Positions 1 to 64,000 of a stretch of DNA of 64,000 nucleotides are shown here, piece after piece (positions within the stretch are counted from its first letter, which is position 1; every line of letters starts with the position of its first letter). Where the stretch lies: assembly GCA_000435175.1 (NCBI GenBank), contig FR880046.1:47271-111270 (forward strand), given 5' to 3'. Source of the stretch: Clostridium sp. CAG:245. Lineage in GTDB: Bacteria; Bacillota; Clostridia; TANB77; CAG-508. The translations under genes were made by a program, and so were the position numbers. The notes under the pieces were generated by a model that did no database searches, had not been told where the DNA came from, and saw only the letters and a list, made by a program, of their open reading frames with translations.

Positions 1-163
1 ATAGATTGTAGACTATTCATAGATATTCTGTTAATTGTAAGTATTAATATTAATGCGATAGATTCAATTAAATTAATTTTTGAAAACTTCATAAATTATG
101 CGAAAAATCGCTATCCTCCTTTTTGTTTAGAATATGAAACTTTTAATTATATATTATAAAGAA

Positions 164-1933
164 TCAATGTTGTGGGTATTTCCATCTCATGCTTATTTTA
201 TCTTGAGATTTTGGCCTTTTGGTTTTTAACTCCTTAGAACGTTTTTCTCTGCGATAGGCAGGAGATAGCACTATTCCATTACCAAATTCATCTGTTTTAA
301 ATATATTTTTACCTAAATAGCTTACTCCAAAAGAATGCATATTATTTAATACTAGTAGATGAACACATAGTCCTGCTGCAAGCCCAAGAAACCCTGCCAT
401 AGCACCTAGTAAAATATAGATAAATCTCATTATTCTAAAATGAAAGCTTAACGAGAAATCTGGAATTGAGAATGAGCAAATGGCTGTAAAAGATACAATT
501 ATAATTAAAATAGGACTCACAATTCCGGCATCTACTGCTGCTTGACCTAGTATAAGAGCTCCAACAATTCCAATAGTTTGCCCGACAGGAGATGGAACAC
601 GTATACTGGCTTCACGAATTAGTTCAAATGATAATTCCATTATTAGAATTTCAAAAAGTATTGGAAATGGAACAGTTTCTCTAGCTGATATTATAGAGTA
701 AAGAAGTTCTGTTGGAACCAATTCTTGATGAAAGCTTGTAATAGCCATATACATACTAGGTAGCAATAATGCAAATGCAAGTGCTATAATTCTAAGAGCC
801 CTAACAAAATTAGAATATTGATATTTTAAATTATAATCTTCGGAAGAAGCTAGAAAATCTGAAAATATGGCAGGTACAATAAGCACATATGGGCTTCCGT
901 TTACAATAATTGCAATTCTACCCTCAAATAGTAGATTTGAAGTTCTATCTGGTCTTTCTGTAGCAATTATTTGCGGAAGGCTAGTATTATCATTATCTTG
1001 AATTAATTGCTCTAATTGCCCAGAAGATGTTAAGTAATCTATTGCTAAATTATTTAAACGATAACGCACCTCTGAAATTAAATCTGTATTTGCAATATTT
1101 TTTAAATAACATATAGAACAAGGAGTTTTGCTCAACTTGCCAATATTTACAGATTCTATTATAAGATTTTCGTTATTTACATATCTTCTTAAAAGAGAGG
1201 TATTTGTACGTAAATTTTCTGTAAAGCCAACCTGAGCTCCTCTAATTACCATTTCATTGTGCGGTGTTGTAAGACTACGCCTTTCGTATCCTTTAACTTC
1301 TACATCAAATGCAATATCAAGAGTATCTATAAAAAGAGCACAGTCTCCAGCATTTATAGCTTTCACAATATCGTCAAACTTAGTAAATTCTTTAACATTA
1401 TTTTGAGGAAGTAAACAATTAGAAATGTACTCCACAATATTAAATTTTTTTACTTTTCTTACTGTTATGTTATTTGTTTTTACTTCGGATAATACTCTAT
1501 TCTGATTGCCTTCGAAAGAATTTGCGGTGTTTTTTAACATTAAAGGCTTCAAAATAAAGTTATTCATAACATCTTGGTCAGTCATTCCGTCAATATAAAC
1601 AAGAAAAGCGCTATATTGTTTGTTTCGTGCAGTAAGCGTAAATTCTCTAATTATAATGTCGGAATTAATCATCTCATTAAAACGAACTCTTATATATTCT
1701 AGGTTAACATCTAAAGATGGAAAAATTTTATCATTACTAGTGTCTGTTAGAGACTCATTATTTAAATTTAATGCCTCAGAATTTTTGCTAAAAGTTGTAG
1801 AAGCATTAGTAACTAATGGATTAGTCTGTTCGCCAAGCGAGAAATTATAATCATTAGGGTTATCTTCATAAAAAATATCATGAAAATAATTTTTTATTGA
1901 ACTAAATACGGAACTCAAAATACAATCCTCCAA
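164..1933 (-). CDS. Spore germination protein, GerA (GerAA/SpoVAF) family
   Basis: 589-aa ORF with a soluble N-terminal domain (IREFTL...YIDGMTD motif region) and a C-terminal multi-TM domain typical of GerA-family germinant receptor A subunits. Confidence 0.85.
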   Translation of the reverse strand: MEDCILSSVFSSIKNYFHDIFYEDNPNDYNFSLGEQTNPLVTNASTTFSKNSEALNLNNESLTDTSNDKIFPSLDVNLEYIRVRFNEMINSDIIIREFTLTARNKQYSAFLVYIDGMTDQDVMNNFILKPLMLKNTANSFEGNQNRVLSEVKTNNITVRKVKKFNIVEYISNCLLPQNNVKEFTKFDDIVKAINAGDCALFIDTLDIAFDVEVKGYERRSLTTPHNEMVIRGAQVGFTENLRTNTSLLRRYVNNENLIIESVNIGKLSKTPCSICYLKNIANTDLISEVRYRLNNLAIDYLTSSGQLEQLIQDNDNTSLPQIIATERPDRTSNLLFEGRIAIIVNGSPYVLIVPAIFSDFLASSEDYNLKYQYSNFVRALRIIALAFALLLPSMYMAITSFHQELVPTELLYSIISARETVPFPILFEILIMELSFELIREASIRVPSPVGQTIGIVGALILGQAAVDAGIVSPILIIIVSFTAICSFSIPDFSLSFHFRIMRFIYILLGAMAGFLGLAAGLCVHLLVLNNMHSFGVSYLGKNIFKTDEFGNGIVLSPAYRREKRSKELKTKRPKSQDKISMRWKYPQH

Positions 1934-2098
1934 AAAATAATTTAATATAGTTTTTACTAAAAATATAAAAATATGTAAAAATTAATTTTCTTTTTATGCA
2001 TAACTTTTTAAAAGACTAATATACATTAAATAAAGTTATTGTACAAACACATAACACATTTGAAATATACATTAGATGTATAAGGAGGTATAAAATTA

Positions 2099-3578
2099 AT
2101 GAAAGACAATAGGTTATATCAAGACATAGCAAAAAGGACAGATGGCGATATTTATGTTGGTGTTGTTGGACCTGTAAGAACTGGTAAATCGACTTTCATA
2201 AAAAGATTTATGGATTTGCTAGTAATTCCAAACATAGACAATGAGTATAAAAAAGAGCGTGCACAAGATGAGTTGCCTCAAAGTGCCGGTGGCAGAACAA
2301 TTATGACTACAGAGCCAAAGTTTATTCCAAATGAAGCGGTACGGAATTACTGTTGGTGATAATATAAAGCTGAACGTAAGACTGGTTGATTGTGTTGGAT
2401 ATTTGGTTAATAATGCTATTGGATATTTGGAAGATGATATGCCAAGAATGGTAAAAACACCATGGTCAACAGAGGAAATTCCATTTGAACAAGCAGCTGA
2501 GATTGGAACTAAAAAGGTAATTCAAGAACATTCTACAATTGGAATATTGGTTACAACTGATGGAAGTGTGACTGGAATAGAAAGAGAAGATTACATAGAA
2601 CCAGAGGAACGTGTTGTAAAGGAATTAAAAGAACTAAATAAACCTTTTGTAATAGTATTAAATTCGGTAGAACCAGATTCTGAATATACACAAACATTAG
2701 CTCAAAAACTTCAAGAAAAATACGATACACAGGTAATTCCAACAGATTGTGAAAATTTAACTGTAGATAAAATTGATGAAATATTTGGCAAAGTATTATA
2801 TGAATTTCCAATAGAGCGAGTAAACATCAGTTTCCCAAGATGGGTTGATGGACTACCAGAAACACATTGGCTAAAAGAAGAATTATATGACGAAATCAAA
2901 GATGCGTTTAAAGACATAAAAATTCTAAAACAGATAGACAACCGAATAACCAAATTGCAGAATACTGAGGTAATATCAACAAGTATAATAAACGAAATAC
3001 AGCTAGGAACAGGAAGCATAAACATAACCATCAACTTATTAGATGACTTATTCTATAAGGTATTAACCGAAATTTCTGGAGTTCCAATAACAAACGAAGG
3101 TGAACTATTCTCTAGCATGATATCATTTGCAAATGTAAAGAAGGAATATGACAAAGTATCTACAGCATTGCAAGAAGTAAACACAAAAGGTTATGGAATA
3201 GTAAGCCCATCAATAGACGAATTAATATTAGAAGAGCCTGAAATGGTAAAACAAGGCACACGCTATGGAGTAAAACTAAGAGCAAAAGCACCATCAATAC
3301 ACATGATAAGAGCAGACATAGAAACAGAAGTATCTCCAATAGTAGGAAGCGAAAAACAATCACAGGAACTGGTAGAATCGTTACTTTCAGAATTCGAAAA
3401 CGATCCAAAGAAAATATGGGAATCAAATATATTTGGCAAGAGCCTGCACGAGCTAGTAAACGAAGGCTTGCAAACAAAACTAATGAAAATGCCAGAAGAT
3501 GCACAAGAAAAATTACAAGAAACATTAGAAAGAATAATAAACGAGGGAAGCGGAGGACTAATCTGCATAATATTATAA
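2099..3578 (+). CDS. spoIVA: Stage IV sporulation protein A (SpoIVA ATPase), split into ORFs 2099..2359 and 2331..3578 by an apparent single-base insertion near 2338-2345
   Basis: N-terminal fragment has the Walker A motif (GVVGPVRTGKSTFIKRFMDL) and the ELPQSAGGRTIMTTEPKF motif. The second frame continues with NVRLVDCVGY...PRMVKTPW...EAAEIGTKKVIQEHSTIG. Together ~492 aa, as in SpoIVA. Confidence 0.85.
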
Positions 3579-3583
3579 GAAAA

Positions 3584-3718
3584 ACTGTACAATTTGGGGA
3601 CGGAGAAAAAAATGTACATGAATATAAAAACAAATTACAAAATAAAGAGGCAGAAGTAATTCTGTCTTTTTAAATTTTGTAGCAAAATACAATTTAGAGA
3701 CGGAGAAAAAAATGTACA
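3584..3718. repeat. Two copies (3588..3617, 3688..3718) of a ~30-bp imperfect palindrome TGTACAATTT-N13-AAATGTACA, ~100 bp apart, downstream of spoIVA
   Basis: Direct repeat acaatttgGGgacggagaaaaaaatgtacat and acaatttaGAgacggagaaaaaaatgtacat read in the sequence. Each copy is internally near-palindromic, like an operator for a dimeric DNA-binding protein. Confidence 0.6.
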
Positions 3719-3979
3719 TAGGTGTTCAAAAACGATACAGCTAATTAACAAGTGAAAAAGCTTTGCCCGGTTATTATTTATATTGCCATTTTTTCCAAAC
3801 CCGTTAGTTGTTGCTATTGTTGAAAGATTAGAACCTAAAGCTGAAAAAAAGTTCCCTAAAGTATCTATTTCATCATTACTAAGATTGTTAGAAATTGCAA
3901 CAGAAAGAAGCCCAGCAAGAGCTACAAGTTCACAGCCAGAAAGGGTAGATAAAAAAGAAGAAAATTCACGACAATCCAT
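3635..3979 (-). CDS. Hypothetical small protein with amphipathic repeat (LSNDEIDTLGNFFSALGSNLSTIA)
   Basis: Minus-strand ORF with protein-like composition. GGTGA Shine-Dalgarno before the second ATG (MDCREF...). The C-terminus reads through the 30-bp repeat region, so the true 3' end is uncertain. Confidence 0.4.
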   Translation of the reverse strand: MDCREFSSFLSTLSGCELVALAGLLSVAISNNLSNDEIDTLGNFFSALGSNLSTIATTNGFGKNGNINNNRAKLFHLLISCIVFEHLCTFFSPSLNCILLQNLKRQNYFCLFIL

Positions 3980-4381
3980 ACAAATCACCATTATATTTAT
4001 ATGAAGAAATTAAGAAATAATTACAAATTTATATCATACTACGTGTAATACATGTGGCAAACGTTTTTTGGAGTTTTACATATTCATTAAAAATATTCAA
4101 TATACTTTGAAAAAGAAGAAAAAATGTATGTCATAAGAAGTAGATGTCTGATTAACAGATAGAAAATAGTATCATTAATCTACTTACTTAATGATACTAT
4201 TTCATGCTTTTATTATATCAAAAGATTAAATAAAAGCAATAGTTTTGTTAAATTTTTTTAGATTTTATTTGTACATAAATAATTTTAAGTTACATTAATA
4301 TTTCAAGTAAATATACATAAAAACACTATTGTGAAACTATCATTAAGTAAGTAGATTAATGATAACACGAAAGGAAAAAAT

Positions 4382-7060
4382 ATGAAAAGTACAAAGGAAA
4401 ATAAAGGAATTACAATTATTGCATTAATTATAACAATAGTAGTTTTATTGATACTCGCAGGAGTAACCATTGATTTAGTTGTTGGAAATGACAATTTGTT
4501 TGATAAGGCAAGGAGTACACAAAAGATACAAACGGTAGCGGGAATAAAAGAAGCGCTAGAGCTTGAAAAGGTGGATATACAAGTTGAGAGTAAGACAGTT
4601 GATTTGGATAATTATTTGGAGCAGATAAGTACAGGGAAAAAGAATTATGATTTAAGTTCTAAAGAAAAAATAGATAAAAAAAATGCCGAAATAATAATAA
4701 ATGATGAACATAAATTTTTAGTAAAAGATAAAGAAAATGGAGATGTAGAAATAATATATGAAGGAATAGCAAAAGCGAGTGATTTAACAATATCTCCGAA
4801 AAATGGAACATATACGTATCCAAATAGTGGAACATTTGAAGTAACAAATAATACATCAGGAGGAGAATTAACCGTAAGTTCAGATGCTCCAAACATAGCA
4901 ACAGCAAGTATTAAAGGAAACACAATAACAGTACAACCGGGAACAACAGCAGGAAAAGCAAATATAATAGTAAGAAGTGCAGCAAGTGGAGAATACGCAG
5001 AAAATAAAGCAATACATTTAGCAACAGTAGAAAATGGAACAATAGAATTAGAAGCAATTCCATATGAGGGAGTATATGATGGACAAGCACATAATGCATT
5101 TACGAGTATAAGTATAAACCCAAGCGATGCAAAATTAGAATACTCATTAGATGGAAACGAATATAATGAAAAAATGCCAACAATAACAAATACATCAGAA
5201 TTTACAGTAACAGTAAAGGCAAATAAAGAAGGCTATAAGACACAAATAACAACAGAAACAATAAGAGTAAATAAGGAAGAAGGAAAATTAACATTATCAT
5301 CAACAGATGGAACATATACATATCCAACAAGTGGAACGTTTACAGTAAGCGGAAATACAGGAGCATTAAGTGTTAGTTCTAATAACGATAATATAGCAAT
5401 AGTAAGTATAAATGGAAATACAGTAACAGTAAAGCCGGGAACGACAGCCGGAAAAGCAACAATTACGGTAACGAGTGCAGAAGCAAACAATTATAAAGAA
5501 AAGACAGCAACTCATGAAGCAACAGTACAAAATGGAACAATAACAATAAATGCAACACCTTACACAGGTACGTACGATGGAAAAGCACACAATGCATTTA
5601 CGAGCGTAACAACTGATCCAAGTGATGCAACAATAGAATATTCAATTGATGGAGGAAGTTATTCATCGACAATACCAACAATAACGAATACTTCATCATT
5701 TACAGTAACAATAAAAGCAAGCAAAGCAGGGTACAAGACACAAACGAAAACAGAAACAGTAAAAGTAAATAAGGCAGAAGGAAAATTAACATTGTCAGCG
5801 ACGAGTGGAACAATAACATATCCAAGTAACGCAACTTTTACAGTAAGTGGAAATACAGGAACATTAAGTGTTTCTTCAAATAATAACAATATAGCAACAG
5901 CAAGTGTAAGTGGAAATACTGTAACAGTAAAATCGGGAACAACCGTGGGAAAGGCAACAATAACAGTAACAAGTGCAGAAGCAAGCAATTATACAGCAAA
6001 ATCAGCAACATATACTGCAACAGTAAATAATGGAACAATAAGCTTAAGTGCAACACCATATAATGGAACATATGATGGAAAAGCACATAATGCATTAACA
6101 AATGTAAGTGCAAATCCAAGTGATGCAAAATTAGAATATTCAATAAATGGAGGCACATATAGCACAACAATGCCAACAATAACAAACACTTCATCATTCA
6201 CTGTAACAGTAAGAGCAAGCAAGGCAGGATACAAAACACAGACAACAACACAAACAACAAGAGTAAATAAAGCAACAGGAAGCATATCATTATCATCATA
6301 TAGCGGAACAATAACATATCCGAACACTGGAACGTTTTCTATAAGTGGAAATACTGGAACTCTAAGCGTGTCATCATCTAATACTAATGTGGCGACAGTA
6401 AGTTTAAATGGAACAACAGTAATAATAACTCCTAAAAAAACAGAAGGAACAACTACTATAACAGTAAAGAGCGCTGCAACATCGAATTACAATGAAAAAA
6501 CAGTAACGTATACTGCAACAGTTAAACTTCAAACATTTACACTTGATTCAGGAATAGGATATTATGCTGATATTGACGATAATGGTAGCGTAGATGGCAT
6601 AATATTTGGGGATAGAAAAAAAGGCGCAAGTGGTTCTTGGGGAAACAGAGATGGAAATTATAGTATTTCAACTAAAACGGGACTTAAGGAATATTATATA
6701 AGTCAAACAAATTATAAAGGTGCTTTCGGAACAAAAAATGTACTGTCCGCTAAAAGTTCTGGAAATGCAAGATTTTATGTAATGGCTTTATCAGATGCAA
6801 GTAGTAGTGGTTGGGCGTGGACAGAAGCACAAAAATTTAATGGGAATGGTTGGTCAGTTCCTTCAAGAAATGAATGGGCTGCTTTTGCAGGATTGTTAGG
6901 GATAACTTCATCTAATTATCAAAGTTATGGCTTGCAAAATCGTTACTGGGGATCATATATTAATGATGATTATTCTTGGGCATGTTTATTTTATAGTGGA
7001 AGAGTTGATAGCGTATATTTTAGTGATAGTGTGCATGTTAGACTGTCTACAATGTTTTAA
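4382..7060 (+). CDS. Large surface protein with a pilin-like hydrophobic N-terminus, four Big_2 (Ig-like) plus MBG (YDG-type) repeat units, and a C-terminal DUF1566/Lcl-like domain
   Basis: 892 aa. N-terminus KGITIIALIITIVVLLILAG resembles a prepilin/class III signal but lacks Glu5. A ~170-aa unit (VSSxxPNIATASIxGNTVTVxPGTTAGKATITV ... PYxGxYDGKAHNA ... YKTQT) repeats four times. The C-terminus has W-SVPSRNEW...YWGSY...VRL, the DUF1566 pattern. Confidence 0.8.
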   Translation: MKSTKENKGITIIALIITIVVLLILAGVTIDLVVGNDNLFDKARSTQKIQTVAGIKEALELEKVDIQVESKTVDLDNYLEQISTGKKNYDLSSKEKIDKKNAEIIINDEHKFLVKDKENGDVEIIYEGIAKASDLTISPKNGTYTYPNSGTFEVTNNTSGGELTVSSDAPNIATASIKGNTITVQPGTTAGKANIIVRSAASGEYAENKAIHLATVENGTIELEAIPYEGVYDGQAHNAFTSISINPSDAKLEYSLDGNEYNEKMPTITNTSEFTVTVKANKEGYKTQITTETIRVNKEEGKLTLSSTDGTYTYPTSGTFTVSGNTGALSVSSNNDNIAIVSINGNTVTVKPGTTAGKATITVTSAEANNYKEKTATHEATVQNGTITINATPYTGTYDGKAHNAFTSVTTDPSDATIEYSIDGGSYSSTIPTITNTSSFTVTIKASKAGYKTQTKTETVKVNKAEGKLTLSATSGTITYPSNATFTVSGNTGTLSVSSNNNNIATASVSGNTVTVKSGTTVGKATITVTSAEASNYTAKSATYTATVNNGTISLSATPYNGTYDGKAHNALTNVSANPSDAKLEYSINGGTYSTTMPTITNTSSFTVTVRASKAGYKTQTTTQTTRVNKATGSISLSSYSGTITYPNTGTFSISGNTGTLSVSSSNTNVATVSLNGTTVIITPKKTEGTTTITVKSAATSNYNEKTVTYTATVKLQTFTLDSGIGYYADIDDNGSVDGIIFGDRKKGASGSWGNRDGNYSISTKTGLKEYYISQTNYKGAFGTKNVLSAKSSGNARFYVMALSDASSSGWAWTEAQKFNGNGWSVPSRNEWAAFAGLLGITSSNYQSYGLQNRYWGSYINDDYSWACLFYSGRVDSVYFSDSVHVRLSTMF

Positions 7061-7104
7061 AAAAATTTAGAGAAATTAGTAACAATTATGCAAAATAGAA
7101 ATAA

Positions 7105-7148
7105 AACTTCTCATGATTGAACAGAAAAGTCATGGGAAGTTTTTTATA
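7105..7148 (+). terminator. Rho-independent terminator after the surface-protein gene
   Basis: AACTTCTCATGA...TCATGGGAAGTT stem followed by TTTTTTAT. Confidence 0.55.
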
Positions 7149-7380
7149 ATAATATAAGTCGAGAAAAATAATACAAGGGTATATGAGAGCAATGATTTGC
7201 AAATAAAAATCAGAAATTGATTTTGTAGAATTTTGTCATTTGAATACTCGGTCATAGCTCTTGTATAATTTTGTTTTTTATGGTATTCTATCAATGGAAA
7301 TAGGGAGTGGGAGTTAGCAAAAAACAAAGGAGAAAATCCCTAGAAAGGAGACATTCGTACAATTATACGAGTAAAATAAA

Positions 7381-9132
7381 ATGAATAGAAAAAAATATGA
7401 GATTTATGAATCGAAGGAATATAACAACATTAGAGAGGTTCTTGATAATGCTTTTACAAATTACCCTGATAATGTTGCATTCAAATTAAAAGAAACAAAT
7501 GGCAAGCAGGTTACTTATAAAGAAATAAAGTACAAAGATTTTCAAAATGATATAAATGCTCTTGGAACAGCTTTAATTAATTTAGGACTAAAAGACAAAA
7601 GAGTTGCTATAATTAGCAAAAATAGATATGAGTGGATTCTATCATATGTTTCGGTTTTAAATGGCACAGGAATTGCAGTTCCACTAGATAAAGGATTGCC
7701 AGAAGAGGAGACAGAGTCATCTTTGCAAAGAAGTTATGCCGAGGCTATAATTTTTGCAAATGACTATATGGATACAATGAAAAAATTTAAGTCTTCTGGA
7801 GCAACAGATGTTACAAAATTTATTTGTATGGATCAGATTAGTGATGAAGAAAAAGAAGCTGGTTTCTTGTATTTAGGAGATTTAATAGAAGAAGGAAAGA
7901 AACTAGTTGAGAATGGCAATAGAGATTTTATAGATGCAAAAATTGATGATAACAAGATGAGTATTATTTTATTTACATCAGGAACAACTTCTAAGTCGAA
8001 AGCTGTAATGCTATCTCACAGAAATATAGCATCAAATATTTCTGCCATGAATAGAGTTGAACATTTTTTGAGTACTGATGTTAATATGGCTTTTTTGCCA
8101 TTTCACCATACTTTTGGTAGCACTGGAATTTTAATTTTTTTAAACCATGGTTGCACAAATGTATTTTGTGATGGAATTAGACATATACAAGCAAATATGA
8201 AGGAATATAAAGTAAGCATTTTTGTTTGTGTTCCACTTTTAATTGAGTCAATGTACAAGAAAATTGACAAAGAGATAAAAAAACAAGGAAAAGATAAATT
8301 AATAAAATTTGTGACTCCGATTAGTAATTTTTTATTGAAGTTCGGTATAGACATTAGAAGAAAAGTGTTCAAGAGTGTAATAGATAATTTAGGAGGAGCA
8401 TTAAGAGCAATTATAAGTGGAGCTTCTGGATTAGATCCAAAGGTTGCAAAGGCTTTTAATGACTTTGGTATATTAACAATTCAAGGATACGGATTAACAG
8501 AAACTTCACCAGTTTTAGCTGCTGAAAACGAAAATTGCATAAGGTATGGTTCAATTGGTTTTCCTATGCCAGGGGTTACTCTAAAAGTTGATAATCAAAA
8601 TGAACAAGGAATAGGAGAGCTTATTGCAAAAGGACCAAATGTTATGCTTGGATATTACGAGAATGAAGAAGCAACAAATGAAGCCATAAAAGATGGATGG
8701 TTTCATACAGGGGACCTTGCAAAACAAGATAAAGATGGATATTTCTTTATAACAGGTAGAAAAAAGAATGTTATAGTATTGAAAAATGGAAAGAACATAT
8801 ATCCAGAGGAACTAGAAACACTAGTAGGAAAACTTCCATATGTGGATGAATGTATGGTTTTTGGCTATCCAAAAGATGATGATTTGGTGATTTCTGTAAA
8901 GATTGTATATAACAAAGACTATGTAAAAGATAATTTTGCAGGATTTACTCAAGAACAATTAAAAGAAAAAATATGGGAAGATATTAAAGAAATAAATAGC
9001 GGACTTACAAACTACAAGCATATGAAAAAATTAATAATAACAGATGAGCCAATGATTAAAACATCAACAGCCAAGATAAAAAGACACGAAGAAATGAGTA
9101 AAATTTTAGCTGAGGAGGGTGCAATTAAATAG
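7381..9132 (+). CDS. Long-chain fatty acid--CoA ligase (AMP-forming acyl-CoA synthetase)
   Basis: AMP-binding signature FTSGTTSKSKAVMLSHRN, plus GYGLTETSP and TGDLAKQDKDGYFFITGRKKNVIVLKNGKNIYPEELE. Confidence 0.85.
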   Translation: MNRKKYEIYESKEYNNIREVLDNAFTNYPDNVAFKLKETNGKQVTYKEIKYKDFQNDINALGTALINLGLKDKRVAIISKNRYEWILSYVSVLNGTGIAVPLDKGLPEEETESSLQRSYAEAIIFANDYMDTMKKFKSSGATDVTKFICMDQISDEEKEAGFLYLGDLIEEGKKLVENGNRDFIDAKIDDNKMSIILFTSGTTSKSKAVMLSHRNIASNISAMNRVEHFLSTDVNMAFLPFHHTFGSTGILIFLNHGCTNVFCDGIRHIQANMKEYKVSIFVCVPLLIESMYKKIDKEIKKQGKDKLIKFVTPISNFLLKFGIDIRRKVFKSVIDNLGGALRAIISGASGLDPKVAKAFNDFGILTIQGYGLTETSPVLAAENENCIRYGSIGFPMPGVTLKVDNQNEQGIGELIAKGPNVMLGYYENEEATNEAIKDGWFHTGDLAKQDKDGYFFITGRKKNVIVLKNGKNIYPEELETLVGKLPYVDECMVFGYPKDDDLVISVKIVYNKDYVKDNFAGFTQEQLKEKIWEDIKEINSGLTNYKHMKKLIITDEPMIKTSTAKIKRHEEMSKILAEEGAIK

Positions 9133-9144
9133 AAGTCTATTTAA

Positions 9145-9828
9145 TTGAAATATTATATGAAAAGAACAAAACTTTCGGAAAGAATTTTGCCAACATATAC
9201 TAAAGGTGAGGAAATATTTAATATGACCTCACATATTGTTGGTGGTGCATTTGGAATTATTGCAACGGTTCTATGCGTGGTGTTTGCAGCAATTCATCAT
9301 AATGTGTATGGTGTCGTATCTGGAGCTATCTATGGAGCTTCGATGATAATTTTATATACGATGTCTAGCATATATCATGGATTACATAGAAACAATGCAA
9401 AAAAAGTATTTCAAGTACTAGACCATTGTACAATATTTTTACTAATTGCAGGGTCATATACACCATTTGCCTTATGCACATTTAGAGAATACAATACAGC
9501 CTTAGGTTGGTCATTGTTTGGAATAATATGGGGAGTTGCGATTCTCGGAATTGTATTAAACGCTATAGATTTAAAAAAATATAAAATATTTTCGATGATT
9601 TGCTATTTAGCAATGGGCTGGTGCATAATAATAAAACTTCCATTATTGGTGCAATTAGTAGGCATTCCGGGGACGGTTCTATTAGTGTCGGGCGGAATAG
9701 CTTATACAATAGGTGCAGTTCTATATGGAGTAGGAAAAAAACAAAAATATATACATTCAATATTTCATTTATTTATAGTACTAGCGAGTGTATTGCAATT
9801 TTTATCAATATTGTTATATGTAATGTAA
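9145..9828 (+). CDS. Hemolysin III family channel protein (PAQR/YqfA-like)
   Basis: 227-aa, 7-TM protein with the conserved HLFIVLASVLQF C-terminus typical of hly-III. Confidence 0.85.
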   Translation: MKYYMKRTKLSERILPTYTKGEEIFNMTSHIVGGAFGIIATVLCVVFAAIHHNVYGVVSGAIYGASMIILYTMSSIYHGLHRNNAKKVFQVLDHCTIFLLIAGSYTPFALCTFREYNTALGWSLFGIIWGVAILGIVLNAIDLKKYKIFSMICYLAMGWCIIIKLPLLVQLVGIPGTVLLVSGGIAYTIGAVLYGVGKKQKYIHSIFHLFIVLASVLQFLSILLYVM

Positions 9829-9837
9829 GCATTTATA

Positions 9838-9946
9838 CAAACCAAATTCATTTTTTTAAACCTCGGCACATCGCTCTTGGTAGGAACCCCTTAGGACTTC
9901 TCAAAAGGCGAGTTTGACCTTGTTTATCAAAATGAAATTTGGTTTG
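9838..9946. other. Structured intergenic element, copy A: 17-bp stem (CAAACCAAATTCATTTT / AAAATGAAATTTGGTTTG) enclosing a conserved core CGCTCTTGGTA...AAAGGCGAGTTTGACCTTGTTT
   Basis: Long inverted repeat flanks a ~70-nt loop. The core matches the reverse complement of the element at 40223..40307, while the stem sequences differ. Candidate ncRNA or small mobile element. Confidence 0.5.
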
Positions 9947-9985
9947 ATAACGTTTATAGAAAAAATAATATGAAAGGGAAAGTGC

Positions 9986-10909
9986 ATGATAGAGATAGTA
10001 AAAGAATTAAAAGAAGCAAATTGTGTAACTCATGGAGGTAAGTTCCATTCTGATGAAATTTTTGCAACGGTTATATTATCTAAAATATTAACTAACATAA
10101 AGTTAATTAGAGTAAATGAAGTAACAGACTCAATGAGAGAAAGTATTGCTAACAAATTAGTATATGATATTGGTGGCGGTGAGTTTGACCATCACCAAGC
10201 AGGTGGAAATGGACAAAGAGATAATGGAGTAAAATATGCATCTTGTGGATTAATATGGAAAAGTTATGGAAAAAAATATTTAGAAAAATGTAATGTAAAA
10301 AAAGAACATATAGAAGAATTATGTTTACAAATTGATAAAGATTTAATACAATACATAGATGCTAATGATAATGGACAGTCTACCAAGATTGATACAGACT
10401 ATAAACTTGTCGAATTAGCGAGTGTAATTTCTGCTTTTAATCCATGCTGGAACGAAACAGTAGATACCGATGAATGCTTCATGCAGGCTTATGAAATTGT
10501 AAAAAAATATTTTGAACGTTTTATTGCACGAGAAATTGCTAAAAATGAAGCAAAAGAATTAGTTGAAAATGCTATAGAAAATTCAAAAGAAGGAATAATG
10601 ATACTTGAACAATTTATGCCATGGGAAGAAGCGGTTTTAACATCAACAAATCCAAAGGCTGAGAAAATAAATTTTGTAGTATTTCCTTCTAATAGAGGGG
10701 GATTTTGTGTACATACAGTGCCAAAAGAACTTGGAAGTTTCGAAAATAGAAAAAGTTTACCTAAAGAATGGGCAGGACTAAGAGATGAAAAGCTACAAGA
10801 AGTTTCAAAGATAAAAACAGCAAAATTTTGCCATAATGCATGTTTTATTTGTACAGCAGAAACAAGAGAAGATGCCATAAAGATGGCTGAGATAGCACAA
10901 AGAGCTTGA
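9986..10909 (+). CDS. MYG1/UPF0160 family metal-dependent hydrolase
   Basis: N-terminal THGGKFHSDEIFA and DIGGGEFDHHQ motifs of the MYG1 family. Confidence 0.8.
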   Translation: MIEIVKELKEANCVTHGGKFHSDEIFATVILSKILTNIKLIRVNEVTDSMRESIANKLVYDIGGGEFDHHQAGGNGQRDNGVKYASCGLIWKSYGKKYLEKCNVKKEHIEELCLQIDKDLIQYIDANDNGQSTKIDTDYKLVELASVISAFNPCWNETVDTDECFMQAYEIVKKYFERFIAREIAKNEAKELVENAIENSKEGIMILEQFMPWEEAVLTSTNPKAEKINFVVFPSNRGGFCVHTVPKELGSFENRKSLPKEWAGLRDEKLQEVSKIKTAKFCHNACFICTAETREDAIKMAEIAQRA

Positions 10910-10978
10910 CGAGAGATCTTTAAGATTTGCACAATTAAAAAAACTCTTATTGAGTGAAAAGAGTATAATGTAATTGTT

Positions 10979-11023
10979 ATCCACCAGTAGAATCTTAATA
11001 AGGTTCTGCTGGTGGATTTTTTA
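10979..11023 (+). terminator. Rho-independent terminator
   Basis: ATCCACCAGTAGAA...TTCTGCTGGTGGAT stem followed by TTTTTTATT. Confidence 0.7.
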
Positions 11024-11203
11024 TTGCATGTAGCAAAATGCAGAATTTTGTCGAACGATTTTACTTGATTTTTGTATTATTAAATAATATAATCATCATA
11101 TTAAATAAATTATTTCAAAAACATTTGTATTTTATAAATTTATTCAAAAATTCGCTATAGCGAAAGTTGTTAATTCTTATACAAACCCAATGAATTATAT
11201 ATT

Positions 11204-11232
11204 GACCTATAGGTAAACTCTATTGTATAATA
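11204..11232 (+). promoter_or_regulatory. Sigma-A type promoter for the Rpn-family gene
   Basis: TTGACC, 18-nt spacer, TATAAT, ~15 nt before a strong RBS (AAGGAGG). Confidence 0.45.
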
Positions 11233-11245
11233 AGGAGGAAGATAG

Positions 11246-12421
11246 ATGGAAGAAGAAAAAATGTATGTTCCCTCAGGATTAAAAACAAAAGATGGTAAAG
11301 ATATTATGTGCTATACTGGAGCTTTCTATTTAAAGAACAAAGAAAAAATAGAAAGAATGGTAAAAAAAGGCGAAGAAATATTAAGAGATGAGAATAAATT
11401 CTCTGAAAAACAACAAAAAGACAATAAGAATATAGTAAAAGAAGAAAATGAAAAGTATAAGACAAATGCTCAAATAAATAAAAAACATGACAAGTTATTT
11501 AAAGAAATACTGTCAGACAAGAAAGAAGCAGTTAATTTTATAAATCACTATTTAAATTTAAATCTACTAGAAGATGATATTGAAAAATATGAAAAAGAGT
11601 TTAGAACTGAAGAATTATATAATATAGAGGCTGATGTTGTATACAAAATAAAGAATAAAAATGTGTTTATACTAATAGAACATCAATCAAGTGTAGATTT
11701 AAAGATGTCATATAGGATATTGTCTTACAAAAATGCGATTGTAGATTCTGCAATAGACAGAAAAAGATTAAGAGAGAAAAGTTATAAAATTCCAAAAGTA
11801 ATAGCGATGGTATTATATACTGGGAAAAGACAATGGCATAAATTATCCATAAAAGACATCGAAGAGCAAATAGAAGGATATGAAGAAAATGCAGGAGAAT
11901 ATAACCTGATAGATGCAAATGAATTTAGCAGAGAAAAACTACTTGAAGATAATCTGATAACTTCTAAAGCTATGCTGATTGAAAAATCACAAAATAAAGA
12001 GGAATTATATAAAAATATAGAAGATGTAATAAATAATCAGAAGAAAAACGGAAATTTTGACAATTGGCAGTTGGAAAAATTAGTTCAATATGAACTTGCA
12101 GAAACAGAAGATAAAGAAATAATCAGTAAATTTATAGAAAAAATAAAAAATATAGGGAGGAATGATGAAATTATGACTAATGCTTCAAGAATAATTAATA
12201 GAGAAATAAGAAAGAGCAAAAAAGAAGGAATTGAAATTGGTTGGAATCAGGGAATTATAAGAGGAAAAGAAGAGGGAAAAATAGAGGGAAAGGTTGAAGG
12301 TAAAGCAGAAGGTAAAGCTGAAGGAATTGCTTTGGTGGCAAAGAGACTTAAAGGAAAAATGCATATAAAAGATATAAGCCAAATAACAGGGCTTAGTGAG
12401 AAAGAAATTAAACAATTGTAA
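11246..12421 (+). CDS. Rpn-family recombination-promoting nuclease / putative transposase (PD-(D/E)XK, YhgA-like)
   Basis: N-terminal HDKLFKEIL motif and nuclease core (VFILIEHQSSVD). C-terminal EGKIEGKVEGKAEGKAEGIALVA repeat and ...ISQITGLSEKEIKQL tail characteristic of Rpn/transposase_31 proteins. Confidence 0.8.
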   Translation: MEEEKMYVPSGLKTKDGKDIMCYTGAFYLKNKEKIERMVKKGEEILRDENKFSEKQQKDNKNIVKEENEKYKTNAQINKKHDKLFKEILSDKKEAVNFINHYLNLNLLEDDIEKYEKEFRTEELYNIEADVVYKIKNKNVFILIEHQSSVDLKMSYRILSYKNAIVDSAIDRKRLREKSYKIPKVIAMVLYTGKRQWHKLSIKDIEEQIEGYEENAGEYNLIDANEFSREKLLEDNLITSKAMLIEKSQNKEELYKNIEDVINNQKKNGNFDNWQLEKLVQYELAETEDKEIISKFIEKIKNIGRNDEIMTNASRIINREIRKSKKEGIEIGWNQGIIRGKEEGKIEGKVEGKAEGKAEGIALVAKRLKGKMHIKDISQITGLSEKEIKQL

Positions 12422-12463
12422 GAAAAATTATGAACATTAATGTGAAACTTTACATAAAACAAT

Positions 12464-12492
12464 AGACATCCCTCAAATTCTATGGTAAAATA
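12464..12492 (+). promoter_or_regulatory. Candidate promoter of the jet operon
   Basis: TAGACA, 17-nt spacer, TGgTAAAAT (extended -10), followed by a GGAGGG RBS and an ATG at 12518. Confidence 0.35.
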
Positions 12493-12517
12493 TAACAGTA
12501 GAAGAAATGGAGGGAAT

Positions 12518-13891
12518 ATGAATTTATTCGATAAAATACCGAAAAACTTTTTTTCAATACTAGTATCAAAAAATAAAAATTTATATATAGATGCTTTATT
12601 TGTATTAAGAGATGCTTTTAAGCAGGAAATGAGTATATCAAAAGAAAATATAATCTCAAGGCTGATAAATAGTTTAGAAGATGAGATTAATCAAGAAGAT
12701 TTTTCTGAAGATGAAAATGTGAGTGATTTAAAAGACAACAATATTACAGGTAAAGCATATTTTTTATTGAGAAAATTAGAATGGGCTGGTTGGATTGAAA
12801 GAGAAATGCAGAGAGACTCATTCGAGGAATTTATAATTTTACCAGATTATTCAATAAAGTTTATTAATTTATTGTATTCATTTACAGAAGAAAAGCAGGT
12901 CGAATATAACTCATATGTATTTGCTACATACACGGCTTTAAAGTTTGCAAGTACAGAGAAAAATGAAACATATAATGCGGTTATAACAGCTTATAATAAT
13001 ACAATTCAATTAATAGATGAACTAAAATCTGTATATAACAGTCTTGGAAGATTTCACAGAAAAATGTGTAATCAAGATGATGTTAATAATATAATAAGCC
13101 AACATTTTTTCGAGTATAAAGAATATAGTGATGAGATGATTTTTCCTAGATTTACTAGAGATTCTGTTCCGAGGTATAGGCTTCCAATTATAGAGTTATT
13201 AACGGAAATTTTAGCAGATGAAGAAAGACTACAGAATGCTATAAATGTGGCCTACAGTAGTAAGAGATACAAGACTAAAGAAGATGCTGAAAATGACATA
13301 TTAAATAAAATTAGAATAATTTCTGAAATATATGAGAATATTGGAACAACGATGAATGAGATTGAAACAAAAAATAATGACTATGTAAGAGCATCTGTTA
13401 AGAGAATACAATATTTACTGACTAATGATAAAGAATTGAAAGGTAAGTTAGTAAATATATTGAAAAATTCAAAAAATGAACAAGTAATTGACAAAATGAT
13501 AGACCAATTACAGTTATCAAGACAAGAATATTTGTCTAACGATTCTGTTTATATAAGAACGAAAAATATTAAAAAACAAGGAAAATCGATGCCAGTAAAA
13601 CAATCTAAACCGATAGATTCAAGAGCACTTTATGATTTTGCTAAGAGCTTGGAAAATATGTATAGTAATAAAACAATAAATGAGTTTATGGAGAAAAACT
13701 TTAAGAATAAACCATTTATTAGCTCAAGTGAAATTGAGTTAAATACAACAGAGGACTTAATTTTATTAATACTATCAACAATAAAGGCAGATAAATCAAG
13801 CAAGAGTTTTTATTACATAGAAGATAGTGATGAAACAATAAATAATAATGGATACTTAATTCCAAATATTAAGTTTATAAGGAGAAGTTAA
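12518..13891 (+). CDS. jetA: Wadjet system protein JetA (MksF/kleisin-like)
   Basis: ~457 aa, first gene of a 4-gene operon of ~460/214/1112/~400 aa. This is the canonical jetABCD order and sizes. Assignment is by operon context and size. The ORF track start at 12482 is less likely than the ATG after the GGAGGG RBS. Confidence 0.65.
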   Translation: MNLFDKIPKNFFSILVSKNKNLYIDALFVLRDAFKQEMSISKENIISRLINSLEDEINQEDFSEDENVSDLKDNNITGKAYFLLRKLEWAGWIEREMQRDSFEEFIILPDYSIKFINLLYSFTEEKQVEYNSYVFATYTALKFASTEKNETYNAVITAYNNTIQLIDELKSVYNSLGRFHRKMCNQDDVNNIISQHFFEYKEYSDEMIFPRFTRDSVPRYRLPIIELLTEILADEERLQNAINVAYSSKRYKTKEDAENDILNKIRIISEIYENIGTTMNEIETKNNDYVRASVKRIQYLLTNDKELKGKLVNILKNSKNEQVIDKMIDQLQLSRQEYLSNDSVYIRTKNIKKQGKSMPVKQSKPIDSRALYDFAKSLENMYSNKTINEFMEKNFKNKPFISSSEIELNTTEDLILLILSTIKADKSSKSFYYIEDSDETINNNGYLIPNIKFIRRS

Positions 13892-14536
13892 ATGTTCGAA
13901 GAAAAATATAATAATTTAACTGGAGCAGAAAAAGAAAATTTTAAAAGAATTACGAGTTTATTACTTAATAGAACTTTTATGGTAAATAGATTTTATGATA
14001 AAAATCAAGGCACTTTTAGGTCTAATAGTGATTACAGGTTTATTGATAGAAACATAGATTTATTTAGAGAATACCTTGAAATAGCTGGTTATAGGCTATT
14101 GAAAGACAGCAATTATGAAGTTATTTATATAGAAAACGAGTATGAATATAATAAAAAGAGATTAGATAAAAATACAACAATATTCTTATATGGATTAAGA
14201 CTGAAATTTGATGAGGATAGAGAAAGTGTAAAGTTAAATACTGATACCATTGTTAGTGTATCTGACATTATAAAAACTTTGATAGACGTTGGTGCATTTA
14301 ATAAAAAGCCTTCGGATATGGATATAAAGACGGCACTATCTAATCTAGCAAAATTTAATATTATTCAAAAAGTTGATGGAAAATTTGAAGATCCAGAAAC
14401 AAAAATAATAATCTTTCCATCAATATTATTTGCTGTAACAAACGAAAAAATTACAGCTTTGAGCCAAACAATATCAATTTTAGAAGAAAATGTAGAAGAT
14501 GACGAAAATGAAGAAGAGGAGGACTCTGAGGAATAA
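13892..14536 (+). CDS. jetB: Wadjet system protein JetB (MksE-like)
   Basis: 214 aa with an acidic C-terminal tail, translationally coupled between jetA and jetC (start overlaps the jetA stop; its stop overlaps the jetC start). Confidence 0.65.
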   Translation: MFEEKYNNLTGAEKENFKRITSLLLNRTFMVNRFYDKNQGTFRSNSDYRFIDRNIDLFREYLEIAGYRLLKDSNYEVIYIENEYEYNKKRLDKNTTIFLYGLRLKFDEDRESVKLNTDTIVSVSDIIKTLIDVGAFNKKPSDMDIKTALSNLAKFNIIQKVDGKFEDPETKIIIFPSILFAVTNEKITALSQTISILEENVEDDENEEEEDSEE

Positions 14537-17500
14537 TGAAGAAACTAGAAAGAATGTTATTGATAAATTGGCATTATATAAGTAAGGAAATGATTGAATT
14601 TTCAAATATTAATTTCTTGACTGGTAAAAACGGCTCTGGAAAGTCTACGATTATAGATGCTTTGCAACTTTTGCTATTGGGAGATACTAGAGGAAATTTC
14701 TTTAATAAGGCTGCAAATGATAGAACCGAAAGAACTCTTGAAGGCTATTTGAGAGGCGAAATTGGTGATGATGGGGATACGGGTTACAAGTATTTAAGAA
14801 GTGGAAAATTTTCTAGTTATATTGTTTGCGAATTTTATGATACGGTTACAAGAAAAAATTTCTGCATTGGAGTCGTATTTGACGTTTACAATGAGAGTGG
14901 CTTTGAACATAAATTTTTTATGTTTAATGGAAGTATTCCGGAAAATGAATTTATAGGAGAGAATAATATTCCGTTTTCATTTGCAGAATTGAAGAGCTTC
15001 TTGACTAGAAAATATGGTAATAAAAATTTAGAAATATGTACAAGTAATACTCAATACCAAGTGGCAGTAAGAGGAAAGCTCGGAGGATTAAATCAGAAGT
15101 TTTTTAATCTGTTTAAGAAGGCTGTAACTTTTACACCAATAAATGATATTGAAAAATTTATAGTAGAATATGTGTGTGATGTAAAAAATCAAATTGATAT
15201 AACTTCTATGCAGGAAAACATAAGACAATATAATAGTTTATTAAAACAAGTAGATGTAATGAATACTCAGAAAAATCAACTTCAAGAAATTGAAAATACA
15301 TATAATGGCTATCTTGACGAATGTATGAAACAAAGAGAAGCACAATATTTAATATGGAGAGCCGAAAAACAGCAATTAATTGATGAATATGAAAATCTAC
15401 AAAAGCAAGTCCAAGATGATAAAGATGGCAAAGTAAGCTTAGAGGAAACAACGACACAACTTGAAAAAACAAAGGGCGAGATTGAAAAAGAAATATCAGA
15501 TTTAACAGTAACAAGAGCAAATTCTGATATTAAAATAAAGAGTGATAAGATTACTGCCAAAATACAAGAAATAGATAGTAAGCTTAATAACATTAGTGAA
15601 AAGGCAAGCAAAAACATTGCAACTCTAAGAAATTATACATTAAGATGGAATGCAAGCATTTCTAAACTAGAAAGTGCAAAAGACAAAGTAAATTATCAAA
15701 ATATAAATAATACTAGAGATTTAATAAAGTACATAGATAGTATAAATGAAAATATTTTTAATGAATTAGACATAAATGCAATAACAGAAACGAGAAACAA
15801 TATATCAGATTTAATAAATTGGGGAACGAGTACTTATTTTGATAAAAAGTATGAAATAGACAATAAGAAACAGACTAGAGAAGTTCTAATTCAAGATATA
15901 GAAAAATTAAAGAATGGAATTAATCCATATGATTCACAATTTATAAATTTTAAAGCTATGTTGGAGGCAAGACTAAAAGAAAAGTTTTGTAAAGACATAG
16001 AGGTATCAATTTTAGCAGATTTATTAGAAATAAAAGATGCAAGATGGCAGAATGCAATCGAAGGTTACTTAAATACGCAGAAAAAATATTTAATAATAGA
16101 CCCACAATATTTTGAAGAAGCTTCAAAAATATATAGAGAACTTGCACGAGAAAACGAAAAAATACATTCATTTGGTATAGTTGATATTGAAAAAATTAGA
16201 AAAGACAATGCATCAAATGCACTTGAAAATAGTCTTGCAACAGAAGTAATTACTGAAAATGAATTGGCAAGAACATATGTTGATTACCTATTAGGAAGAG
16301 TAATTAAATGTGAAACAATAGAAGAGTTAAGAAGCCATAAACAAGCTATAACATCAGATTGCATGTTGTACCAAGGATATGTGCTTAGAAAAATAGATCC
16401 TAAATTCTATAAATATCCGGTTATAGGTAAGAAAGCATTAGAACAACAAAAACAAATAAAAGAAAATGAGCTTGCTAAATTGGAAGATGATATAAATAAT
16501 TTTGAAACTGTTATAAATGCAGTGGATAGTATTAGAAAAATGGCTAACTTTGGAGAAGAATTTTTACCAGGCTTAGAAGAAGACATTATCGAAGCAAAGA
16601 AAAAATCTGAATATGATGAAGAAAAACAGAAATTACAACAAGAATTAGACAGTATGGATTTATTCTGGTTAAATACAATTTCTGAAAAGATAAAAGAAAA
16701 AGAAGTAGAAAAAACAAAAATAGAACAGCAAATAAAGGATAATAGTTTAAAATTAGGAATACTAAGTGAAGCAATAAAGAATATAGAGGAAGAAAGGCTT
16801 CCTAGAATAAGCTTATCAATAGAAGAAAAGACTAACAAAATTAATGACTTTTATGATGTTGAATGGCAACAAAATGTTGGTGAACAGAAGTATGATATAC
16901 AATCATTAAAGAAAACTGCAGAGAGAATAGCAGAGTCATATTCTAATATCATAAAAGGAATAATAAAAAGAAAAGACCAATTGCATGCAGAACTTATAGA
17001 CAAGAGAAGTGATTTTAATACGAAATACCAATATGCATATAACATTCAAGATGCAAGCAATGAGGAATTTTCTAAACACTTGAAAAAATTAGAAGAAGTG
17101 GTATTACCAGAATATACAGAAAAAATAAAAGATTCAAGACAGAAAGCATATGAGCAATTTAGAATAGAATTTTTAGACAAGCTAAAATCTAACATTGATG
17201 AGGTAAAGAAACAAATAAAAGAACTAAACAGTGCACTGGGAGAACACAGATTTGGAACAGATTCATACAGCTTCAAAGTATCTCCAAAGCAAGAGTATAA
17301 AAGATTTTATGATATGCTTCAAGACGACTTATTACTAGGAGACTGGGCTATAGGACAGGAACAGTTTAACCAGAAATATTCTCAAGAGATAAAAGAATTA
17401 TTTGAAAAAATAACTACAACAGATGTGAATAATAATTCGATTTCAAGTGAGGAGTATGAGAAAAACATCAAAGAATATACCGATTATAGAACATATTTGA

Positions 17501-17874
17501 ACTTTGATTTAATAGTAAAAGATAAACTTGGAAACGAGCAACGTTTATCTAAGACATTATTGAAAAAGTCTGGTGGAGAAACGCAGACACCATTCTATAT
17601 ATCAATATTGGCATCATTTGCACAATTATATAGAACTAAGAGTAATGATAATACCATAAGATTAATTGTATTTGATGAGGCGTTCAGCAAAATGGATAGC
17701 GAGAGAATAGAAGAAAGTATTAAGCTCTTAAAGAAGATACAATTTCAAGCAATATTTGCTGCACCACCAGAAAAATTGCAAGATATTCAAGCACTAGTTG
17801 ATTCAACATTACTAGTATTAAATCCGGAAGAACATGAGATTGTTGTGAAGAAGTATACTAATAAGGAAGAATAA
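14536..17874 (+). CDS. jetC: Wadjet system SMC-like ATPase JetC (MksB/MukB-like)
   Basis: 1112 aa. N-terminal LINWHYISKEMIEF...LTGKNGSGKSTIIDALQLLLLG (MukB-like NW motif plus Walker A). Long central coiled coil. C-terminal LSGGETQ signature and Walker B LIVFDEAFSKMD. Confidence 0.85.
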   Translation: MKKLERMLLINWHYISKEMIEFSNINFLTGKNGSGKSTIIDALQLLLLGDTRGNFFNKAANDRTERTLEGYLRGEIGDDGDTGYKYLRSGKFSSYIVCEFYDTVTRKNFCIGVVFDVYNESGFEHKFFMFNGSIPENEFIGENNIPFSFAELKSFLTRKYGNKNLEICTSNTQYQVAVRGKLGGLNQKFFNLFKKAVTFTPINDIEKFIVEYVCDVKNQIDITSMQENIRQYNSLLKQVDVMNTQKNQLQEIENTYNGYLDECMKQREAQYLIWRAEKQQLIDEYENLQKQVQDDKDGKVSLEETTTQLEKTKGEIEKEISDLTVTRANSDIKIKSDKITAKIQEIDSKLNNISEKASKNIATLRNYTLRWNASISKLESAKDKVNYQNINNTRDLIKYIDSINENIFNELDINAITETRNNISDLINWGTSTYFDKKYEIDNKKQTREVLIQDIEKLKNGINPYDSQFINFKAMLEARLKEKFCKDIEVSILADLLEIKDARWQNAIEGYLNTQKKYLIIDPQYFEEASKIYRELARENEKIHSFGIVDIEKIRKDNASNALENSLATEVITENELARTYVDYLLGRVIKCETIEELRSHKQAITSDCMLYQGYVLRKIDPKFYKYPVIGKKALEQQKQIKENELAKLEDDINNFETVINAVDSIRKMANFGEEFLPGLEEDIIEAKKKSEYDEEKQKLQQELDSMDLFWLNTISEKIKEKEVEKTKIEQQIKDNSLKLGILSEAIKNIEEERLPRISLSIEEKTNKINDFYDVEWQQNVGEQKYDIQSLKKTAERIAESYSNIIKGIIKRKDQLHAELIDKRSDFNTKYQYAYNIQDASNEEFSKHLKKLEEVVLPEYTEKIKDSRQKAYEQFRIEFLDKLKSNIDEVKKQIKELNSALGEHRFGTDSYSFKVSPKQEYKRFYDMLQDDLLLGDWAIGQEQFNQKYSQEIKELFEKITTTDVNNNSISSEEYEKNIKEYTDYRTYLNFDLIVKDKLGNEQRLSKTLLKKSGGETQTPFYISILASFAQLYRTKSNDNTIRLIVFDEAFSKMDSERIEESIKLLKKIQFQAIFAAPPEKLQDIQALVDSTLLVLNPEEHEIVVKKYTNKEE

Positions 17875-17884
17875 TTATTTTCCA

Positions 17885-19109
17885 ATGCAATTTGAAGAGA
17901 AGGAATATAGAATGGATTTTGAGAAGATTATTTTAAATACATTGTTAGATAAATACGAGGCTAGCAAGGCTTTATATGAAACTTCTAATAGAAGAATCAT
18001 ATTAAAAATGAAGAATCTAACTGGTTATAATATTGAAAATTATGATAGAAAACAGATAATTCATGATGTGATATTTGAGTTAAAAAAAGAAGGCATAATA
18101 GATTTTTCTTGGCAAAAATACGAGAAGCGGAAACATAATAGAAGAAATTTGGTTAAATAAAGAAAATGTGGAATGGGCATATGAAAAGGCTAATAGAACA
18201 AATGTAAAAGAAAATATTGAGCTATTATTGAAAATACTAGAAGAAGCGGAATTTAATCAAGAGTGGATAAATGAGTACAAACAAAACATGATAAATTATT
18301 TGAAAGAAAAGCATAAAACAAATAATTTGTTTCCTGTTCAATTTGCACAAGATATTTTGCTGGTGTTAAAACAGATTGATAACAAAGAAGAAAATTTAAA
18401 ACGTGTATTAAGTATAAAATGCTTTGGAGATTCTAAATATTTTGAGAGAAATATAGAACACATTCTAATAAGAATTATTAAAACATATTTGCTTGAAAAG
18501 GCAGAAGAATATAGTAATGATGATATCTTATTAGAAGTAGGAATATCAAAATATCCCGAAATCTTTGAATTTTGTGGAGACATGGAATATTACATAGACG
18601 ATGAAAAAATAGAGTACAAAAAAGAAACTATGGGAAGCTATTTGAATAGTTATAATGTAGAAAAAATGACAAATTTGACAATTAAGAATGCAAGAAAAAT
18701 ATTATTCATAGAAAATAAAGCTAACTATATAGATTATATTCAAAACAAGCAAGAAAGTGATGAATTTGTAATATATCATGGTGGAATGTATAGTCCACTA
18801 AAAGGTAAATTCTTTAAAAAAATATATGAAGCCTGCGAAAACCAAGAATTTTATCATTGGAGTGACATAGATATTGGTGGATTTAGAATATTTACGAGAC
18901 TTAAAAAAATTATACCAGAACTACAAGAATATAAAATGGATACAGAAGCATTTTTAGCTAAAAAAGAATATTGGAAAGAAATGAATCAAGACTATAGAAA
19001 AAGGCTACAACAATTAAGAGGATCGGCAGAGTATGAGACTTTTTATGAAGTGATTGACGCAATGTTAGAGAACAATAGCAAATTAGAACAAGAAGCATTT
19101 ATATTATAA
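17885..19109 (+). CDS. jetD: Wadjet system Toprim nuclease JetD (MksG-like), split into ORFs 17885..18160 and 18168..19109 by an apparent frameshift
   Basis: C-terminal part has Toprim/DUF2220 motifs (ILFIENKANY; YHWSDIDIGGFRIF). The 91-aa upstream ORF in another frame supplies the missing N-terminal domain (91+313 aa, about 400 aa like JetD). The second ORF starts with GTG. Confidence 0.75.
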
Positions 19110-19357
19110 ATTAGGTAAAGGTCAAGCCTCATAAATAGGTAACTATTAAATACATTTGATAAAATGGAAAAATATTACAATATTTCAAACCGAAGCATTG
19201 ACAAAATGAATAAAAATGATATATAATGAATATACTAAAGAAGCAATTGAAAGATTGCTGATAGGAGTTCATAAAGAACGATTTGAAATTAGGTAAAGTT
19301 CAAGCCTCATAAATGAACTGTAATGAAATTAGGTAATGCTTAAGCCTTATAAATAAG
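19109..19357. repeat. Three copies of a ~31-nt repeat AATTAGGTAAaGnTCAAGCCTcATAAATa (19109..19139, 19287..19317, 19327..19357); the last two are tandem with a 40-nt period
   Basis: Read directly. Copy 1 abuts the jetD stop. Copies 2 and 3 lie downstream of a TTGACA-17-TATAAT promoter (19198..19226), in the leader of a 30-codon ORF and yebC. Confidence 0.55.
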
Positions 19358-19552
19358 CAGTGATAAAATAGGGAGTATATAAGTGGTAACACATGTACTC
19401 TCTTATTTTGTGCAGAAAAGAGGTTAGATGAAAGAATTATTTAAAATTTTAATAAAATACTACCCAAATGGCAAAATTTGTGGTAAAATAAAAAATGTAA
19501 TTTTTACGAGAAATAAATAATGGCTAAAAGCCAATAAGAAGGAGGAGTTAAA

Positions 19553-20281
19553 ATGTCAGGTCATAGCAAATGGCATAATATTCAAGCTAAAAAAGGTAAA
19601 GCTGATGCAGCAAGAGGTAAAGTATTCACAAAATTAGGAAGAGAATTATTAATAGCAGTAAAGCAAGGTGGACCTGACCCGGCTGGAAACTCTAAATTAA
19701 AAGATGTAATTGCAAAATGTAAGGCAGCAAACATGCCAAACGATACAATAAACAATGCAATTAAGAAAGCATCTGGAGCTGGAAACGCAGAAAACTATGA
19801 AGAAGTTATATATGAAGGATATGGACCAAACGGTGTTGCTGTTATAGTAGAAGCAAGTACAGATAACAGAAATAGAACAGCAGCAGATGTAAGACACGTA
19901 TTTGATAGAGCCGGTGGAAACTTAGGAACAACAGGTTGTGTTTCTTACATGTTCAATAAAAAAGGTGTAATGGTTGTAGATAAAGCAGAATGCAAACAAT
20001 CAGAAGATGATTTAATGATGATTGCATTAGATGCAGGGGCAGAAGATTTTGAGGCTGATGAAGAATGTTACACAATTACAACAACACCTGAAGACTTTTC
20101 AAGTGTAAGAGAAACTCTAGAAGGCCAAGGAATAGAATTCTTAGAAGCAGAGGTTCAAATGGTTCCAACAACATATGTTGCATTAGATGAAAAAGCTCAA
20201 GAAAGAATGGATAAATTATTAGAAAATCTTGATGAATTAGATGATGTTATGAACGTTTACCACAATAGTGAAAATAATTAA
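19553..20281 (+). CDS. yebC: YebC/PmpR family DNA-binding transcriptional regulator
   Basis: [31 protein letters not shown]... is the hallmark YebC N-terminus. 242 aa. Strong RBS AGGAGG. Confidence 0.9.
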
Positions 20282-20410
20282 TTATAAATAGAATCATACA
20301 GCAAAATGTATGGTTCTATTTTTTTATGTGAAGCATATAATAATTATTAACAAAGGAGAAAGGAAATAATCAATTAAATAGATTAATAAATTGATTATAC
20401 AAAAAATATA

Positions 20411-21299
20411 ATGAAAGAAGAGTTTCTAAAATATTTTCCTCAACATATACAAGCAATATTGAATGAAGAAGATTTAAATTCGAATGAAGAAATTCGTATA
20501 AGAAATAATTTGCCCTTAATTTTAAGATTTGGACAAGCCCAGAAAATACTAAATTACATTATAAATACAGAAGATATTAATTATATATTTCAAAAAATAT
20601 GCGAAAATTCCGTATACTCATATCAAAAACAAATTGCAAATGGCTACATAACAATAAAAGGCGGACATCGTGTTGGAATAGTTGGAACAGCAGTGTTAGA
20701 TGCAAATGGACAAGTTGCTAATTTTAATTATATTTCTAGTTTAAATTTTAGAATAAGCAGGGAAATAAAAGGTTGTTCAAACTGTATGATAAATGAAATA
20801 ATAAAAAACAATAATAGCATCTATAATACGTTATTGATCTCTCCACCAGGAATGCGGCAAGACGACATTGTTGCGTGATATAACACGAAATATTAGTAAT
20901 GGAATATCAGATAAAATACAGGGCTTGAATGTGGTTGTAATAGATGAGAGAGGAGAAATTTCATCAATTTATAGAGGAATAATGCAAAATGATTTAGGAA
21001 TTAGGACTGATGTGATAAATGATATTCCAAAATCTATTGGAATGAAAATTGCTATTCGTTCTATGGCACCACAAGTGTTAATAGCAGATGAAATCGGAAG
21101 TGTGCAAGATAGTGAAGTAATAAAGTACGCCGTGTGCTGTGGTGTAAAAGGAATTTTTACGGCTCATGGAAATAGTATTGAAGATGTGATGAAAAATCCA
21201 GAGTTGAAGGAATTGATACAAGAAAAAATATTTGAAAAAGTAATAGTTATAAAAGCAAGAAATGATTCGAATTATGAATTTGAAACAACAAATTTATAA
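20411..21299 (+). CDS. spoIIIAA: Stage III sporulation protein AA (SpoIIIAA ATPase), split at the Walker A motif by an apparent 1-nt insertion (ORFs 20411..20878 and 20868..21299)
   Basis: Sequence ccaggaAtgcggcaagacgacattgttgcgtgat. Removing one A restores PGCGKTTLLRDITRN, the canonical SpoIIIAA P-loop. Downstream VVVIDERGEI and the FTAHGNS motif fit SpoIIIAA. Confidence 0.85.
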
Positions 21300-21364
21300 A
21301 AAATAGTTCTAAAATAAAAATATCAGAATATATATTATAAAGAAGCTTAAATAGGAGACAAGCT

Positions 21365-21880
21365 ATGATTTTTATAAAATATATTCTGATATTTTTTGTG
21401 TTTTTAGCATTTACATACATAGGAAACACATATTCAAAGAAATATGTAAATAGGGTACAAGAATTAGAAAAAATGCAGAATTTGTTAAACATATTTAAAT
21501 CAAAAATTAAATTTACAGGACTAACCATTCAGGAAATTTTTAACCAGATTTATGATGACAACAAAGATGTGGTTGGAGACATATTTAAAAGAGCAAGCCT
21601 TAATATGGAGAATATGAGTGCAAAAGATGGTTGGAAAAAAGCTATAGAAGAATCACAAGACAAACTAAGCCTTAATAAAGAAGATTTTACTGCCATAGAA
21701 ACTCTGGGAAAGATGCTAGGAAACACAGATGTGGAAGGACAAGTAAGCCAAATTGAATTAACAGAAAAATTAATAGAAGACCAGATTGAAAATGCAAAAA
21801 TTGAGAAACAAAAGAATACAAAATTATATAAGACACTAGGAGTAACTGTGGGGCTTACTGCTGTTATATTACTGTTATGA
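21365..21880 (+). CDS. spoIIIAB: Stage III sporulation protein AB
   Basis: 171-aa membrane protein in the expected operon position, with typical SpoIIIAB N-terminal TM and size. Confidence 0.8.
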   Translation: MIFIKYILIFFVFLAFTYIGNTYSKKYVNRVQELEKMQNLLNIFKSKIKFTGLTIQEIFNQIYDDNKDVVGDIFKRASLNMENMSAKDGWKKAIEESQDKLSLNKEDFTAIETLGKMLGNTDVEGQVSQIELTEKLIEDQIENAKIEKQKNTKLYKTLGVTVGLTAVILLL

Positions 21881-22048
21881 AAAGGCATAAGGTTGAAAAA
21901 TAATTACAATTTTGGCTACGTCAAATATCGTTTCAAACGCGGTTACATACACCACGTATGCGCCCTTACCTTTGAAATTCATTTTCCTTGCCAAAATTTA
22001 ATTCTTTTCCAACCAAACTTGTGCAAGTAAGAAAGGAACGGATGAATA

Positions 22049-22243
22049 ATGGATATAAATTTATTATTTAAAATTGCTGCTATTGGAATTTTGGTTGCTG
22101 TATTGTATCAGGTTTTAGTAAGAGCAGGAAGAGAGGACCAGGCAATGATGACAACTCTTGCAGGCCTCATTATTGTTCTTACAATGGTAATTAAAGAAAT
22201 TAGTACTCTGTTTGATACAGTAAGGACAATTTTTAATTTGTAA
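22049..22243 (+). CDS. spoIIIAC: Stage III sporulation protein AC
   Basis: 64-aa, two-TM protein (MDINLLFKIAAIGILVAVLYQ...) matching SpoIIIAC. Confidence 0.85.
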   Translation: MDINLLFKIAAIGILVAVLYQVLVRAGREDQAMMTTLAGLIIVLTMVIKEISTLFDTVRTIFNL

Positions 22244-22248
22244 GGAAA

Positions 22249-22644
22249 GTGATACATATGGATATTGTTAAAATAATTGGCATTGGTCTAATAGCGGTTA
22301 TAATAATTGTAATTTTAAAACAGTATAGGCCGGAATTTGCAATGTATGCCTCGCTAATAGCTGGAATATTAATATTTGCAATGATTGCTACTAAGCTTTC
22401 TGGAATTATTGAAGTGCTTAAAAGCTTATCAAGCAAAACAGCAATAAACAATGAGTTTCTAGTTTTACTTATTAAAATTACCGGGATAGCTATTTTAACG
22501 GAATTCACAGTGAGTATCTGCAAAGATGCCGGTGAATCTGCAATTGCAAGTAAGGTTGACCTAGGTGGTAAAGTAATAATAATGTCTATGTCTGTTCCGA
22601 TAATGTCGAGTTTGCTGGAAGTTATTCTAAACATTCTACCATAG
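22249..22644 (+). CDS. spoIIIAD: Stage III sporulation protein AD
   Basis: 131-aa membrane protein (MDIVKIIGIGLIAVIIIVILKQYRPEFA...) matching SpoIIIAD. Confidence 0.85.
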   Translation: MIHMDIVKIIGIGLIAVIIIVILKQYRPEFAMYASLIAGILIFAMIATKLSGIIEVLKSLSSKTAINNEFLVLLIKITGIAILTEFTVSICKDAGESAIASKVDLGGKVIIMSMSVPIMSSLLEVILNILP

Positions 22645-22654
22645 TGGAGGAAAA

Positions 22655-23826
22655 ATGGAAAACAAAAGATTAATAAAAATAATTGTAATATTGCTAATAT
22701 ATTTTTGCTATTTGAGCTTTTGCTATAAAGTAAATGCTGAAGACGACATAACGAGTGAACTCTTGAAAAGCCAGTCGAGTACATTAGGAATATCCAGTTT
22801 TATTGAAGAGGCTAACAAATACAAGAGTGAGGATTTTGATATTGATGTAAATGAGCTTATAACATCTGCTATAAAAGGAAATGTGGATAATCAGACAATA
22901 GGCAAAAAAATTCTAGCACAGCTGTTTAGTGGAGCAAGAGAAGCAATCAGTACAATTCGGAAGCATTATGGTAATTATAATAATATCTAGCGTGCTTCGA
23001 AGCATAACAGATGGCCTCGAAAATAAGAGTGTTTCGCAAATTACATATTACATAACATATATTTTAATCGTAACAATCGTAATGAAAAATTTTTCAGATA
23101 TAATCAACATGGTAAAAACATCGATTGACAATTTAGTAGCATTTACAAATTGTTTAATTCCATTATTAATAACACTTATGATAACTACAGGAAATATTGC
23201 ATCTGCTGGAATGCTACAGCCAATCATTTTATGGATAATATCTTTTATAGGCAATTTTATAAATGTTGTGCTTGTACCAGCAAGCCTAATATCTGTAGCG
23301 TTAAGTGTAATTTCAAATGTATCTGATAGAGTCCCAATAGACAAGCTTTCGAAATACATAAATACAACAGTTGTCTGGATATTAGGAATTGTTCTTACCA
23401 TATTTGTGGGAGTTTCTTCGCTCGAAGGAAGTATAACAAATGGAGTTGATGCACTTACAGTAAAAACCACAAAAGCGGCAGTTTCAAATTTTATTCCGAT
23501 TGTTGGAAAGATACTCCGGAGATGCAGTGGATACGGTTATGAGTTGTAGCAATATTTTAAAAAATGCAGTTGGGATTGTTGGTGTAATTATAATTTTGAG
23601 TATTTGCATAATACCGATAATAAAATTGACAACTTTAATGGCAGTTTATTACTTGGGTTCTGCTTTATGCCAGCCTATTGCAGATGATAAGATTGTAAAA
23701 TTATTAGGTCAGATAGGAGGAACATTTAAGCTATTATTAGCCATAATGTGTAGTATTTCTGTAATGCTTATTATCGGAGTGACATTAGTAATAAAAATAT
23801 CGAACAGTGGAGTGATGATGCAATGA
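22655..23826 (+). CDS. spoIIIAE: Stage III sporulation protein AE, fragmented into three overlapping ORFs (22655..22990, 22929..23549, 23500..23826) by two apparent frameshifts
   Basis: Signal-peptide N-terminal fragment plus two multi-TM fragments give ~390 aa, the size of SpoIIIAE. Overlaps of 62 and 50 nt between frames indicate indels, not separate genes. Confidence 0.8.
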
Positions 23827-24413
23827 TTGAATTTCTTAGTAGTTGGGCACAAGGGATAATTGTTGCTGTAATAATTGCAACATTAATTGAAATGATTTTG
23901 CCAAATAGCAGTAGTAAAAAATATGTGAAAGTTGTAATTGGAATGTACATATTGTTTACAATAGTATCTCCAATAATAAAAAAATTGGGTGGCAAAGATA
24001 TTAATTTAAACACAATAAATATAGAAAAATATGAACAACAGATTTCAAAAAGTGACAACACAATATCACGCAAGTTTGAAGATAATAATACTAGAAGTAT
24101 TAAAGACATATATGTATCAAATCTAAAAGCCGATATATCTGCTAAATTAAAAGAAAAAGGTTATGAAATTGATACATCAGATATTCAGATAAAAGATGAC
24201 GAAAATTATACAATAGAAAAAATCACATTAAAGCTGATTAAAATGGAGCAAAAACAGGGAAAAAACAATGAAATAGTAATAAATACTGTAGAAATTGGAA
24301 ATACAATAAGTCAAAAAGATAGCAAAACATTAAGTGATGATGACAAACAAGAAGTAAAAGATTACATAAGCGAAACTTATGACATAGATAAAAAGAACAT
24401 TAATATTTCTTAA
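23823..24413 (+). CDS. spoIIIAF: Stage III sporulation protein AF
   Basis: 196 aa, N-terminal two TM segments (MIEFLSSWAQGIIVAVIIATLIEMILP), operon position. Confidence 0.85.
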   Translation: MIEFLSSWAQGIIVAVIIATLIEMILPNSSSKKYVKVVIGMYILFTIVSPIIKKLGGKDINLNTINIEKYEQQISKSDNTISRKFEDNNTRSIKDIYVSNLKADISAKLKEKGYEIDTSDIQIKDDENYTIEKITLKLIKMEQKQGKNNEIVINTVEIGNTISQKDSKTLSDDDKQEVKDYISETYDIDKKNINIS

Positions 24414-24447
24414 AGGAGGAGTGCACTTTTAGTGCCAATAAAGAAAG

Positions 24448-25062
24448 ATGTTTAAGGAAAAACTTCAGAAAATTAAAGAAAAAAATAGTGAAGAAAATGG
24501 CAATAGCAAAAAGAAAATGGAAAATTTAGTTGTACTCATAATTATAATGATAGTAACAATTGTAGCAATTAACTATATTTGGAGCGGAGATAAGAAAAAA
24601 GACAATGTAACAACAGATACAAATAAAAAACTTGCCACAACAGAAAATGAAACACAGACGACAGCAACTGAAGAGACTGGAATGGAACAGAAATTGGAGA
24701 ATATACTATCAAATATAAAGGGAGTTGGTAAAACAAAAGTATTAATTACATATTCACAAACTAGCCAGATTATACCGATGTATGATGAAGATTCCAGCAC
24801 TAGTACGACGGAAGAAACTGATTCCGGAGGAGGCACAAGAACTGTGAATGAAAGTACTACGAAGAAAGATGTAATATACGAAGACAAGAACGGAACGAAA
24901 ACACCAATAACTCAAAGCGTGATAAATCCTAAAATAGAAGGTGCAATAATTACTGCGCAAGGAGCAAATGATGCAAACATAAAAACAAGTATAGTGCAGG
25001 CGGTAGAAGCGGTTACTGGACTAGCTACATATAAAATACAAGTCTTTGAGATGAAAGACTAA
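24448..25062 (+). CDS. spoIIIAG: Stage III sporulation protein AG
   Basis: 204 aa, single TM, conserved C-terminal ring-building-motif region (IEGAIITAQGANDANIKTSIVQAVEAVTGLATYKIQV). Confidence 0.85.
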   Translation: MFKEKLQKIKEKNSEENGNSKKKMENLVVLIIIMIVTIVAINYIWSGDKKKDNVTTDTNKKLATTENETQTTATEETGMEQKLENILSNIKGVGKTKVLITYSQTSQIIPMYDEDSSTSTTEETDSGGGTRTVNESTTKKDVIYEDKNGTKTPITQSVINPKIEGAIITAQGANDANIKTSIVQAVEAVTGLATYKIQVFEMKD

Positions 25063-25205
25063 AAACTATTGCAAATTAGAAAAATCAAATTTTGAGAAGA
25101 ATAAATTATATTTTGGGTGATTGTGTAATATTAATTATTATAATGTTAAAAAAATTTTGTGTTAATATTAATTTGACTATATTATGATAAAAGGAGATTG
25201 TGAAT

Positions 25206-25913
25206 ATGAAACAGATTTTAAAGAAAAATCAAATTATAATTTCTGTCATAGCAATAATGTTGATTGCTGCAGGTTACATGAACTACACGAGCAACGAGAA
25301 ACAAGCATTAGAAACAGCAGTATTAACAGACTCTGAAAAATATGCGGGAATTGGAGATGCAACACTCGTGAGTGCCAATGTTGCTGATAATAATGATTTG
25401 GTTAATAATGATGAAACGCAAAATACTGATAATGAAAATAATGATACGTCTAAGAACGAGGATAAAAAAGATGAAATAAAATCAAATGAACAAAATACAG
25501 AAACTACAGAAAACGCCGTTCAAAATGAAATAAATACATCTACAACTGTAACGGAAAATAGCGGAAATCAATATTTTGCAGAGCTTAGATTAGAAAGAGA
25601 TAAAATGTATTCGCAAATGTTAGAAAGCTATCAAAAAATATTGAGCAATAGTCAAATATCAGAAACTCAAAAGGAAATTTCAGAAAATGAAATAAAGAAA
25701 ATAAATGATACACGAAATGCAATAATGATAGCAGAAAACTTAATAAAAAACAAAGGATTTCAAGATTTAATAATATTTATAAATGGGGATAGTATAAGCA
25801 TAATCGTGAAAGCTAAAGAACTTAAAGAAGAGCAAATAGCTCAAATACAAAATATAATATCAAGAGAATTGAAAGGAGAGATAGAAAACATACATATTAG
25901 CAATAAGGAATGA
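25206..25913 (+). CDS. spoIIIAH: Stage III sporulation protein AH
   Basis: N-terminal TM followed by an acidic/low-complexity linker and a YscJ-like C-terminal domain. Last gene of the spoIIIA operon (alternative GTG start at 25200). Confidence 0.8.
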   Translation: MKQILKKNQIIISVIAIMLIAAGYMNYTSNEKQALETAVLTDSEKYAGIGDATLVSANVADNNDLVNNDETQNTDNENNDTSKNEDKKDEIKSNEQNTETTENAVQNEINTSTTVTENSGNQYFAELRLERDKMYSQMLESYQKILSNSQISETQKEISENEIKKINDTRNAIMIAENLIKNKGFQDLIIFINGDSISIIVKAKELKEEQIAQIQNIISRELKGEIENIHISNKE

Positions 25914-25991
25914 AAAGTATTAAAAATGTCGATGTAATATATAATAAATATAACCCACTTGCCATATTTCTTTGGCAGGTGGGTTGATGGT

Positions 25992-26366
25992 TCAAATGTT
26001 TACAATCACGAAATTACTGCTCAGATTTTCGACGGGAATAGCAATTTTACAGTTGCTGTTGTAGATAATGTTACCGTTGCCATCAGGGGACGGCATGAAT
26101 TTTCCAAACATATAGATTTTCCCAATTGCTTGAGGTAAATTGGAAAAGTCCAACCTAATAATGTTAAAAAAGCTAATAGTGTTTAATTGGGCATAAATAT
26201 CGTCGATGCTTTCGCCCAAAGCTTCATATAAAATAAATGTTCTTTGGGGACATAATAATGCGTGAGACGACACTTCGTCAGACAGTTCTTTTACTGAAAA
26301 TTTTAATTCAGTATTTGAAACAGTCCGCCTAGAAAATGCGATTAAAAATCGTTTCATGATAACCAT
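25992..26366 (-). CDS. Hypothetical protein (locally higher GC)
   Basis: 124-aa ORF convergent with spoIIIAH. AGGA RBS before MKRF. Region ~37% GC versus ~28% background. Confidence 0.4.
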   Translation of the reverse strand: MVIMKRFLIAFSRRTVSNTELKFSVKELSDEVSSHALLCPQRTFILYEALGESIDDIYAQLNTISFFNIIRLDFSNLPQAIGKIYMFGKFMPSPDGNGNIIYNSNCKIAIPVENLSSNFVIVNI

Positions 26367-26572
26367 CCTTTCTAATGATAACTGATAATTAAATCAAGCT
26401 AATTTATTATATCATTAATTTACATAATTTACAATAATTGCAATATACTTTCTTGTATAAAAAATTAATGACTAGTACAAAAAAAGGCATTTTGCCTTGA
26501 CATATCTACTATTAAGTGGTAGTATTAATGGCAAAATGCGCTAATTTTTTAGCTATGTAAGAGGTATAAATT

Positions 26573-27955
26573 ATGATTGAAAGTATGGAAAAAATGGTAG
26601 CACTTTGCAAGAATAGAGGATATATATATCCAGGTTCTGAAATTTACGGAGGTCTTGCAAATACATGGGATTATGGCCCTTTAGGTGTAGAATTAAAAAA
26701 TAATGTTAAAGCTGCATGGAGAAAGAAGTTTATTCAAGAGAACAAATATAATGTTGGGCTTGATGCAGCAATATTTATGAACCCAGAAACTTGGGTTGCA
26801 ACAGGACATGTTGCAGGCTTCAGTGACCCATTAATTGACTGTAAAGAATGCAAAACAAGACATAGAGCAGATAAGTTAATTGAAGAATGGGCTCATGAAA
26901 ATGGAAAAGATTTAGTTGCAGACGGTTGGACTGATGAACAACTAGTAAATTACATAAATGAAAACAAAATTCCTTGCCCAGATTGTGGAAAAACAAACTT
27001 TACTAATATAAGAAAATTCAATTTAATGTTTAAAACATTTCAAGGAGTTACAGAAGATTCAACAGCTCAAATTTATTTAAGACCAGAAACAGCACAAGGT
27101 ATATTTGTAAACTTCAAAAATGTAATGAGAACGACAAGAAGAAAGCTTCCAATGGGAATTGGCCAAATTGGTAAAGCTTTTAGAAACGAAATTACACCTG
27201 GAAACTTTACATTTAGAACACGTGAATTTGAACAGATGGAACTTGAATTTTTCTGCAAACCTGGAACAGATTTAGATTGGTTTAAGTTCTGGAAAGATTA
27301 CTGCAAGAAATTCTTATTAGATTTAGGAATGGAAGAAGAAAATATCAGACTACGTGACCACAGTCCAGAAGAGCTTGTTTTCTACAGCAAAGCTACAACA
27401 GATATAGAATTTGCATTCCCATTCGGATGGGGAGAATTATGGGGAATTGCTGATAGAACTGATTATGATTTATCAAGACACATGGAACACTCAAAACAAG
27501 ATTTATCATATCAAGATCCAGAGACAAACGAAAAATACATTCCATATGTTATAGAACCATCTCTAGGATGTGACAGAGTTGCTTTAGCATTCTTATGTAA
27601 CGCATATGAAGAACAAGACTTAGGTGAAGGAGATTCAAGAGTTGTATTACACTTACACCCAGCTCTTGCTCCATATAAAGTAGCTGTACTTCCTTTATCA
27701 AAAAAATTATCGGAAAAAGCACAAGAGGTATATGAAAATTTATCAAAGAAATTTATGTGTGATTATGATGAGGCTGGAAGCATTGGAAAGAGATATAGAA
27801 GAGAAGATGAAATTGGTACACCATATTGTGTAACAATAGACTTCGATACATTAGAAGACAACAAAGTAACAATTAGAGATAGAGATACAATGGAACAAGT
27901 AAGAATTGATATATCTGAAATAGAAAACTGGTTACAACAAAAAATAGAATTTTAA
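26573..27955 (+). CDS. glyQS: Glycine--tRNA ligase (class II, alpha2 type)
   Basis: 460 aa. N-terminal [31 protein letters not shown] and class II aaRS motifs. RBS AGAGG. Confidence 0.9.
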
Positions 27956-28226
27956 AAATGTAATTAAAATATAGCAATAAAAGTACTAATTCATAGAAAA
28001 TTTGAAACATGCTTTGTAAAATGGAATTAAGAGTATAACAAAGTAATGAAGTAATATTTTAAAGTATGAACTAGTACTTTTTAAGTTTCATATTATTACA
28101 AAATATTACATATTATTACAAATTAATAATTTTAGCAAAAACACTTGATAAATATCCTAATTACATATATAGTATTCATCAGCAAAAATATAAATATGAT
28201 TTACATAAATGGAGGAGTAACAGTAA

Positions 28227-28780
28227 TGGGAATTATTAATGTTTATACAGGACCAATGAAATGCGGCAAAAGTCAGAAGATATTTAATGAATTAAAGAGA
28301 CAATTAATTGCAGGAAAGAACATTAAGGTATTTAAACCATTATTAGACAATAGAGCAGGAGATGCAGTAATATCAACAAGAGCAGGCAATTCAATAAATG
28401 CTATAAATATTCAGAGCATAAATGAGCTTGAAAAATATGATGCAGATTCATATTTTATTGATGAATTTCAATTTTTAAAAGGAGATATTCAAACAATAGA
28501 TAAAATGGCTGCAGAAGGAAAAAAATTTTATATAGCTGGATTAAATTTAACATCAGAAAAGAAAACATTTGGTAAAATGGGAGATTTAATGTGTATTGCT
28601 GATAATATTGAGATGATGACTTCTATATGTGAAATTTGTAAGAGCGAAGAAGCTATATTTACATATTATAAAGGACAAAAAGACACAGACATTATGGTTG
28701 GAGACGCAGAATATATACCTGTTTGTAGAGAATGCTATAATAAACTGATGAAACATATGCCATTTGAAATCGCCCAATAG
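28227..28780 (+). CDS. tdk: Thymidine kinase
   Basis: P-loop GPMKCGKS and a C-terminal zinc ribbon (CEICKSE...CRECY). Start chosen at the ATG after the GGAGG RBS rather than the upstream ORF-track start. Confidence 0.85.
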
Positions 28781-28800
28781 GGACGCCCCTTTTTGGGCGA
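28771..28800 (+). repeat. GC-rich palindromic hairpin element, copy 1 (CGCCCAATAGGGACGCCCCTTTTTGGGCGA); supplies the tdk stop codon
   Basis: 7-10-bp stem (t)CGCCCAA/TTGGGCG(a) around a 15-nt loop. The TAG of tdk lies inside the element (...IAQ*). Confidence 0.7.
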
Positions 28801-28971
28801 GTAAAATAAAAAACAATTTTAATTTTACAAAAATTTCGATACGTAGCTCTTGTTCGGATTTCATCTGGATTTTTCAAAAAACAAACTTGAACTTATTTCT
28901 AAAAATTAGATTTTTTTATATAATTGTGTGACCAATTTAAAAATTTACCGTTTATATATATGGAGGATGTA

Positions 28972-29478
28972 ATGGAAGATAAAAATAAGAAAAGAAGTAA
29001 TTATATTAGCTGGGACGAATATTTTATGGCAATAGCCAAATTATCTGCGATGAGAAGTAAGGACCCATCAACTCAAGTTGGTGCATGCATTGTTGGTGCA
29101 GATAATAGAATTTTATCAATTGGATATAATGGAACTCCAAACGGTTTTAATGATGACGAGTTTCCTTGGAATAGAGAAGGCGACAATTTGAATACAAAAT
29201 ATCCATATGTATGCCATGCAGAAATGAATGCAATATTAAATTATAGAGGAAGTAGAAAAGACTTAGAAGGTGCTAAAATTTATGTGGATTTATTTCCATG
29301 TAACGAATGTGCAAAAATGATAATTCAATCTGGAATTAAAGAAGTAATATATTTATCTGATAAATATGCAAATTCCGAAAATAACATAGCATCTAGAAAA
29401 TTGTTAGATACTTGTAAAGTAACCTATAAAAAAATGCATATAGATGATGAAATGAAGAATATTGAAATTAAGCTATAA
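28972..29478 (+). CDS. Deoxycytidylate (dCMP) deaminase, ComEB-like
   Basis: Cytidine/deoxycytidylate deaminase zinc motifs HAEMNAI and PCNECAKMI. Start after the GGAGG RBS. Confidence 0.85.
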
Positions 29479-29605
29479 TAATTAAAAATAGCCTCCGACA
29501 TATTAAAAAACACCATAATAAAACTGGAAAACATTGCTATTAAATGAAAAGTATGATATAATTGCAAAAGCAAAATATAACGTGAAGGAGCTGTATTAAT
29601 AGAAT

Positions 29606-30877
29606 ATGGAAGAAAAGGCACAATTTGGAATTGGATTTGTGTCAGGCAGACCGAATGTTTGCGCTGTTATAAACAACACATATAAGCATTTATTAAATCA
29701 AACTAAAAAGTTTGATAGAGAGGTTGAGTTAACGATATTCATATTGTATGATTTAAGTTACCAAAAAGAATCTAGAGAAGAAGATTTTTATAAAATATTA
29801 CCAGAGGTACATAAAGATATAAAAATTGTTCATATTACTCCCCAATTAATAGAGGAGCAAAAATCAGGATTAGTTAAAGAGAAAATAATAACTATGGACG
29901 AAGCCAATTTATTCTTCGGCTATGGCTATGCAAAAGCAAGGAATACACTGCTATATAATGCGGTAATTAATGGAATTGATTATTTTTTATACTGGGATGA
30001 TGACGAATACCCAGTAGCATGTATTAAGAATAATACGAACGAAAACATTAAATGGAAGGCACAAAATAATATATTAGGGCATTTGGAGAACATAGAAAAT
30101 GCTGATATTACTTTCGGACATAGATGCGGATATAATTCGCCACTTCCATATATGGAATTAAAAAATCCATTTCATGAGCGTAGAATAAAGTCTTTTATAG
30201 AGGCTGTAAAAAATGAATTTATGACGTGGAAAGATGTTAAAGAATATTTGTCAAAAAATGATGGAATTGCCTATGCTGATGAAGAATTAATGAAAAAGAA
30301 AACTGTGAGTGAAATACAAATCCAAGGAACGCATAAACGTATATTGGGATCTCCATTGTGCCTAAACTTGAAACATTTAGAAAAAATTCCGGCATTTTAT
30401 AATCCGGAAGGGGCAAGAGGAGAAGATGCATTCTTTTCTTTGTTATTGAATGAAAACAAAGTGGTAAGTGTACCGGTTTATCATTTTCATGACCCATTTA
30501 TAAAATTTAATAATGTTTTAGAAGGAAAGTATCCAAGGAAAATAGATAAAACAAAATCTAACGATAAAAGCGTTGAACAGAGATTTTATAAGGTGGCTAG
30601 AGGCTGGATTAAATACAGACCTTTATATTTGTATGCAACTAATAGAGAAAATTATGAAAAAGAAATAAAGAAAACAGTAAAAAATTTAAAGAGAGGCATT
30701 CCAGCAATGAATAAAATGTTTAAAGATAAAGACTTTAACATTTTATTGGAAGACCTAGAAAAATATAATTCAAATGTAAAACAAGATTATGAAGATTTTC
30801 AACATGTACAAGTTGTTTGGAAAAAGTTGAAAAAAACAATTACTGAAAATAATAAAAAACTTGTAATCGCCCAATAG
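29606..30877 (+). CDS. Hypothetical protein, possible GT-A-like glycosyltransferase (YWDDDEY motif)
   Basis: 423-aa ORF immediately upstream of a GT8 glycosyltransferase. C-terminal ...LVIAQ* and stop come from hairpin element copy 2. Confidence 0.45.
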   Translation: MEEKAQFGIGFVSGRPNVCAVINNTYKHLLNQTKKFDREVELTIFILYDLSYQKESREEDFYKILPEVHKDIKIVHITPQLIEEQKSGLVKEKIITMDEANLFFGYGYAKARNTLLYNAVINGIDYFLYWDDDEYPVACIKNNTNENIKWKAQNNILGHLENIENADITFGHRCGYNSPLPYMELKNPFHERRIKSFIEAVKNEFMTWKDVKEYLSKNDGIAYADEELMKKKTVSEIQIQGTHKRILGSPLCLNLKHLEKIPAFYNPEGARGEDAFFSLLLNENKVVSVPVYHFHDPFIKFNNVLEGKYPRKIDKTKSNDKSVEQRFYKVARGWIKYRPLYLYATNRENYEKEIKKTVKNLKRGIPAMNKMFKDKDFNILLEDLEKYNSNVKQDYEDFQHVQVVWKKLKKTITENNKKLVIAQ

Positions 30878-30897
30878 GGACGCCCCTTTTTGGGCGA
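30868..30897 (+). repeat. GC-rich palindromic hairpin element, copy 2; supplies the stop codon of the 29606..30877 gene
   Basis: Identical 30-mer CGCCCAATAGGGACGCCCCTTTTTGGGCGA. The TAG at 30875..30877 is inside it. Confidence 0.7.
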
Positions 30898-30911
30898 AAA
30901 GAGGAGAGAAT

Positions 30912-31769
30912 ATGGGAGAGAAGGCTTATTTTACGACTTTATCAACAGAAAATTATTTACCAGGAGTTATTGCACTAAATCAAGCATTAAAAAATGTGCA
31001 TTCTAAATATCCATTATATGCATTACTTAGCAACGAGATTTCTGAAGAGATAGAAGAAAAATTAAATAAAAAAGGTATAAAAACTATAAGAAGAGAAAAA
31101 GTTGACTTGCCTCAAGAAATAATAGATAGAAACAGGTCAAGGGCAAAGAATAGATGGAATTACACTTTTGATAAACTAAATATTTTTGAACTAACAGATT
31201 TCGAAAAAATTGTATTTATAGATAGTGACATTTATGTAAGACAAAACATAGATTGTTTATTTGATAAACCACATATGTCAGCCGTAATAGATAAACATTA
31301 TGGTCCAAATTTAACGTGCAGATGCTTGGAGCTTACATCTGGGGTTATTGTAGTAGAACCTAGAAAAGGACAAATTGAAAAATTTAAAGAAATAATAAAA
31401 ACAATAATAGACAAACGAGATGCAATAGGGGATCAAGATATATTGCAGGAATATGACCATGAGTGGAAAAATAAACCTGAGTTACATCTAAAAAATAAAT
31501 ATAATATATTCTTTCCATATCTAGAGTACTATGTAAACTTTCAAGAATATTCGATGGATGACTTAGCTGTAATTCACTTTATATATCCATGGAAACCTTG
31601 GATGCTTGATAAAGAAAACAGAGTTAACGAATATGTTGAATACATAGATGGATTTACGAAAGAATGCTATGAAGAAGAAAAAGCTCCAGAATACATAGAT
31701 TGCTTATATGGAGATCGTAGACACGCTAAAAAGATTGTAGAAGAATATTGCAAACTAATTGAAGAGTAA
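30912..31769 (+). CDS. Glycosyltransferase family 8 protein (glycogenin/LPS galactosyltransferase-like)
   Basis: N-terminal YFTTLSTENYLPGVIALNQAL and DxD motif IVFIDSDIYV typical of GT8. Confidence 0.8.
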   Translation: MGEKAYFTTLSTENYLPGVIALNQALKNVHSKYPLYALLSNEISEEIEEKLNKKGIKTIRREKVDLPQEIIDRNRSRAKNRWNYTFDKLNIFELTDFEKIVFIDSDIYVRQNIDCLFDKPHMSAVIDKHYGPNLTCRCLELTSGVIVVEPRKGQIEKFKEIIKTIIDKRDAIGDQDILQEYDHEWKNKPELHLKNKYNIFFPYLEYYVNFQEYSMDDLAVIHFIYPWKPWMLDKENRVNEYVEYIDGFTKECYEEEKAPEYIDCLYGDRRHAKKIVEEYCKLIEE

Positions 31770-31917
31770 ATTATTAAAAATACAACAATTAGACACCTAT
31801 TTATACTAAAAAAATAGTGCAAAAGATAAAATGCAACTGAAAGTTTACAAAAAGATAATGAAAATTGGTGGTGCAACTTTATTTATTTGCTCTATAATTT
31901 AGGTGGAGGTGAGAAAA

Positions 31918-33300
31918 ATGAGATTTAGTGAAAAATTACCAAAACTAAGAAAAAACAATAATTTATCGCAGGAACAACTTGCAGAACAATTAGGCGTATC
32001 TAGACAAGCAGTTTCAAAATGGGAGGCTGGCAATTCCTATCCAGATATGGAAAAAATGCTACAAATGTGCCAAATATTAAATTGCCACTTGGAAGATTTA
32101 ATGGATGATGGTTCAATAGGAAATACTTCAATAGAAGGTTCGAAAAACAAGATTGATTTAAATGTATGCATGCAAGACTTTTTAAATTTTATAACAAAAC
32201 TATATAATATGTTTGTTAGCATGAGGTTTAAAGAAAAAATCAAATTTATATTTGAAATGGTATTTATAATTCTAATTTTGTTGCTATCTGGGTTATTAAT
32301 TATGAAACTTTTAGAATACATAATTTATGGAATTCTTCCATTACCTATATTATGGAAAATATTAAGCAAAGTAATTACGCTTATATTGATTGCAGTTGGA
32401 GGAGTAATTTTTATTCATTTACTAAAAATTAGGTATCTAGATTATTATGTAACAATAGAGGATCAAAATATTACGAAGAAGAGTATTGAAGAACCTATTG
32501 AAAAAACAGAAAATAGACACTACGAAGAAAAGTCAAAAGAAAAAATAATTATTAGAGATCCAAAACATTCTGGTCCGGCTTTTCTAAAAGTAATTGAAAA
32601 AATCATAGTAATAATGATAAAACTATTTATGATTTTCATTGCAATTCCAGTGGTAATAGGATTCGTAATTGATGTTGGTTGCACAGTGGTTTCATTGTAC
32701 CATATTATATATGGAAATATATTCGCGGGAATTGCATTTGTTGGAATTGGTATAGCTTTAATTCTTTATAGCTTTATGGAATTAGCATTTAATTTTGTTG
32801 TAGACAAAGAACAACATTTTAAGAAAATATTTATAATTGCAATAATAGGCTTGATAACTTGCGGGGTAGGAGCAGGAATAGCAATAGGGTCATACCTAAA
32901 TTTCGAACATGGTTCAACAGATCAATATAATGAATATAAAACATTATCACAAGAAATTCCAATGTCTGATAATTTATGGATAACAAAAAACTATGAGCAT
33001 GAATATATTATAGACAATTCAATAGGTACAGTAAACATTGAAGTAAAATATTTGAATGGAATAGAGCCTAAATTAGAAATAGAAAACAGAAAAAATTCTA
33101 ATGACGAAAACTATCAGTATTGTCTTGTAACATATGACACAAATAGATATATGTTGTATAAAAATATATTACAGGATATAAAAAACAAAAAACTTATTGA
33201 CTATGAGAATCTAAATTCTATTAAATTAAAGATAACAGTATCACAAGAAAACTATGAAAAATTACAACAAAATTATGAAAAATACTGTAAACAATATTAA
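31918..33300 (+). CDS. XRE-family HTH transcriptional regulator fused to a multi-TM domain
   Basis: N-terminal LSQEQLAEQLGVSRQAVSKWEAG helix-turn-helix, then 6+ hydrophobic segments and a soluble C-terminal domain. Confidence 0.7.
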   Translation: MRFSEKLPKLRKNNNLSQEQLAEQLGVSRQAVSKWEAGNSYPDMEKMLQMCQILNCHLEDLMDDGSIGNTSIEGSKNKIDLNVCMQDFLNFITKLYNMFVSMRFKEKIKFIFEMVFIILILLLSGLLIMKLLEYIIYGILPLPILWKILSKVITLILIAVGGVIFIHLLKIRYLDYYVTIEDQNITKKSIEEPIEKTENRHYEEKSKEKIIIRDPKHSGPAFLKVIEKIIVIMIKLFMIFIAIPVVIGFVIDVGCTVVSLYHIIYGNIFAGIAFVGIGIALILYSFMELAFNFVVDKEQHFKKIFIIAIIGLITCGVGAGIAIGSYLNFEHGSTDQYNEYKTLSQEIPMSDNLWITKNYEHEYIIDNSIGTVNIEVKYLNGIEPKLEIENRKNSNDENYQYCLVTYDTNRYMLYKNILQDIKNKKLIDYENLNSIKLKITVSQENYEKLQQNYEKYCKQY

Positions 33301-33450
33301 AACTAAATAAAAAATAACAGGAGTGTGCTTTTGAAAAGAAGTGCACTTAAATTATAAAAAATAAAAGAACAAAAGTTTGCAAAACTATTGAAAAGACACT
33401 ATAAATGTGCTATAATAACAGTGCAAAAATTTTATTAAAGGATGATTTTA

Positions 33451-36279
33451 ATGAATGATAATATTATTATAAAAGGCGCAAAAGAACACAATTTAAAGAA
33501 TATAGATTTAACAATTCCAAGAAATAAATTGGTAGTTGTTACAGGACTTTCGGGTTCTGGAAAATCTTCACTTGCCTTTGATACTTTGTATGCAGAAGGA
33601 CAAAGAAGATATGTAGAGAGTTTGTCTAGTTATGCAAGGCAATTCTTAGGTATGATGGAGAAACCTGAGGTTGAGTCTATTGAAGGACTTTCACCTGCTA
33701 TTTCTATTGACCAAAAGACTACATCTAAGAACCCACGCTCTACAGTTGGAACGGTTACGGAGATTTATGATTATTTGCGTTTATTATATGCAAGAATTGG
33801 AGTGCCATATTGTCCAAACTGTGGTAAGAAAATTGAAAAGCAGACTATTGACCAGATTGTTGATAATATTCTGGAACTTGAAGAAGGAACAAGACTTCAA
33901 GTTTTAGCTCCTGTTGTACGTGGAAGAAAGGGAGAATTTACAAAACAGTTAGAAGATTATCAAAAAGCAGGTTTTATTAGAGTAAGAATAGATAGTCAAA
34001 TGTATGAGCTTGGAGAAGATGAAATTACTCTTGATAAAAAGAAGAAACATAATGTTGATGTTGTGGTAGACAGGTTAATTATTAAAGAAGGTATTCGTGC
34101 AAGATTAACTGAATCTGTTGAAACAGCAATGAAATACGCAAACAACCTAGTTACAATAGATGTACCGGGACAAGAAGAAAAAATCTATTCTCAAAATTAC
34201 GCATGTACGGATTGTGGTATTAGTTTTGAAGAGTTAACACCAAGAATGTTCTCTTTTAACAATCCATTTGGAGCCTGCCCAGAGTGTACTGGTATTGGCT
34301 ATTTAATGAGAATTGATGAGGATTTAATAATTCCAGATAAAGATAAGACACTATATGATGGTGTAAAAGCTTTCGGAGCTAGCACCATGAAAAAAGGCGA
34401 TACTATGGCTAAGATGTACTTTGAGAGTATTGCAAAACATTATGGAGTTAAAATTAAAGATGTTCCAATTAAAAAATTACCAAAGGATTTCTTAAATAAA
34501 ATTCTATATGGTACAGGAGATGAAGTAATTGATTTTGAATATACATCTGCTGCCGGAACAAGAAAATTTTCTACTCCATTTGAGGGCGTAATTCCAACCC
34601 TTGAAAGACGTCATAATGAAACAAAATCTAATGGTATGAGAAGTTTTTACGAGATGTACATGAGTGAGTCTCCCTGTCTTGCTTGCCATGGGGCTCGTTT
34701 AAGAAAAGAAAGTTTATCTGTAAAAATTGGAAATTTAAACATAAAAGAACTTACAGATATGTCAATAGATAAAATAAAAGAATATATAAATAACATAGAG
34801 CTTACACCAACCCAGGCAATGATTGCAGAACAGATCTTACAAGAGTTAAATAAACGTTTACAATTTTTAATAGATGTTGGACTTGATTATTTAACACTCT
34901 CGAGACCAGCTGGTTCTTTATCTGGTGGTGAAGCACAACGTATTAGGCTTGCAACCCAAATCGGTGCTGGTCTTACAGGGGTTCTATATATTCTTGATGA
35001 ACCAAGCATTGGACTTCATCAAAGAGATAATGACAAGCTAATTGCTACATTGAAGAAATTAAGAGATTTAGGAAATTCTGTTATAGTTGTAGAACATGAT
35101 GAAGATACGATGTATGCTGCTGACCAGATTATAGATATTGGACCAGGAGCCGGAGTACATGGTGGAAATGTAATGGCACAAGGAACTGCAGAAGAGATAA
35201 AAAATACACCAGGTTCTATAACAGGTGATTATTTGAGTGGAAGAAAACAAATAGTAGTTCCAAAGAAAAGAAGAAAGTCTAATGGAAAATCTATAGAAGT
35301 AGTTGGGGCAACAGAACACAACCTAAAAAATATTACAGCAAAATTTCCATTAGGACAATTTATATGTGTAACAGGTGTTTCTGGTTCAGGAAAATCAACA
35401 CTCGTAAACGAAATTTTATATAAGACGATTGCAAGAGACTTAAATGGTTCTAATGAAAAGCCAGGAAAATGCAAGCAAGTAAAAGGCCTTCATAATATAG
35501 ACAAGATAGTAAACATAGACCAATCACCAATAGGAAGAACTCCTCGTTCAAATCCAGCAACATATACTGGTGTGTTTGATATGATAAGAGATTTATTTGC
35601 AGGCACAAACGAAGCAAAAATGAGAGGATATGACAAGGGAAGATTTAGCTTCAATGTTCCAGGTGGAAGATGCGAAGCTTGCTCTGGAGATGGAGTCTTA
35701 AAAATAGAAATGCATTTCTTATCAGATATATATGTTCCTTGTGAAGTTTGCAAAGGAAAACGTTATAACAAAGAGACATTGGAAGTAAAATATAAAGGAA
35801 AATCAATATCAGATGTTCTAGACATGACTGTTGAAGAAGCATTAGAATTCTTCGATAAAATACCAAGAATAAAATCAAAAATTCAAACATTGTATGATGT
35901 TGGTTTAGGTTATATCAAATTAGGACAACCTTCAACAACACTATCTGGTGGCGAGGCTCAACGTGTAAAATTGGCAACAGAACTTTCTAAGAAAGCAACA
36001 GGAAAAACCTTATACATCTTAGATGAACCAACCACAGGACTACATATTGCAGATGTTCATAGATTAGTAGATATTTTACAAAGACTTGTAGATACAGGAA
36101 ATACAATAATTGTAATAGAACATAATCTAGACTTAATAAAAACTTGCGACCACATAATAGATTTAGGACCGGAAGGCGGAGATAAAGGTGGACAAGTAAT
36201 AGCAGTAGGAACACCAGAACATATTGTAAAAAATGAAGATAGTTATACAGGAAAATTCTTAAAAAAATATCTTAATTAA
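33451..36279 (+). CDS. uvrA: Excinuclease ABC subunit UvrA
   Basis: Two ABC ATPase modules ([15 protein letters not shown]; [13 protein letters not shown]), zinc-finger cysteines, LSGGEAQR signatures, ~940 aa. Confidence 0.95.
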
Positions 36280-36287
36280 TACAAAGC

Positions 36288-36321
36288 AAATCCCCATTGG
36301 TTTTAAAACCGCAGGGGATTT
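36288..36321. terminator. Bidirectional terminator between convergent uvrA and LOG genes
   Basis: AAATCCCC...GGGGATTT outer stem with a nested GGTTTTAAAACC palindrome. Confidence 0.6.
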
Positions 36322-36382
36322 ACTTTCTTTGCGGATACTTACCGCAGAGTTTTGAGCAAATTAAAAATGTAACAACTTATAC

Positions 36383-36937
36383 TTATGAAAGAGATTTCTC
36401 CAATGTGGGAACAATCTCATCTGTGGAGTTTACCACGGTATACAGTTTGGCGTCTTTTTCATCTGCAAAGCCTTCATCATAAACTCGTGCAAGAACGTGT
36501 AAAACGTCATTAAAGTAACCTTGCTCGTTGATGATAATGATGGGGCTGTTGTGTTCACCACAACGTTTTGCCTCTATGCTTGAAAAAAGCTCGTCAATTG
36601 TTCCGATGCCACCAGGCAGAAAAATATGCATGGAAGTATTCTTGAAAATCCAATCCTTGCGCTCACTAACAGTGTTAAAGTCAAACAAATTGCTGTAGAA
36701 AAGCTCTTCGGCATCGTTAATGTATGCCTGAGGAATAGCCACGATTATGTTGGCTTTATTAAGTAACATACATTTGTACATAAGCCCCATAAGGCCTCTT
36801 GCACAACCGCCAAATACGAGAGTGTGCTTATGCGCAGTTATGAATTTTGTAACTTCAAGTGTTGCCGTGCAATAGCGGCTCCACTTAACGTTATCAGTTA
36901 CATCACGAGACGAACATCCAACAAAAATATTCATCAT
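36383..36937 (-). CDS. LOG family protein (TIGR00730, cytokinin riboside 5'-monophosphate phosphoribohydrolase-like)
   Basis: VFGGCARGLMGLMYK and PGGIGTIDELF motifs. Confidence 0.85.
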   Translation of the reverse strand: MMNIFVGCSSRDVTDNVKWSRYCTATLEVTKFITAHKHTLVFGGCARGLMGLMYKCMLLNKANIIVAIPQAYINDAEELFYSNLFDFNTVSERKDWIFKNTSMHIFLPGGIGTIDELFSSIEAKRCGEHNSPIIIINEQGYFNDVLHVLARVYDEGFADEKDAKLYTVVNSTDEIVPTLEKSLS

Positions 36938-37099
36938 ATGCTCCTTTCAATTATACATGTGTATAAAACGAACTAACTAATTTTACCACAGAATCTTCGA
37001 AAGGTCAACATAATAAAAAATAGCAAAATTACTCTATTGACAGATTAGAACAAAATACATATAATTACTGTATAAATAAATTAGGAACAAGGTGAAAAA

Positions 37100-37804
37100 A
37101 TGGAAAATAATATAATAGAGAATAATATAACAATAGGAATAGAAGGACTAGTTGGAGCTGGCAAAACATCAATTTGTAGGGAATTATTAGACAAAATACC
37201 TAATAGTATAATATTACATGGTGGCAATTTATATAGAGGAATTGTATTTGCATTAATGTCTTCAGGAGCTGACATGAATAAGATTATGCATGGAACAGAT
37301 AAACCAATTGATATAAAGCAAATGATGGATATATTAAAAGTAGAATTGAAAATAGAAAATAGAGAAAGTGTTGTTTATGTTGATGGAAAAGAAATAAATG
37401 AAGAAAGTTTACAATCAGACACAACATCAATGGCAGTTTCTAAAATTGCAAAAGATGCTGATAACACAAAATTCTACATATTTGGAAGAAAATTAATAGA
37501 TGCATATAAAAAGCAATATAATCTAATAATATCAGGTAGAGACTTAATGAAAATTTATCCTGAGCTAGATTATCATTTCTTCGTAACAGCAGATATAGAT
37601 ACAAGAGTAGATAGAAAAATGCATCAATATGAAAATGAAACAATAACAAGAGAAGAATTGAAAAAACATATTGAAGAAAGAGATATGTTGCAGGAGCAAG
37701 CCGGCTTCTACAAGAGATACAGCAAAACAATTGATGTTGATGTAACAGAATGCAAGAATGCAGAAGAATCGGCTATGAAAATATTAGAAAAGATTGCTCA
37801 ATAA
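37100..37804 (+). CDS. Cytidylate kinase-like P-loop kinase
   Basis: IGIEGLVGAGKTS P-loop, NLYRG and IISGRDLMKIYPELDYHFFVTADIDTRVDRK resemble the Cmk lid and NMP-binding regions. Could alternatively be a deoxynucleoside kinase. Confidence 0.55.
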   Translation: MENNIIENNITIGIEGLVGAGKTSICRELLDKIPNSIILHGGNLYRGIVFALMSSGADMNKIMHGTDKPIDIKQMMDILKVELKIENRESVVYVDGKEINEESLQSDTTSMAVSKIAKDADNTKFYIFGRKLIDAYKKQYNLIISGRDLMKIYPELDYHFFVTADIDTRVDRKMHQYENETITREELKKHIEERDMLQEQAGFYKRYSKTIDVDVTECKNAEESAMKILEKIAQ

Positions 37805-37810
37805 AATATT

Positions 37811-37840
37811 TCGCCCCCAAAGGGGCGTCCCTAATGGGCA
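37811..37840 (-). repeat. GC-rich palindromic hairpin element, copy 3 (reverse orientation, slightly diverged)
   Basis: TCGCCCCCAAAGGGGCGTCCCTAATGGGCA is the reverse complement of the consensus with 3 differences. Sits between the kinase-like gene and murD. Confidence 0.6.
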
Positions 37841-37863
37841 AAAAACTAAAAAGGAGTTTAAGT

Positions 37864-39267
37864 ATGGATTTTGTAAATGAAAAGTTAGAAGAATTTAATA
37901 AATTCTTAGATGGTAAAAAGGTTGCTATAATCGGCATGGGTGTTAGCAATGTGCCTTTGCTTGATTATTTTTATGATAAAAATGCGAAAGTTACAGTATT
38001 TGACAAGAGAAATTTATCAGATGAAATTATGGAAAAAATAAATAAATATAGATATGAAGTTGAAATAGGAGAAGATAATCTATCTAGATTACATGGATTT
38101 GATGTTATTTTCAGATCTCCTAGTGCATTACCAACAATACCAGAGTTTGTAGAAGAAGTTGAAAGAGGTGCATTATTAACGTCTGAAATTGAAATGGTAT
38201 TAAAGCTTGCACCATGTAAGGTAATAGGCGTAACTGGCACAGAGGGAAAAACTACTACTACATCAATTATATATGAAATATTAAAGCAAACAGGACGTAA
38301 TTGCTTTTTAGGAGGAAACATTGGAAAGCCTATATTTACTAAAGTAAAAGATATGAGACCAGACGATATAATTGTGCTTGAATTAAGTAGTTTTCAATTA
38401 ATGGGAATGGAAGTTAGCCCAGATATTGCAGTTGTAACAAATATGTTTCCAGACCACTTGAATGTACATAAATCATATGAGGAATATCAAGAAGCAAAGA
38501 AAAATATTCTCTTACATCAAGATAAAAACGGAATAGCAATCCTAAATAAGGATAATGATATTACTAGAAACTTTGCAAAAGATGTAGTCGGAAAAGCTGT
38601 ATTCTTTAGTAGTACAAAGCAATTAAAAGATGGATATGTGTATGACAGAGCTGACCAGATGATAAAACATTGTGTAGATGGAAAATGCATAGAGTTATTG
38701 AAAAAAGATGAAATAAAATTAAGAGGAATTCATAATTACGAAAATATTTGTGCTGCACTTGCAGCAACAGAAACAGTCGCTACTAAAGAACAACAATTAA
38801 ATGCAATAAAGAATTTTAATGGGGTTGAACACCGATTAGAGTTTGTAAGAGAACTAAATGGAGTAAGATATTACAACGATTCTATTGGAACTAGCCCAGC
38901 AAGTACAATTGCGGGATTGAATGCTTTTGATGAAAATATTGTATTGCTAGCAGGTGGATCAGACAAAGGATTAGATTACAAAGAAATTGGAGAAAAAATA
39001 GCACAAAAAGTAGGAACATTAATATTGACTGGCCCAACATCTGAAAAAATTGAAAATGCAACAGTCATAGCATTAGGAGAAATGCAAGACAAGAAAATAG
39101 ACATTATACATTGTACAAATCTTGAAGAAGCCGTTAAAATGGCAAAACAAAAAGCAGTAACAGGAGATGTAGTGTTATTATCGCCGGCAAGTGCAAGCTT
39201 TGATGCCTTCAAAAATTTTGAAGAACGTGGAAAAAAATTCAAACAGTATGTAAATGAACTAAATTAA
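37864..39267 (+). CDS. murD: UDP-N-acetylmuramoylalanine--D-glutamate ligase MurD
   Basis: N-terminal Rossmann VAIIGMGVSNVPL, Mur ligase P-loop GVTGTEGKTTTTS, ~468 aa. Start at the ATG after the AAAGGAG RBS. Confidence 0.9.
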   Translation: MDFVNEKLEEFNKFLDGKKVAIIGMGVSNVPLLDYFYDKNAKVTVFDKRNLSDEIMEKINKYRYEVEIGEDNLSRLHGFDVIFRSPSALPTIPEFVEEVERGALLTSEIEMVLKLAPCKVIGVTGTEGKTTTTSIIYEILKQTGRNCFLGGNIGKPIFTKVKDMRPDDIIVLELSSFQLMGMEVSPDIAVVTNMFPDHLNVHKSYEEYQEAKKNILLHQDKNGIAILNKDNDITRNFAKDVVGKAVFFSSTKQLKDGYVYDRADQMIKHCVDGKCIELLKKDEIKLRGIHNYENICAALAATETVATKEQQLNAIKNFNGVEHRLEFVRELNGVRYYNDSIGTSPASTIAGLNAFDENIVLLAGGSDKGLDYKEIGEKIAQKVGTLILTGPTSEKIENATVIALGEMQDKKIDIIHCTNLEEAVKMAKQKAVTGDVVLLSPASASFDAFKNFEERGKKFKQYVNELN

Positions 39268-39372
39268 CAAAACAAAAACCTTCTCATATAATACAGTATA
39301 TGAGGAGGTTTTAATAATGCAAGAACATTATTAAAATATATCTTCCAGAATAGTTCGAGGGAGGATACAAAT

Positions 39373-39657
39373 ATGTTAAATACTGATGAGTATATGAAAA
39401 CTATAATTGGAGATACATATACAAGAAGTGAGATAAACATAAAAGAGCCAACTTTACAGACGGTAGATTTATATCCAGAGTCATACTTAAAAATTAATCC
39501 GATAGTTATAAATAAATGCAAAAAAATTACACAAAAACCAACAAAAACTTTAATTAATCAAATTACAGATGAAATTCTTGAAGAATTAAATGAAAAAAAT
39601 ACCAAAGATGACATAAAAAGGGCGTTTATTCAAACTTTAGTATTAAATCAACTTTAA
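39373..39657 (+). CDS. Hypothetical small protein
   Basis: 94-aa ORF with a strong RBS (GGGAGG) 7 nt upstream. No recognisable family. Confidence 0.4.
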   Translation: MLNTDEYMKTIIGDTYTRSEINIKEPTLQTVDLYPESYLKINPIVINKCKKITQKPTKTLINQITDEILEELNEKNTKDDIKRAFIQTLVLNQL

Positions 39658-39754
39658 AAGAAAATTTTGCCAAATCAGCAAAATTCAAACTGTATATTCA
39701 ATTTTCAAATGTGCATAATAATATTGTAAATTTTTTTGAAAGGTGGATATATAA

Positions 39755-40192
39755 ATGAAAGTTAAAGATTGTATGTGTAATCATGTTAATTTTGTAAAAC
39801 CAAACACATCTGTACAGGACTGTGCTAAAATGATGTGCGAATGCCATATTGGTTGTACTCCAGTATGCGATGATTCAAACAGATTAGTAGGAATTGTAAC
39901 AGATAGAGACATTCTTTTAAGAGCAGTTGCCTGTGATAAAGATACTTGCAAGACCCAAGTTAGCGAGATAATGACAACACAGCCATGCTCATGTACTCCA
40001 AACAGCGAAATTACAGAGGCTGAAAGATTAATGTCTGAAAAACAAATTAGAAGAATACCTGTAACACAAAACAACAAAGTTATCGGAATTTTAACATTAG
40101 GAGATTTAGCCGCAAATCAATCAGTAGACCAAAAAGAATTGTGTGATACAATAGAATGTATTTGTGGAACAGACGAGCGTAATGCAGAGTAA
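39755..40192 (+). CDS. CBS domain pair protein with a Cys-rich C-terminus
   Basis: Two CBS motifs (GIVTDRDILLRAV; IRRIPVTQNNKVIGILTLGDLA) and a CDTIECICG tail. Confidence 0.8.
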   Translation: MKVKDCMCNHVNFVKPNTSVQDCAKMMCECHIGCTPVCDDSNRLVGIVTDRDILLRAVACDKDTCKTQVSEIMTTQPCSCTPNSEITEAERLMSEKQIRRIPVTQNNKVIGILTLGDLAANQSVDQKELCDTIECICGTDERNAE

Positions 40193-40222
40193 CAAAAAAT
40201 ATAGATAAATAACATTAAAGCA

Positions 40223-40307
40223 AAAATACATCTTATTTTGAAAAACAAGGTCAAGCTCGCCTTTTACCAAGAGCGCCGTACCGAAGTTAAAAAAATAAGA
40301 TGTATTT
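40223..40307. other. Structured intergenic element, copy B: perfect 16-bp stem AAATACATCTTATTTT enclosing a core homologous (as reverse complement) to the element at 9838..9946
   Basis: The loop reverse complement reads CGGTACGGCGCTCTTGGTAAAAGGCGAGCTTGACCTTGTTTTTC. Copy A reads CGGCACATCGCTCTTGGTA[21-nt insert]AAAGGCGAGTTTGACCTTGTTTATC. Confidence 0.5.
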
Positions 40308-40398
40308 CTGCCTTTAAAAGATTAAAATAATTTTATAGTAACGTATACTTTTTGAAAATTACCATAAAATAGTAATATATTATTTATTAGGAGCTATT

Positions 40399-41502
40399 AT
40401 GGTAATTGATATGAATTATTGGACAAAGGTTTTTAGAAAGTTAGTTTTATTGATATTAAGCTTTATAACTATTTATCTAAGTTTCAAACTAGCTTGCTTT
40501 TATATGCCTTTTTTAATTGCATTTGTAATATCTCTTTTGCTAGAGCCTGCTATAAGATTTTTTATGAGAAAATGTAAATTTAGACGAAAAACAAGTGCAA
40601 TTATTGTGATAGTATTTGTACTAGGAATAATTATTGGATTATTAACTTGGGGGATTGCAACACTTGTTTCGGAAGGCTCAAATTTATTAGATAATTTGGG
40701 AACGTATTTTACAAATGCGAGCCAGATGATACAAAAATTTATTGGCAGTGAAAACTTAAAAAAGTTGAACATTCCAGAAAATGTTGTTACGGCTATTGAA
40801 AGGTCTGCAACAGAACTCCTAAATACAGCAGTATTATGGCTAAATTCATTCTTAAAAGGTGTACTAGAATGGATCACGTCGATTCCAACTATTGGAGTGT
40901 ATTTGGCTGTAACATTTTTATCACTGTACTTTATTTGTACAGATAAAGTATACATGATAGACCAACTTGAACACCATTTACCCGAAATGTGGGTAAAGAA
41001 AATTTACAAACATCTGAAAGAAATAATGGAAGTGTTAGGTAGGTATCTAAAAGCTGAGGCAATATTAGTATTGGTGTCATTCATAATTTCGTTAATTGGA
41101 CTCTATATATTCAAACTAACTGGAATGAAAGTTTCATATCCATTACTATATGCACTGGGGATTGGATTTGTAGACGCGCTCCCAATATTCGGGTCGGGTA
41201 GCGTAATGGTCCCATGGGCAATAATCACAGCATGTAATGGAGACATAAGACTTGCAATAAGTATATTTGTGCTATGGATAATAATGTCTGTTGTAAGACA
41301 ATTTATAGAACCAAGAATTGTAGGCAATCACATTGGAATTCACCCGATATTTACATTAATTGCGATGTATACTGGCTTTAAAGTATCTGGAGTAATCGGT
41401 TTGTTTATTGGTCCAATAGCTTTAATAATTCTAAAAAACATATTCAGTAATTTACTTGACAAAGGAGTTGTAAAATCTATATTTTCAAGAGATTATTCAT
41501 AA
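40399..41502 (+). CDS. AI-2E family transporter (sporulation integral membrane protein YtvI-like)
   Basis: 367-aa, 8-TM protein with the UPF0118/AI-2E topology. RBS AGGAG. Confidence 0.75.
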   Translation: MVIDMNYWTKVFRKLVLLILSFITIYLSFKLACFYMPFLIAFVISLLLEPAIRFFMRKCKFRRKTSAIIVIVFVLGIIIGLLTWGIATLVSEGSNLLDNLGTYFTNASQMIQKFIGSENLKKLNIPENVVTAIERSATELLNTAVLWLNSFLKGVLEWITSIPTIGVYLAVTFLSLYFICTDKVYMIDQLEHHLPEMWVKKIYKHLKEIMEVLGRYLKAEAILVLVSFIISLIGLYIFKLTGMKVSYPLLYALGIGFVDALPIFGSGSVMVPWAIITACNGDIRLAISIFVLWIIMSVVRQFIEPRIVGNHIGIHPIFTLIAMYTGFKVSGVIGLFIGPIALIILKNIFSNLLDKGVVKSIFSRDYS

Positions 41503-41564
41503 AAGCAATAAATCTTTCATAGTATGTACCATAAGAAGAACAATTCTTATGGGAGGATTGAAAG

Positions 41565-42113
41565 ATGTATGTTCGCAATTTTAAGCTAAATGGTAAGATG
41601 ATATTTAAAATAGTATTTGTTATTTTAACAATTTTAATATTTATAATGTTTGCAATAGGAGTAATAAATATAATTAATTCAAATGAAAGAATAACATCAA
41701 AGAGTGAAGGAGTTCCACAAAGTGAAATAAATACCATATCTGCAGCCAATTATACAAATGTATTAAAAACAGTTCATGATAATATGAACCAGTATATTGG
41801 TAAAAAAATTAAATTTGTAGGATTTGTGTACAGATTATATGATTTTTCGAATGATCAATTTGTACTTGCAAGGCAAATGATTGTTTCTCCAGATTTGCAG
41901 GCAGTTGTGGTAGGATTTTTGTGTCACTTGAATGGGGCAGAAAAATACAAAGATGGATGTTGGGTAGAAATTGAAGGAACAATAACAAAAGGAGAATACC
42001 ATGGAGAGATTCCGGTTATAGAAATAGAAAAAATAAAAGAGACAAAGACGCCAAATGATGAGTATGTATATCCGCCAGACGAGAGTTATGTACCAACATC
42101 TGCGACTTTATAA
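41565..42113 (+). CDS. Hypothetical membrane-anchored protein
   Basis: N-terminal TM then a soluble domain. Strong RBS GGGAGG. Terminator follows. Confidence 0.5.
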   Translation: MYVRNFKLNGKMIFKIVFVILTILIFIMFAIGVINIINSNERITSKSEGVPQSEINTISAANYTNVLKTVHDNMNQYIGKKIKFVGFVYRLYDFSNDQFVLARQMIVSPDLQAVVVGFLCHLNGAEKYKDGCWVEIEGTITKGEYHGEIPVIEIEKIKETKTPNDEYVYPPDESYVPTSATL

Positions 42114-42123
42114 AGATGAATAA

Positions 42124-42153
42124 AAACAGAGCCTTAAAGTACGCTCTGTTTTA
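42124..42153 (+). terminator. Rho-independent terminator
   Basis: AACAGAGC...GCTCTGTT followed by TTATT. Confidence 0.6.
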
Positions 42154-42302
42154 TTATATATTTTAATAATTTATTACGATTTTACTTGCTAAATGCCACA
42201 TTTAGTTATATAATAACCACGTAAACTATAACAAAGTTAAAAAATGGCAAAATGTAATCTATTTTGCCTTGTATTACATAAATTTGAAAGGATGAATTAT
42301 TC

Positions 42303-45057
42303 ATGGGATTATTTAAAACATACAGTGAAAAAGAAGTAAAAAGAGTAAGGCCTATTGTTGAAAAAATAAACAGTTTAGAGCCAGCTATGAAGGAATTATC
42401 TGATAGCGAGCTAGTTGCAAAAACTCCATACTTTAAGGAACAATTGAAGAACGGAAAAACATTAGATGATATTTTACCAGAAGCATTTGCAGTTGTAAGA
42501 GAAGCATCTAGAAGAGTTTTAGGAATGCGTCATTTCGATGTACAATTAATTGGTGGTATTATACTTCACCAAGGAAGAATTGCAGAAATGAAAACAGGTG
42601 AAGGAAAAACACTTGTTGCAACACTTCCAGTTTATCTAAATGCACTTACAGGAGAAGGCGTTCACGTTATAACTGTAAACGATTACCTAGCAAAAAGAGA
42701 TAGCGAGTGGATGGGAAATCTTTACAGATTCTTAGGACTTTCTGTTGGACTTGTTATTGCTGGAATGAATCCAAAGCAAAAACAAGAAGCATATGCATGT
42801 GATGTTACATATGGTACAAACAACGAGTTTGGTTTCGATTACTTAAGAGATAACATGGTTATATACAAGAACCAATTAGTTCAAAGAAAATTAAAATATG
42901 CAATCGTCGACGAAATCGATAGTATTTTAATTGATGAGGCTCGTACGCCACTTATAATTTCTGGTAGAGGAGCACAATCTTCTAACTTATATCAAAAAGC
43001 TGACCATTTTGTAAAAAAATTACAAGCTAAAGTTATAATTGAAGAAGATGACAAAGATTATGAGCAAGAAGAAGATAACGAAAAATACGATTATATAGTA
43101 GATTTAAAGGCCAAATCTGCAACTCTTACCCAGCAAGGTATAAAGAAGGCTGAACAAGAATTTGGACTAGAAAACTTCAATGATTTAGAAAATTCAGAAT
43201 TAGTTCATGATGTAAATCAAGCTTTACATGCAAATGGAATAATGAAGAAAGATAAAGATTACATTGTAAAAGATGGACAAGTTCTAATTGTAGACGAGTT
43301 TACAGGAAGAATTATGTATGGAAGAAGATACAATGACGGATTACATCAAGCAATTGAAGCAAAAGAGCATGTTAAGATAAACGATGAATCTAAAACACTT
43401 GCCACAATTACATTCCAAAACTACTTTAGAATGTATGAAAAATTATCTGGTATGACAGGTACTGCAATGACAGAAGAAGCAGAATTCCAAGAAATATACA
43501 AATTGGACGTTGTTGAAATTCCAACAAATAAGCCAATGATTAGAAAAGACAATTCAGACATAATATATAAAAATGAAGATGCCAAATTTAGAGCTGTTAT
43601 AGCAGACATCAAAAAAGCTCATGAAAAAGGACAACCAGTTTTAATTGGTACAGTATCTATTGATAAATCTGAAAAATTAAGTAAATTACTTGATAAAGAA
43701 GGAATTCCTCATGAAGTATTAAATGCTAAATACCACGAGAAAGAGGCTCAAATTATAGCACAAGCTGGTAAATTTGGAGCTGTTACAATAGCAACAAACA
43801 TGGCAGGACGTGGTACAGATATTATGCTTGGTGGAAATAGCGAATATCTTGCAAAACAAGAAATGAGAAAGCTAAAATACACTGATGAAGAAATTGAAGA
43901 TGCTGCAGCGCATAACGAGACAGATGACAAGGCAATACTTTCTGCAAGAGAAAAATTCAATGAATTAGAGAAAAAATTCGATAACGAAATAAAAGAAGAA
44001 AAAGAAAAAGTTATTGAAGCAGGCGGTTTAAAGATAATTGGTACACAAAGACACGAATCAAGAAGAATTGATAACCAGCTTCGTGGACGTAGTGGACGTC
44101 AAGGTGACCCAGGAGAATCTAGATTCTACATTGGATTAGACGATGACTTAATGAAAATCTTCGGTGGCGACATTGTAACAAAAGTTTACAATACTTTAGG
44201 CGCAGACGAAGATATGCCAATAGAAAGCAGATTAATTTCAAAGGCTGTTGAAAATGCCCAAAAGAAAGTTGAAGGAAGGAACTTCAGTATAAGAAAGAAC
44301 GTTCTACAATATGACGATGTAATGAATGTTCAAAGAACAGTAATTTATGAGCAAAGAAGAGATGTTTTAGACGGCATGAACTTAAAAGAAAGCATACTAA
44401 AAATGATGGATTCTGTTGTTGAATTAATAGTAGATTCTCACATAGTAGACGGAGAAGAAGTAAACAAAGAATCAATCGCTCAAGACATAGAAACAAACTT
44501 AGGAATAAGCGATGTAGCTGCATTAAAGACAGAAAAATTCGACAGAAATGCTTTAGTAGACGAATTAATAGCAAAAGTACACGAAATATATGCTTCAAAA
44601 GAGACAGAATTTGGTGAGGAAAATTTAAGAGAACTTGAAAGAGTTGTAATGCTTAAAATAGTTGACCAAAAATGGATGGATCATATAGACAACATGGACG
44701 AATTAAAGAAAGGTATTGGACTTCGTGGATATGGACAACAAGACCCAGTTGTACAATACAGACTTGAAGGAACAGAAATGTTTGACGATATGATAGAAGA
44801 CATAAGAATGGACGTTGTAAAAATATTGCTAAACATTCGTAAAAAAGAAGGCCCAATAGAAAGAACAGAAACAACAAAAGTAACAGGAGCAAGCCTTGAA
44901 GATACAGCAATCAACTTAGTTGATGGAAATATATCAGAAAAAGAAGGCGGAATGAACAAAACAGTTGTAAACGAAGGACCAAAAGTTGGAAGAAATGACC
45001 CATGCCCTTGCCGGTTCGGGAAAAAAATATAAGAATTGCTGTGGAAAAAATCAATAA
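42303..45057 (+). CDS. secA: Preprotein translocase ATPase SecA; the C-terminal zinc finger is disrupted by an apparent 1-nt insertion at ~45011 (ORF track ends at 45032)
   Basis: Full SecA domains. Observed tail CPCRFGKKI*. Deleting one C in tgccgg gives [17 protein letters not shown], the canonical SecA zinc-binding tail, ending at 45057. Confidence 0.9.
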
Positions 45058-45132
45058 TATTAACGCTTTCAAAAGTTGTGAAAAATACTTAAAACAAAAA
45101 TTAATGTAGTTAATTTTATCTAAAAGGAAGGA

Positions 45133-45159
45133 AACCAGAGGTTGTTAACCTCTGGTTTT
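45133..45159 (+). terminator. Rho-independent terminator after secA
   Basis: AACCAGAGGTTgttAACCTCTGGTT followed by TT. Confidence 0.65.
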
Positions 45160-45301
45160 GGCATATGCCATCTGTTTATTTTTATAGTAAAAAGACATTA
45201 AAAATGATTGACAGATGTTATAGAAAATGATAAAATAATTATGTTGACTTCAAAAAACGTTTATGAAAAATAATATGTACCATAAATGAAAGGAGCATTT
45301 T

Positions 45302-46303
45302 ATGCCAAAGAATTTTAGACAGGAACAAATTAAAGGGGTAATACAAAATAGCAATAGCTTTGCTATTTTAACCCACGAACGGCCGGATGGCGATGCTATA
45401 TCTAGTGCGCTAGCTATGTATTGGTATATCAAATCTAACTTATCTGATGTGGAGATTGATATTATTATTCCTGAATATCCTAAAAAGTTTTACTTTTTAC
45501 CTGGCTTTGACAATATTAAAACAGAACCTAGTAAAGAACAATATGATATGTTAATTATTGTCGATGTATCAGAGCCGCACAGGATTAATGGGTACGATGT
45601 AGTTGCAAAATATTGCTCAAAAACAATTTGCTTTGATCACCATGAAGATTTTGGCTTGGAAGGGTGTAATGCAGGTATTCTTAACCCAGCTGCACCTTCA
45701 ACAACAGCAATTTTGTTCGATCTATTTGGTAATGTCTGTACAGAATTTCTTGAATGCATATTGACAGGTATTCTTTCTGATACGCAGAATTTAACATTTA
45801 ATACAAACGATGTGACAGTTTGTACTGTTAGAGCAATAGAAAAATTGGGTGTAGATGTAAAAAAATTTAAAAAATTAGTTTCAATGAAAGACCCAAGGAC
45901 AGTTGAACTTACCAAATTGGCTTTAAGAAGAATAACAGAATCAAAGTTTTCTAATCGGCACAATGTAATTTTTTCTTATATAAATCAGTATGATTTATTA
46001 AAAGAAGAACAGTCACTTGCTATTGTGGACTATAAACAAATTATAAAGGATATTCTTGAAAAAATGAAAACAGATGTCCTTGTCTTAGCTATTGAGAACA
46101 ACCGGAATGAATGGAAGATTTCTATAAGATCTAGGATTCCAGAATTAGACTTGAATGCACTCTGTAAACGATTAGTGGAAAGCGATAATTCTTGTTTCTT
46201 AAAGGGAGGCGGACATAGCTATTCTGCGGGAATGACTGCAATGGGAAAATACGAAGACATTATTAGTAAGATTAACGCTAATCTTGCGGAAAAGCTGGCA
46301 TAA
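45302..46303 (+). CDS. DHH family phosphoesterase (NrnA-like oligoribonuclease/pAp phosphatase)
   Basis: DHH motifs ILTHERPDGDAISSALAM, VDVSEPHRI and FDHHED, plus a DHHA1-like C-terminus with GGGH. Confidence 0.8.
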   Translation: MPKNFRQEQIKGVIQNSNSFAILTHERPDGDAISSALAMYWYIKSNLSDVEIDIIIPEYPKKFYFLPGFDNIKTEPSKEQYDMLIIVDVSEPHRINGYDVVAKYCSKTICFDHHEDFGLEGCNAGILNPAAPSTTAILFDLFGNVCTEFLECILTGILSDTQNLTFNTNDVTVCTVRAIEKLGVDVKKFKKLVSMKDPRTVELTKLALRRITESKFSNRHNVIFSYINQYDLLKEEQSLAIVDYKQIIKDILEKMKTDVLVLAIENNRNEWKISIRSRIPELDLNALCKRLVESDNSCFLKGGGHSYSAGMTAMGKYEDIISKINANLAEKLA

Positions 46304-46310
46304 AATGCTA

Positions 46311-46345
46311 ATCCTCAAAGGTTATTAACCTTTGGGGATTTTTAT
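46311..46345. terminator. Terminator (bidirectional) after the DHH gene
   Basis: ATCCTCAAAGGTTattAACCTTTGGGGAT followed by TTTTT. Confidence 0.6.
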
Positions 46346-46417
46346 AGTTATCCATATTTCAAAGAAAAACTCACCCTTTGCAGGATGAGAAAAGAATACA
46401 TTCTTTTTTATAAGCTT

Positions 46418-46588
46418 TTACTTAGAAGGCCTGCAGCTCTCAACGCAAGCACAGATATCTGCCTGAGTCATGTGTTTGAAATTGCCAGTAGCAATTTCCA
46501 TGTTTATGCAAGCAGCATTGTACTTTGCTTCTTCTTCAGAAGGTTTCTGAATGGTAGCTTCGGGCTGGTTCTTTTTGAAAAAACTCAT
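46418..46588 (-). CDS. Small Cys-containing hypothetical protein (56 aa)
   Basis: Not in the ORF track (<60 aa). Minus-strand ATG preceded by a strong RBS (AAGGAGGACAAT). Protein MSFFKKNQPEATIQKPSEEEAKYNAACINMEIATGNFKHMTQADICACVESCRPSK. Locally ~43% GC. Confidence 0.5.
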   Translation of the reverse strand: MSFFKKNQPEATIQKPSEEEAKYNAACINMEIATGNFKHMTQADICACVESCRPSK

Positions 46589-46805
46589 ATTGTCCTCCTT
46601 GGAGAATAACTCTCCATCAGATGTGTAAATTGCGAACTTATATATTATATCACTTTTAATGTTAGTTGTAAATAATTTTAAATTGCTATTTTTAGCTAAA
46701 AAGCTTACAAATCGAGAAAAATGTGATATAATTACACAAGCTTAAAATATAGCATTTAGCTATGTTATGAATTTCGTGATTTCTGCATAGAAAGGAGAAA
46801 ATGCT

Positions 46806-46976
46806 ATGAGTTTATTATTAGCTTTAGGCATTGTAGCAATTCTTATTCTTAGTGGATTCTTATGGGGAAGCATTGAAGTAAAGAGGTATAAAAGAGACTA
46901 TAAGTTTGAGTCAAAAGATTTTATAAACAGATTTGAAAACAGTGCTTGGTCTTTGAGATGGCATGATGATGACTAA
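46806..46976 (+). CDS. Small membrane protein (56 aa)
   Basis: ATG after a GAAAGGAGAAAA RBS. One TM (MSLLLALGIVAILILSGFLWG) then a charged tail. Confidence 0.45.
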   Translation: MSLLLALGIVAILILSGFLWGSIEVKRYKRDYKFESKDFINRFENSAWSLRWHDDD

Positions 46977-47077
46977 TTAGTTCAATTAAATCACGAATTT
47001 TTTGGAAAAGCTAATTTTCTAAGGTTGCTAGACGAGAATCTTTTGGTCTAGCAACACTATTAAATAAAGGAAGTACT

Positions 47078-47329
47078 ATGAAAAAGATATATAAAGAACC
47101 AAATAAATCAGAAACAGAAACAACAATAAATGTATTATATAGTGAGAATATTCTTTCTATATGTACTAATAAGGTAGATTTACAGAAAAAATTAAATAAG
47201 CTATTAGGAGAACCAGCAAAAGAACATAAAATAAAAAGAAGTATTGCTGGAAGTACTTGGAATATATCACTAGATGATAAAACAAAAATTCAGAAGGTTA
47301 TTTTAAAAGCTAATATATATGATATGTAA
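47078..47329 (+). CDS. Hypothetical protein
   Basis: 83-aa ORF with an AAAGGAAG RBS. No family recognised. Confidence 0.35.
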   Translation: MKKIYKEPNKSETETTINVLYSENILSICTNKVDLQKKLNKLLGEPAKEHKIKRSIAGSTWNISLDDKTKIQKVILKANIYDM

Positions 47330-47446
47330 AGATCTAAAGGCAATTATAAATGAAAAAATTTGCCTTTAAATTTTCATATAAAAACGCAAACAAATGTTTA
47401 CAATGCAAATAATATGTGTTATACTATTTGCACGAGGTGATTTTCT

Positions 47447-48949
47447 GTGGAAAGGATATATGCTGCAATAGACTTAAAATCTTTTTTTGCATCTGTAGAA
47501 TGTAGAAAAAGAAATCTAGATCCACTCACAACAAATTTGGTGGTGGCGGATAATACAAGAACTGAAAAGACAATATGCTTAGCTATTTCGCCAAGTTTAA
47601 AGGCATATGGATTGCCTGGTAGAGCAAGGCTTTTTGAAGTTGTGCAAAAAGTAAAAAATATAAATAATGATAGAAAAAGGTGGGCTTTTCAAAATATTTT
47701 TACGGGAAAATCTTATGACGATATAGAATTAAAGCAAAATAAAAAACTAGAATTAGACTACATAATTGCACCTCCACATATGGCTTCATATATGGAGTAC
47801 AGTGCCAAAATTTATAACATATATTTAAAGTATGTTTCTCCAGAGGACATATTTCCATATTCGATAGATGAAATATTTTGCGATTTAACGAGTTATCTAA
47901 ATACGTATAAGCTTACTCCTAGGGAGCTTGTTACTAAAATAATACATGATGTATACGAAACTACTGGGATTACTGCAACTGCTGGAATAGGGACTAATCT
48001 CTTCTTGTGTAAGGTTGCCATGGATGTTATGGCAAAACACGTTGACCCTGATAAATATGGAGTTAGAATTGCAGAATTAGATGAGAAGAGCTTTAGAGAA
48101 AAGTTATGGAATCATAGACCAATTACAGATTTTTGGAGAGTAGGTAAAGGCTATGCAAAAAGATTAGAAAAATACAGAATGTTTACAATGGGAGACGTAG
48201 CAAGATGCTCAGTAGACAATGAAGAATTATTATATAAATTATTTGGTGTAAATGCCGAATTATTAATTGACCATAGTTGGGGTTGGGAATGTGCTACTAT
48301 AAAGAGTATTAAAGAATGTAAGCCAGCAAATAGAAGCTTGTGTTCTGGACAGGTGCTTCACTGTCCGTACAATTATGAGCAGTCTAGGCTCATAATCAAG
48401 GAGATGGCAAATGAAATTGTCTTAGACATGGTGCAGAAACATTTTGTTACAGACATATTGGTTCTTACGGTAGAGTATGATGTGGAAAATTTAAAAAATG
48501 CAGAATTCAGTAAGAATTATAATGGAGAGATAAAAGAAGATAGATATGGAAGAGAAGTTCCGAAACCAGCACATGGAACATTTAGACTAGATAAAAAAAC
48601 ATTTTCTACGAGAATAATTAGTGAAGGGTTTGTTCATTTGTATGATGAAATAATAAATAGAAATTTGTTAATAAGAAAGATATATTTGACTGTTGGAAAT
48701 TTGACGGATGAAAAAGAATTAAAACAGGAAAATCAATATGAACAGGTAAATTTATTTACTAATTATGGAAAGTTAGCAGAGAAAGAAAAAGAGGAAAAAG
48801 TAAAATTAGAAAAAGAGAAAAAAATTCAAAATACTATTATAGATTTAAAAAATAGATTCGGTAAAAATGCAATAATAAAAGGAATGGATTTAGAAGAAGA
48901 CGCTACAACAATACAGAGAAATGGGCAAATTGGAGGCCACCAAGAGTAA
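47447..48949 (+). CDS. Y-family DNA polymerase (UvrX/YqjW/ImpB-like translesion polymerase)
   Basis: N-terminal IDLKSFFASVECRKRNLDPLTTNLVVAD palm motif of the ImpB/MucB/SamB family. 500 aa. GTG start. Confidence 0.85.
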   Translation: MERIYAAIDLKSFFASVECRKRNLDPLTTNLVVADNTRTEKTICLAISPSLKAYGLPGRARLFEVVQKVKNINNDRKRWAFQNIFTGKSYDDIELKQNKKLELDYIIAPPHMASYMEYSAKIYNIYLKYVSPEDIFPYSIDEIFCDLTSYLNTYKLTPRELVTKIIHDVYETTGITATAGIGTNLFLCKVAMDVMAKHVDPDKYGVRIAELDEKSFREKLWNHRPITDFWRVGKGYAKRLEKYRMFTMGDVARCSVDNEELLYKLFGVNAELLIDHSWGWECATIKSIKECKPANRSLCSGQVLHCPYNYEQSRLIIKEMANEIVLDMVQKHFVTDILVLTVEYDVENLKNAEFSKNYNGEIKEDRYGREVPKPAHGTFRLDKKTFSTRIISEGFVHLYDEIINRNLLIRKIYLTVGNLTDEKELKQENQYEQVNLFTNYGKLAEKEKEEKVKLEKEKKIQNTIIDLKNRFGKNAIIKGMDLEEDATTIQRNGQIGGHQE

Positions 48950-48984
48950 AATGAAAATATTTTATAGAGCGGAGGTATGGAACT

Positions 48985-49386
48985 ATGAGGATTGAACATA
49001 AATACGATGACATAATAAAATTGGAGCACCATGTTTCAAAAATACATCCACGAATGAGTCTAGAGGCCAGGTCTGCACAGTTTGCTCCATTTTCTGCTGT
49101 AACAGGCTATGAAGATGAAGTAAGTGAAGTAGCTAGAGTAACTGAAAATCAAATAGAAGTAACAGATGAAATACGAAATGATATAAATAAAAAACTAAGT
49201 TATATTAAACAAAATCCCAGACAACAAGTATCAATAACTTTTTTTGTGAAAGACACAAAAAAGCAAGGTGGAAAATACGAAACAATAACAGGATTAGTAA
49301 AAAAGATTGATGATATAAAAAACATTATCATATTGAATGATAGTAAAGTAATAAGAATGGAAGATATAACAGAAATTATATTATAA
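48985..49386 (+). CDS. YolD-like protein (accessory partner of Y-family polymerases)
   Basis: 133-aa protein immediately downstream of the Y-family polymerase, the conserved yqjW-yqjX / uvrX-yolD arrangement. Sequence ...FAPFSAVTGYED... fits YolD. Confidence 0.7.
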   Translation: MRIEHKYDDIIKLEHHVSKIHPRMSLEARSAQFAPFSAVTGYEDEVSEVARVTENQIEVTDEIRNDINKKLSYIKQNPRQQVSITFFVKDTKKQGGKYETITGLVKKIDDIKNIIILNDSKVIRMEDITEIIL

Positions 49387-49452
49387 AGCTTTAAAATTGG
49401 ATTTTAATATGGTATAAACAATATATTAGAAATATGTTATAAGAGGTACAGT

Positions 49453-50022
49453 ATGTCGGAAATTACGAAAAGAGCATTAGCTACATCTTTAAAGAAGTTG
49501 CTGTCTCAAAAAGAATTAACAAAAATATCTATTAAGGATATAACAGATGATTGTGGAATACAGAGGCAAACTTTTTATTATCATTTTGCAGATGTATATG
49601 ATTTGATAGAGTGGATATATACTAATGAGGTTATTAAACCAATTATTCACGATAAAGATACATATGAAAAGTGGAAGGAAGGATTTCTTAGTATTTTTAA
49701 TTATGTGCAAGATAATAAGGATTTTGTGAGAAATACATATAACTCAATAAGTAGAAAATATGTAAACAAATTTATATATGAACATACTGATAAATTATTG
49801 AAAAATGTAATCGATGAAGAAGCGGAAAAAGAAAGCATAAAGGTACAAGACGAAGATAAGACTTTTATAGCTACATTTTATAGATATTCATTTGTAGGAA
49901 TAATTCAGAATTGGATAGAAGAAGGCATGAAGGAAAGTCCAAAAGAAATAATAGAAAAGTTAAGTAAAATTTTAGATGGAAGTTTTAAAAAAGCTTTGTA
50001 TAATTTAAGCAATGATAGGTAA
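49453..50022 (+). CDS. TetR/AcrR family transcriptional regulator
   Basis: N-terminal HTH ISIKDITDDCGIQRQTFYYHFADVYDL. Confidence 0.85.
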   Translation: MSEITKRALATSLKKLLSQKELTKISIKDITDDCGIQRQTFYYHFADVYDLIEWIYTNEVIKPIIHDKDTYEKWKEGFLSIFNYVQDNKDFVRNTYNSISRKYVNKFIYEHTDKLLKNVIDEEAEKESIKVQDEDKTFIATFYRYSFVGIIQNWIEEGMKESPKEIIEKLSKILDGSFKKALYNLSNDR

Positions 50023-50162
50023 AATATTTACTGATTGTTTAATAAATTTTTGACAATTATATAAATTTGTAAAATTTTTTGACATTATGAAAAAACTGGT
50101 TATTGAAAATTATAAATTTTTATTTTTATAATAAATTTATTAAAACTAAGGAGGTAAAATTT

Positions 50163-51938
50163 ATGTATTATAGTAGTGGAAATTACGAAGCTTTTGCAAG
50201 ACCTGTTAAACCAGAGGGTGTTGATGATAAATCAGCATATATTATAGGCTCTGGACTCGGAGCTCTTGCTGCAGCTTGTTTTCTAGTTCGTGATGGACAG
50301 ATGAAAGGCGAAAAAGTTCATATTCTTGAAAAGGACTCAATTCCAGGAGGCGCATGTGATGGATATAAGTATGACAATTTAGGATATGTTATGCGTGGCG
50401 GGAGAGAGATGGATAACCATTTTGAATGCATGTGGGACTTATTCCGTTCAATTCCATCAATAGAAACAGAAGGTGTAAGTGTTTTAGACGAATATTATTG
50501 GCTTAATAAAAAGGATCCAAATTATTCTTTAATGAGAGCCACTATAAATAGAGGTGAAGATGCACATACAGATAAGAAATTTGGTTTGTCTGATAAAGGT
50601 GCAATGGAAATATTAAAATTGTTCTTTACTCCAAATGAAGAACTATACGATAAAAAGATTACTGATTTTTTTGATGATGAAGTGTTAAATTCAAATTTCT
50701 GGTTATATTGGCGTACCATGTTTGCCTTTGAAAATTGGCACAGTGCATTGGAAATGAAGTTATATATACAAAGATATATACATCATATTGGCGGATTGCC
50801 AGATTTTACAGCATTAAGATTTACAAAATATAATCAATATGAATCTATGATATTGCCAATGATTAAGTATTTGGAAGGATTCGGAGTTCAATTCCATTAC
50901 AACACAAAAGTTGAAAATGTTGAGTTCGACATCCAAGAATATAAGAAAGTGGCAAAAAGAATAATATATACTACAGATGGAAATCAAAATTCTATAGATT
51001 TAACGGAAAACGATCTAGTATTTATTACGAATGGTGGATGTGTAGAAAATGCAAGACTTGGAAGTCAAAATACACCAGCTCCATTTGACTCAGAAATAAA
51101 ACCAGGCGGTGGCTGGGATATGTGGAGAAAAATAGCAGAGCAATGTGATGAATTTGGTCACCCAGATAAATTCTGCTCCGACCCAGAACAAACAAACTGG
51201 ATGAGTGCAACAGTAACTACTTTAGATGGAAGAATTCCACCTTATGTAGAAAAAATATGTAAGAGAGATCCATTTAGCGGAAAGGTTGTAACTGGAGGAA
51301 TAGTAACCTGTAAAGATTCTAACTGGTTATTAAGCTGGACATTTAACCGTCAACCACAATTTAGAAGTCAGCCAAAAGACCAATTAGTTGGCTGGATTTA
51401 TGGATTATTTACAGATAAACCAGGAAACTTTGTTAAAAAGCCAATGAGAGAATGTACAGGAAAAGAAATTTGTATGGAATGGCTATACCATATTGGAGTT
51501 CCAGAAAATCAAATAGAAGATATGGCAGAAAAAAGTGCAAATACAATTCCATGCATGATGCCATATATAACAGCATTCTTTATGCCAAGAAAAGATGGAG
51601 ATAGACCGCTTGTTGTACCAAATGGAAGTGTAAATTTTGCATTCTTAGGACAATTTGCAGAAACCAAAAGAGATACAATATTTACAACAGAATATTCTAT
51701 ACGTACAGCAATGGAAGCCGTTTACACTTTGTTAAATGTAGATAGAGGCGTGCCAGAAGTATGGGGCAGTGTGTATGATATAAGAGATTTGTTGAATGCA
51801 ACTGTAAAGCTAAGAGATGGCAAGAAAGCAACAGATATGGATATGAATTTACCACAAAGAATGGCAGTGAAAGAACTTCTAAAAAAGATAGAAGGAACAG
51901 ATATAGAACTTATTTTGAAACAATATAATGTAATATAA
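50163..51938 (+). CDS. ohyA: Oleate hydratase (MCRA family, FAD-dependent)
   Basis: MYYSSGNYEAFARPVKP...AYIIGSGLGALAAACFLVRDG (FAD Rossmann). ~592 aa. Start after the AAGGAGG RBS rather than the ORF-track 50103. Confidence 0.9.
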   Translation: MYYSSGNYEAFARPVKPEGVDDKSAYIIGSGLGALAAACFLVRDGQMKGEKVHILEKDSIPGGACDGYKYDNLGYVMRGGREMDNHFECMWDLFRSIPSIETEGVSVLDEYYWLNKKDPNYSLMRATINRGEDAHTDKKFGLSDKGAMEILKLFFTPNEELYDKKITDFFDDEVLNSNFWLYWRTMFAFENWHSALEMKLYIQRYIHHIGGLPDFTALRFTKYNQYESMILPMIKYLEGFGVQFHYNTKVENVEFDIQEYKKVAKRIIYTTDGNQNSIDLTENDLVFITNGGCVENARLGSQNTPAPFDSEIKPGGGWDMWRKIAEQCDEFGHPDKFCSDPEQTNWMSATVTTLDGRIPPYVEKICKRDPFSGKVVTGGIVTCKDSNWLLSWTFNRQPQFRSQPKDQLVGWIYGLFTDKPGNFVKKPMRECTGKEICMEWLYHIGVPENQIEDMAEKSANTIPCMMPYITAFFMPRKDGDRPLVVPNGSVNFAFLGQFAETKRDTIFTTEYSIRTAMEAVYTLLNVDRGVPEVWGSVYDIRDLLNATVKLRDGKKATDMDMNLPQRMAVKELLKKIEGTDIELILKQYNVI

Positions 51939-51943
51939 AGATT

Positions 51944-51989
51944 AAAATGCTAATATGTCAGATAAAAAATTTTGACATATTAGCATTTT
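51944..51989 (+). terminator. Long-stem terminator after ohyA
   Basis: AAAATGCTAATATGTCA...TGACATATTAGCATTTT, a 17-bp stem. Confidence 0.65.
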
Positions 51990-52133
51990 GCTGTGATTTT
52001 AAATTGACATTTTATGTAAAATATAGTAAAATGAATAATTGTAAAAATGCTGTATAGATATATCATAGTCAAATTGACGATGGTAATAAAAGTGTACGGC
52101 AGATGCTATACTAACAAAAGAGAGGTTAGGAGT

Positions 52134-52550
52134 ATGAAATTGAAGTTGTTTTTGTCAGATTATCAATATCGGCAGATGTTAATGAAAGACTTGACGATGA
52201 AAATTACAGGGTTACCAATTGTGAAACAGGTTTATCATCATTATCGGGTGAACCAGTTTAAGAAGGAAAACAAAAACTTGGACGGTTGGGAGTGCTATGT
52301 TAAACTTCTTCAGATTGAAGAGGATAACAGACGTTTTTTGTTTAACGTAGCTCTTCTGAGGCTGAAAGAATGCCTGCAGGATGAAAAGACCACACATGAA
52401 AAACTCGAGGATCAGAAAAAATTGGTCCTGTCTTACTCGCTTATCCAAGAAGAAAGGTTTAATAGCCTCAAAACATGGATCGAGACGGTAGAAATTGGAG
52501 AGAAAGATCTCTCTATGTTAGACAATGCCATGAATGGCTTGCTAAAGTAA
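52134..52550 (+). CDS. Hypothetical protein (locally ~40% GC, likely horizontally acquired)
   Basis: 139-aa ORF after an AGGAG RBS. Followed by a hairpin plus T-run terminator at ~52575..52626. GC is clearly above background. Confidence 0.5.
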   Translation: MKLKLFLSDYQYRQMLMKDLTMKITGLPIVKQVYHHYRVNQFKKENKNLDGWECYVKLLQIEEDNRRFLFNVALLRLKECLQDEKTTHEKLEDQKKLVLSYSLIQEERFNSLKTWIETVEIGEKDLSMLDNAMNGLLK

Positions 52551-52738
52551 AATAGCCATTCGAAGATAATCCTCTGCAACAGACGAAGAAAAAATTATGT
52601 CTGGTGCAGGGGATTTTTTATAAAAGGAAACAATAGGTGATAAGAAGTTATAAAATTAGAAAAATCTATTTACTTTATATGCTTGGATATGTTAAAGTAT
52701 AAGTAGAGTAAAAAATAAAAGAAAGGAATTTTAAAATT

Positions 52739-53329
52739 ATGAAAAAACAAACAATTATCGCAATAGTTATTGCAGTAATCGTAGTTCTTGCAATTACAAT
52801 AGGAGTAGTTGTAGAAAATAGTAAAAAAACAAAAGGAGAAAGTAGTACAATAGAGACAGCTTCTCAAATGAAGGCAATGTTTAAATCTATCTATAATAAA
52901 TTAGGAGATGAATTGCCAGATTTAGAAACAGCTAAAATTGATGTAAGTGATGCCTTAGCTGTAAAAGATTATACAGGTTTGCAATCAAACGAAAATGTAG
53001 AAACACTTGTTGTATCTGAACCATCAATGTCTTCACAAGCATATTCAGCAGTTGCAGTAAAAGTAAAATCGGGTGCTAATGTAGAAAAGATGAAACAAGA
53101 AATGCTAGACAATATCGACATGGCAAAATGGATTTGTGTTTCAGCTAGTAACTTATATATAACAAACAGCGGAAATACAATATTTATGGTAATGTCAGAC
53201 GAAGACTGGGCAAAACCAGTATATGAAGCATTTAAAGAATATGTAAATAATAATATAGGAAAAGAATTAGAAAAGGTATCTGATGAGGAAGATATAGAAC
53301 TACCACCAGAAATGCCAGCAGTAATGTAA
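52739..53329 (+). CDS. Hypothetical membrane-anchored/secreted protein
   Basis: N-terminal signal/TM (MKKQTIIAIVIAVIVVLAITIGVVV) plus a soluble domain. Confidence 0.5.
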   Translation: MKKQTIIAIVIAVIVVLAITIGVVVENSKKTKGESSTIETASQMKAMFKSIYNKLGDELPDLETAKIDVSDALAVKDYTGLQSNENVETLVVSEPSMSSQAYSAVAVKVKSGANVEKMKQEMLDNIDMAKWICVSASNLYITNSGNTIFMVMSDEDWAKPVYEAFKEYVNNNIGKELEKVSDEEDIELPPEMPAVM

Positions 53330-53335
53330 AAATTT

Positions 53336-53365
53336 CGCCCAATAGGGACGCCCCTTTTTGGGCGG
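53336..53365 (+). repeat. GC-rich palindromic hairpin element, copy 4
   Basis: CGCCCAATAGGGACGCCCCTTTTTGGGCGG, followed by a T7 run. Confidence 0.7.
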
Positions 53366-53396
53366 AATTTTTTTAAAAAAATAATTAACAAGTTTT

Positions 53397-53426
53397 CGCC
53401 CCCAAAAGGAGCGTCCCTATTGGGCG
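53397..53426 (-). repeat. GC-rich palindromic hairpin element, copy 5 (reverse orientation), forming an inverted pair with copy 4 around a 31-bp AT-rich spacer
   Basis: CGCCCCCAAAAGGAGCGTCCCTATTGGGCG is the reverse complement of the consensus. Directly followed by the AGGAGG RBS of the MBOAT gene. Confidence 0.65.
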
Positions 53427-53438
53427 AAAGGAGGAAAC

Positions 53439-54830
53439 ATGCTTTTTACAAGTATTAGCTTTTTATATTATTTTTTACCAATTGTATTGATTGCGTATTT
53501 TATTGTGCCAAAGAAGGCGAAAAATTTCGTGTTATTTATTGCTTCTATGGCATTTTATTTTTATGGTGAACCAAAATATATTTTCTTGATGTTAGCAGAA
53601 ATTTTTATTGCTTATATAGGAGCCATTTTAATAGCTAAATACAAAAAGAAAAGCATTTTGACAGTCACTCTTGCAATTCATATAGGATTGTTAGTATTTT
53701 TTAAATACACAGATTTTTTAATTGCAAATATTAATAATATTTTTAACGCAAAACTTAACTTATTACAGCTAGCATTGCCAATAGGAATATCATTTTATAC
53801 TTTTCAAATTATCAGTTATGAGATTGACGTGTTTAGAGGAAATGTTAAGGTTCAAAGAAATTTCTTAAATTTAGCAACATATGTAGCTTTATTTCCACAG
53901 CTAATTGCAGGGCCAATTGTAAGATATGAAACGATTGAGGATGAGCTTTCTAACAGAAAACATAGCTTTGAAAATTTTGCCTATGGAGCTAGAAGATTTG
54001 TTATAGGACTTGCAAAAAAAGTACTTATCGCAAATATGCTAGGTGAATTTTGTAACAAATTTTCAGCAACTGATGAAAAGAGTGTAGTGCTATATTGGCT
54101 ATTTGCAATCTCGTACATGCTACAAATATACTTTGATTTTTCGGCTTATTCGGATATGGCAATAGGACTGGGAAGAATATTTGGTTTCCACTTCTTAGAA
54201 AACTTCAACTACCCATACATATCAAAGAGCATAACAGAATTCTGGAGAAGATGGCATATTTCGCTAGGTTCGTGGTTTAGAGATTATGTTTATATTCCTC
54301 TAGGAGGAAGTAGAAAAGGAAAATTAATACTTGTGAGAAATCTTATTATAGTTTGGCTTCTTACTGGTATTTGGCATGGAGCAAGTTGGAACTTTGTAAT
54401 ATGGGGATTAATGTTTGGAATATTATTAATAATAGAAAAATTATGGCTTGGCAAATACATAGAAAAACTTCCAAATATTTTCAAGAGATTATATGTAATT
54501 TTTATTGTAATGATAAGTTTTATAATATTTAATGCGGGCACAATGAAGGAAGCATTTACTAATATTTCAGGATTATTTGGTGCAAATTCTACTTGTATAA
54601 TAAACGATTACACAATATATTATCTAAGAAGTTACTTAATTACAATAATAATAGCGATAATCGGAGCAACACCAATTCTAAAAAATACAATCGGAGCATT
54701 GAAAACAAAACCAGTAATGAATAAGATTATTAATATATTAGAACCAATAACTATAGTAATAATTTTGCTAATTGTAACAGCGTACTTAGTTGATAATTCG
54801 TATAATCCATTTCTTTATTTTAGATTTTAA
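53439..54830 (+). CDS. MBOAT family membrane-bound O-acyltransferase (AlgI/DltB-like)
   Basis: Multi-TM protein with the conserved MBOAT histidine region (FWRRWHISLGSWFRDYVYIPLGGSR). Confidence 0.85.
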   Translation: MLFTSISFLYYFLPIVLIAYFIVPKKAKNFVLFIASMAFYFYGEPKYIFLMLAEIFIAYIGAILIAKYKKKSILTVTLAIHIGLLVFFKYTDFLIANINNIFNAKLNLLQLALPIGISFYTFQIISYEIDVFRGNVKVQRNFLNLATYVALFPQLIAGPIVRYETIEDELSNRKHSFENFAYGARRFVIGLAKKVLIANMLGEFCNKFSATDEKSVVLYWLFAISYMLQIYFDFSAYSDMAIGLGRIFGFHFLENFNYPYISKSITEFWRRWHISLGSWFRDYVYIPLGGSRKGKLILVRNLIIVWLLTGIWHGASWNFVIWGLMFGILLIIEKLWLGKYIEKLPNIFKRLYVIFIVMISFIIFNAGTMKEAFTNISGLFGANSTCIINDYTIYYLRSYLITIIIAIIGATPILKNTIGALKTKPVMNKIINILEPITIVIILLIVTAYLVDNSYNPFLYFRF

Positions 54831-54847
54831 GAAAGGAAACAATAAAA

Positions 54848-55936
54848 ATGAGTGATAATGTAAAAAACGCAGTTATTACGATAATATTTGTGAGCGTCTT
54901 AGTTATAACTATGATTGTAAATATTGCTAAAAAAGACGGTACTATATCGATTTCGGAAAGAAGAAAGTTAGAACAGTTTCCAAGTTTTTCTATATATAAG
55001 TTATTCAATGGGAAATTTTTCGAAAAATTTGATAAATATACAACAGACCAGTTTACCTACAGAGACAATTTGAGAAAATTAAAGGTAGAAACCGAATTAA
55101 ATATTTTCAAAAAGAAAGATTATAATAATTTATATGAATACAATGGATATATCATAAATCAAGAATATCCGCTAAATGAGAAATCTATTGAAAATCTTTC
55201 AAACAAGGTAAAACAAATAGCAAACCAGTATTTGACAGAGAATAACAATGTGTATTTCACTATAGTTCCAGATAAAAATTATTTTGTGGATAAGGACAAT
55301 TTAAAGTTAGATTATAACAAAATGGAAGATATGTTAAAAGCAGATTTAACGTTTGCTGAATACATAAAAATAAATGATTTGCTAGAATTATCAGACTATT
55401 ATAAGACAGATACACACTGGAAACAAGAAAATATATTAAAAATCGCAGAAAAAATTGCAAATCAGATGAATGCAAATATATCAAAAGATTATGAAACTAT
55501 AAGAATTACTGATTTTAAAGGCGTATATAGTGGTCAACTTCCAATTAGCAGTGAAAACGACGAAATAAAAGTACTAACCAATGACACATTAAAAAGATGC
55601 AAGGTATATAATTATGAAACAAAAGAGTATTCTGGTATTTACAATTTAAATAAAATAAATAGTTTAGATAAATATGATGTATATCTATCAGGAGCAACGC
55701 CAATGCTAACAATAGAGAATCCAGATTATAATGGTACTAAAGAACTAATAGTATTTAGGGACTCTTATGGTAGCAGTTTAATTCCATTATTGGTTACAGG
55801 ATATAGCAAAGTAACAGTGGTCGATACAAGATATATATCACCAAAGTTGCTAAATCAATATATAGAATTTAAAGACCAAGATGTGTTATTTATGTACAGT
55901 ACATTAATAATAAATAATAGCACAACACTAAAATAA
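54848..55936 (+). CDS. AlgX/AlgJ-like SGNH (DHHW-family) partner of the MBOAT acyltransferase
   Basis: N-terminal TM, then a domain with YKTDTHW and FRDSYGSS motifs. Conserved MBOAT-DHHW gene pair. Confidence 0.7.
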   Translation: MSDNVKNAVITIIFVSVLVITMIVNIAKKDGTISISERRKLEQFPSFSIYKLFNGKFFEKFDKYTTDQFTYRDNLRKLKVETELNIFKKKDYNNLYEYNGYIINQEYPLNEKSIENLSNKVKQIANQYLTENNNVYFTIVPDKNYFVDKDNLKLDYNKMEDMLKADLTFAEYIKINDLLELSDYYKTDTHWKQENILKIAEKIANQMNANISKDYETIRITDFKGVYSGQLPISSENDEIKVLTNDTLKRCKVYNYETKEYSGIYNLNKINSLDKYDVYLSGATPMLTIENPDYNGTKELIVFRDSYGSSLIPLLVTGYSKVTVVDTRYISPKLLNQYIEFKDQDVLFMYSTLIINNSTTLK

Positions 55937-55965
55937 GCATAGTCTGATATTAAAAAGGAGATATT

Positions 55966-56217
55966 ATGATAGAAATAGTATTTAAATTGGATGAGAACAA
56001 GGCGATTGCATATGACTCCGAGAACAAGGTTGGCGAATGTGATTTTGAGAAAATAGATGATATTTGGAATATAACACATACAGAAGTTGATAGTGATTAT
56101 CAAGGACAAGGTATAGCTAGAAAGTTAGTAGAAAATGTTATAGAAAATTCTCAAAAATATAATAAAAAGATAACAGCAACATGTTCATATGCAAGAAAAA
56201 TAATTGAGAAAGAATAA
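55966..56217 (+). CDS. Small GNAT-family N-acetyltransferase
   Basis: 83 aa with the acetyl-CoA binding motif YQGQGIARKLVENVIE. Confidence 0.6.
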   Translation: MIEIVFKLDENKAIAYDSENKVGECDFEKIDDIWNITHTEVDSDYQGQGIARKLVENVIENSQKYNKKITATCSYARKIIEKE

Positions 56218-56269
56218 TTTTTAATAATTAGAAAATACTTGCATATAATAAAAATGTATATTATAATAT

Positions 56270-56400
56270 ATAAAGAATATGGTGTTGGTAATAAGGCAAT
56301 ACCAAAGGAGAAAAAATTCTCAAAAAAAGTTGGTGAATCCAGCCATAAAATTGGAACTTAAAAAAGGAAGGTTAGAGTGTAAAGCTCTAATCTTTTTTTT
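56270..56400 (+). ncRNA. Candidate type III antitoxin RNA: promoter (TTGCAT-17-TATAAT, 56237..56266), two degenerate ~44-nt pseudo-repeats, and an intrinsic terminator (TTAGAG...CTCTAA + T9) upstream of the toxN-like gene
   Basis: Architecture promoter - short non-coding transcript - terminator - ToxN-family gene. Pseudo-repeats GTTGGTAATAAGGCAATACCAAAGG... and GTTGGTGAATCCAGCCATAAAATTGG... (~60% identity). A second near-identical promoter copy (TTGCAA-18-TATAAT, 56421..56450) follows the terminator. Confidence 0.35.
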
Positions 56401-56477
56401 ACAAATTTTAGAAAAATACTTGCAAACATATGTACGTATGTGATATAATGCAGAAAATGTATAAGGAGCTGGTTGGT

Positions 56478-57002
56478 ATGATTAAAAATTTACAAATTAT
56501 AAGAGTGAATACAAATTATTGCGATTATTTAAGAAAATTTGATTCAAGAGTAGCCTACAATATGAATGAAAAAGAGATTAGACCTTTTGTAGGAATATTA
56601 TTCAAGATAGAAGATTGCGAATATTTTGCACCACTATCTAGTCCAAAGTCGAAACACAAGAAAATGAAAAATACCATTGATTTTCTAAAGATAAAAAACG
56701 GTGAACTTGGAGCTGTGAATTTTAATAACATGATTCCTGTAAAAAGTGATTATTACTCTATTATTGATTTAAATCAATCAACTTTAACTCTAAATGAAGC
56801 AAAATACCAGAAACTATTAAAAGAACAATTAGCTTGGTTAAACGCAAATTATATTCAAGTAAAAGATAAATCATATAAATTATATACTTTATATAACAAA
56901 GGAAAACTGCCAGAAACCATGAGAGAAAGATGTTGTAATTTTAAGCTACTAGAAGAAAAATGTTTAAAATATACTATTATAGATAGGAGTTTACATGGAT
57001 AA
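56478..57002 (+). CDS. toxN: Type III toxin-antitoxin system toxin, ToxN/AbiQ family endoribonuclease
   Basis: Matches ToxN throughout: YCDYLRKFDSRV (ToxN YIEYLKEFDDKV), FVGILFKIEDCEYFAPLSSPKSKH (ToxN FIGIVLEIQGHKYLAPLTSPKKWH), NNMIPV, and C-terminal CCNFKLLEEK (ToxN CDFAVLEEK). Start after the AAGGAG RBS. Confidence 0.75.
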   Translation: MIKNLQIIRVNTNYCDYLRKFDSRVAYNMNEKEIRPFVGILFKIEDCEYFAPLSSPKSKHKKMKNTIDFLKIKNGELGAVNFNNMIPVKSDYYSIIDLNQSTLTLNEAKYQKLLKEQLAWLNANYIQVKDKSYKLYTLYNKGKLPETMRERCCNFKLLEEKCLKYTIIDRSLHG

Positions 57003-57543
57003 TAAAAAAAGATGCAAGTGGTGCAATATGAAGAATTCACTATATATAAAATATCATGATGAGGAATGGTGCAAACCGAACTTTGATGAGAAATATTTAT
57101 ATGAGATGCTTATATTAGAGTCTTTTCAAGCTGGACTTTCTTGGGAGTGTGTACTAAATAAAAGACAAGCCTTTGAGATGGCTTATGATAACTTTAACAT
57201 AGAAAAAGTATGCCAATATGATGATGAAAAAGTCATAGAACTGCAACAAAATAAAAAGATAATTAGAAATAAATTAAAGATAAAAGCAAGCATAAACAAT
57301 TCTAAAATATTTAAGAATATACAAAAAGAATTTGGCTCGTTCAATAACTATTTAAAGACTTTCACAGATGGCAAAACATACTATGAAATAGATAAGACAA
57401 CATCTCCAATTTCTGATGCTATCTCAAAAAACCTACAAAAAAGAGGAATGAAATTTGTAGGTTCAACAATAATATATTCATATTTACAGGCAATAGGAGT
57501 GATTATATCTCATGATAAAGATTGTTTTCTTTTCGCCCAATAG
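56995..57543 (+). CDS. tag: DNA-3-methyladenine glycosylase I
   Basis: YHDEEWCKP, LILESFQAGLSW and IIRNKLKIKASINNSK motifs. Stop codon donated by hairpin element copy 6. Confidence 0.9.
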   Translation: MDNKKRCKWCNMKNSLYIKYHDEEWCKPNFDEKYLYEMLILESFQAGLSWECVLNKRQAFEMAYDNFNIEKVCQYDDEKVIELQQNKKIIRNKLKIKASINNSKIFKNIQKEFGSFNNYLKTFTDGKTYYEIDKTTSPISDAISKNLQKRGMKFVGSTIIYSYLQAIGVIISHDKDCFLFAQ

Positions 57544-57564
57544 GGACGCCCCTTTTTGGTCGAT
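57535..57564 (+). repeat. GC-rich palindromic hairpin element, copy 6; supplies the tag stop codon
   Basis: CGCCCAATAGGGACGCCCCTTTTTGGTCGA (one mismatch in the 3' arm). The TAG at 57541..57543 is inside it (...LFAQ*). Confidence 0.65.
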
Positions 57565-57644
57565 TAGTTTTTTATATATTGAAAAATATTTAAATATTTG
57601 ATAGTATGGGAAAAGAAAGAATATTATTTAGCAAGGAGATCAAA

Positions 57645-58352
57645 GTGGAAAGAATAGATAAGATAATAGCTTCTCAAACTAACTATTCAAGAAAAGACGT
57701 TAAAAAGCTTATATCTCAGAAGAAAGTAAGAGTAAATGACGAGATTGTAAAAAGACCAGAACAAAAGTTTGATGAGCAACAAGATACAATATATATAGAT
57801 GAAAATAAATTAGATATGAAGAAACACATATACCTAGTACTCAACAAGCCACAGGGATACATATCAGCAACAGAAGATAGAACAGCAAAGACGGTATTAG
57901 ATTTAGTACCAGAGCAATATATGAGAAAAGGATTATTCCCGGCGGGAAGACTAGACAAAGATACTACTGGAATGATGATTATAACAGACGATGGCGAGTT
58001 TGCACACAACATACTAGCTCCAAGAAAACACATAGAAAAAACATATAGAGTACAAATAGATATAGACATAACAGAAGAGATGAGAGAAAAATTCAAACAA
58101 GGAATCGTTCTAAAAGACCACGTGTGCTGCCCAGCGACAATTATAGTAGAAGATAAAAATACGGCTTTAATAACAATAACAGAAGGAAAATATCATCAAA
58201 TAAAAAGAATGTTTGGATGCTTTGGAGCAAAAGTAGTAAAATTGCACAGAATATCAATGGGAGGCTTACAACTACCAAGTGACTTAGAAGAAGGACAGTG
58301 CAGAGAGCTAACTAAAGAAGAATTAGAAAAAGTATGCATAAGAGACAAGTAA
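57645..58352 (+). CDS. rsuA: Pseudouridine synthase, RsuA/RluB family (S4 domain)
   Basis: S4 domain RIDKIIASQTNYSRKDVKKLI and catalytic GRLDKDTTGMMIITDDG. GTG start after the AAGGAG RBS (the ORF-track ATG at 57606 is also possible). Confidence 0.8.
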   Translation: MERIDKIIASQTNYSRKDVKKLISQKKVRVNDEIVKRPEQKFDEQQDTIYIDENKLDMKKHIYLVLNKPQGYISATEDRTAKTVLDLVPEQYMRKGLFPAGRLDKDTTGMMIITDDGEFAHNILAPRKHIEKTYRVQIDIDITEEMREKFKQGIVLKDHVCCPATIIVEDKNTALITITEGKYHQIKRMFGCFGAKVVKLHRISMGGLQLPSDLEEGQCRELTKEELEKVCIRDK

Positions 58353-58362
58353 GGAGAATAGA

Positions 58363-59004
58363 ATGAATATATTAAAACCACAAAAGATGTTGTTTGATAA
58401 TTTAAGAACTATTGAGAATTTACAAAGTGAATTAATAGAAAATGATGAATTAGAAAATGTTAAGATAAAAGATTATTCAACAAGTAATCTAGAAGTTTTT
58501 GATGCTACTTGCAATAAGGCAATATTTAATAATGTTTCTATAATAAATAGCAGGCTTGAAAAAACATCTTTTACAGATGTAGAGTTTAGCAATTGCAATT
58601 TTTCGAATACGACGTTTGACAATTGTAGCTTTATAAGATGTGAGTTTAATAATTGCAAGCTAACTGGATGTAATTTTATAGAAAATGTTTTATTTGATAT
58701 TGGATTTATAGATTCGAATATGGGGTATGCTAATATATCAATGAGCAACTTAAGGGGATTATTCTTTAATAATACATCGATAAGAAGCGGAAGTTTGCAG
58801 GAAAATAAAGTTAAAAATATAAACTTTAAAGAAGCGGACCTAACAGGTACACAATTTTTTAAAACAAGTTTAAATGGAATAGATTTATCAAATAGTAATA
58901 TAGATCAAATTGCAGTTTCACTTGAAGATATAAGAGGTGCAAAAATAAACCAAATGCAAGCAATAGATTTAATGTATTTATTAGGAGTAAAGGTTGTGGA
59001 ATAA
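58363..59004 (+). CDS. Pentapeptide repeat protein, Qnr-like (DNA gyrase protection family)
   Basis: 213 aa of tandem pentapeptide repeats (CNFSNTTFDNCSFIRCEFNNCKLTGCNF...). Size and tail (QAIDLMYLLGVKV) resemble Gram-positive Qnr-like proteins such as EfsQnr. Confidence 0.75.
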   Translation: MNILKPQKMLFDNLRTIENLQSELIENDELENVKIKDYSTSNLEVFDATCNKAIFNNVSIINSRLEKTSFTDVEFSNCNFSNTTFDNCSFIRCEFNNCKLTGCNFIENVLFDIGFIDSNMGYANISMSNLRGLFFNNTSIRSGSLQENKVKNINFKEADLTGTQFFKTSLNGIDLSNSNIDQIAVSLEDIRGAKINQMQAIDLMYLLGVKVVE

Positions 59005-59243
59005 TAGATGTATAATTGCATGAAAAGAATTAAATATTTTCGACTAACATTTTCTTCGGTGAAAATTTTTAAGAAAAAAATCTGAAAAAAAAATTAAAAA
59101 TTTTGATTGACTTTTTTTCTTTCTAAGTGATATAATAGGCAAGCTGACAAAAAAGAGAGTAAGGGTTGTGAGAAGAATTTAGTGTTTTCTCCAACCTGAT
59201 ATTTATGTCTTTTTATCAAAAAAGAGGAGGAATAAACTAAAAA

Positions 59244-61250
59244 ATGGAACAAGAAAATATACTTGGAAAAGAAAAAATAGGAAAGCTAATATTAAAGTTT
59301 TCTATTCCTTGCATTGTTTCAATGTTGGTAAACTCATTATATAATATAGTTGACCAAATATTTATTGGACAAGGAGTAGGAACATTAGGAAACGGTGCTA
59401 CAAACGTAGTATTCCCATTAGTAATGATAGGATTGGCATTTTCTCTAATGTTTGGAGATGGTGCATCAGCATATTTAAGTTTAAAACTTGGAGAAAAGAA
59501 GAAAAAAGAAGCAGAAAAAGGAATTGGCAATGGAATATTATTATCTGCAATTGTATCAATAATTTTCTGCGTAATTACATTAATTTTTTTACCACAACTT
59601 TTAACACTATTTGGATGTACTGATAAGCTAAGAGACTTAGCAATGACTTATGGAAGAATTATAGCAATTGGTTTTCCTTTTTCGATGATTGGAACAACTT
59701 TGAACTCAATTATTAGGGCAGATGGAAATCCTAAATATGCTATGACAAGCATGGTTACTGGTGCAATTTTAAATACAATATTAGATCCAATATTTATATT
59801 TGTATTTCACAAAGGAGTTGCTGGAGCAGCTATTGCAACTGTAATAAGCCAGGTGCTTACATTTATATTGAATGTTGCATATATCAAGAAATTTAAATCT
59901 ATACAATTGTCAAAAGATAGCTTTAAATTAAAAGCTGAGGTATGTAAAAAGGTTTCAATGCTTGGTGTAAGCAGTTTTATTACTCAAATGAGTATTGTGT
60001 GCGTTATGGCAGCTGAGAATAATTTACTTGGAAAATATGGAGCTCAAAGCGATTATGGAGCCGAGACTCCAATTACTGTTCTTGGTATTGTAATGAAGAT
60101 AAATCAGATATTAAACAGCATAATAATCGGTATTGCTGCAGGAAGTCAACCTATAATTGGATATAACTATGGTGCTAAGAAATATGACAGAGTAAGGAAA
60201 ACGTTAAAGATTGTTTTAGGGTCAAGCTTGGTAATAAGCACAATAGCATTCATATTGTTCCAAACAATACCAGATAAATTAATCTTAATATTTGGTAATG
60301 GTGATGCAAAATACATGGAATTCGCATGTTTAGCATTTAGAACGTATTTATTACTTTGCATTTGCAATGGTGTTCAAATTCCATCAGGAATATTCTTTCA
60401 GGCAATCGGAAAAAGCACAAAGAGTGCTATATTATCACTTTCAAGACAAATTGTTATATTGATTCCTGCTATGATAATATTAAGTGGAATCTATGGAATA
60501 ATGGGTGTATTAAGTGCTGGACCGGTAGCTGATGGATTAGCATTTGTATTGGCTGTTATACTTCTAGTAAAAGAAACAAGAAACATGAAGAATGATGGAG
60601 TAGAAACAGAAAAAGCAGAAAGAAAAGAAATACCAGAAACTGCAGTAGCTAACAACGGAATTGTAATCACAATTGCAAGAGAATACGGCTCTGGTGGAAG
60701 ATATATCGGAAAATTGGTAGCAGAGAAACTAGGAATTAAACTATATGACAAGAATATAATAGAAAAAATGTCAGAAGAAACAGGCTTATCAAAAGAATAT
60801 ATAAAAGACAACGAACAAAAAAGAACTGTTTTTGATAGTTTCAATAATGGCTATTATGCTGGTCTGAATAACTCTGACGAACTATTTATACAAGAATCAA
60901 ACTTAATAAAAGATTTAGCTGATAAAGAATCTTGCGTAATAGTTGGAAGATGTGCAGACTTCATATTAAAAGACAAAAAGAATGTTTTGAAAATATTTGT
61001 AAGTAGTAGCATGGAAAATAAAATAAAAAGAGCAACTGAATTTTATCATATGGATAAAGAAAAAGCAGAAAAAGAAATTGCAAGAATAAACAAATTAAGA
61101 TCAAACCACTACGAATACTACACGGAAAGAGGATGGGAGACGCCATCAAATTATGACATTTGCGTAAATAGCGACTCTATTGGAATAAATAATGTTGTAG
61201 ACTTAATATGCAGTATAGTAGAAAAAAGTAAAGAGTTAGTAATTAAATAA
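59244..61250 (+). CDS. MATE family efflux transporter fused to a C-terminal cytidylate kinase-like (Cytidylate_kin2) domain
   Basis: 12-TM MATE core (~450 aa), then a ~200-aa soluble domain (IVITIAREYGSGGRYIGKLVAEKLGIKLYDKNI...) of the cytidylate-kinase-like family. Upstream TTGACT-18-TATAAT promoter at ~59107..59136. Confidence 0.8.
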   Translation: MEQENILGKEKIGKLILKFSIPCIVSMLVNSLYNIVDQIFIGQGVGTLGNGATNVVFPLVMIGLAFSLMFGDGASAYLSLKLGEKKKKEAEKGIGNGILLSAIVSIIFCVITLIFLPQLLTLFGCTDKLRDLAMTYGRIIAIGFPFSMIGTTLNSIIRADGNPKYAMTSMVTGAILNTILDPIFIFVFHKGVAGAAIATVISQVLTFILNVAYIKKFKSIQLSKDSFKLKAEVCKKVSMLGVSSFITQMSIVCVMAAENNLLGKYGAQSDYGAETPITVLGIVMKINQILNSIIIGIAAGSQPIIGYNYGAKKYDRVRKTLKIVLGSSLVISTIAFILFQTIPDKLILIFGNGDAKYMEFACLAFRTYLLLCICNGVQIPSGIFFQAIGKSTKSAILSLSRQIVILIPAMIILSGIYGIMGVLSAGPVADGLAFVLAVILLVKETRNMKNDGVETEKAERKEIPETAVANNGIVITIAREYGSGGRYIGKLVAEKLGIKLYDKNIIEKMSEETGLSKEYIKDNEQKRTVFDSFNNGYYAGLNNSDELFIQESNLIKDLADKESCVIVGRCADFILKDKKNVLKIFVSSSMENKIKRATEFYHMDKEKAEKEIARINKLRSNHYEYYTERGWETPSNYDICVNSDSIGINNVVDLICSIVEKSKELVIK

Positions 61251-61299
61251 AACTATAAAGAGCGGAGCAGAAGTGCTTGAATGGAACTCATTATTTTAT

Positions 61300-61341
61300 A
61301 AAACGGTAGTGCGGGTGTAACAATACTCGCACTACCGTTTT
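61300..61341. terminator. Bidirectional terminator between convergent genes
   Basis: AAAACGGTAGTGCG...CGCACTACCGTTTT, a 14-bp stem. Confidence 0.65.
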
Positions 61342-61343
61342 AG

Positions 61344-61697
61344 TTATGGTTCAAAATCGATAAGTAATAACTTTTTTAAACAAGCTCCGTAATGACAATA
61401 TTCAATTCTATGTTCACGCGAATAGTATATAGCAAGATGCATATATTCCTTAGTAATAGGTGCAAAGCCAAAGATTGATGTGTCTTGGCTTTCCTCCTTA
61501 TAATATCCACACCAATGCATAAAATCTTCATTATAAGCATATACAGAACCGCCGAGGGCATTGGTAAGAGGTAAATCCTTAACAATTTCCTTCGATACAA
61601 ATATTTGTGTATTAGGTCTACTTGTTAATGTCTTTTCAATTATTGAAAAAGTTTCGCGTGGATTCTCCCGAGTTACAAAAGCCTGCTTTACAATCAT
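61344..61697 (-). CDS. Hypothetical protein
   Basis: 117-aa ORF with protein-like composition. No family confidently recognised. Confidence 0.4.
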   Translation of the reverse strand: MIVKQAFVTRENPRETFSIIEKTLTSRPNTQIFVSKEIVKDLPLTNALGGSVYAYNEDFMHWCGYYKEESQDTSIFGFAPITKEYMHLAIYYSREHRIEYCHYGACLKKLLLIDFEP

Positions 61698-61989
61698 AAT
61701 TGAGCCACCTTTCTGACTAAAAAACTTTTGCCGTCGAAGACGACTACATCATTTATAATTATAGCATAAAAGTATAAGACGTTCAACTCTGTAACATAAC
61801 ATCTAATGATATTATATACATATGAAAAGTGTTAAGGTTATATTAAAGTAAAAAATTTCATTTTAGTATAGACAAATATTTGTTCTTATTATAAAATAGA
61901 TGCAATAGTTCAAAAATAAAAATAATTAATATTTTATAGATAACAACGAATATACTAAGAACTAAATTTTATATAAAGGACGTGTTCTT

Positions 61990-62943
61990 ATGGACGAAAA
62001 AAGAAATGAAATTATTTTATTTGAAAACCAAGGAGTAAAATTAGAGGTAAACCTAAAAGATGAAACAGTATGGCTTAATAGGCAACAACTATCAGAATTG
62101 TTTGAAAGAGATATAAAAACTATTGGAAAGCATATTAATAATGCTTTGAAAGAAGAACTAAAAGATGACAATTCAGTTGTCGCAAAATTTGCGACAACTG
62201 CTAAAGATGGAAAAAAATATAGTGTAGAATACTATAATCTTGATGTAATTACATCGGTTGGATATCGTGTTAAATCATCGCAAGGCGTAGCATTTAGAAA
62301 GTGGGCAAATAAGATATTAAAAGATTATATGTTAAAAGGCTATGCAATAAATCAAAAGAGATTAGATTATTTAGAGAAAACTGTAAAGCTAATAGATATT
62401 GCTAATCGTATTGATGAAAGACTTGAGGGTAACGATGCGAAAGAAATATTAAAGGTAATTGCAGGATACACAAAAGCATTAGATTTATTGGATGATTATG
62501 ACCATAAGACATTAAAGAAAATTCAAGGAAACTTAGATACACGAAAAATTGAATATCAAGAATGTATAAGTATAATTAACAAATTGAGATTTAATGAGGA
62601 AAGTTCACTCTTTGCAGTTGAAAGAAATAAGGGACTAGAATCTATTATCGGGAATATTTATCAAAGTTTCGGACGGACAAGATATTTATAAAAGTATTGA
62701 AGAAAAAGGAGCTAATTTCTTATATTTAATAGTAAAAAATCATGTATTTGCAGATGGAAATAAAAGAATCGCAGCAACACTGTTTATATATTTTTTGAAT
62801 TTTTATGGAATATTATATAAAAATAATAAACAGGTAATTGACAATAATACATTAACAGCACTTACTTTATTAATTGCTGAATCAAATCCAAAGGAAAAAG
62901 ATGTAATTATCGATTTAGTAATGAATTTTTTAAATAATGACTG
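61990..62943 (+). CDS. Fic/DOC family protein with an RhuM-like N-terminal domain, interrupted by an apparent +1 frameshift at ~62675 (ORF 61990..62691 plus continuation 62690..62943)
   Basis: N-terminal RhuM-like DNA-binding region (ITSVGYRVKSSQGVAFRKWANKILKDYMLKGYAINQKRL). After the shift, the Fic motif NHVFADGNKRIAATLF appears. Removing one G from ggacggacaa gives continuous FGRQDIYKSIEEKGANFLYL. Confidence 0.7.
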
Positions 62944-63108
62944 AAAAACAGTATGCTAAAAAATGAGTGAGCTGATTATAAATACCAAAAACAGCTCTTC
63001 CACTTACGTGGGAGAGCTGTTAAACTTTACGAACCAGGGGAAATGTCTAATTTTGAAAATAAATGTTTAAAATGTAAGTTTTTGGATAACATATTGTGGG
63101 TGATTAGT

Positions 63109-64000
63109 ATGTTTAAGCCAAAGGCTTTATATTGTGAAAATAATATTGAAAATTATGCGCTTGGAAGAGAGTTATTAGAAAAATATGCTGATGTTCCAAG
63201 AGTAATGATTGACAATCATAATAATATTGAAGAAATGAGAAAAAAGCAAAATAAGGATTTTGCAGATATGAAGCAAAATCTGATAATAGGAGTTAGAAAA
63301 ACACATAAATTTGTTCCAAATCATAAGACATCAGATTTTCTAGTTCCATATACATCTTCTGGTTGCACAGCAATGTGTATGTATTGTTATCTTGTATGTA
63401 ATTACAATAAGTGTGCATATTTGAGACTGTTTGTAAATAGAGAAGAAATGTTAGATAAAATTATAAGAACTGCTCAAAATTCAGAGAAAGATTTAACTTT
63501 TGAAATTGGAAGTAACAGCGATTTAATTTTAGAAAATACAATTACAAATAATTTAGTATGGACGATTGAAAATTTTGCTAATACTTCAAAGGGGCATTTA
63601 ACTTTTCCTACTAAGTTTGACATGGTAGATGACATTTTGCCTTTAAAACATAATGGAAAAGTTACTATTAGAGTGAGTGTAAACCCAGAAGAAATTATTA
63701 ACAAAGTTGAATTCGGTACATCGAGATTAAGAAATAGGGTTCAAGCTATAAATAAATTAGCAGATGCCGGCTATCCTATCGGAATATTGATAGCACCTGT
63801 AATATTAGTAGAAAATTGGAAAGAGCTATATTCGAATTTAATAAAATATTTATATGAAAATTTAAATGAAAAAGCTAAGAAGCAGGCATTCTTCGAAATT
63901 ATTTTTATGACGTACAGCTTTGTTCACAAGGCAATAAATACAGAAGCATTTCCAAATGCAATAGATTTATATAGCCCAGAATTAATGAGAGGACGTGGCA
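63109..64000 (+). CDS. splB: Spore photoproduct lyase (radical SAM), partial (continues past window end)
   Basis: LIIGVRKTHKF, radical-SAM cluster PYTSSGCTAMCMYCYL, KHNGKVTIRVSVNPEEII and ADAGYPIGILIAPV align with B. subtilis SplB. Confidence 0.85.
   Translation, partial: MFKPKALYCENNIENYALGRELLEKYADVPRVMIDNHNNIEEMRKKQNKDFADMKQNLIIGVRKTHKFVPNHKTSDFLVPYTSSGCTAMCMYCYLVCNYNKCAYLRLFVNREEMLDKIIRTAQNSEKDLTFEIGSNSDLILENTITNNLVWTIENFANTSKGHLTFPTKFDMVDDILPLKHNGKVTIRVSVNPEEIINKVEFGTSRLRNRVQAINKLADAGYPIGILIAPVILVENWKELYSNLIKYLYENLNEKAKKQAFFEIIFMTYSFVHKAINTEAFPNAIDLYSPELMRGRG

Follow-up and report, generated by a model that had tools for sequence, protein, structure and literature searches.

Correia (NEMIS) elements of Neisseria are small palindromic MITEs that lie beside genes and are co-transcribed, their inverted ends forming a long hairpin. 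These ends are conserved 26-bp terminal inverted repeats, accompanied by a TA duplication and an IHF site. ERIC is reportedly a ~127-bp imperfect palindrome that is co-transcribed and has a conserved central inverted repeat. Integron attC sites are recognised as a folded single strand. What is conserved in this strand is its structure, not its sequence; some bases are extrahelical and the terminal structure is variable. Among elements discussed under the MITE definition (PMC3184786), RU-1 is listed as MITE-like (PMC2759123, PMC3184786). In the Bacillus cereus group, the ~155-bp bcr1 repeat has a non-conserved distribution between strains, compensatory base-pair changes and short flanking direct repeats, and the SPRITE of a Firmicute is a dispersed, terminator-like hairpin repeat of ~105 nt (both PMC3184786). 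REP/BIME and REPIN-RAYT sequences are intergenic palindromes enriched at gene 3′ ends, where they can stabilise the upstream mRNA (PMC3184786, PMC2817692).

The window, by which we mean the whole 64,000-nt stretch of DNA analysed, carries two hairpins in opposite orientation that hold a GC-rich core within differing outer stems (copies A and B; Table 1), as the initial annotation had noticed. A third, degenerate copy had been overlooked, and more loci were found in metagenomes. We hold it moderately probable that these sequences form one family of small, non-coding, palindromic, MITE-like intergenic repeats, of the ERIC/bcr1/SPRITE/Correia manner, in a clade of gut Clostridia. The sequence family is new and previously uncatalogued, but as a repeat it belongs to a known kind; it is neither a new category nor a classical strand-specific RNA gene. 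The repeat is limited to one clade of gut Clostridia, which are uncultured, AT-rich and spore-forming.

Table 1 Repeat copies and empty sites in the window. Helix coordinates within copy A were counted by hand from the sequence; L numbers denote fetched loci.
Feature	Position	Strand	Basis or remark
Copy A, whole hairpin element	9838..9946	+	covariance-model match 9836-9948, 119.8 bits, E 7e-24
Copy A, outer stem P1, 5′ arm	9838..9854	+	pairs with 9929-9946
Copy A, outer stem P1, 3′ arm, one bulged T	9929..9946	+	fold
Copy A, conserved GC-rich core	9865..9919	+	family alignments and pair counts
Copy A, P2	9865-9869 with 9916-9919	+	core helix
Copy A, P3, GCTC/GAGT	9873-9876 with 9910-9913	+	core helix
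Copy A, internal loop, TTGGTA / TCAAAAGGC	9877-9882 / 9901-9909	+	core
Copy A, apical hairpin P4	9883-9900	+	core
Third copy, decayed	28807..28921	+	covariance-model match 67.6 bits
Copy B, family core with apical hairpin deleted (GCTC TTGGTAAAAGGC GAGC)	40220..40311	-	covariance-model match 80.9 bits
Empty site	21290..21292	.	subfamily-2 element in L002 (6518-6634)
Empty site	30877..30908	.	full element in L003, L010, L012, L074, L099; window has small GC-rich repeat
Empty site, stop codon of ORF 39373-39657	39652..39659	.	filled in L133, L063, L048, L066
Empty site	53380..53426	.	full element in L009; window has inverted copy of small GC-rich repeat
Second repeat, window copies	28770-28801, 30867-30898, 37822-37841(-), 53335-53365, 53408-53427(-), 57533-57563		

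Architecture and covariation of the hairpin

The outer stems are as first described: CAAACCAAATTCATTTT pairs with AAAATGAAATTTGGTTTG over 17 bp in copy A, and the minus-strand copy B has AAATACATCTTATTTT paired with AAAATAAGATGTATTT (40223-40307) in a perfect 16-bp stem that can be extended to 23 bp. The core common to both copies comprises two blocks, each present exactly twice in the window, once per copy, where shuffles expect 0. Both copies fold far better than dinucleotide shuffles (RNA z -4.4 to -7.5; DNA z -3.5 and -4.7). Two details of the initial annotation needed revision. Its "21-nt insertion in copy A" has the polarity reversed, the 21-22 nt being the apical hairpin of nearly every member; copy B has suffered a deletion, since its orthologues L014, L043, L063 and L108 keep this hairpin. 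Its "direct half-site repeat" (GCGCTCTTGGTA / GCGAGYTTGACC) is a by-product of GCTC:GAGC pairing in helix P3, because GCTC and GGT on one side face their complements GAGC and ACC on the other, and the similarity is gone in other subfamilies (e.g. GTGCTTGGTC / GCACTTCCAG). A role of the half-sites in protein binding was rejected on this absence and on their spacing, which differs by 21 nt between copies A and B.

Every copy forms one long irregular hairpin, composed of the outer stem P1, a short A/T helix, P2, P3, an asymmetric internal loop and P4. P1 spans 16-28 bp, is AT-rich and differs at each locus. P2 reads GGU-A-C/GACC in subfamily 1 and AAC-A-YG/CRGUU in subfamily 2, with an identical bulged A in both, and P3 reads GCUC/GAGC, with the variants GUGC/GCAC, GCCC/GGGC and GUUC/GAAC. 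The conserved internal loop has UUGGUC on its 5′ side and UCAAA(A/G)GGC, also written UCAAA(A)GGC, on its 3′ side. P4 caps the structure as an apical hairpin (GGRGCUCC-loop-GGACYCC) of variable sequence and loop. Mild decay is visible in copy A, where P2 contains a C.A mismatch and the apical stem is weakened.

Pairing across 60 copies reaches 93.2% of cells, compared with 83.7% in shuffles (0 of 500 shuffles reach 93.2%), and double-sided changes occupy 106 cells versus 35.5 in shuffles. When the partner is slid by one to three columns, pairing falls to ≤59%. In P3, 98.8% of cells are paired and three of the four base pairs covary, with CG replaced by UA in 10 copies and UA by GC in 9. The covarying flanking stems proposed for copies A and B thus extend to the whole family: the inner helices covary, and a 5′ arm of P1 finds its best partner in its own 3′ arm in 44 of 68 copies, with a duplex energy of -16.4 ± 5.6 kcal/mol for own partners versus -5.8 ± 2.9 kcal/mol for foreign ones. 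Otherwise the P1 arms share only a loose subfamily consensus, the conserved part being central, and one orthologous pair carries a compensated P1 change (CCAATT...AATTGG vs CCGATT...AATCGG). Outer stems that are copy-specific yet always complementary suggest that intrastrand pairing, as an RNA hairpin, a single-stranded DNA hairpin or a cruciform, is what would be maintained. Such pairing may be under selection, or one arm may be rewritten from the other by template switching during replication, a process that can create and repair hairpins in one step (PMC8794818).

Several other features were considered for the core and set aside. RNAalifold proposes a helix CGC(U)CUU/AAGGCG, which is 97.8% paired with zero double-sided change; we preferred P3 because GYNC/GNRC covaries. 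An H-type pseudoknot (GCTC:GAGC crossing GGTC:GACC), suggested by the two window copies, was dropped because subfamily 2 has CCRGT in place of GACC, paired with the upstream AACAYG. An IHF-like site in the 5′ half was dropped as well, being compatible with no more than a few copies of subfamily 2.

Distribution, insertion and inversion of the family

A genome scan with the two-block pattern, covering one genome per species, located 12 loci in 4 uncultured Clostridia gut MAGs, together with four chance matches in GC-rich coding DNA. With a looser pattern (internal loop and apical stem), a metagenome scan found at least 120 loci; the matches listed lie on AT-rich contigs except for ~8 GC-rich chance matches, and many records carry the label human gut metagenome. 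An nhmmer profile run on all fetched loci gave 143 matches, 96 of them distinct, which correspond to ~67 loci among the matches listed, every one on AT-rich human-gut Clostridia contigs. The covariance model also picked up diverged subfamily copies in these loci. The element, a repeat of ~115 bases, measures 92-175 nt (~110-130 nt, up to ~175 nt with extensions), below the ~400 bp expected of a MITE, and is dispersed, with three copies in 64 kb and ~67 loci among the matches listed. It is non-coding, since its indels are not multiples of three. Conservation of the core is partly an ascertainment effect of fishing copies with core patterns; by eye, ~10 "by-catch" copies comprise ~6 with an intact loop, 3 that are decaying and 1 with a deletion.

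No known RNA family accounts for the element: Rfam 15 gave no match over the whole window at gathering thresholds, and the matches at E up to 10 around copies A and B (snoRNA, plastid and miRNA) were all spurious. No member of the family was found in viral contigs, plasmids or phages, and a literature search by sequence strings matched primers only. The host organism is known from metagenomes alone. Copy A is identical in four other metagenome assemblies, and the MYG1 protein beside it occurs in 167 index blocks. Relatives with 86-90% identical YebC had no copy in ~60 kb, taken as 20-kb samples, which indicates that abundance of the repeat is lineage-restricted.

Presence and absence of the element between close relatives is seen at the four empty window sites and in the comparison of L076/L110 with L084. 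L084 carries a clean 147-nt insertion with its own outer stem. On either side stands an 8-bp direct repeat with 7 of 8 positions identical (CAAAATAA/CTAAATAA); the stop codon is part of this repeat, so the reading frame keeps its end. The inserted unit is thus the whole element, outer stem included. Two origins of the stem in host sequence, as a pre-existing terminator or as an inverted copy of the target, were rejected on this insertion and on the nearby paralogues L007 2278 and 5158, which share stems. The target-site duplication that the initial annotation suggested looking for is clear at this one insertion only. At the stop codon of ORF 39373-39657, flanks of the filled L133 are 98% identical to the empty window and only TAAAA is repeated; L108 is empty there too. 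Several of the other filled and empty comparisons are replacements of the whole spacer rather than clean insertions, and in three of these a 31-nt GC-rich repeat is the alternative occupant. Of the two identities first offered for the structure, a miniature mobile element is borne out by multiple copies, presence and absence in close relatives and one clean insertion. A functional ncRNA is not, given the lack of an Rfam match, of promoter room and of strand bias, and the occurrence of both orientations.

The 31-nt repeat forms a second family in its own right, a GC-rich hairpin (TCGCCCAATAGGGACGCCCCTTTTTGGGCGA) found six times in the window, where 0 copies are expected. In three of the four plus-strand copies the upstream ORF ends inside the repeat, whose first bases provide its final codons and stop codon (...ATC/TTC GCC CAA TAG). 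Often the repeat lies beside the long hairpin, or one takes the place of the other at a site (window 30877 and 53380; L037 vs L001). Possibly there is a third family as well: in a separate set of gut contigs (L018, L023, L124 and L030) the long hairpin is nested in a further palindrome, GGGGACGGAG(A)nTGTACA ... TGTACA(T)nCTCCGTCCCC. Around positions 1835-2030 of L123, two cores stand in tandem ~110 nt apart, the second without its own 5′ arm, possibly by partial duplication.

At four loci, a reverse-complemented core stands between flanks that are collinear and 93-98% identical. The window and L012 differ in this way from L003 and L010, with unmoved arms; L053 vs L086 and L001 vs L037 are clean flips of everything between the arms. 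In L081 vs the L021 group the whole hairpin is flipped with its arms, between flanks 96-98% identical. Both orientations of a segment between inverted repeats were seen between assemblies, not within one population. The normal final k-mers of metagenome assemblers are longer than the perfect arms. Because of this, and because each state recurs in several independent assemblies, an assembly artefact is an unlikely source of the flips. Separately, in each of L033, L038, L088 and L093 the contig changes locus within the element, whose 5′ half and flank come from one locus and whose 3′ half and flank come from a different one. These joins may be either assembly chimeras from the identical core or real recombination between copies.

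The copy that is flipped in the window (28807-28921) relative to the intact orthologues in L003 and L010 has also decayed. Its 60-nt core carries ~17 changes, nearly all G/C to A/T and most of them common to L012, and the hairpin is lost (DNA fold z +0.44). Among 16 locus pairs of the same orientation, divergence is 11.2% in the flanks, which are mostly coding DNA, and 5.4% in the element, the element being lower in 15 of the 16 pairs (p = 0.0003). Retained copies thus change about half as fast as their flanks, and unconstrained copies decay quickly to the A/T background. The lower divergence of the element, together with the loss of G/C and of the fold in the third copy, indicates that intact copies are maintained.

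We found no gene that would mobilise the element. Neither split nor autonomous versions of it, nor any recurrent transposase, recombinase, integrase, HUH gene or invertase, were seen in ~1 Mb of loci, and no autonomous insertion sequence with the same ends was found in these loci or in plasmids, phages and viral contigs. The sole "putative transposase" family near the loci is Rpn/Transposase_31, represented in the window by the gene at 11246-12421; it lies near only 4 loci, about as expected by chance on a rough estimate, and was rejected as a partner. Directly downstream of this Rpn/YhgA-like gene, the window holds a Wadjet defence operon (JetA, JetB/DUF4194, JetC, JetD; 12482-19109). It belongs to a strain-variable island: L002, elsewhere 93-95% identical to the window, lacks the whole ~7 kb from 12423 to 19442. 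L002 has in turn ~1 kb between its MYG1 and Rpn-like genes (2095-3080) that is absent from the window (10911-10965).

Gene context and strand preference

Copy A begins 10 nt 3′ of a HlyIII-family gene (stop 9828) and lies 40 nt 5′ of a MYG1-family gene, sense to both, and copy B lies 28 nt past the stop (40192) of a CBS-domain gene, antisense to the flanking genes. All genes of the window are on one strand, and its three copies are oriented +, + and -. Among 62 loci with both neighbours callable, 35 copies are in tandem sense, 17 in tandem antisense, 9 between convergent and 1 between divergent genes, and a gene 3′ end adjoins the element in 61. The median gap from stop codon to element is 10 nt for sense and 31 nt for antisense copies. 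The excess of sense over antisense copies is modest, about 2:1 (p = 0.018). With insertion at or just past the stop codon in either orientation, the element is, judged by position, almost certainly co-transcribed with the gene it follows. A start at a median of 10 nt past the upstream stop codon leaves no room for a promoter, and no promoter consensus common to the subfamilies was found. An outward promoter read from TTGACC was rejected for its wrong spacing and for the lack of the motif in subfamily 2.

The fold itself favours neither strand. Mean minimum free energies are -38.4 kcal/mol in the reference orientation and -40.3 kcal/mol on the opposite strand. In the covarying helices we counted 16 G-U versus 33 A-C combinations, or 16 versus 20 after hand subtraction of the misaligned pair 36-97. 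Covariation is Watson-Crick only with no favoured strand, as expected of a DNA palindrome or of a hairpin used on both strands, not of a one-strand RNA. A strand-specific RNA should show G-U above A-C and either a fixed orientation to its neighbouring genes or a promoter of its own, none of which was seen in the family. The predicted hairpin of ~45-50 bp can form on whichever strand is read.

A consensus terminator scan gave 0 terminator-like sites at copies A and B, and no other canonical terminator in their spacers. A T-run (at least 6 of 7 T) near the stem end is present in 15 of 66 copies, versus a background of 4.5%. The combination that marks an intrinsic terminator, a short GC-rich stem with a loop of 3-8 nt and a U-tract, was not found at copies A and B.

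Explanations and relation to known repeats

In the MITE-like reading that we favour, the GC-rich core and its asymmetric internal loop would be recognised by a putative trans-acting protein that moves, copies or uses the element. The effect on the cell, if any, would be that of a 3′-end hairpin, in the formation or protection of transcript ends, rather than that of a sequence-specific regulatory RNA. Several observations sit uneasily with this reading. No autonomous partner or transposase appears in ~1 Mb of loci; the terminal inverted repeats vary between copies, the opposite of a transposase-recognised MITE end; and the target-site duplication is clear at one insertion, several comparisons being spacer replacements. 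The 2:1 sense excess (p = 0.018) hints at a directional constraint beyond the model, and core conservation is inflated by the core patterns used to fish the copies.

Placement of the element suggests a different and rather unlikely account, in which the copies are domesticated (bidirectional) transcription terminators or 3′-end stabilisers that spread or persist by selection for function and not selfishly, the host needing a strong GC-containing stem behind its genes in a ~30% GC genome. This would explain why a gene 3′ end adjoins the element in 61 of 62 loci, ~10 nt past the stop codon, with a hairpin that works on both strands, is more conserved than its flanks and has its place taken at three loci by a small GC-rich hairpin repeat of another kind; in addition, no other canonical terminator was found in the spacers that contain copies A and B. 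Yet a T-run follows the stem in only 15 of 66 copies (background 4.5%), copies A and B fail the terminator scan, and the GC-rich part sits ~20 bp from the stem base, unlike in intrinsic terminators. Moreover, close relatives have empty sites without any hairpin inside apparent operons, and termination needs no conserved asymmetric internal loop. That loop, flanked by covarying helices, would instead suit a strand-specific structured RNA, either a 3′-UTR cis element or a processed small RNA, whose internal loop binds a protein and whose antisense copies are non-functional by-products of flipping. The sense excess (35 vs 17, p = 0.018) and the shorter distance of sense copies to the stop codon point the same way, as does the alternative helix CGC(U)CUU/AAGGCG, kept only via U-G wobbles that are legal solely in sense-strand RNA. 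We nevertheless find a strand-specific RNA quite improbable, given that one third of the tandem copies are antisense and intact, that the covarying helices show no more G-U than A-C, and that the fold of the antisense strand is a little more stable. It also lacks a conserved promoter and any Rfam match even at E up to 10, and otherwise maintained copies have lost the apical hairpin and part of the loop (copy B; L007 5158).

Were the DNA itself the folded species, the element could be a structure-recognised single-stranded hairpin site for a recombinase, in the manner of attC, IS200/IS605 or Xer, or a small invertible switch (a "mini-inverton"). Watson-Crick-only covariation, conserved bulges and asymmetric loop, a variable terminal loop, stems that vary freely with structure kept, and core flips between inverted arms at four loci with flanks 93-98% identical are compatible with such a site. 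We regard it as very doubtful and the least probable of the readings considered, since no recombinase, integrase or HUH gene recurs nearby, the copies are dispersed rather than arrayed as cassettes, and their ends show no R-box-like conservation. Orientation is mixed in the window (+, +, -) though all genes are on one strand, and ordinary recombination or template switching between inverted arms of 16-28 bp can produce flips. It is also unlikely that the family represents a distinct hairpin-borne class, in which the centre is recognised by a structure-specific enzyme or is a directional transcription signal, and the arms serve as substrate for frequent inversion in place. If it did, the element would be an orientation-switchable 3′-end module behind stop codons, phase-variable at the population level, in a niche that would alternatively be filled by the small GC-rich repeat found across stop codons.

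For abundant but uncultured human-gut Clostridia, a clade without genetics, the work provides a well-defined repeat family whose structure is supported by covariance. Repeats of this type break metagenome assemblies, and apparently chimeric contigs were met at the element. Such repeats are markers of strain-level variation as well, and through them the 3′ ends of many transcripts can be altered together. A conserved centre with free stems, placement at stop codons, recurrent flips and fast GC-to-AT decay make the family a natural system in which to ask whether compensatory changes in palindromes arise from hairpin selection or from replication template switching (PMC8794818). Its interest is moderate and lies in the inside-out conservation, the stop-codon placement and the recurrent flipping; it opens no new field.

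In attC sites the outer R/L boxes are conserved, the centre is variable and the cassettes are arrayed beside intI; here the conservation pattern is reversed, and copies are single, dispersed and behind housekeeping genes. REPs are GC-rich sequences of 20-40 nt with a conserved 5′ tetranucleotide and a dedicated RAYT transposase. The element described here is three times longer and does not fit them in size or sequence, and no RAYT or other recurrent transposase-like gene was seen near the loci; the more REP-like object in the window is the second, 31-nt GC-rich repeat. With respect to Correia elements, the arrangement is likewise inverted, the ends varying and the centre being conserved. Most copies lack the canonical U-tract and GC-rich stem base of the SPRITE, to which the sequence is unrelated.

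Parallels are also found in ERIC/IRU (RU-1) of enterobacteria and in bcr1. Like the element, ERIC is an extragenic imperfect palindrome that occurs in either orientation near stop codons and is present or absent between relatives, although it shares no sequence similarity, belongs to another host phylum and uses a TA target not seen here; copy-specific outer stems and in-place core flips are found in our family. In bcr1, which is transcribed and likewise without sequence similarity, a 5-bp duplication is consistent, whereas our 8-bp duplication is clear at one site. Despite these differences, bcr1 resembles the element in being a strain-variable repeat of Firmicutes in which a double-stranded structure is kept by compensatory changes.

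Follow-up and report, generated by a model that had tools for sequence, protein, structure and literature searches.

A gene-boundary hairpin repeat of Clostridium sp. CAG:245 and its relatives as a probable REP-type family with a RAYT-superfamily partner

A stretch of 64,000 nucleotides of Clostridium sp. CAG:245 (GCA_000435175.1 FR880046.1:47271-111270; the whole stretch is called the window below) carries six GC-rich hairpins in an AT-rich genome, and the question is what kind of element they represent and which enzyme might act on them. Its source is an uncultured Clostridia species of the human gut that is very prevalent and has a ~1.55-Mb genome. A previous inspection of this DNA (the sequence-only reading) had described six copies in both orientations; all six were confirmed, as 31-nt units lying within 1-3 nt of where that reading had placed them:

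28770-28800, plus strand: copy 1, identical to the consensus; the thymidine kinase ORF 28145-28780 uses its internal TAG (28778-28780) as stop codon.
30867-30897, plus strand: copy 2, identical to the consensus; ORF 29606-30877 stops at its TAG (30875-30877), and 14 nt, which include a Shine-Dalgarno (SD) sequence, separate the right end of the element from the ATG of a GT8 gene (30912).
37811-37841, minus strand: copy 3, ATT/GGGGGCG variant with 4 differences; 6 nt past the cmk stop codon (37804) and 22 nt ahead of the murD-like ATG (37864).
53335-53365, plus strand: copy 4, 1 difference; 5 nt past the stop codon of ORF 52739-53329; left half of a convergent doublet.
53396-53427, minus strand: copy 5, 32 nt, 3 differences; right half of the doublet; the MBOAT ATG (53439) is 11 nt away from its TCGCCCAAT end, which directly abuts the SD sequence GGAGG.
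53335-53427, no strand: the convergent doublet ('+' then '-'), with a 30-nt AT-rich spacer, REPIN/BIME-like.
57533-57563, plus strand: copy 6, 1 difference (GGTCG); the 3-methyladenine glycosylase ORF 56995-57543 takes its stop codon from the TAG of the element (57541-57543).

The consensus of the unit is TCGCCCA(A/T)TAGGGACGCCCCTTTTTGGGCGA, 31 nt with sharp edges; the two minus-strand copies (37811 and 53396) are variants with a GGGGGCG arm. The core AATAGGGACGCCCCTTT, with at most one mismatch, is found at six sites in the 64-kb window (0.02 expected from shuffles), a search with GGGACGCCCC returned the identical six sites, and a profile HMM built from 96 distinct copies gave exactly six matches with E-values of 1e-10 to 6e-15 and unambiguous strand; the scan of the window with this 96-copy model detected no degraded or relic copies. 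Across 139 copies, comprising those of the window and of 90 loci from relatives, positions 1-31 are conserved at 90-100% and the flanks are at background; positions 1-3 and 24-31 lay outside the search pattern, yet are conserved to the same degree. The outer TT/AA, conserved at only 63-78%, are not part of the unit. The 35-nt consensus given earlier proved accurate, and it literally flanks a transposase gene in one relative (locus L217, see below). The hairpin described with it was also found, but its supposed loop holds an inner AGGG/CCCT stem with an ACGC tetraloop, and the conserved unit is 31 nt. The predicted folding energy is -20.8 kcal/mol as RNA and -14.1 kcal/mol as DNA. At 31 nt the unit falls within the 20-40 nt expected of a REP, and it is an imperfect extragenic palindrome present in many copies. 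The palindrome can also be read as two 15-nt inverted arms, and partial tandem duplications of the left arm exist.

All six copies are located at gene boundaries, being intergenic or overlapping just a stop codon; the three genes at copies 1, 2 and 6 end on the TAG of the element, with a C-terminal (I/F)AQ. In the wider set, the TCGCCCAAT end faces the gene, with the gene-proximal orientation in 73 versus 17 cases (p = 2e-9). The '+' copies lie 0-21 nt past stop codons (median 6 nt), and the '-' copies abut SD sequences at a median of 14 nt from start codons; about half of the copies are directly 5' of an SD sequence, within co-directional gene pairs. Close inverted pairs comprise 20 '+/-' (convergent) arrangements, no '-/+' or '+/+', and one '-/-' tandem duplicate; the pair spacers of 11-300 nt resemble native intergenic DNA, and singlets make up the majority of copies. 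Just one candidate for a mid-ORF copy was observed (L063). The gene-proximal orientation rule points to selection for a function.

The same 31-nt unit recurs in gut "Clostridia" MAGs representing at least 19 species, with 133 copies over 618 kb of their loci, and is absent from 2.9 million viral contigs. Its density is ~1 copy per 11-14 kb in the window and in the loci of relatives (6 in 64 kb; 43 extra copies in 618 kb), in line with the genome-wide excess that had been predicted; the figure of hundreds per genome was somewhat high, as the density extrapolates to roughly 100-150 copies per ~1.55-Mb genome. The copies are clumped, with none at positions 1-28769 of the window and none in the 7.7 kb upstream of it. 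Presence/absence at orthologous loci of related species, which the sequence-only reading had proposed to look for, was seen, with empty sites in L044 and in the window. Copy 3 is kept in L065 (flanks 95% identical) and L021 (89%) and is identical in two other strains; the doublet is kept in L017 and L053 and is identical in eight strains, and the site orthologous to copy 6 in L053 has an additional spacer and inverted copy. The checked copies are identical in 8-10 independent strains, hence there is no sign of current mobility, and the suggestion of a recently active family is unsupported within species. At one orthologous site the 21-mer is intact in 10 species with flanks only ~75-80% identical, a degree of conservation between orthologous copies that is overestimated because the loci were fetched by exact 21-mer. 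Neutral decay would leave ~0.2% (0.75^21) of such sites intact which, together with the lack of relics in the window, argues that the repeat is maintained.

No RAYT gene was found in the 64-kb window, and the partner described here is one seen in related genomes, in which inverted copies of the element flank the gene of a 240-250-aa HUH/Y1 transposase. For example, L030:3896-4621 and L049:4115-4837 encode Y1_Tnp proteins (PF01797, E 4e-14) with the HUH motif HVH and the tyrosine motif YIHNNP; residues H60, H62, Y120, H122, N124 and P125 are invariant in 40 homologues. NCBIfam REP_Tyr_transpos is matched by 40 of the 40 homologues, at 74-76 bits for the L030 and L049 proteins and the first homologue, just below the curated cut-off of 80 bits. 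The top PDB match of the AF2 model (pLDDT 88) is 4ER8 (E 3e-6), a complex of the E. coli RAYT with a REP hairpin. In blastp, the proteins score 80-107 bits against published TIRYTs and 34-45 bits against canonical RAYTs, with just 20% identity to the E. coli RAYT (34 bits). They carry a C-terminal HTH extension of ~100 aa (modelled helices at 192-240), for which the homologues match Sigma70_r4, HTH_23 and HTH_28.

The gene is located between RNase J (rnj) and gltX, inside a '+ ... -' element pair (L030, L049, L091-102 and L217), and in L217 the flanking copies are the exact window consensus. The rnj-RAYT-gltX slot is common to lineages with RAYTs 45-100% identical; the gene is present in just two of the 90 REP-bearing loci, and the rnj-gltX slot is empty of RAYT in a close lineage that is very prevalent and shares 90-95% identity with L049. 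As judged from these loci, the transposase is single-copy and vertically inherited, unlike an IS. Assignment to an IS200/IS605 insertion sequence was rejected, with 25 bits for the IS200 model against a cut-off of 55 and a single conserved slot. Flanking of the RAYT gene by the element in relatives turns an unnamed repeat into a REP/RAYT system: the hairpins very probably constitute a REP-type family, whose partner is a single-copy HUH/Y1 RAYT-superfamily transposase of the HTH-bearing TIRYT/Group-1/subclass-2.1 branch.

Hairpin and enzyme also co-vary. In ~80 homologues of 26-57% identity, the flanking hairpins hold a GGGAC(G) loop motif, and the stems are wholly changed and unrelated between lineages (TCGCCCA, TTCAACCA, AAGGAAAAG, CCTGTTTTT, GTGCCAA, CGGCAGGCAA and others). 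Perfect stems of 6 bp or more surrounding GGGAC were found upstream in 36, downstream in 42 and on both sides in 28 of 78 homologue loci; in a control, such stems surrounded 34% of the GGGAC sites close to RAYT genes and 7% of those elsewhere. The loop motif is held while the stems vary with the RAYT lineage, which ties repeat and enzyme together, and suggests a general recognition architecture over the ~80 homologues in which a variable stem encloses a GGGGAC loop motif. When compared to the published motif GGGGWSAS, the window family (AGGGACGC) fits at 6 of 8 positions; relatives carry GGGGAC[AG][CG], mostly as GGGGACGG, and some as GGGGACAC, an exact fit. Most other RAYT-homologue lineages have just two flanking copies per ~6.7 kb, so that having the enzyme is by itself not enough to account for the expansion.

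A mechanism may be proposed as follows. In transiently single-stranded DNA, the 31-nt unit would fold into an 8-10-bp stem, a 1x2 internal loop, the AGGG/CCCT inner stem and the ACGC tetraloop; the enzyme would recognize the stem plus the invariant apical GGGAC(G) motif, and might nick and rejoin the strand by analogy to the E. coli RAYT TnpA(REP) acting on its REPs. This nicking and rejoining would spread or re-seed copies into AT-rich gene boundaries, where insertions would persist only as '+' directly past a stop codon or as '-' directly ahead of an SD sequence, and the repeats would thereby bracket intergenic spacers, at times donating the stop codon. We infer catalysis on this hairpin, the copying mode and the cause of the placement rule; to our knowledge, the orientation rule is not foreseen by known RAYT biochemistry.

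Beyond this, the family might have been co-opted as an orientation-locked gene-boundary module, a proposal that we consider rather doubtful. The '+' copies, which are able to provide the stop codon, would form caps at cistron 3' ends, the '-' copies would be set against the SD sequence, and together they would bracket intergenic control regions, with the sequence actively maintained across many species by selection or by RAYT-dependent re-seeding/homogenization. Such a module would account for the retention of a 'domesticated' Group-1 RAYT next to RNase J, in an unchanging slot, and would give a RAYT/REP system a concrete host-level role, which might lie in protecting or processing mRNA ends.

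Alternatively, the hairpins may be host-selected cis elements that act in RNA, as protective or insulating 3'- and 5'-end stem-loops marking cistron boundaries, with the transposase a historical vehicle or irrelevant today; this is compatible with the main explanation, and we regard it as possible but on the whole unlikely. The orientation-locked placement at short distances from stop codons and at SD sequences would suit such elements, as would the intact copies at one orthologous site in 10 species despite diverged flanks, the fixation of copies among strains with no decayed copies in the window, the stability of the RNA hairpin, and the adjacency of the RAYT gene to RNase J. However, the two orientations differ in RNA only at the apical region, and it is hard to see how orientation could then be set by an RNA function; equivalent gene boundaries without copies are numerous, among them those in the first 28 kb of the window, and the co-variation of the stem follows the transposase lineage, not the neighboring genes. 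Furthermore, the Rfam search that had been recommended yielded no family at gathering score in the whole window, and the sub-threshold matches that fall on the doublet are miRNA-like, generic long hairpins.

Ordinary Rho-independent terminators that are alike through convergent constraints are highly improbable. They would account for GC-rich stems downstream of genes in an AT-rich genome, for a T-run within 12 nt in 21 of 54 '+' copies, and for the one site (37827-37812, minus strand) that was found by a terminator scan. Against this, all 31 nt including the loop are alike over 139 copies from at least 19 species; positions +1 to +3 past the stem are A-rich (78/68/48% A), not U, and T enrichment starts only at +4, in both gene-context classes; the placement of about half of the copies ahead of SD sequences in co-directional gene pairs does not fit, and genuine terminators are found next to copies (L009/L044). 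The data thus contradict an intrinsic terminator, in that no U-tract directly follows the GC stem, and favor a dispersed family of REP/BIME/RPE type, in line with the selected or recently active repeat family that the sequence-only reading had preferred to independent terminators. MITEs, the ends of an unrelated DDE-type insertion sequence, or orphan CRISPR-like repeats, with a coincidental Y1 neighbor, are improbable in the extreme: the near-perfect palindrome of two inverted arms and the left-arm duplications might recall them, but 31 nt is far under MITE size, no direct target-site duplication was found (the flanking TT...AA are complementary, not direct repeats), no repeat arrays are present, and dozens of divergent lineages have hairpins of the same architecture on either side of the Y1 gene, with stems peculiar to each lineage, which excludes coincidence.

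The REP-type family with its RAYT partner resembles the REP/BIME/REPIN and RAYT (TnpA_REP) systems of E. coli and Pseudomonas (Nunvar 2010; Bertels & Rainey 2011, PMC3116915; Ton-Hoang 2012; PDB 4ER8) in its short, GC-rich, high-copy extragenic palindrome with inverted doublets, in the single-copy HUH/Y1 enzyme between its own repeats (REPtron; here in relatives), in a repeat specific to the RAYT lineage, in vertical inheritance at a fixed locus, and in 4ER8 as best structural match of the enzyme. It differs in the Firmicute host, in the ~100-aa C-terminal HTH extension and low identity of the enzyme, in doublet spacers that are variable and resemble native intergenic DNA more than the conserved spacer of a REPIN, and in the hairpin itself, which has the invariant GGGAC(G) in its apical part and a foot of T/TCGCCC; GTAG or GTGG (the canonical 5' GT[AG]G foot) is absent at both ends.

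The closest published proteins are the TIRYTs of 'TIRtrons' (Di Nocera 2013, PMC3733652), which correspond to Group 1 RAYTs (Bertels 2017, PMC5581495) and to TnpA_REP-like subclass 2.1 (Quentin 2018, PMC6006769); the C-terminal HTH (described for subclass 2.1, PMC6006769) is shared, the flanking inverted repeats carry a motif that resembles GGGGWSAS, and Group 1 RAYTs have been reported in Clostridia (PMC5581495). Unlike in these descriptions, each 'TIR' here forms a hairpin of its own, whose loop contains the motif, and is expanded to high density under a gene-boundary orientation rule; repeat abundance for Group 1 was reported as low or moderate (~12 copies of the flanking 16-mer, PMC5581495), and Quentin et al. 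described no REP-like hairpins adjoining subclass 2.1 genes (PMC6006769). REP/RAYT systems are well studied in Proteobacteria, and this largest RAYT group has been described without REP-like hairpins or high-copy repeats; the family adds a new case, from a Firmicute, to the known REP/RAYT systems, one in which the hairpin of a Group-1-type RAYT lineage is expanded to an estimated 100-150 copies. Its orientation rule and cross-species maintenance make it a tractable case for the study of the host-level role of RAYTs and their repeats.

The HUH/Y1 fold is shared with IS200/IS605 elements (IS608, ISDra2), as would be, by analogy, the recognition of hairpins in single-stranded DNA; unlike these, the gene is not a multi-copy IS, and its flanking hairpins are inverted copies of one sequence, not distinct left- and right-end structures on one strand. 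Similarly to Rickettsia palindromic elements (RPE) and intragenic REPs, the repeat can join coding sequence, as in the three window genes that end on its TAG. RPEs are 100-150 bp in size and inserted in-frame within genes, whereas here the element contributes no more than the final three codons and the stop. For the annotation of MAGs, element-donated stop codons, ORF starts over-extended through '-' copies, and assembly breaks around the RAYT gene are of relevance.

The GC-rich palindromic hairpin repeat of the window is a real REP-type family with a cognate REP-associated tyrosine transposase (RAYT) of the Group-1/TIRYT type, and it belongs to a prevalent clade of uncultured gut Clostridia. 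The window has a GC content of about 30% and a positive GC skew all along, and nearly all its genes lie on the + strand. The core of the repeat (AATAGGGACGCCCCTTT, at most one mismatch) was found at six window sites, against 0.02 expected from shuffled sequences. The copies, located by site reading and fuzzy search, are:

28770-28800, + strand, REP copy
30867-30897, + strand, REP copy
37811-37841, - strand, REP copy
53335-53365, + strand, REP copy
53396-53427, - strand, REP copy
57533-57563, + strand, REP copy

The same six sites, and none other, were recovered with unambiguous strand by a profile of 96 distinct copies (E 1e-10 to 6e-15) run over the whole window; nothing between the six copies matched this profile, and hence the window contains no eroded relics. 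The copies are clumped within 29 kb, and none was found in the first 28.7 kb (1-28769) or last 6.4 kb (57564-64000) of the window or, using contigs L200-L203, in the 7.7 kb upstream of it. The hairpin described in the sequence-only reading is borne out by the computed fold: an outer stem of 9-10 bp, then a 1x2 internal loop, and an AGGG/CCCT inner stem closed by an ACGC tetraloop. The stability predicted for this fold is -20.8 kcal/mol for RNA and -14.1 kcal/mol for DNA; the unit proper is 31 nt. No Rfam match reached the gathering score, and a permissive scan gave generic hairpins only. A literature search by sequence (GGGACGCCCC or GGGGACGGTTC) returned nothing relevant.

The family scan, with GCCCAWTAGGGACGCYCCTTT as query and one genome per species, retrieved at least 90 stretches from at least 19 species-level assemblies. 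The sources of the matches listed are all uncultured human-gut 'Clostridia', including Clostridium sp. CAG:780, UMGS1435 (99.9% identical to the window), UMGS1476 and HGM13641/13643. Two repeat-bearing assemblies, CAVFFR (loci L038, L049, L060 and L068) and CAKUZI (L040), are labelled Bacteroidaceae and Candidatus Melainabacteria, and these labels are probably wrong; CAVFFR is 90-95% identical to L195 and L206, two contigs that belong to the P0182 RNase J lineage. A total of 139 copies was collected from the window and the fetched loci, among the matches listed. Unit positions 1-31 are 90-100% conserved over these copies, including positions 1-3 and 24-31 outside the search pattern, with A (72%) or T (26%) at position 8; the unit is flanked by TT (74/63%) and AA (78/68%), with background composition beyond. 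After removal of the one ascertainment-guaranteed copy per locus, 43 copies remained in 618 kb of loci, in agreement with the six in 64 kb of the window (about one copy per 11-14 kb). None of 2.9 million viral contigs carried the element, and a phage-borne origin was rejected on this ground.

Candidate partner genes were sought by screening the ORFs of the fetched loci for HUH...Y motifs, which yielded two RAYT-type genes:

L030:3896-4621, RAYT-type gene, about 240 aa
L049:4115-4837, RAYT-type gene, about 240 aa

Both proteins match Pfam Y1_Tnp (E 4e-14) and score 74-76 bits with the NCBIfam model 'REP-associated tyrosine transposase' (cut-off 80) and 25 bits with the IS200 model. Their top PDB sequence match is 4ER8, the E. 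coli RAYT in complex with a REP hairpin, which is also the best Foldseek match (E 3e-6) of an AlphaFold model built from 40 homologues (pLDDT 88), followed by IS608 and ISDra2 TnpA. The catalytic residues H60/H62 and Y120-x-H-x-N-P are invariant in the 40 homologues, and in many RAYT homologues the C-terminal four-helix region matches HTH families. Compared with published sequences rebuilt from Di Nocera Additional file 5, the L030/L049-type protein scores 80-107 bits to 'TIRYTs' versus 34-45 bits to canonical RAYTs, which places it in the branch variously named TIRYT, Group 1 (Bertels 2017) and subclass 2.1 (Quentin 2018). The homologous TnpA(REP) of E. coli is the basis for the inferred catalysis and the inferred copying mode.

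The RAYT gene is bordered by the RNase J gene (rnj) and gltX in loci L030, L049, L091-095, L096, L097-102 and L217, and in each of these it is enclosed by a '+ ... -' pair of hairpins. The flanking hairpins differ by enzyme lineage (P-numbers denote protein clusters):

L091-095, RAYT between RNase J and gltX, P0008, 55% identical; hairpin TCGCCCAAGAGGGACGCCC...
L096, RAYT between RNase J and gltX, P0005, 54%; hairpin TCGCCCATCAGGGACGGGGTA...
L097-102, RAYT between RNase J and gltX, P0016, 45%; hairpin TCAACCAAAGGGGACGGGCC...TTGGTTGA, with compensatory stem changes
L217, RAYT between RNase J and gltX, P0004, 57%, cluster of 114 members

The consensus given in the sequence-only reading, TTTCGCCCAATAGGGACGCCCCTTTTTGGGCGAAA, and its inverse are the exact flanks of the RAYT gene in L217. 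Low RAYT cluster sizes might have implied that the species lacks a RAYT, an inference weakened by P0004, with its 114 members and its flanks of exact window consensus. Among the ORFs searched, the 64-kb window itself holds no RAYT gene, and rnj lies beyond the 10 kb that were walked upstream of it. A minus-strand ORF considered as transposase candidate (36383-36937) was ruled out, as it is a LOG-family (lysine-decarboxylase-like) gene; a 543-bp stretch with most of this gene (36445-36988) is missing in the 95%-identical L065 and present in L191/L192, which are strains of the same species as the window.

A metagenome scan added 80 RAYT homologues (26-51% identity). Among the 78 loci with sufficient flanking sequence, a perfectly paired stem of 6 bp or more surrounds GGGAC upstream in 36, downstream in 42 and on both sides in 28; the lineages have unrelated stems and share a conserved loop motif, (G)GGGAC(G/A)(G/C). 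Because the arms had been picked by maximising pairing, a positional control was used in place of a covariation count: 34% of the GGGAC sites beside a RAYT gene are enclosed by a stem, versus 7% elsewhere. The loop motif probably corresponds to the GGGGWSAS 'TIR' motif of Di Nocera, and the data show that a 'TIR' typically is a hairpin carrying this motif in its loop; REP-like structures were not reported for subclass 2.1 by Quentin et al. (PMC6006769). This hairpin architecture, common to the RAYT branch, is the first point of specialist interest. Most other lineages of RAYT homologues show just the two flanking copies, so that the clade of the window represents an expansion.

The second such point is the orientation-locked placement at gene boundaries, for which the copies were classed by neighbouring long ORFs. 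Between co-directional genes, 54 copies lie in the orientation of the genes, with the TCGCCCAAT end a median of 6 nt past the upstream stop, which in eight cases (including three of the four '+' window copies) is the element's own TAG. Another 36 copies are reversed; in these the same end directly abuts the SD, and its median distance to the downstream start codon is 14 nt; 13 apparently 'intragenic' copies are mostly ORF-start over-extensions of this class. The opposite end faces the spacer, which is long (medians of 99.5 and 69 nt); of 90 cases, 73 have the shorter distance on the left (p = 2e-9). The 20 close inverted pairs without exception run '+' then '-', with spacers of 11-300 nt, and the RAYT gene occupies the spacer of such a pair; apart from these, one '-/-' tandem duplicate is the only close pair. 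In one class of copies the left flank is coding DNA in the sense direction and in the other it is antisense, which argues for selection rather than target sequence as the source of the orientation rule, and this placement is the main reason that a host-function reading stays alive. Intrinsic terminators are ruled out by the identity of the loops, the A-rich +1 to +3 positions and the placement upstream of SDs, and a MITE or other IS by size, the lack of target duplications and the co-variation with the Y1 gene.

The '-' copies (AAT variant) are free of stop codons in all frames, and mechanical ORF calling therefore extends the downstream gene back through the element, which probably gives rise to wrongly annotated gene starts in these MAGs. 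One case is the murD-like gene of the window (37750-39267; real start 37864), and others are in L021, L042, L065 and L082. Only one copy, L063:6003-6033, lies mid-way in a long ORF (the 481-aa minus-strand ORF 5375-6817). It is located 784 nt from the start of this ORF, in the stop-free orientation, and may represent either a genuine in-frame insertion within a gene or read-through that joins two ORFs. L004, L031, L037 and L067 have partial tandem duplications beside full copies, which cover just the left 10-13 nt and end near TAGG, and at L049:4996-5075 a block of 47 nt, made up of a REP and 16 further nt, is tandemly duplicated beside the RAYT gene; such duplications may mark a nick site or repair step.

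Orthologous sites without the element, which the sequence-only reading had proposed to look for in relatives, exist between species (L044, the window and the rnj-gltX slot). L044 is without copies that are present in L064 and L009/L023 (the latter directly after a genuine terminator), the window is without copies of L031 and L087, and the site of window copy 6 has an extra spacer and inverted copy in L053. In the prevalent P0182 RNase J lineage (90-95% identical to L049), rnj and gltX are separated by 23 nt that contain no RAYT and no repeat; the REPtron (RAYT gene with its flanking inverted repeats) of L049/L030 extends from 2 nt past the rnj stop to 14 nt short of the gltX ATG. After a gene ending ...ACAAATAA, an intact copy is found in 10 species with flanks only about 75-80% identical, where neutral decay would leave an intact 21-mer with an expectation of about 0.2%; the repeat sequence is therefore maintained, by selection, conversion or re-insertion. 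Statistics of copy versus flank conservation at orthologous sites are inflated by ascertainment (locus fetching) and were used qualitatively only. Insertion polymorphism between strains, also sought as a guide to the exact junctions, was not found: each of the copies at 37811, 53335, 53396 and 57533 is fixed, without sequence variation across 8-10 independent strains from metagenomes. A nearby length polymorphism of 36/72 nt was rejected as REP variation and is a ToxI-like tandem repeat.

This 36-nt unit, GGTGAATCCAGCCATAAAATTGGAACTTAAAAAAGG, precedes a ToxN-family toxin gene (ORF 56430-57002; Pfam ToxN_toxin on record for the identical gene on other contigs) and is present once in the window (56332-56367) and in two or three tandem copies in other strains of the species; this arrangement resembles a type III ToxIN system in which the number of ToxI repeats varies. 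SpoIVA is split into two ORFs (2099-2359, 86 aa; 2331-3578, 415 aa) with a 29-nt overlap; the identical split recurs in L200-L203, four independent contigs from metagenomes, and so does not stem from a sequencing error in the window. A Transposase_31 (PF04754) gene (11246-12421) precedes a Wadjet-like gene set that includes JetA (12482-17874). This set is present in the window and L200-L202, and strain L203 has other genes in its place; the region is a strain-variable defence island.

Follow-up and report, generated by a model that had tools for sequence, protein, structure and literature searches.

Three unrelated genes of Clostridium sp. CAG:245 take their last codons and their stop from copies of a 31-nt GC-rich hairpin element, TCGCCCAATAGGGACGCCCCTTTTTGGGCGA, six of which lie in the 64-kb stretch of DNA analyzed here (the window). 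With a probability of roughly 70%, this element represents a previously undescribed REP-like family, 31 to 35 nt long and located at gene boundaries, in which a selection filter sets the register of the donated stop and the transcribed repeat has a REP-like RNA role.

The element and its copies in the window

A position-weight scan of the window returned exactly six copies, no other site exceeding the shuffle maximum, and shuffles put the number of chance matches to the 31-nt element at 0.00. Two sense copies are exact, two carry one mismatch each, and two copies lie on the minus strand, one of them degenerate (Table 1). The element is a nested hairpin whose outer stem (TCGCCCAA/TTGGGCGA) has 8 bp and whose inner stem has 4 bp, and its consensus from -2 to +33 is ttTCGCCCAATAGGGACGCCCCTTTTTGGGCGAaa. 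The hairpin is predicted to be stable as RNA and as DNA; the copy at 28770 is predicted to fold with -20.5 kcal/mol (z -4.5). Covariation support for the stems is absent because the copies are too uniform, with only isolated compensatory cases such as T1C with A31G. The host lineage is AT-rich (30% GC), in contrast to the GC-rich element.

The element is not a known RNA family: at the gathering thresholds of Rfam 15 the window gave no match, and at permissive settings only the pair at 53335 and 53397 gave sub-threshold matches to generic long hairpins (miRNA precursors), which are hairpin noise. Nor was a 19-mer of the element found in the papers searched.

Table 1. Element copies and associated genes in the window
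Feature	Position	Strand	Evidence or remark
tdk, thymidine kinase, 184 aa, ends ..CYNKLMKHMPFEIAQ*	28226..28780	+	Pfam PF00265, 2e-33
Element copy, exact match	28770..28800	+	TAG 28778-28780 is the tdk stop
423-aa conserved hypothetical, ends ..KKLVIAQ*	29606..30877	+	ORF list
Element copy, exact match	30867..30897	+	TAG 30875-30877 is the stop of the 423-aa gene
Cytidylate-kinase-like gene, 234 aa, ends ..KILEKIAQ*	37100..37804	+	Pfam PF02224, 2.7e-21
Probable remnant of a sense copy, its 11 nt nearest the gene (TTGCTCAATAA vs TCGCCCAATAG)	37794..37804	+	TYGCYCAATAR scan
Antisense copy, slightly degenerate (TTGCCCATTAGGGACGCCCCTTTGGGGGCGA on the minus strand)	37811..37841	-	Position-weight scan
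Sense copy, one mismatch, out of frame	53335..53365	+	5 nt past the stop of ORF 52739-53329
Antisense copy	53397..53427	-	11 nt separate its end from the MBOAT ATG (53439)
tag, 3-methyladenine DNA glycosylase I, 182 aa, ends ..SHDKDCFLFAQ*	56995..57543	+	Pfam PF03352, 6.6e-65, residues 9-178
Element copy, one mismatch	57533..57563	+	TAG 57541-57543 is the tag stop

When the element is translated in all frames, the sole stop (TAG, positions 9-11) is in sense-strand frame 3. The earlier note had claimed that tdk, the 423-aa gene and tag all end inside the element in a single register, xTC GCC CAA TAG, and this was confirmed at 28780, 30877 and 57543. The thymidine kinase (TK) gene, whose product is identical to P0001 (CDA59371.1) by exact look-up, receives from the element the TC of an Ile codon followed by Ala, Gln and the stop. 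The residue preceding AQ depends on the flanking base at -1, with T giving F, A giving I and C giving L. The 423-aa protein had no match in a Pfam search, and the copy that terminates its gene ends 14 nt upstream of the start codon (30912) of a GT8 gene, immediately ahead of the Shine-Dalgarno sequence of that gene. At tag, a T-run begins 5 nt past the element.

The sense copy at 53335, absent from the earlier note, donates nothing to the ORF upstream of it. This copy is terminator-like because its flanks lengthen the stem and a T-run comes next (-25.4 kcal/mol). Together with the antisense copy at 53397, which directly abuts the Shine-Dalgarno sequence of the MBOAT gene, it makes up an inverted dimer, the two copies 31 nt apart, and the pair is predicted to fold into a single long stem (-60 kcal/mol, z -10).

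A fourth gene, cytidylate-kinase-like, had been said to owe its end to a degenerate half-copy. Its ..KIAQ* end and the adjacent inverted copy are as described, and judged from the sequence a relic origin is plausible. The last codons are AAG ATT GCT CAA TAA, and the inverted copy starts 6 nt on, between this stop and the Shine-Dalgarno sequence and start codon (37864) of murD. The motif TYGCYCAATAR has six matches in the window where 0.36 are expected, and the relic is the sole match outside any full copy; this excess and this position make the half-copy plausible. A precedent exists at locus L047, where a partial 5ʹ element copy supplies a stop. Every member read of the 90% identity cluster ends in ..KIAQ, and neither cluster members nor extra contigs held variation that would date this end.

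Donated ends and their distribution

The -AQ* ends are derived rather than ancestral, since orthologues without the element end differently. Tag orthologues lacking it have C-termini of the form ..CFLYKxx* and similar, and TK relatives carry short tails or else a 35-aa extension. An orthologue of the 423-aa protein that is 85% identical and element-free ends in ..TEKEFV*, its gene overlapping the next by ATGA; the junction of the window gene is about 51 nt longer than the element-free orthologous junction L075. Among the 120 best homologues per protein, AQ ends were found in 5 for TK, 6 for Tag and 2 for the 423-aa family. An origin of the -AQ ends as ancestral coding sequence is ruled out by these C-termini, and the claim of the earlier note thus survives the refutation it had named, element-free orthologues ending in AQ. 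Its further proposal that the element replaced native 3ʹ ends holds to the extent that the ends are element-derived, but just the last two to three codons are involved and the domains are intact. Pfam domains of element-ended proteins reach to 3-13 residues from the C-terminus, and a search 3ʹ of the element for a remnant of the TK extension gave no convincing similarity.

An exact 21-mer of the element has 88 matches at 71 loci in 17 species-level genomes, all of them gut Clostridia-type MAGs, and each genome has between 1 and 17 exact copies. Clostridium sp. CAG:245 and its relatives form a very abundant human-gut lineage. In total, 123 copies were collected, of which 100 have unique flanks. 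Searches of INPHARED, PLSDB and IMG/VR gave no match, and a phage or plasmid origin was rejected on that basis.

Eight independent genes end at the element TAG. In addition to the three in the window, these are five further unrelated genes in other genomes, encoding RuvA, TrpRS, a GltD-like flavoprotein, a PBP transpeptidase and an FAD protein, and all end in the same frame, which is the outcome of a check that the earlier note had proposed. In the major alleles, the translated part of the element never exceeds positions 1-11, and none of the roughly 100 unique copies lies within any credible gene. In a survey of read-through ORFs in representative genomes, the ones checked in other frames (L009/L037, L034, L027) proved to be shadows on the strand opposite real genes, typA and radA among them, and the apparent read-throughs at L010, L029 and L002 were short or low-complexity.

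It is extremely improbable that the -AQ* ends are ancestral or convergent and that the element is a common intrinsic terminator evolved independently after each gene. Some copies do have T-runs and terminator-like scores: a T-run lies within 4 nt of 21 of 46 sense copies, compared with 3 of 24 antisense copies, and a terminator consensus scan of the window flagged on the plus strand the 53335 copy alone, together with the reverse strands of the 53335 and 37811 copies. However, T-runs follow under half of the sense copies, antisense copies are found in 5ʹ leaders, exact 31-nt identity at unrelated loci is expected 0.00 times, and element-free orthologues do not have AQ ends.

The earlier note had also spoken of in-frame insertion. 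The constant frame does not show that insertion is targeted, as the frame is the sole stop-bearing one and about 80% of copies are intergenic, overlapping no gene. The constant register is best explained by selection, because a stop exists in one frame of one orientation. A copy may arise or recombine so that it overlaps a gene by a few bases, in its dispensable C-terminal tail. Sense copies in the TAG frame would end the protein after two to three foreign residues ([I/F/L]-A-Q) and would be tolerated, while copies in other frames or flipped would add 8-40 residues and be purged; such a filter would leave a constant stop register. Once transcribed, the hairpin would probably act in a REP-like manner, as a 3ʹ-end barrier, a partial terminator or an intra-operon punctuation mark, a role as terminator or stabilizer being suggested by analogy.

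Placement, orientation and inversion

Sense copies directly follow stops, antisense copies directly precede Shine-Dalgarno sequences, and the TAG-bearing end of the element points to the ORF. This is evident in the 41 of 46 sense copies that start -11 to +24 nt from the upstream stop. Within spacers of at least 100 nt, 27 of 32 sense copies are stop-adjacent versus none of 16 antisense copies (p = 9e-9). Copies between divergent genes account for only 5 of the 81 classified, and all 23 close pairs are arranged sense then antisense. Genes bracketed by element copies are all housekeeping genes. Since the stems are perfect palindromes, an RNA hairpin does not account for the orientation rule. A function of the element as a back-up stop behind the natural one was rejected: copies lie 0 or 2-10 nt from the stop, and the in-frame class (d = 1 mod 3) is not overrepresented.

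The outward-facing TAG ends of the close pairs (23 of 23), along with the retention by solo copies of the outer end beside the flanking gene, would fit a classical MITE in which the 31-nt copies are terminal inverted repeats of a longer, DDE-moved element and solo copies are half-elements. Such an origin is very unlikely. Spacers of the close pairs measure 11 to 300 nt and show no relationship at non-orthologous loci, the majority of copies are solo, and phage, plasmid and IMG/VR collections yielded nothing. Moreover, all 12 species have the sense copy between dnaK and dnaJ, whereas only 2 of the 12 have antisense copies there. No target-site duplication was visible at the filled and empty sites compared, which are too diverged. 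A crude scan for the HUH/Y..NP motif across 1335 open frames (the window and 82 loci) gave no RAYT or transposase candidate.

The dnaK-dnaJ spacer also provides the measure of conservation. Across the 12 species, 2 of 31 columns vary in the element, compared with 10 of 16 columns at third-codon positions and all 31 in the 31 nt that come next. Apart from the isolated cases named above, no compensatory variation was seen. This analysis replaces an ungapped pairwise comparison of element and flank divergence, which was blurred by indels. Conservation of the element far exceeds the needs of a hairpin-only role; like the orientation rule and the negative results for a target-site duplication and a transposase, it weighs against the REP-like reading.

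The center of the element inverts in place, a 15-nt center turning between fixed 8-nt arms (L010 vs L028, and the tag locus). The tag junction with the element is the same in L064 and L038 and flipped in L080 and L081; at these same junctions (L080/L081/P0124), the flip makes Tag end in ..FAPKGASLLGD*. A symmetrized element with one extra C (L082/P0122) gives a 23-aa extension, and a 19-nt deletion (L076/P0002) lets TK read through in frame 1 to 226 aa. These rare flipped or shifted alleles lengthen Tag or TK by 8-40 residues. Template switching in imperfect palindromes produces small hairpin-loop inversions and symmetrized products, which the in-situ inversion and the L082 allele resemble. 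Unlike in plain template switching, the asymmetric state of the element is evidently restored or selected, and hardly any of about 100 copies is a perfect-palindrome derivative.

The same observations bear on an alternative that we consider unlikely, in which the element is neither selfish nor REP-like but a dedicated gene-boundary signal, a host protein acting in trans (an RNA-binding protein, an RNase or a DNA-binding factor) reads the asymmetric center, the center is under purifying selection and stop donation is a by-product of the need of the signal to abut the ORF. Retention of 31/31 identity after dnaK in 12 species beside a scrambled spacer would suit such a signal, although concerted evolution among copies could also account for conservation. 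An orientation rule that is strict despite demonstrable flips, the scarcity of perfect palindromes, the adjacency of antisense copies to Shine-Dalgarno sequences, the ~45-bp duplex formed by a sense plus antisense pair and the lack of a transposase in the window and 82 loci (by the crude scan) point the same way. Against this, copies are gained and lost between related genomes, as in the filled and empty orthologous sites L027/L018, L017/L060 and window/L075. The partial, tandem 5ʹ and degenerate copies that exist fit a decaying repeat, copy number is modest and variable (1-17 exact copies per genome), and no candidate factor was found. A speculative and quite doubtful extension would have a lineage-specific punctuation system in which sense copies mark coding ends and antisense copies translation starts, pairs could form an RNase III-type duplex that keeps cistrons apart, and reversible flips toggle both the signal and, at gene-overlapping copies, the C-terminus. 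If true, flipping (Tag ..FAQ* vs ..FAPKGASLLGD*) would be a small phase-variation-like switch on housekeeping genes.

For annotation of CAG:245 and its relatives, recurrent -[I/F/L]AQ* ends and occasional tails of 8-40 residues are repeat-derived, not conserved motifs, and gene-end calls at element sites hinge on the element state. Furthermore, the combination of orthologous conservation, orientation rule and in-situ flips makes the family a compact natural system in which to test selfish against functional accounts.

Comparison with known repeats

The reading of the element as REP-like draws on its form and position, those of a short dispersed palindrome placed just downstream of ORF 3ʹ ends. 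Like GTAG/CGTC REPs (Di Nocera et al. 2013, PMC3733652), it is an imperfect palindrome of 20-40 nt, dispersed mostly between co-directional or convergent genes; the gap to the 3ʹ end of the upstream ORF is usually less than 20 bp, and that to the downstream ORF varies. Both occur as singletons and inverted dimers (with spacers of 20-100 bp in REPs), both are probably transcribed, and in both the TAG-bearing terminus can serve as the stop of the flanking ORF; that study reports TAG stops from REP termini and REPs lying <20 bp from upstream ORF ends. Unlike those REPs, the element has paired ends, with no unpaired terminal GTAG or CGTC tetranucleotide, and a nested two-stem architecture; its ATAG lies in an internal bulge and its GACG in the apical loop, in place of the terminal tags of the REP superfamilies. 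Its dimers carry the tags outward with variable rather than conserved spacers, and many antisense copies abut Shine-Dalgarno sequences. Copies number tens per genome compared with hundreds, and the host is a Firmicute, of which the survey in PMC3733652 lists none.

As in REPIN/RAYT systems (Bertels and Rainey 2011, PMC3116915; PMC3337134), inverted doublets can form one long hairpin, and vertical descent maintains the family, with a conserved consensus, over long periods. The doublets differ from REPINs in having no conserved length or spacer (11-300 nt), and the IS200-like Y1 transposase of REPIN/RAYT was not found near any element copy in the crude motif scan.

In Coxiella burnetii, copies of QMITE1 and QMITE2 extend 1-50 bp into the 3ʹ ends of functional genes, which take C-terminal residues or a stop from them, and an upstream indel decides the extension of enhC in the Dugway strain versus RSA 493 (Wachter et al. 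2018, PMC5896051). That indel parallels the 19-nt deletion in the TK allele. QMITEs are, however, MITEs of far greater length that carry terminal inverted repeats as well as direct repeats, and they overlap genes in variable registers without a single donated tripeptide plus stop. The element pairs share no conserved internal sequence of the kind that defines a MITE.

Rickettsia palindromic elements (RPEs) reportedly measure ~100-150 bp, lie within genes and are translated as inserts of 30-50 residues, as Ogata et al. are said to have described in 2000. In both cases a palindromic repeat adds residues and the proteins are not destroyed. The analogy with RPEs, suggested in the earlier note, is nevertheless weak because no copy (0 of ~100 unique) lies inside a gene; unlike RPEs, the element gives two to three codons, always at the extreme C-terminus. 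RPEs are mentioned in PMC3733652 and PMC10969869.

The earlier note had called the element a rare example of a repeat shaping C-termini. It is not rare, and no new principle is involved, because stop donation by palindromic repeats, REP termini among them, is already documented in print. What is new here is the Firmicutes lineage, extending REP-like repeats to a low-GC host, together with the strict orientation rule, the in-situ flips and the near-perfect conservation between dnaK and dnaJ in 12 species.

The element and the stop codons it supplies

What the earlier note reported at 28760-28800 is an imperfect palindrome of 31 nt, TCGCCCAATAGGGACGCCCCTTTTTGGGCGA, that forms a nested hairpin: an outer stem of 8 bp (TCGCCCAA/TTGGGCGA) encloses a bulge of 1-2 bases, an inner stem (AGGG/CCCT) and a four-base loop. 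Folding predictions give it about -20 kcal/mol in RNA form (z about -4 to -5) and, whichever the orientation, -12 kcal/mol in DNA form; because the window is 30% GC, the element is conspicuous by composition. Six copies are present, and when the window is scanned with position weights derived from about 100 copies, nothing else exceeds the shuffle maximum. Outside the window, exact matches to a 21-mer of the element number 88, spread over 71 stretches of 17 species-level reference genomes, all of them uncultured gut 'Clostridia' or 'Clostridium sp.' MAGs apart from two bins labelled otherwise. A relaxed scan, in which the left 20 nt could differ at up to 4 positions, yields 123 copies, 100 with distinct flanks; their consensus is ttTCGCCCAATAGGGACGCCCCTTTTTGGGCGAaa, with conservation of at least 86% at each core position. 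The element has no match in phage, plasmid or IMG/VR collections or in Rfam, and its sequence was not found in the literature searched.

The otherwise-labelled bins are CAVFFR01 (Bacteroidaceae; loci L026 and L043) and CAKUZI01 (Melainabacteria; locus L028). Where checked, flanks are about 97% (L028) and 95% (L043) identical to those in Clostridia MAGs; this similarity suggests wrongly labelled or contaminated bins, not spread between phyla. There are also 5' copies that are partial or in tandem. At four loci (L031 ~7700-7775, L043 ~3344-3400, L005 ~3140-3200 and L047 ~156-200), the 5' 13-23 nt of the element form tandem arrays of TCGCCCAATAGGGACGCCCCTTT units; the 3' arm is present in the last unit alone, a pattern suggestive of slippage, or of partial copying that recurred, at the gene-proximal end.

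Copies of the element in the window, and genes in the window and in other genomes that end at its TAG
Feature	Position	Strand	C-terminal end	Basis
Copies, exact or one-mismatch	28770, 30867, 53335, 57533	+		0 expected from shuffles
Antisense copy	53397-53427	-		Sequence match
Antisense copy, more degenerate	37811-37841	-		Sequence match
Thymidine kinase (TK) gene, stop in element	ends 28780	+		Pfam PF00265
423-aa gene, stop in element	ends 30877	+		ORF table
tag, 3-methyladenine glycosylase, stop in element	ends 57543	+		Pfam PF03352
RuvA gene, other genome			..AIAQ*	
TrpRS gene, other genome			..YFAQ*	
GltD-like oxidoreductase gene, other genome			..IFAQ*	
PBP transpeptidase gene, other genome			..IFAQ*	
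FAD-dependent protein gene, other genome			..ILAQ*	

As the earlier note had described from the sequence, and as the ORF table bears out, three window genes end at the TAG at positions 9-11 of the element in the register xTC GCC CAA TAG; the 423-aa protein among them matches no Pfam family. The same register recurs in other genomes, where five further genes end in this way. Altogether, 13 copies, representing eight independent genes, end a long ORF. The residue before Ala-Gln is set by the flanking base at -1, with T giving Phe, A giving Ile and C giving Leu. In five more independent cases, the gene's own TAA directly abuts the element. Roughly 80% of copies are plainly intergenic, and none lies inside a credible gene. 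In other frames a few ORFs seem to run through the element; the ones examined proved to be antisense shadows of real genes, and the rest are short or of low complexity. The copy at 53335 donates nothing, beginning 5 nt past the upstream gene's own TAA in a different frame.

The fourth case was also accurately described: the cytidylate-kinase-like gene ends ATT GCT CAA TAA, 6 nt upstream of an antisense copy. TYGCYCAATAR has 6 matches in the window against 0.36 expected, and since this gene end is the sole match outside full copies, it is likeliest the remnant of a sense copy's gene-proximal part. A precedent is found at locus L047, where a 13-nt partial 5' copy is followed by a full copy and ..IFAQ* is given to a flavoprotein gene. 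The ..KIAQ end is present in all members read of the protein's 90% identity cluster.

Other features of the window include a ToxN-family type III toxin gene (56430-57002, +; PF13958, 7.8e-49) that shares 8 nt with the start of tag. In the region upstream (56220-56430), a promoter-like box, ttagaaaa(a)tacttgca, occurs twice in nearly the same form (at about 56228 and 56408), together with a hairpin (56373-56400) that resembles a terminator. This region has no ToxI-like tandem repeats, so an antitoxin RNA, if present, would be atypical. Two intergenic copies, 9852-9945 (+) and 40223-40300 (-), represent another repeat family, unrelated to the element and about 75-95 nt long; they are about 84% identical, inverted in orientation and without an Rfam match at gathering thresholds. 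At 19108-19370, in a long leader upstream of the ORF at 19553-20281, three copies of a 33-45-nt unit, AAATTAGGTAAxGxTxAAGCCTxATAAAT, may constitute a repeated protein- or RNA-binding motif. An 892-aa ORF (4382-7060, +) with three to four 498-nt (166-residue) tandem repeats of 61-76% identity likely encodes a repetitive surface protein.

Origin of the -AQ ends and of their constant frame

The -[I/F/L]AQ* ends of the eight unrelated genes are derived rather than ancestral, as a check of orthologue C-termini confirms for the three in the window: element-free orthologues end otherwise. Among the 120 best homologues of each protein, an AQ end is found in only 5 for TK, 6 for Tag and 2 for the 423-aa family. 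Element-free Tag orthologues of 76-93% identity end in ..SHDKxCFLYKSN*, ..CFLYKEK*, ..CFMNIKKENTK* and similar sequences, and in the DNA alignment the element begins right after a CTT (Leu) codon, where relatives have 2-8 variable codons. Of the 423-aa orthologues that lack the element, the closest (P0244 at locus L075, 85% identity) ends ..TEKEFV*, and its stop overlaps the start of a downstream GT8 gene (ATGA); the window has about 51 extra nt at this junction, the element included. TK relatives of 80-90% identity have either short tails (..CYEKMKKEER*) or an extension of about 35 residues ending ..LVNDFSYQCHF*. In all cases, Pfam domains are intact to within 3-13 residues of the end, and by these alignments the replaced part is only a short, naturally variable tail.

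The TK extension, found at 77-89% identity in many orthologues among P0006-P0069, combines a variable linker with a conserved end, ..GK[IV]LVNDFxYQ[CY]HF*, and is absent from the window TK (28226-28780) and other relatives. The 423-aa and GT8 genes are separated by the element in the window (29606-31769), overlap by ATGA in L075 (442-2546) and in other relatives encode a single fused protein of 708-715 aa (P0257/P0258). This varying arrangement suggests that the 423-aa protein and the GT8 glycosyltransferase work together.

The consistent frame is not evidence of targeted in-frame insertion, because only one sense frame of the element (frame 3) has a stop and other states extend the protein. 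The antisense strand has no stop, so overlap with a gene end terminates the protein promptly in one register only. Alleles with a frame shift or a flip do extend the protein. In L076 (P0002, a 96% identical TK), a 19-nt deletion just upstream leads to read-through in frame 1 (..NKLKSPNRDAPFWAS..) and a product of 226 aa. In L080 and L081 (P0124, a cluster of 231 sequences), the element lies at exactly the same tag junctions with its centre inverted, so that Tag runs on to a TAG in the right flank and has the end ..CFLFAPKGASLLGD*. In L082 (P0122), a symmetrised left-left palindrome with one extra C adds a 23-residue tail. Given the single stop frame and these extended minority alleles, the constant register is read as survivorship rather than frame-aware insertion, which fits every case examined; it would arise through selection on frame and orientation.

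Orientation, conservation and turnover

The element is a dispersed, conserved, hairpin-forming repeat that hugs ORF boundaries. Orientation classes were drawn from copies between co-directional genes, with genes called by a simple longest-ORF heuristic in 8-kb excerpts of MAGs, and orthologous copies inflate some counts. Sense copies start -11 to +24 nt from the upstream stop in 41 of 46 cases. Antisense copies (n = 24) mostly end 0-4 nt 5' of the downstream gene's Shine-Dalgarno sequence, and 18 end within 20 nt of the called start. Where spacers are at least 100 nt, 27 of 32 sense copies are stop-adjacent vs 0 of 16 antisense copies (Fisher p = 9e-9). A T-run follows 21/46 sense vs 3/24 antisense copies; on the transcribed strand of the window, a consensus scan flagged the 53335 copy alone as terminator-like. 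All 23 close pairs, some orthologous and hence not all independent, run sense then antisense, with spacers of 11-300 nt that are unrelated between loci. Single genes (ileS, pheT, radA and others) are bracketed by an antisense copy 5' and a sense copy 3'. A sense and antisense pair is predicted to fold as one duplex of about 45 bp (-60 kcal/mol, z -10), which leaves room, speculatively, for a role in RNase III-type processing.

In 12 different species-level genomes, the dnaK stop is followed after 4-14 nt by a sense copy, in which only 2 of 31 columns vary. The last 16 dnaK codons, by contrast, vary at 10 of their 16 third positions, and the next 31 positions of the spacer at all 31 (mean pairwise identities 0.99, 0.74 and 0.35, respectively). 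Copies are also gained, lost and flipped. Presence differs between L027 and L018, L017 and L060, and the window and L075. L010 (652-682) and L028 (938-968) have 97%-identical flanks and identical junctions with opposite orientations, and at tag the 15-nt centre is inverted between L080 (~2040-2070) and the window (57533-57563) at an identical junction. Template switching within a quasipalindrome would be expected to yield both the inverted centres and the perfect left-left palindrome of L082; no perfect-palindrome derivative other than L082 occurs in the set of about 100 copies. Since flips occur while orientation follows position almost without exception, and since each stem is a perfect palindrome, something beyond hairpin stability must, judging from these comparisons, read the asymmetric centre.

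Relation to REP and MITE families

The layout of the element matches that of REP families, which lie <20 bp from where the upstream ORF ends and at variable distance from the downstream ORF, as singletons and inverted dimers (Di Nocera et al.; PMC3733652). By analogy with REPs, the hairpin would act on the transcript: behind the stop it would serve as a barrier at the 3' end or a partial terminator, and ahead of a Shine-Dalgarno sequence as a structured leader. Its spread would involve a transposase-like process or one of recombination and template switching. However, the element lacks the unpaired terminal GTAG or CGTC tag, its copy numbers are in the tens rather than hundreds, its dimer spacers are not conserved and the survey of Di Nocera et al. 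has no Firmicute host (PMC3733652). A motif scan of the fetched DNA revealed no RAYT-like ORF near any copy. On these grounds, the element is filed as a new REP-like family, outside the GTAG/CGTC and REPIN/RAYT families.

In Coxiella, functional genes share 1-50 bp at their 3' ends with QMITE copies, and in one case, EnhC, an indel decides whether the C-terminus is extended (Wachter et al.; PMC5896051). From the earlier interpretation, derived ends and an element-supplied stop are retained, while the analogy to Rickettsia palindromic elements and the claim of rarity are not. Repeat-supplied gene ends are already documented for REPs and MITEs. The family itself is new, as are its host lineage, the rule on orientation and C-termini that depend on flips, details that are useful for annotation of this abundant gut lineage.

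Follow-up and report, generated by a model that had tools for sequence, protein, structure and literature searches.

Type III toxin-antitoxin loci are described in reviews as single-promoter operons (PMC5086642, PMC3401426), and in the textbook account the operon is bicistronic, with the toxin expressed only by read-through of a terminator (PMC5086642). The closest described systems are ToxIN-Bt of Bacillus thuringiensis plasmid pAW63 (PDB 4ATO; ToxI of 34 nt in 2.9 copies, details of ToxI-Bt being taken from the review PMC5086642), AbiQ/antiQ of Lactococcus lactis (PDB 4GLK; antiQ of 35 nt in 2.8 copies), ToxIN-Pa of Pectobacterium atrosepticum plasmid pECA1039 (PDB 2XD0/2XDD; ToxI of 36 nt in 5.5 copies) and CptIN of Eubacterium rectale. 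Such loci are usually recognized by a tandem array of short repeats upstream of the toxin gene, found with Tandem Repeats Finder (PMC3401426, PMC8860590).

In this study, we examined a locus in a 64,000-nucleotide stretch of DNA from Clostridium sp. CAG:245 (this whole stretch is here called the window). It is flanked by the gene of a small GNAT acetyltransferase (55966..56217) and by the 3-methyladenine glycosylase gene tag (56995..57543) and consists of a 260-nt intergenic region followed by an open reading frame (ORF) of 174 amino acids on the plus strand (56478..57002, here named toxN). [quoted passage not shown] Within the known ToxIN family it is ordinary except for the one-repeat array and a promoter of the toxin gene's own, which give it a near-minimal antitoxin and a two-promoter layout specific to its clade. 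Toxicity of ToxN and its neutralization by the RNA would be expected from the characterized systems.

The earlier note on this DNA had assigned the protein to the ToxN family and proposed an HMM search, which bore the assignment out. The protein, a predicted endoribonuclease toxin of the ToxN/AbiQ family, matches Pfam ToxN_toxin (PF13958) over profile positions 1 to 159 of 159 (E = 6e-49; 166.7 bits against a cutoff of 25) and the PADLOC AbiQ model over its full length (E = 8e-37); a search of NCBIfam with the toxin gave no match. Among solved structures, B. thuringiensis ToxN is the best relative (4ATO, E = 2e-22), followed by P. atrosepticum ToxN (2XD0, E = 3e-17) and L. lactis AbiQ (4GLK, E = 3e-10), and E. 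coli ToxN (7D8O) is also matched. The active-site residues of ToxN are T52, S53, K55, and K or R at position 33, with K33 being R in some E. coli clusters (PMC8860590). In the window protein, A51-P-L-S54-S55-P-K57 aligns with the ToxN motif APLTSPK that holds T52, S53 and K55, with S in place of T52, and the counterpart of K33 is R35. These columns (APLSSPK and R35) are invariant or nearly so in 28 members of the clade. Sequence identity to described proteins is low, at about 33 to 36% to the ToxN homologs of B. thuringiensis plasmids and about 38% to AbiQ. In the collections searched, the phage and plasmid records held only distant relatives of the clade's ToxN, with at most about 45% identity. 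Viral contigs were also scanned twice for the antitoxin unit; the first scan gave 0 matches and the second 14 single chance matches, none with a ToxN nearby.

The antitoxin candidate of the window is a single ToxI/antiQ-type unit, which together with both flanking A-runs spans 56322..56365 on the plus strand. Its 36-nt period covers approximately 56329..56364, and the A-runs lie at 56322-28 and 56360-65. Tandem Repeats Finder and a second repeat finder detected no array in the window, and the family core GGTGNNNCCRRCC occurs there exactly once, so the tandem array by which such loci are usually recognized is absent. Rfam covariance models gave only chance-level matches, none near the gathering score, for the window region and for the three-copy array of a near relative (L007). 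The repeat of the window is visible only by comparison with other contigs. Intergenic regions of six long contigs with an identical ToxN were aligned with the window: they differ from it almost only by insertions of exactly 36 or 72 nt, and these insertions are extra copies of GGTGAATCCAGCCATAAAATTGGAACTwAAAAAAGC.

Copy number within the species was determined by scanning metagenome contigs with the species-specific leader and counting cores, and the counts were pooled with those of the window, contigs L001 to L006 and the near relative L007, whose ToxN is 96% identical. One copy was found in the window and in contigs L095 and L099, two copies in 12 contigs and three copies in 6. Some of the same-species contigs retrieved carry the label human gut metagenome. 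Across the one-, two- and three-copy contigs, ToxN is identical (0 to 3 substitutions), and the ribosome-binding site and the toxin-proximal promoter (P2, described below) are unchanged.

A scan at species level, with one genome per species, yielded 80 loci from metagenome-assembled genomes of uncultured gut Clostridia, Bacilli and 'Tenericutes', with ToxN 59 to 96% identical. Nearly all of them carry an upstream tandem array with a period of 34 to 37 nt and 2.2 to 4.2 copies (consensus AAAAAAGCGGTGAATCCAGCCATTAAATTGGAACTT). With the window included, three cores were counted in 67 loci, two in 6 and four in 2, while a single core was present in 4 of the 80 (the window, L043, L053 and the end-truncated L040) and none in the end-truncated L055. 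The tandem array expected of a type III locus is thus present in the conspecific two- and three-copy contigs as well as in 75 of the 80 loci of related species (two to four copies). The window thus contains a single canonical unit from a ToxI array that is well conserved. The earlier note had suggested that the antitoxin may be diverged or novel, or else that the toxin may be an orphan. Neither suggestion fits these data, since the unit is one copy of a 36-nt ToxI/antiQ-type repeat that is well conserved, belongs to a conserved family of tandem arrays and is arrayed two to three times beside the identical toxin elsewhere.

Because most relatives have three copies and contigs with an identical toxin have one, two or three, the array of the window has contracted or, possibly, was collapsed during assembly. 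An artefact of this kind, in which the real genome has two or three identical 36-nt repeats that the assembler reduced to one, is unlikely on balance, but it is the most serious of the alternatives. Two and three copies are the common states in the species, de Bruijn assemblers can collapse near-identical repeats at small k, and coverage is very low in the other two single-copy contigs of the species (1.6 for L095 and 2.7 for L099). However, an array of 72 to 108 nt is shorter than typical reads and shorter than k = 141, and two contigs assembled at k = 141 (L002 and L005) resolve two copies, so that copy-number variation in the species is genuine. Furthermore, the window belongs to a long contig whose junctions are clean and correspond to the two-copy allele minus exactly one unit, and single-core arrays recur in three other lineages (L043, L053 and L090).

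In its native context, ToxI-Pa required 2.5 repeats; for antiQ, 1.8 repeats sufficed for viability and 0.8 did not (PMC5086642), which places one repeat at the edge of known function; earlier in-trans over-expression assays included single-repeat constructs (PMC3401426). The copy number of antiQ also alters viability and phage resistance (PMC5086642), which is relevant to the one-, two- and three-copy polymorphism seen here. For ToxI-Pa, more than one repeat is reported to be required in cis (PMC5086642), and the loss of repeats here could be read as a stage of degeneration, with a toxin that is silenced, non-toxic or neutralized in trans. The 3' end of toxN has indeed been remodeled. The neighboring genes of the window are shared by L007 and L008 only, other relatives having their cassettes in unrelated contexts, and in these two, toxN and tag are separated by an ogt-like methyltransferase gene. 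In the window this gene is missing, and the toxN stop and the tag start overlap by 8 nt, which alters the last residues of ToxN, C-terminal of the Pfam domain. No compositional island was seen, and the GC content is uniform. Decay is nevertheless improbable, given that toxN, P2 and the ribosome-binding site show no damage and are the same as in the multi-repeat alleles: ToxN is full length and retains its catalytic motif. A public assembly collection has the exact 174-amino-acid protein in 3701 blocks, which argues for maintenance, and the 64 kb of this genome covered by the window hold no second ToxI core that might act in trans.

The unit fits a ToxI-like pseudoknot, as judged by the covariation of one of its two helices. 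In the proposed fold, S1 pairs G56332-T56334 with G56342-C56344, and S2 pairs T56338-A56341 with T56352-A56355. S2 is a helix of 4 bp in which N-C-C-A pairs with U-G-G-N, and over 110 distinct units its outer pair is U-A in 81, C-G in 26 and U-G in 3, and is broken in none. A MAFFT alignment of the 110 units misplaced indels in the loop, so the arms were parsed by script and the formal pair count was made on the subset of equal length. On these 45 units, the pseudoknot ..[[[...((((]]].......)))).. gave 99% paired cells, with S2 as UA in 35 and CG in 10 and no breaks. The covariation score was 0.101, compared with 0.050 in shuffles, and none of 500 shuffles reached it; controls in which the pairing was slid collapsed. 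S1 (GGU with GCC) is invariant, and covariation neither supports nor contradicts it. The pseudoknot modeling proposed in the earlier note thus speaks for S2, which covaries without a broken pair, and is uninformative for S1.

The same unit plan recurs in plasmid relatives from L. lactis, B. thuringiensis and Fusobacterium, in each case as A-run, GGTG, S2 arm, RCC, loop and S2 arm, and their S2 sequences differ yet stay complementary, which further supports S2. Their arrays have 3.1 copies of 36 nt in L. lactis (AAAAGCGGTGAATCTCCACCATCAAGTGAGAATCAA), 3.1 copies of 34 nt in B. thuringiensis (AAAATTGGTGTAGCCTTACCGTAGTAGGCACAA) and 3.4 copies of 37 nt in Fusobacterium; the annotated plasmid relative from C. 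botulinum, which follows this plan too, has 3.2 copies of 38 nt. The L. lactis unit is strikingly similar to that of the clade studied here, AAAAGCGGTGAATCCAGCCATTAAATTGGAACTTAA. In the AbiQ/antiQ system of L. lactis, S2 is CTC/GAG and the locus is plasmid-borne. The B. thuringiensis plasmid locus L104 shares the plan of A-run, GGTG, S2 arm, ACC/GCC, loop and S2 arm. As in ToxIN-Bt, A-runs lie at the borders of every unit, in agreement with the reported cleavage specificities A/AAAA for ToxN-Bt and A/AAA for AbiQ (PMC5086642), and a terminator separates the array from the toxin gene. The locus differs from ToxIN-Bt in its period (36 instead of 34 nt), in S2 (TCCA/TGGA instead of GCCT/AGGC), in having one repeat instead of 2.9 and in its chromosomal rather than plasmid location. 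With ToxIN-Pa it shares the toxin family, the 36-nt period and the order promoter, repeats, terminator, toxin (PMC3401426), while ToxIN-Pa differs by its single constitutive promoter, its 5.5 repeats, AA/AU cleavage and its home on a Gram-negative plasmid.

Upstream of the unit, a candidate antitoxin promoter, P1, was read from the sequence at 56239..56267 on the plus strand, with TTGCAT (56239-44), a 17-nt spacer and TATAAT (56262-67). It aligns with a conserved TTGATT-17-(TGn)TATATT that precedes the arrays of relatives, and would place the transcription start near 56274. The promoter scan listed an overlapping site in place of P1 (TTAATA at 56221, TATAAT at 56249). Downstream of the unit lies an intrinsic terminator (56370..56400, plus strand) with the stem GGTTAGAG (56370-77) and CTCTAATC (56385-92), a 7-nt loop and a run of eight T (56393-56400). 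Minimum free energy (MFE) folding lengthens its hairpin to 17 bp, and the 127-nt transcript as a whole folds far better than shuffles (z = -5.8). Relatives have a terminator at the same position with compensatory stems, namely, GATTGGAG/CTCCAATC in L042, GACTAAAG/CTTTAGTC in L078 and GACTAGAG/CTCTAGTC in L085. The terminator is genuine and conserved. A simple scan did not list the 56370-56392 hairpin. The strong hairpin between antitoxin and toxin that had been noted earlier is thus upheld, with the correction that the T-run is T8 and not T9. The overall layout described at that time, with promoter, non-coding RNA, terminator and toxin, is likewise confirmed, as P1, the transcript, the terminator at 56370-56400 and toxN follow one another in this order.

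Between P1 and the unit, the predicted antitoxin transcript begins with a leader (56274..56321, plus strand), for which the MFE fold gives two hairpins, one at 56280-56304 and one, GAGAA-AAAA-TTCTC, at 56308-56321. A small hairpin that ends 0 to 3 nt before the first A-run and whose stem has 5 bp or more is present in 34 of 55 distinct leaders, compared with 11.5 of 55 in shuffles. A conserved block in the leaders of the main clade, TGCATATAAT, was considered as an extra promoter and rejected, as there is no TTG 16 to 18 nt upstream of it. This leader is what the earlier note had taken for the first of two degenerate pseudo-repeats of about 44 nt, which were thought to form a novel or diverged antitoxin reminiscent of CptI. 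Both stretches do start with GTTGGTrAAT and finish in an A-run, but this reading is very improbable. The resemblance between 56286-56328 and 56329-56372 does not exceed that of shuffled sequences (P = 0.24 in global and 0.56 in local alignment), the shared start is not conserved in close relatives (GTTAGTCAT in L007 and GTTGGTCAT in L003 and L006), the first stretch is leader sequence that is entirely different in most relatives, and the true period is 36 nt. The locus does resemble CptIN of E. rectale in having a type III layout in a gut Firmicute with few repeats, two longer ones in the case of CptIN. However, the window toxin matches ToxN_toxin and AbiQ models rather than CptN, and the two repeats of about 40 to 45 nt that mark CptIN are not present.

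A proteinaceous antitoxin can be dismissed: an ATG-initiated ORF of 54 amino acids (56279..56443) covers leader, unit and terminator and is longer in L007, with a repeated peptide (AVNPAIKLELKK), but it has no upstream ribosome-binding site and passes through the intrinsic terminator, and coding is excluded by periods of 34, 35, 36 and 37 nt among relatives, which would break the reading frame, and by RNA-type compensatory pairing in the variation of the region.

The second oddity of the locus is a predicted, near-consensus promoter between the terminator and toxN, where a single-promoter operon would have none. This toxN-proximal promoter, P2 (56408..56449, plus strand), was found in the promoter scan with 10 of 12 matches and an extended -10 element (TG), and comprises an A-rich module (56408-24), TTGCAA (56420-25), an 18-nt spacer and TG-A-TATAAT (56441-49). 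It is followed by the ribosome-binding site AAGGAG (56463..56468, plus strand), read from the sequence and kept in relatives, and by the start codon of toxN. The A-rich/-35 module is present twice, as TTAGAAAATACTTGCA at 56228-43 and as TTAGAAAAATACTTGCA at 56408-24, and the exact 12-mer AAAATACTTGCA that the two share occurs nowhere else in the 64 kb. The duplication of the promoter module pointed out in the earlier note is therefore real. Its description as atypical applies with respect to the family as known from the literature; it is no peculiarity of this locus, because the second promoter is conserved across the gut clade.

This conservation was evident from the relatives. An exact TATAAT within 70 nt before the toxN start codon is present in 58 of 78 relatives, compared with 14.8 ± 3.4 (maximum, 24) in shuffles. 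Its position peaks at 22 to 26 nt before the ATG and lies between 15 and 40 nt in 56 of the 78. Of 49 distinct P2 regions, 34 have a TTG at a spacing of 17 nt and 4 have one at 18 nt, and the counts at other offsets are 0 to 7. In loci without P2, the distance from the last core to the ATG tends to be shorter (median of 106 versus 125 nt). A P2-like promoter is absent from four annotated plasmid relatives, in which the toxin starts about 15 to 30 nt after the terminator. It is absent from L104, and at the AbiQ locus the toxin start lies at most about 20 nt after the terminator, without a promoter. No report of a second or internal promoter in type III systems came up in a search of the literature. 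A promoter next to the toxin gene thus seems to set this clade apart from the textbook layout.

If it behaves like AbiQ and the ToxIN systems of Pectobacterium and Bacillus, the locus could work as follows. P1 would give rise to an RNA of about 125 nt that ends at the terminator, and ToxN would cut this RNA inside both A-runs that flank the unit. The freed 36-nt pseudoknot would bind ToxN within a closed protein-RNA complex and block the active site. A halt in transcription, such as upon phage infection, would let the unstable RNA decay and leave ToxN free to cleave A-rich RNAs. The ratio of antitoxin to toxin would be set by P1 and P2 as well as by read-through of the terminator. We infer the transcription starts, the cleavage sites, neutralization by one repeat and any role against phages. 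For AbiQ, an anti-phage role has been demonstrated. With a strong P2 (extended -10) beside a single repeat, it is hard to see how the antitoxin would stay in excess. Tentatively, and with the odds somewhat against it, we propose that a large clade of gut Firmicute ToxIN systems expresses its toxin from a conserved promoter of its own after the terminator, so that antitoxin and toxin would be transcribed separately instead of as one attenuated operon, and that one common human-gut species has a natural polymorphism of one, two and three repeats around an identical toxin.

The locus adds a very abundant and uncharacterized gut-bacterial branch to the ToxIN family, and it indicates that type III screens based on repeat finders will miss arrays that have shrunk to one unit. 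Beyond this, two points of interest are left, both modest: the one-, two- and three-repeat polymorphism around an identical toxin and the conserved toxin-proximal promoter of the gut clade. If the proposal holds, one repeat of 36 nt would suffice in nature as an antitoxin, and the number of repeats would serve as a tuning knob for the sensitivity of the system. Unless the single-repeat state and the toxin-proximal promoter are real and active, the locus is a routine defense or addiction module; if they are, the natural series of one, two and three repeats beside an identical toxin would test two assumptions about type III systems, namely, the need for several repeats and the setting of the antitoxin-to-toxin ratio by one promoter together with a terminator.

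A highly conserved block, AGCAATAAATTTATATAAATTGCATATAATATTATTGCT, common to most relatives, was found in the antitoxin leader, i.e., the part of the transcript 5' of the first antitoxin repeat unit. It lies 27 to 30 nt 5' of the first GGTG core in contigs L009 to L056 and others and folds as a long imperfect hairpin. Of 73 distinct upstream regions, 59 carry TGCATATAAT with at most one mismatch, and conservation of this leader block (AGCAATAAATTTATATAAATTGCATATAATATTATTGCT/TGCATATAAT) is above that expected of plain spacer. It was considered as a promoter, but since a -35 element is absent at 16 to 18 nt, it is probably not one. The block is absent from the clade formed by the window and contigs of its two closest species, L007 and L008.

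A small leader hairpin lies in the window (56308-56321) and at the equivalent position in L007 to L086, with its 3' end 0 to 3 nt before the first A-run of the array. Its arms change in sequence while complementarity is kept (GAGAA/TTCTC, GCTA/TAGC, GCTAC/GTAGC, and GCAC/GTGC), and a stem of at least 5 bp was observed in 34 of 55 distinct leaders, compared with 11.5 of 55 in shuffles. This hairpin may act as a 5' stabilizer or may guide ToxN in making its first cut. The window-type leader also occurs in a different relative, L090 (OLRY01010215.1). Only one repeat is present in L090, the spacer between terminator and ATG is short, and the toxN frame ends after ~50 codons, running into unrelated sequence; the locus could be disrupted, or the contig could be chimeric.

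Near-identical A-rich/-35 modules are present at the promoter of the antitoxin RNA (P1; window 56228-56243) and at the toxN-proximal promoter after the terminator (P2; 56408-56424) only in the window and the L007 lineage. Comparison with the upstream region of L008 showed that the module copy at P2 is retained there, but that P1 has GGAAAAAAGCTTGAAT. Therefore, the duplication looks recent or the product of local conversion, and P2 itself is older. Spacers of ~228 nt between terminator and toxN, each with a strong promoter-like site, were seen in L049 and L078; that of L049 also harbors a short open reading frame (ORF) with its own ribosome-binding site. These long spacers may contain an inserted small gene or regulatory element.

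At its 3' end, the toxN stop shares 8 nt (window 56995-57002) with the start of tag, encoding a 3-methyladenine glycosylase. In L007 (2289-2849) and L008 (3009-3554), toxN and tag are separated by an ogt-like methyltransferase gene (PCHRV motif) that is missing in the window. The last ~8 residues of ToxN also differ (..YTIIDRSLHG in the window versus ..YAEGRIENNV in these two species). The toxN gene may be cotranscribed with DNA-alkylation repair genes. In the conspecific contigs L003 and L006 (both 4230-4901), an additional 223-aa gene with a weak HTH_19 match is inserted directly after tag; it is not present in the window, L001, L002, L004, or L005.

Finally, an ATG-initiated ORF runs through leader, repeat, and terminator in the window (56279-56443; 54 aa) and in L007 (1526-1729; 67 aa), where it encodes the repeated peptide AVNPAIKLELKK. 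The repeats give rise to this ORF as a by-product, and annotation pipelines could mis-call the ORF as a gene.
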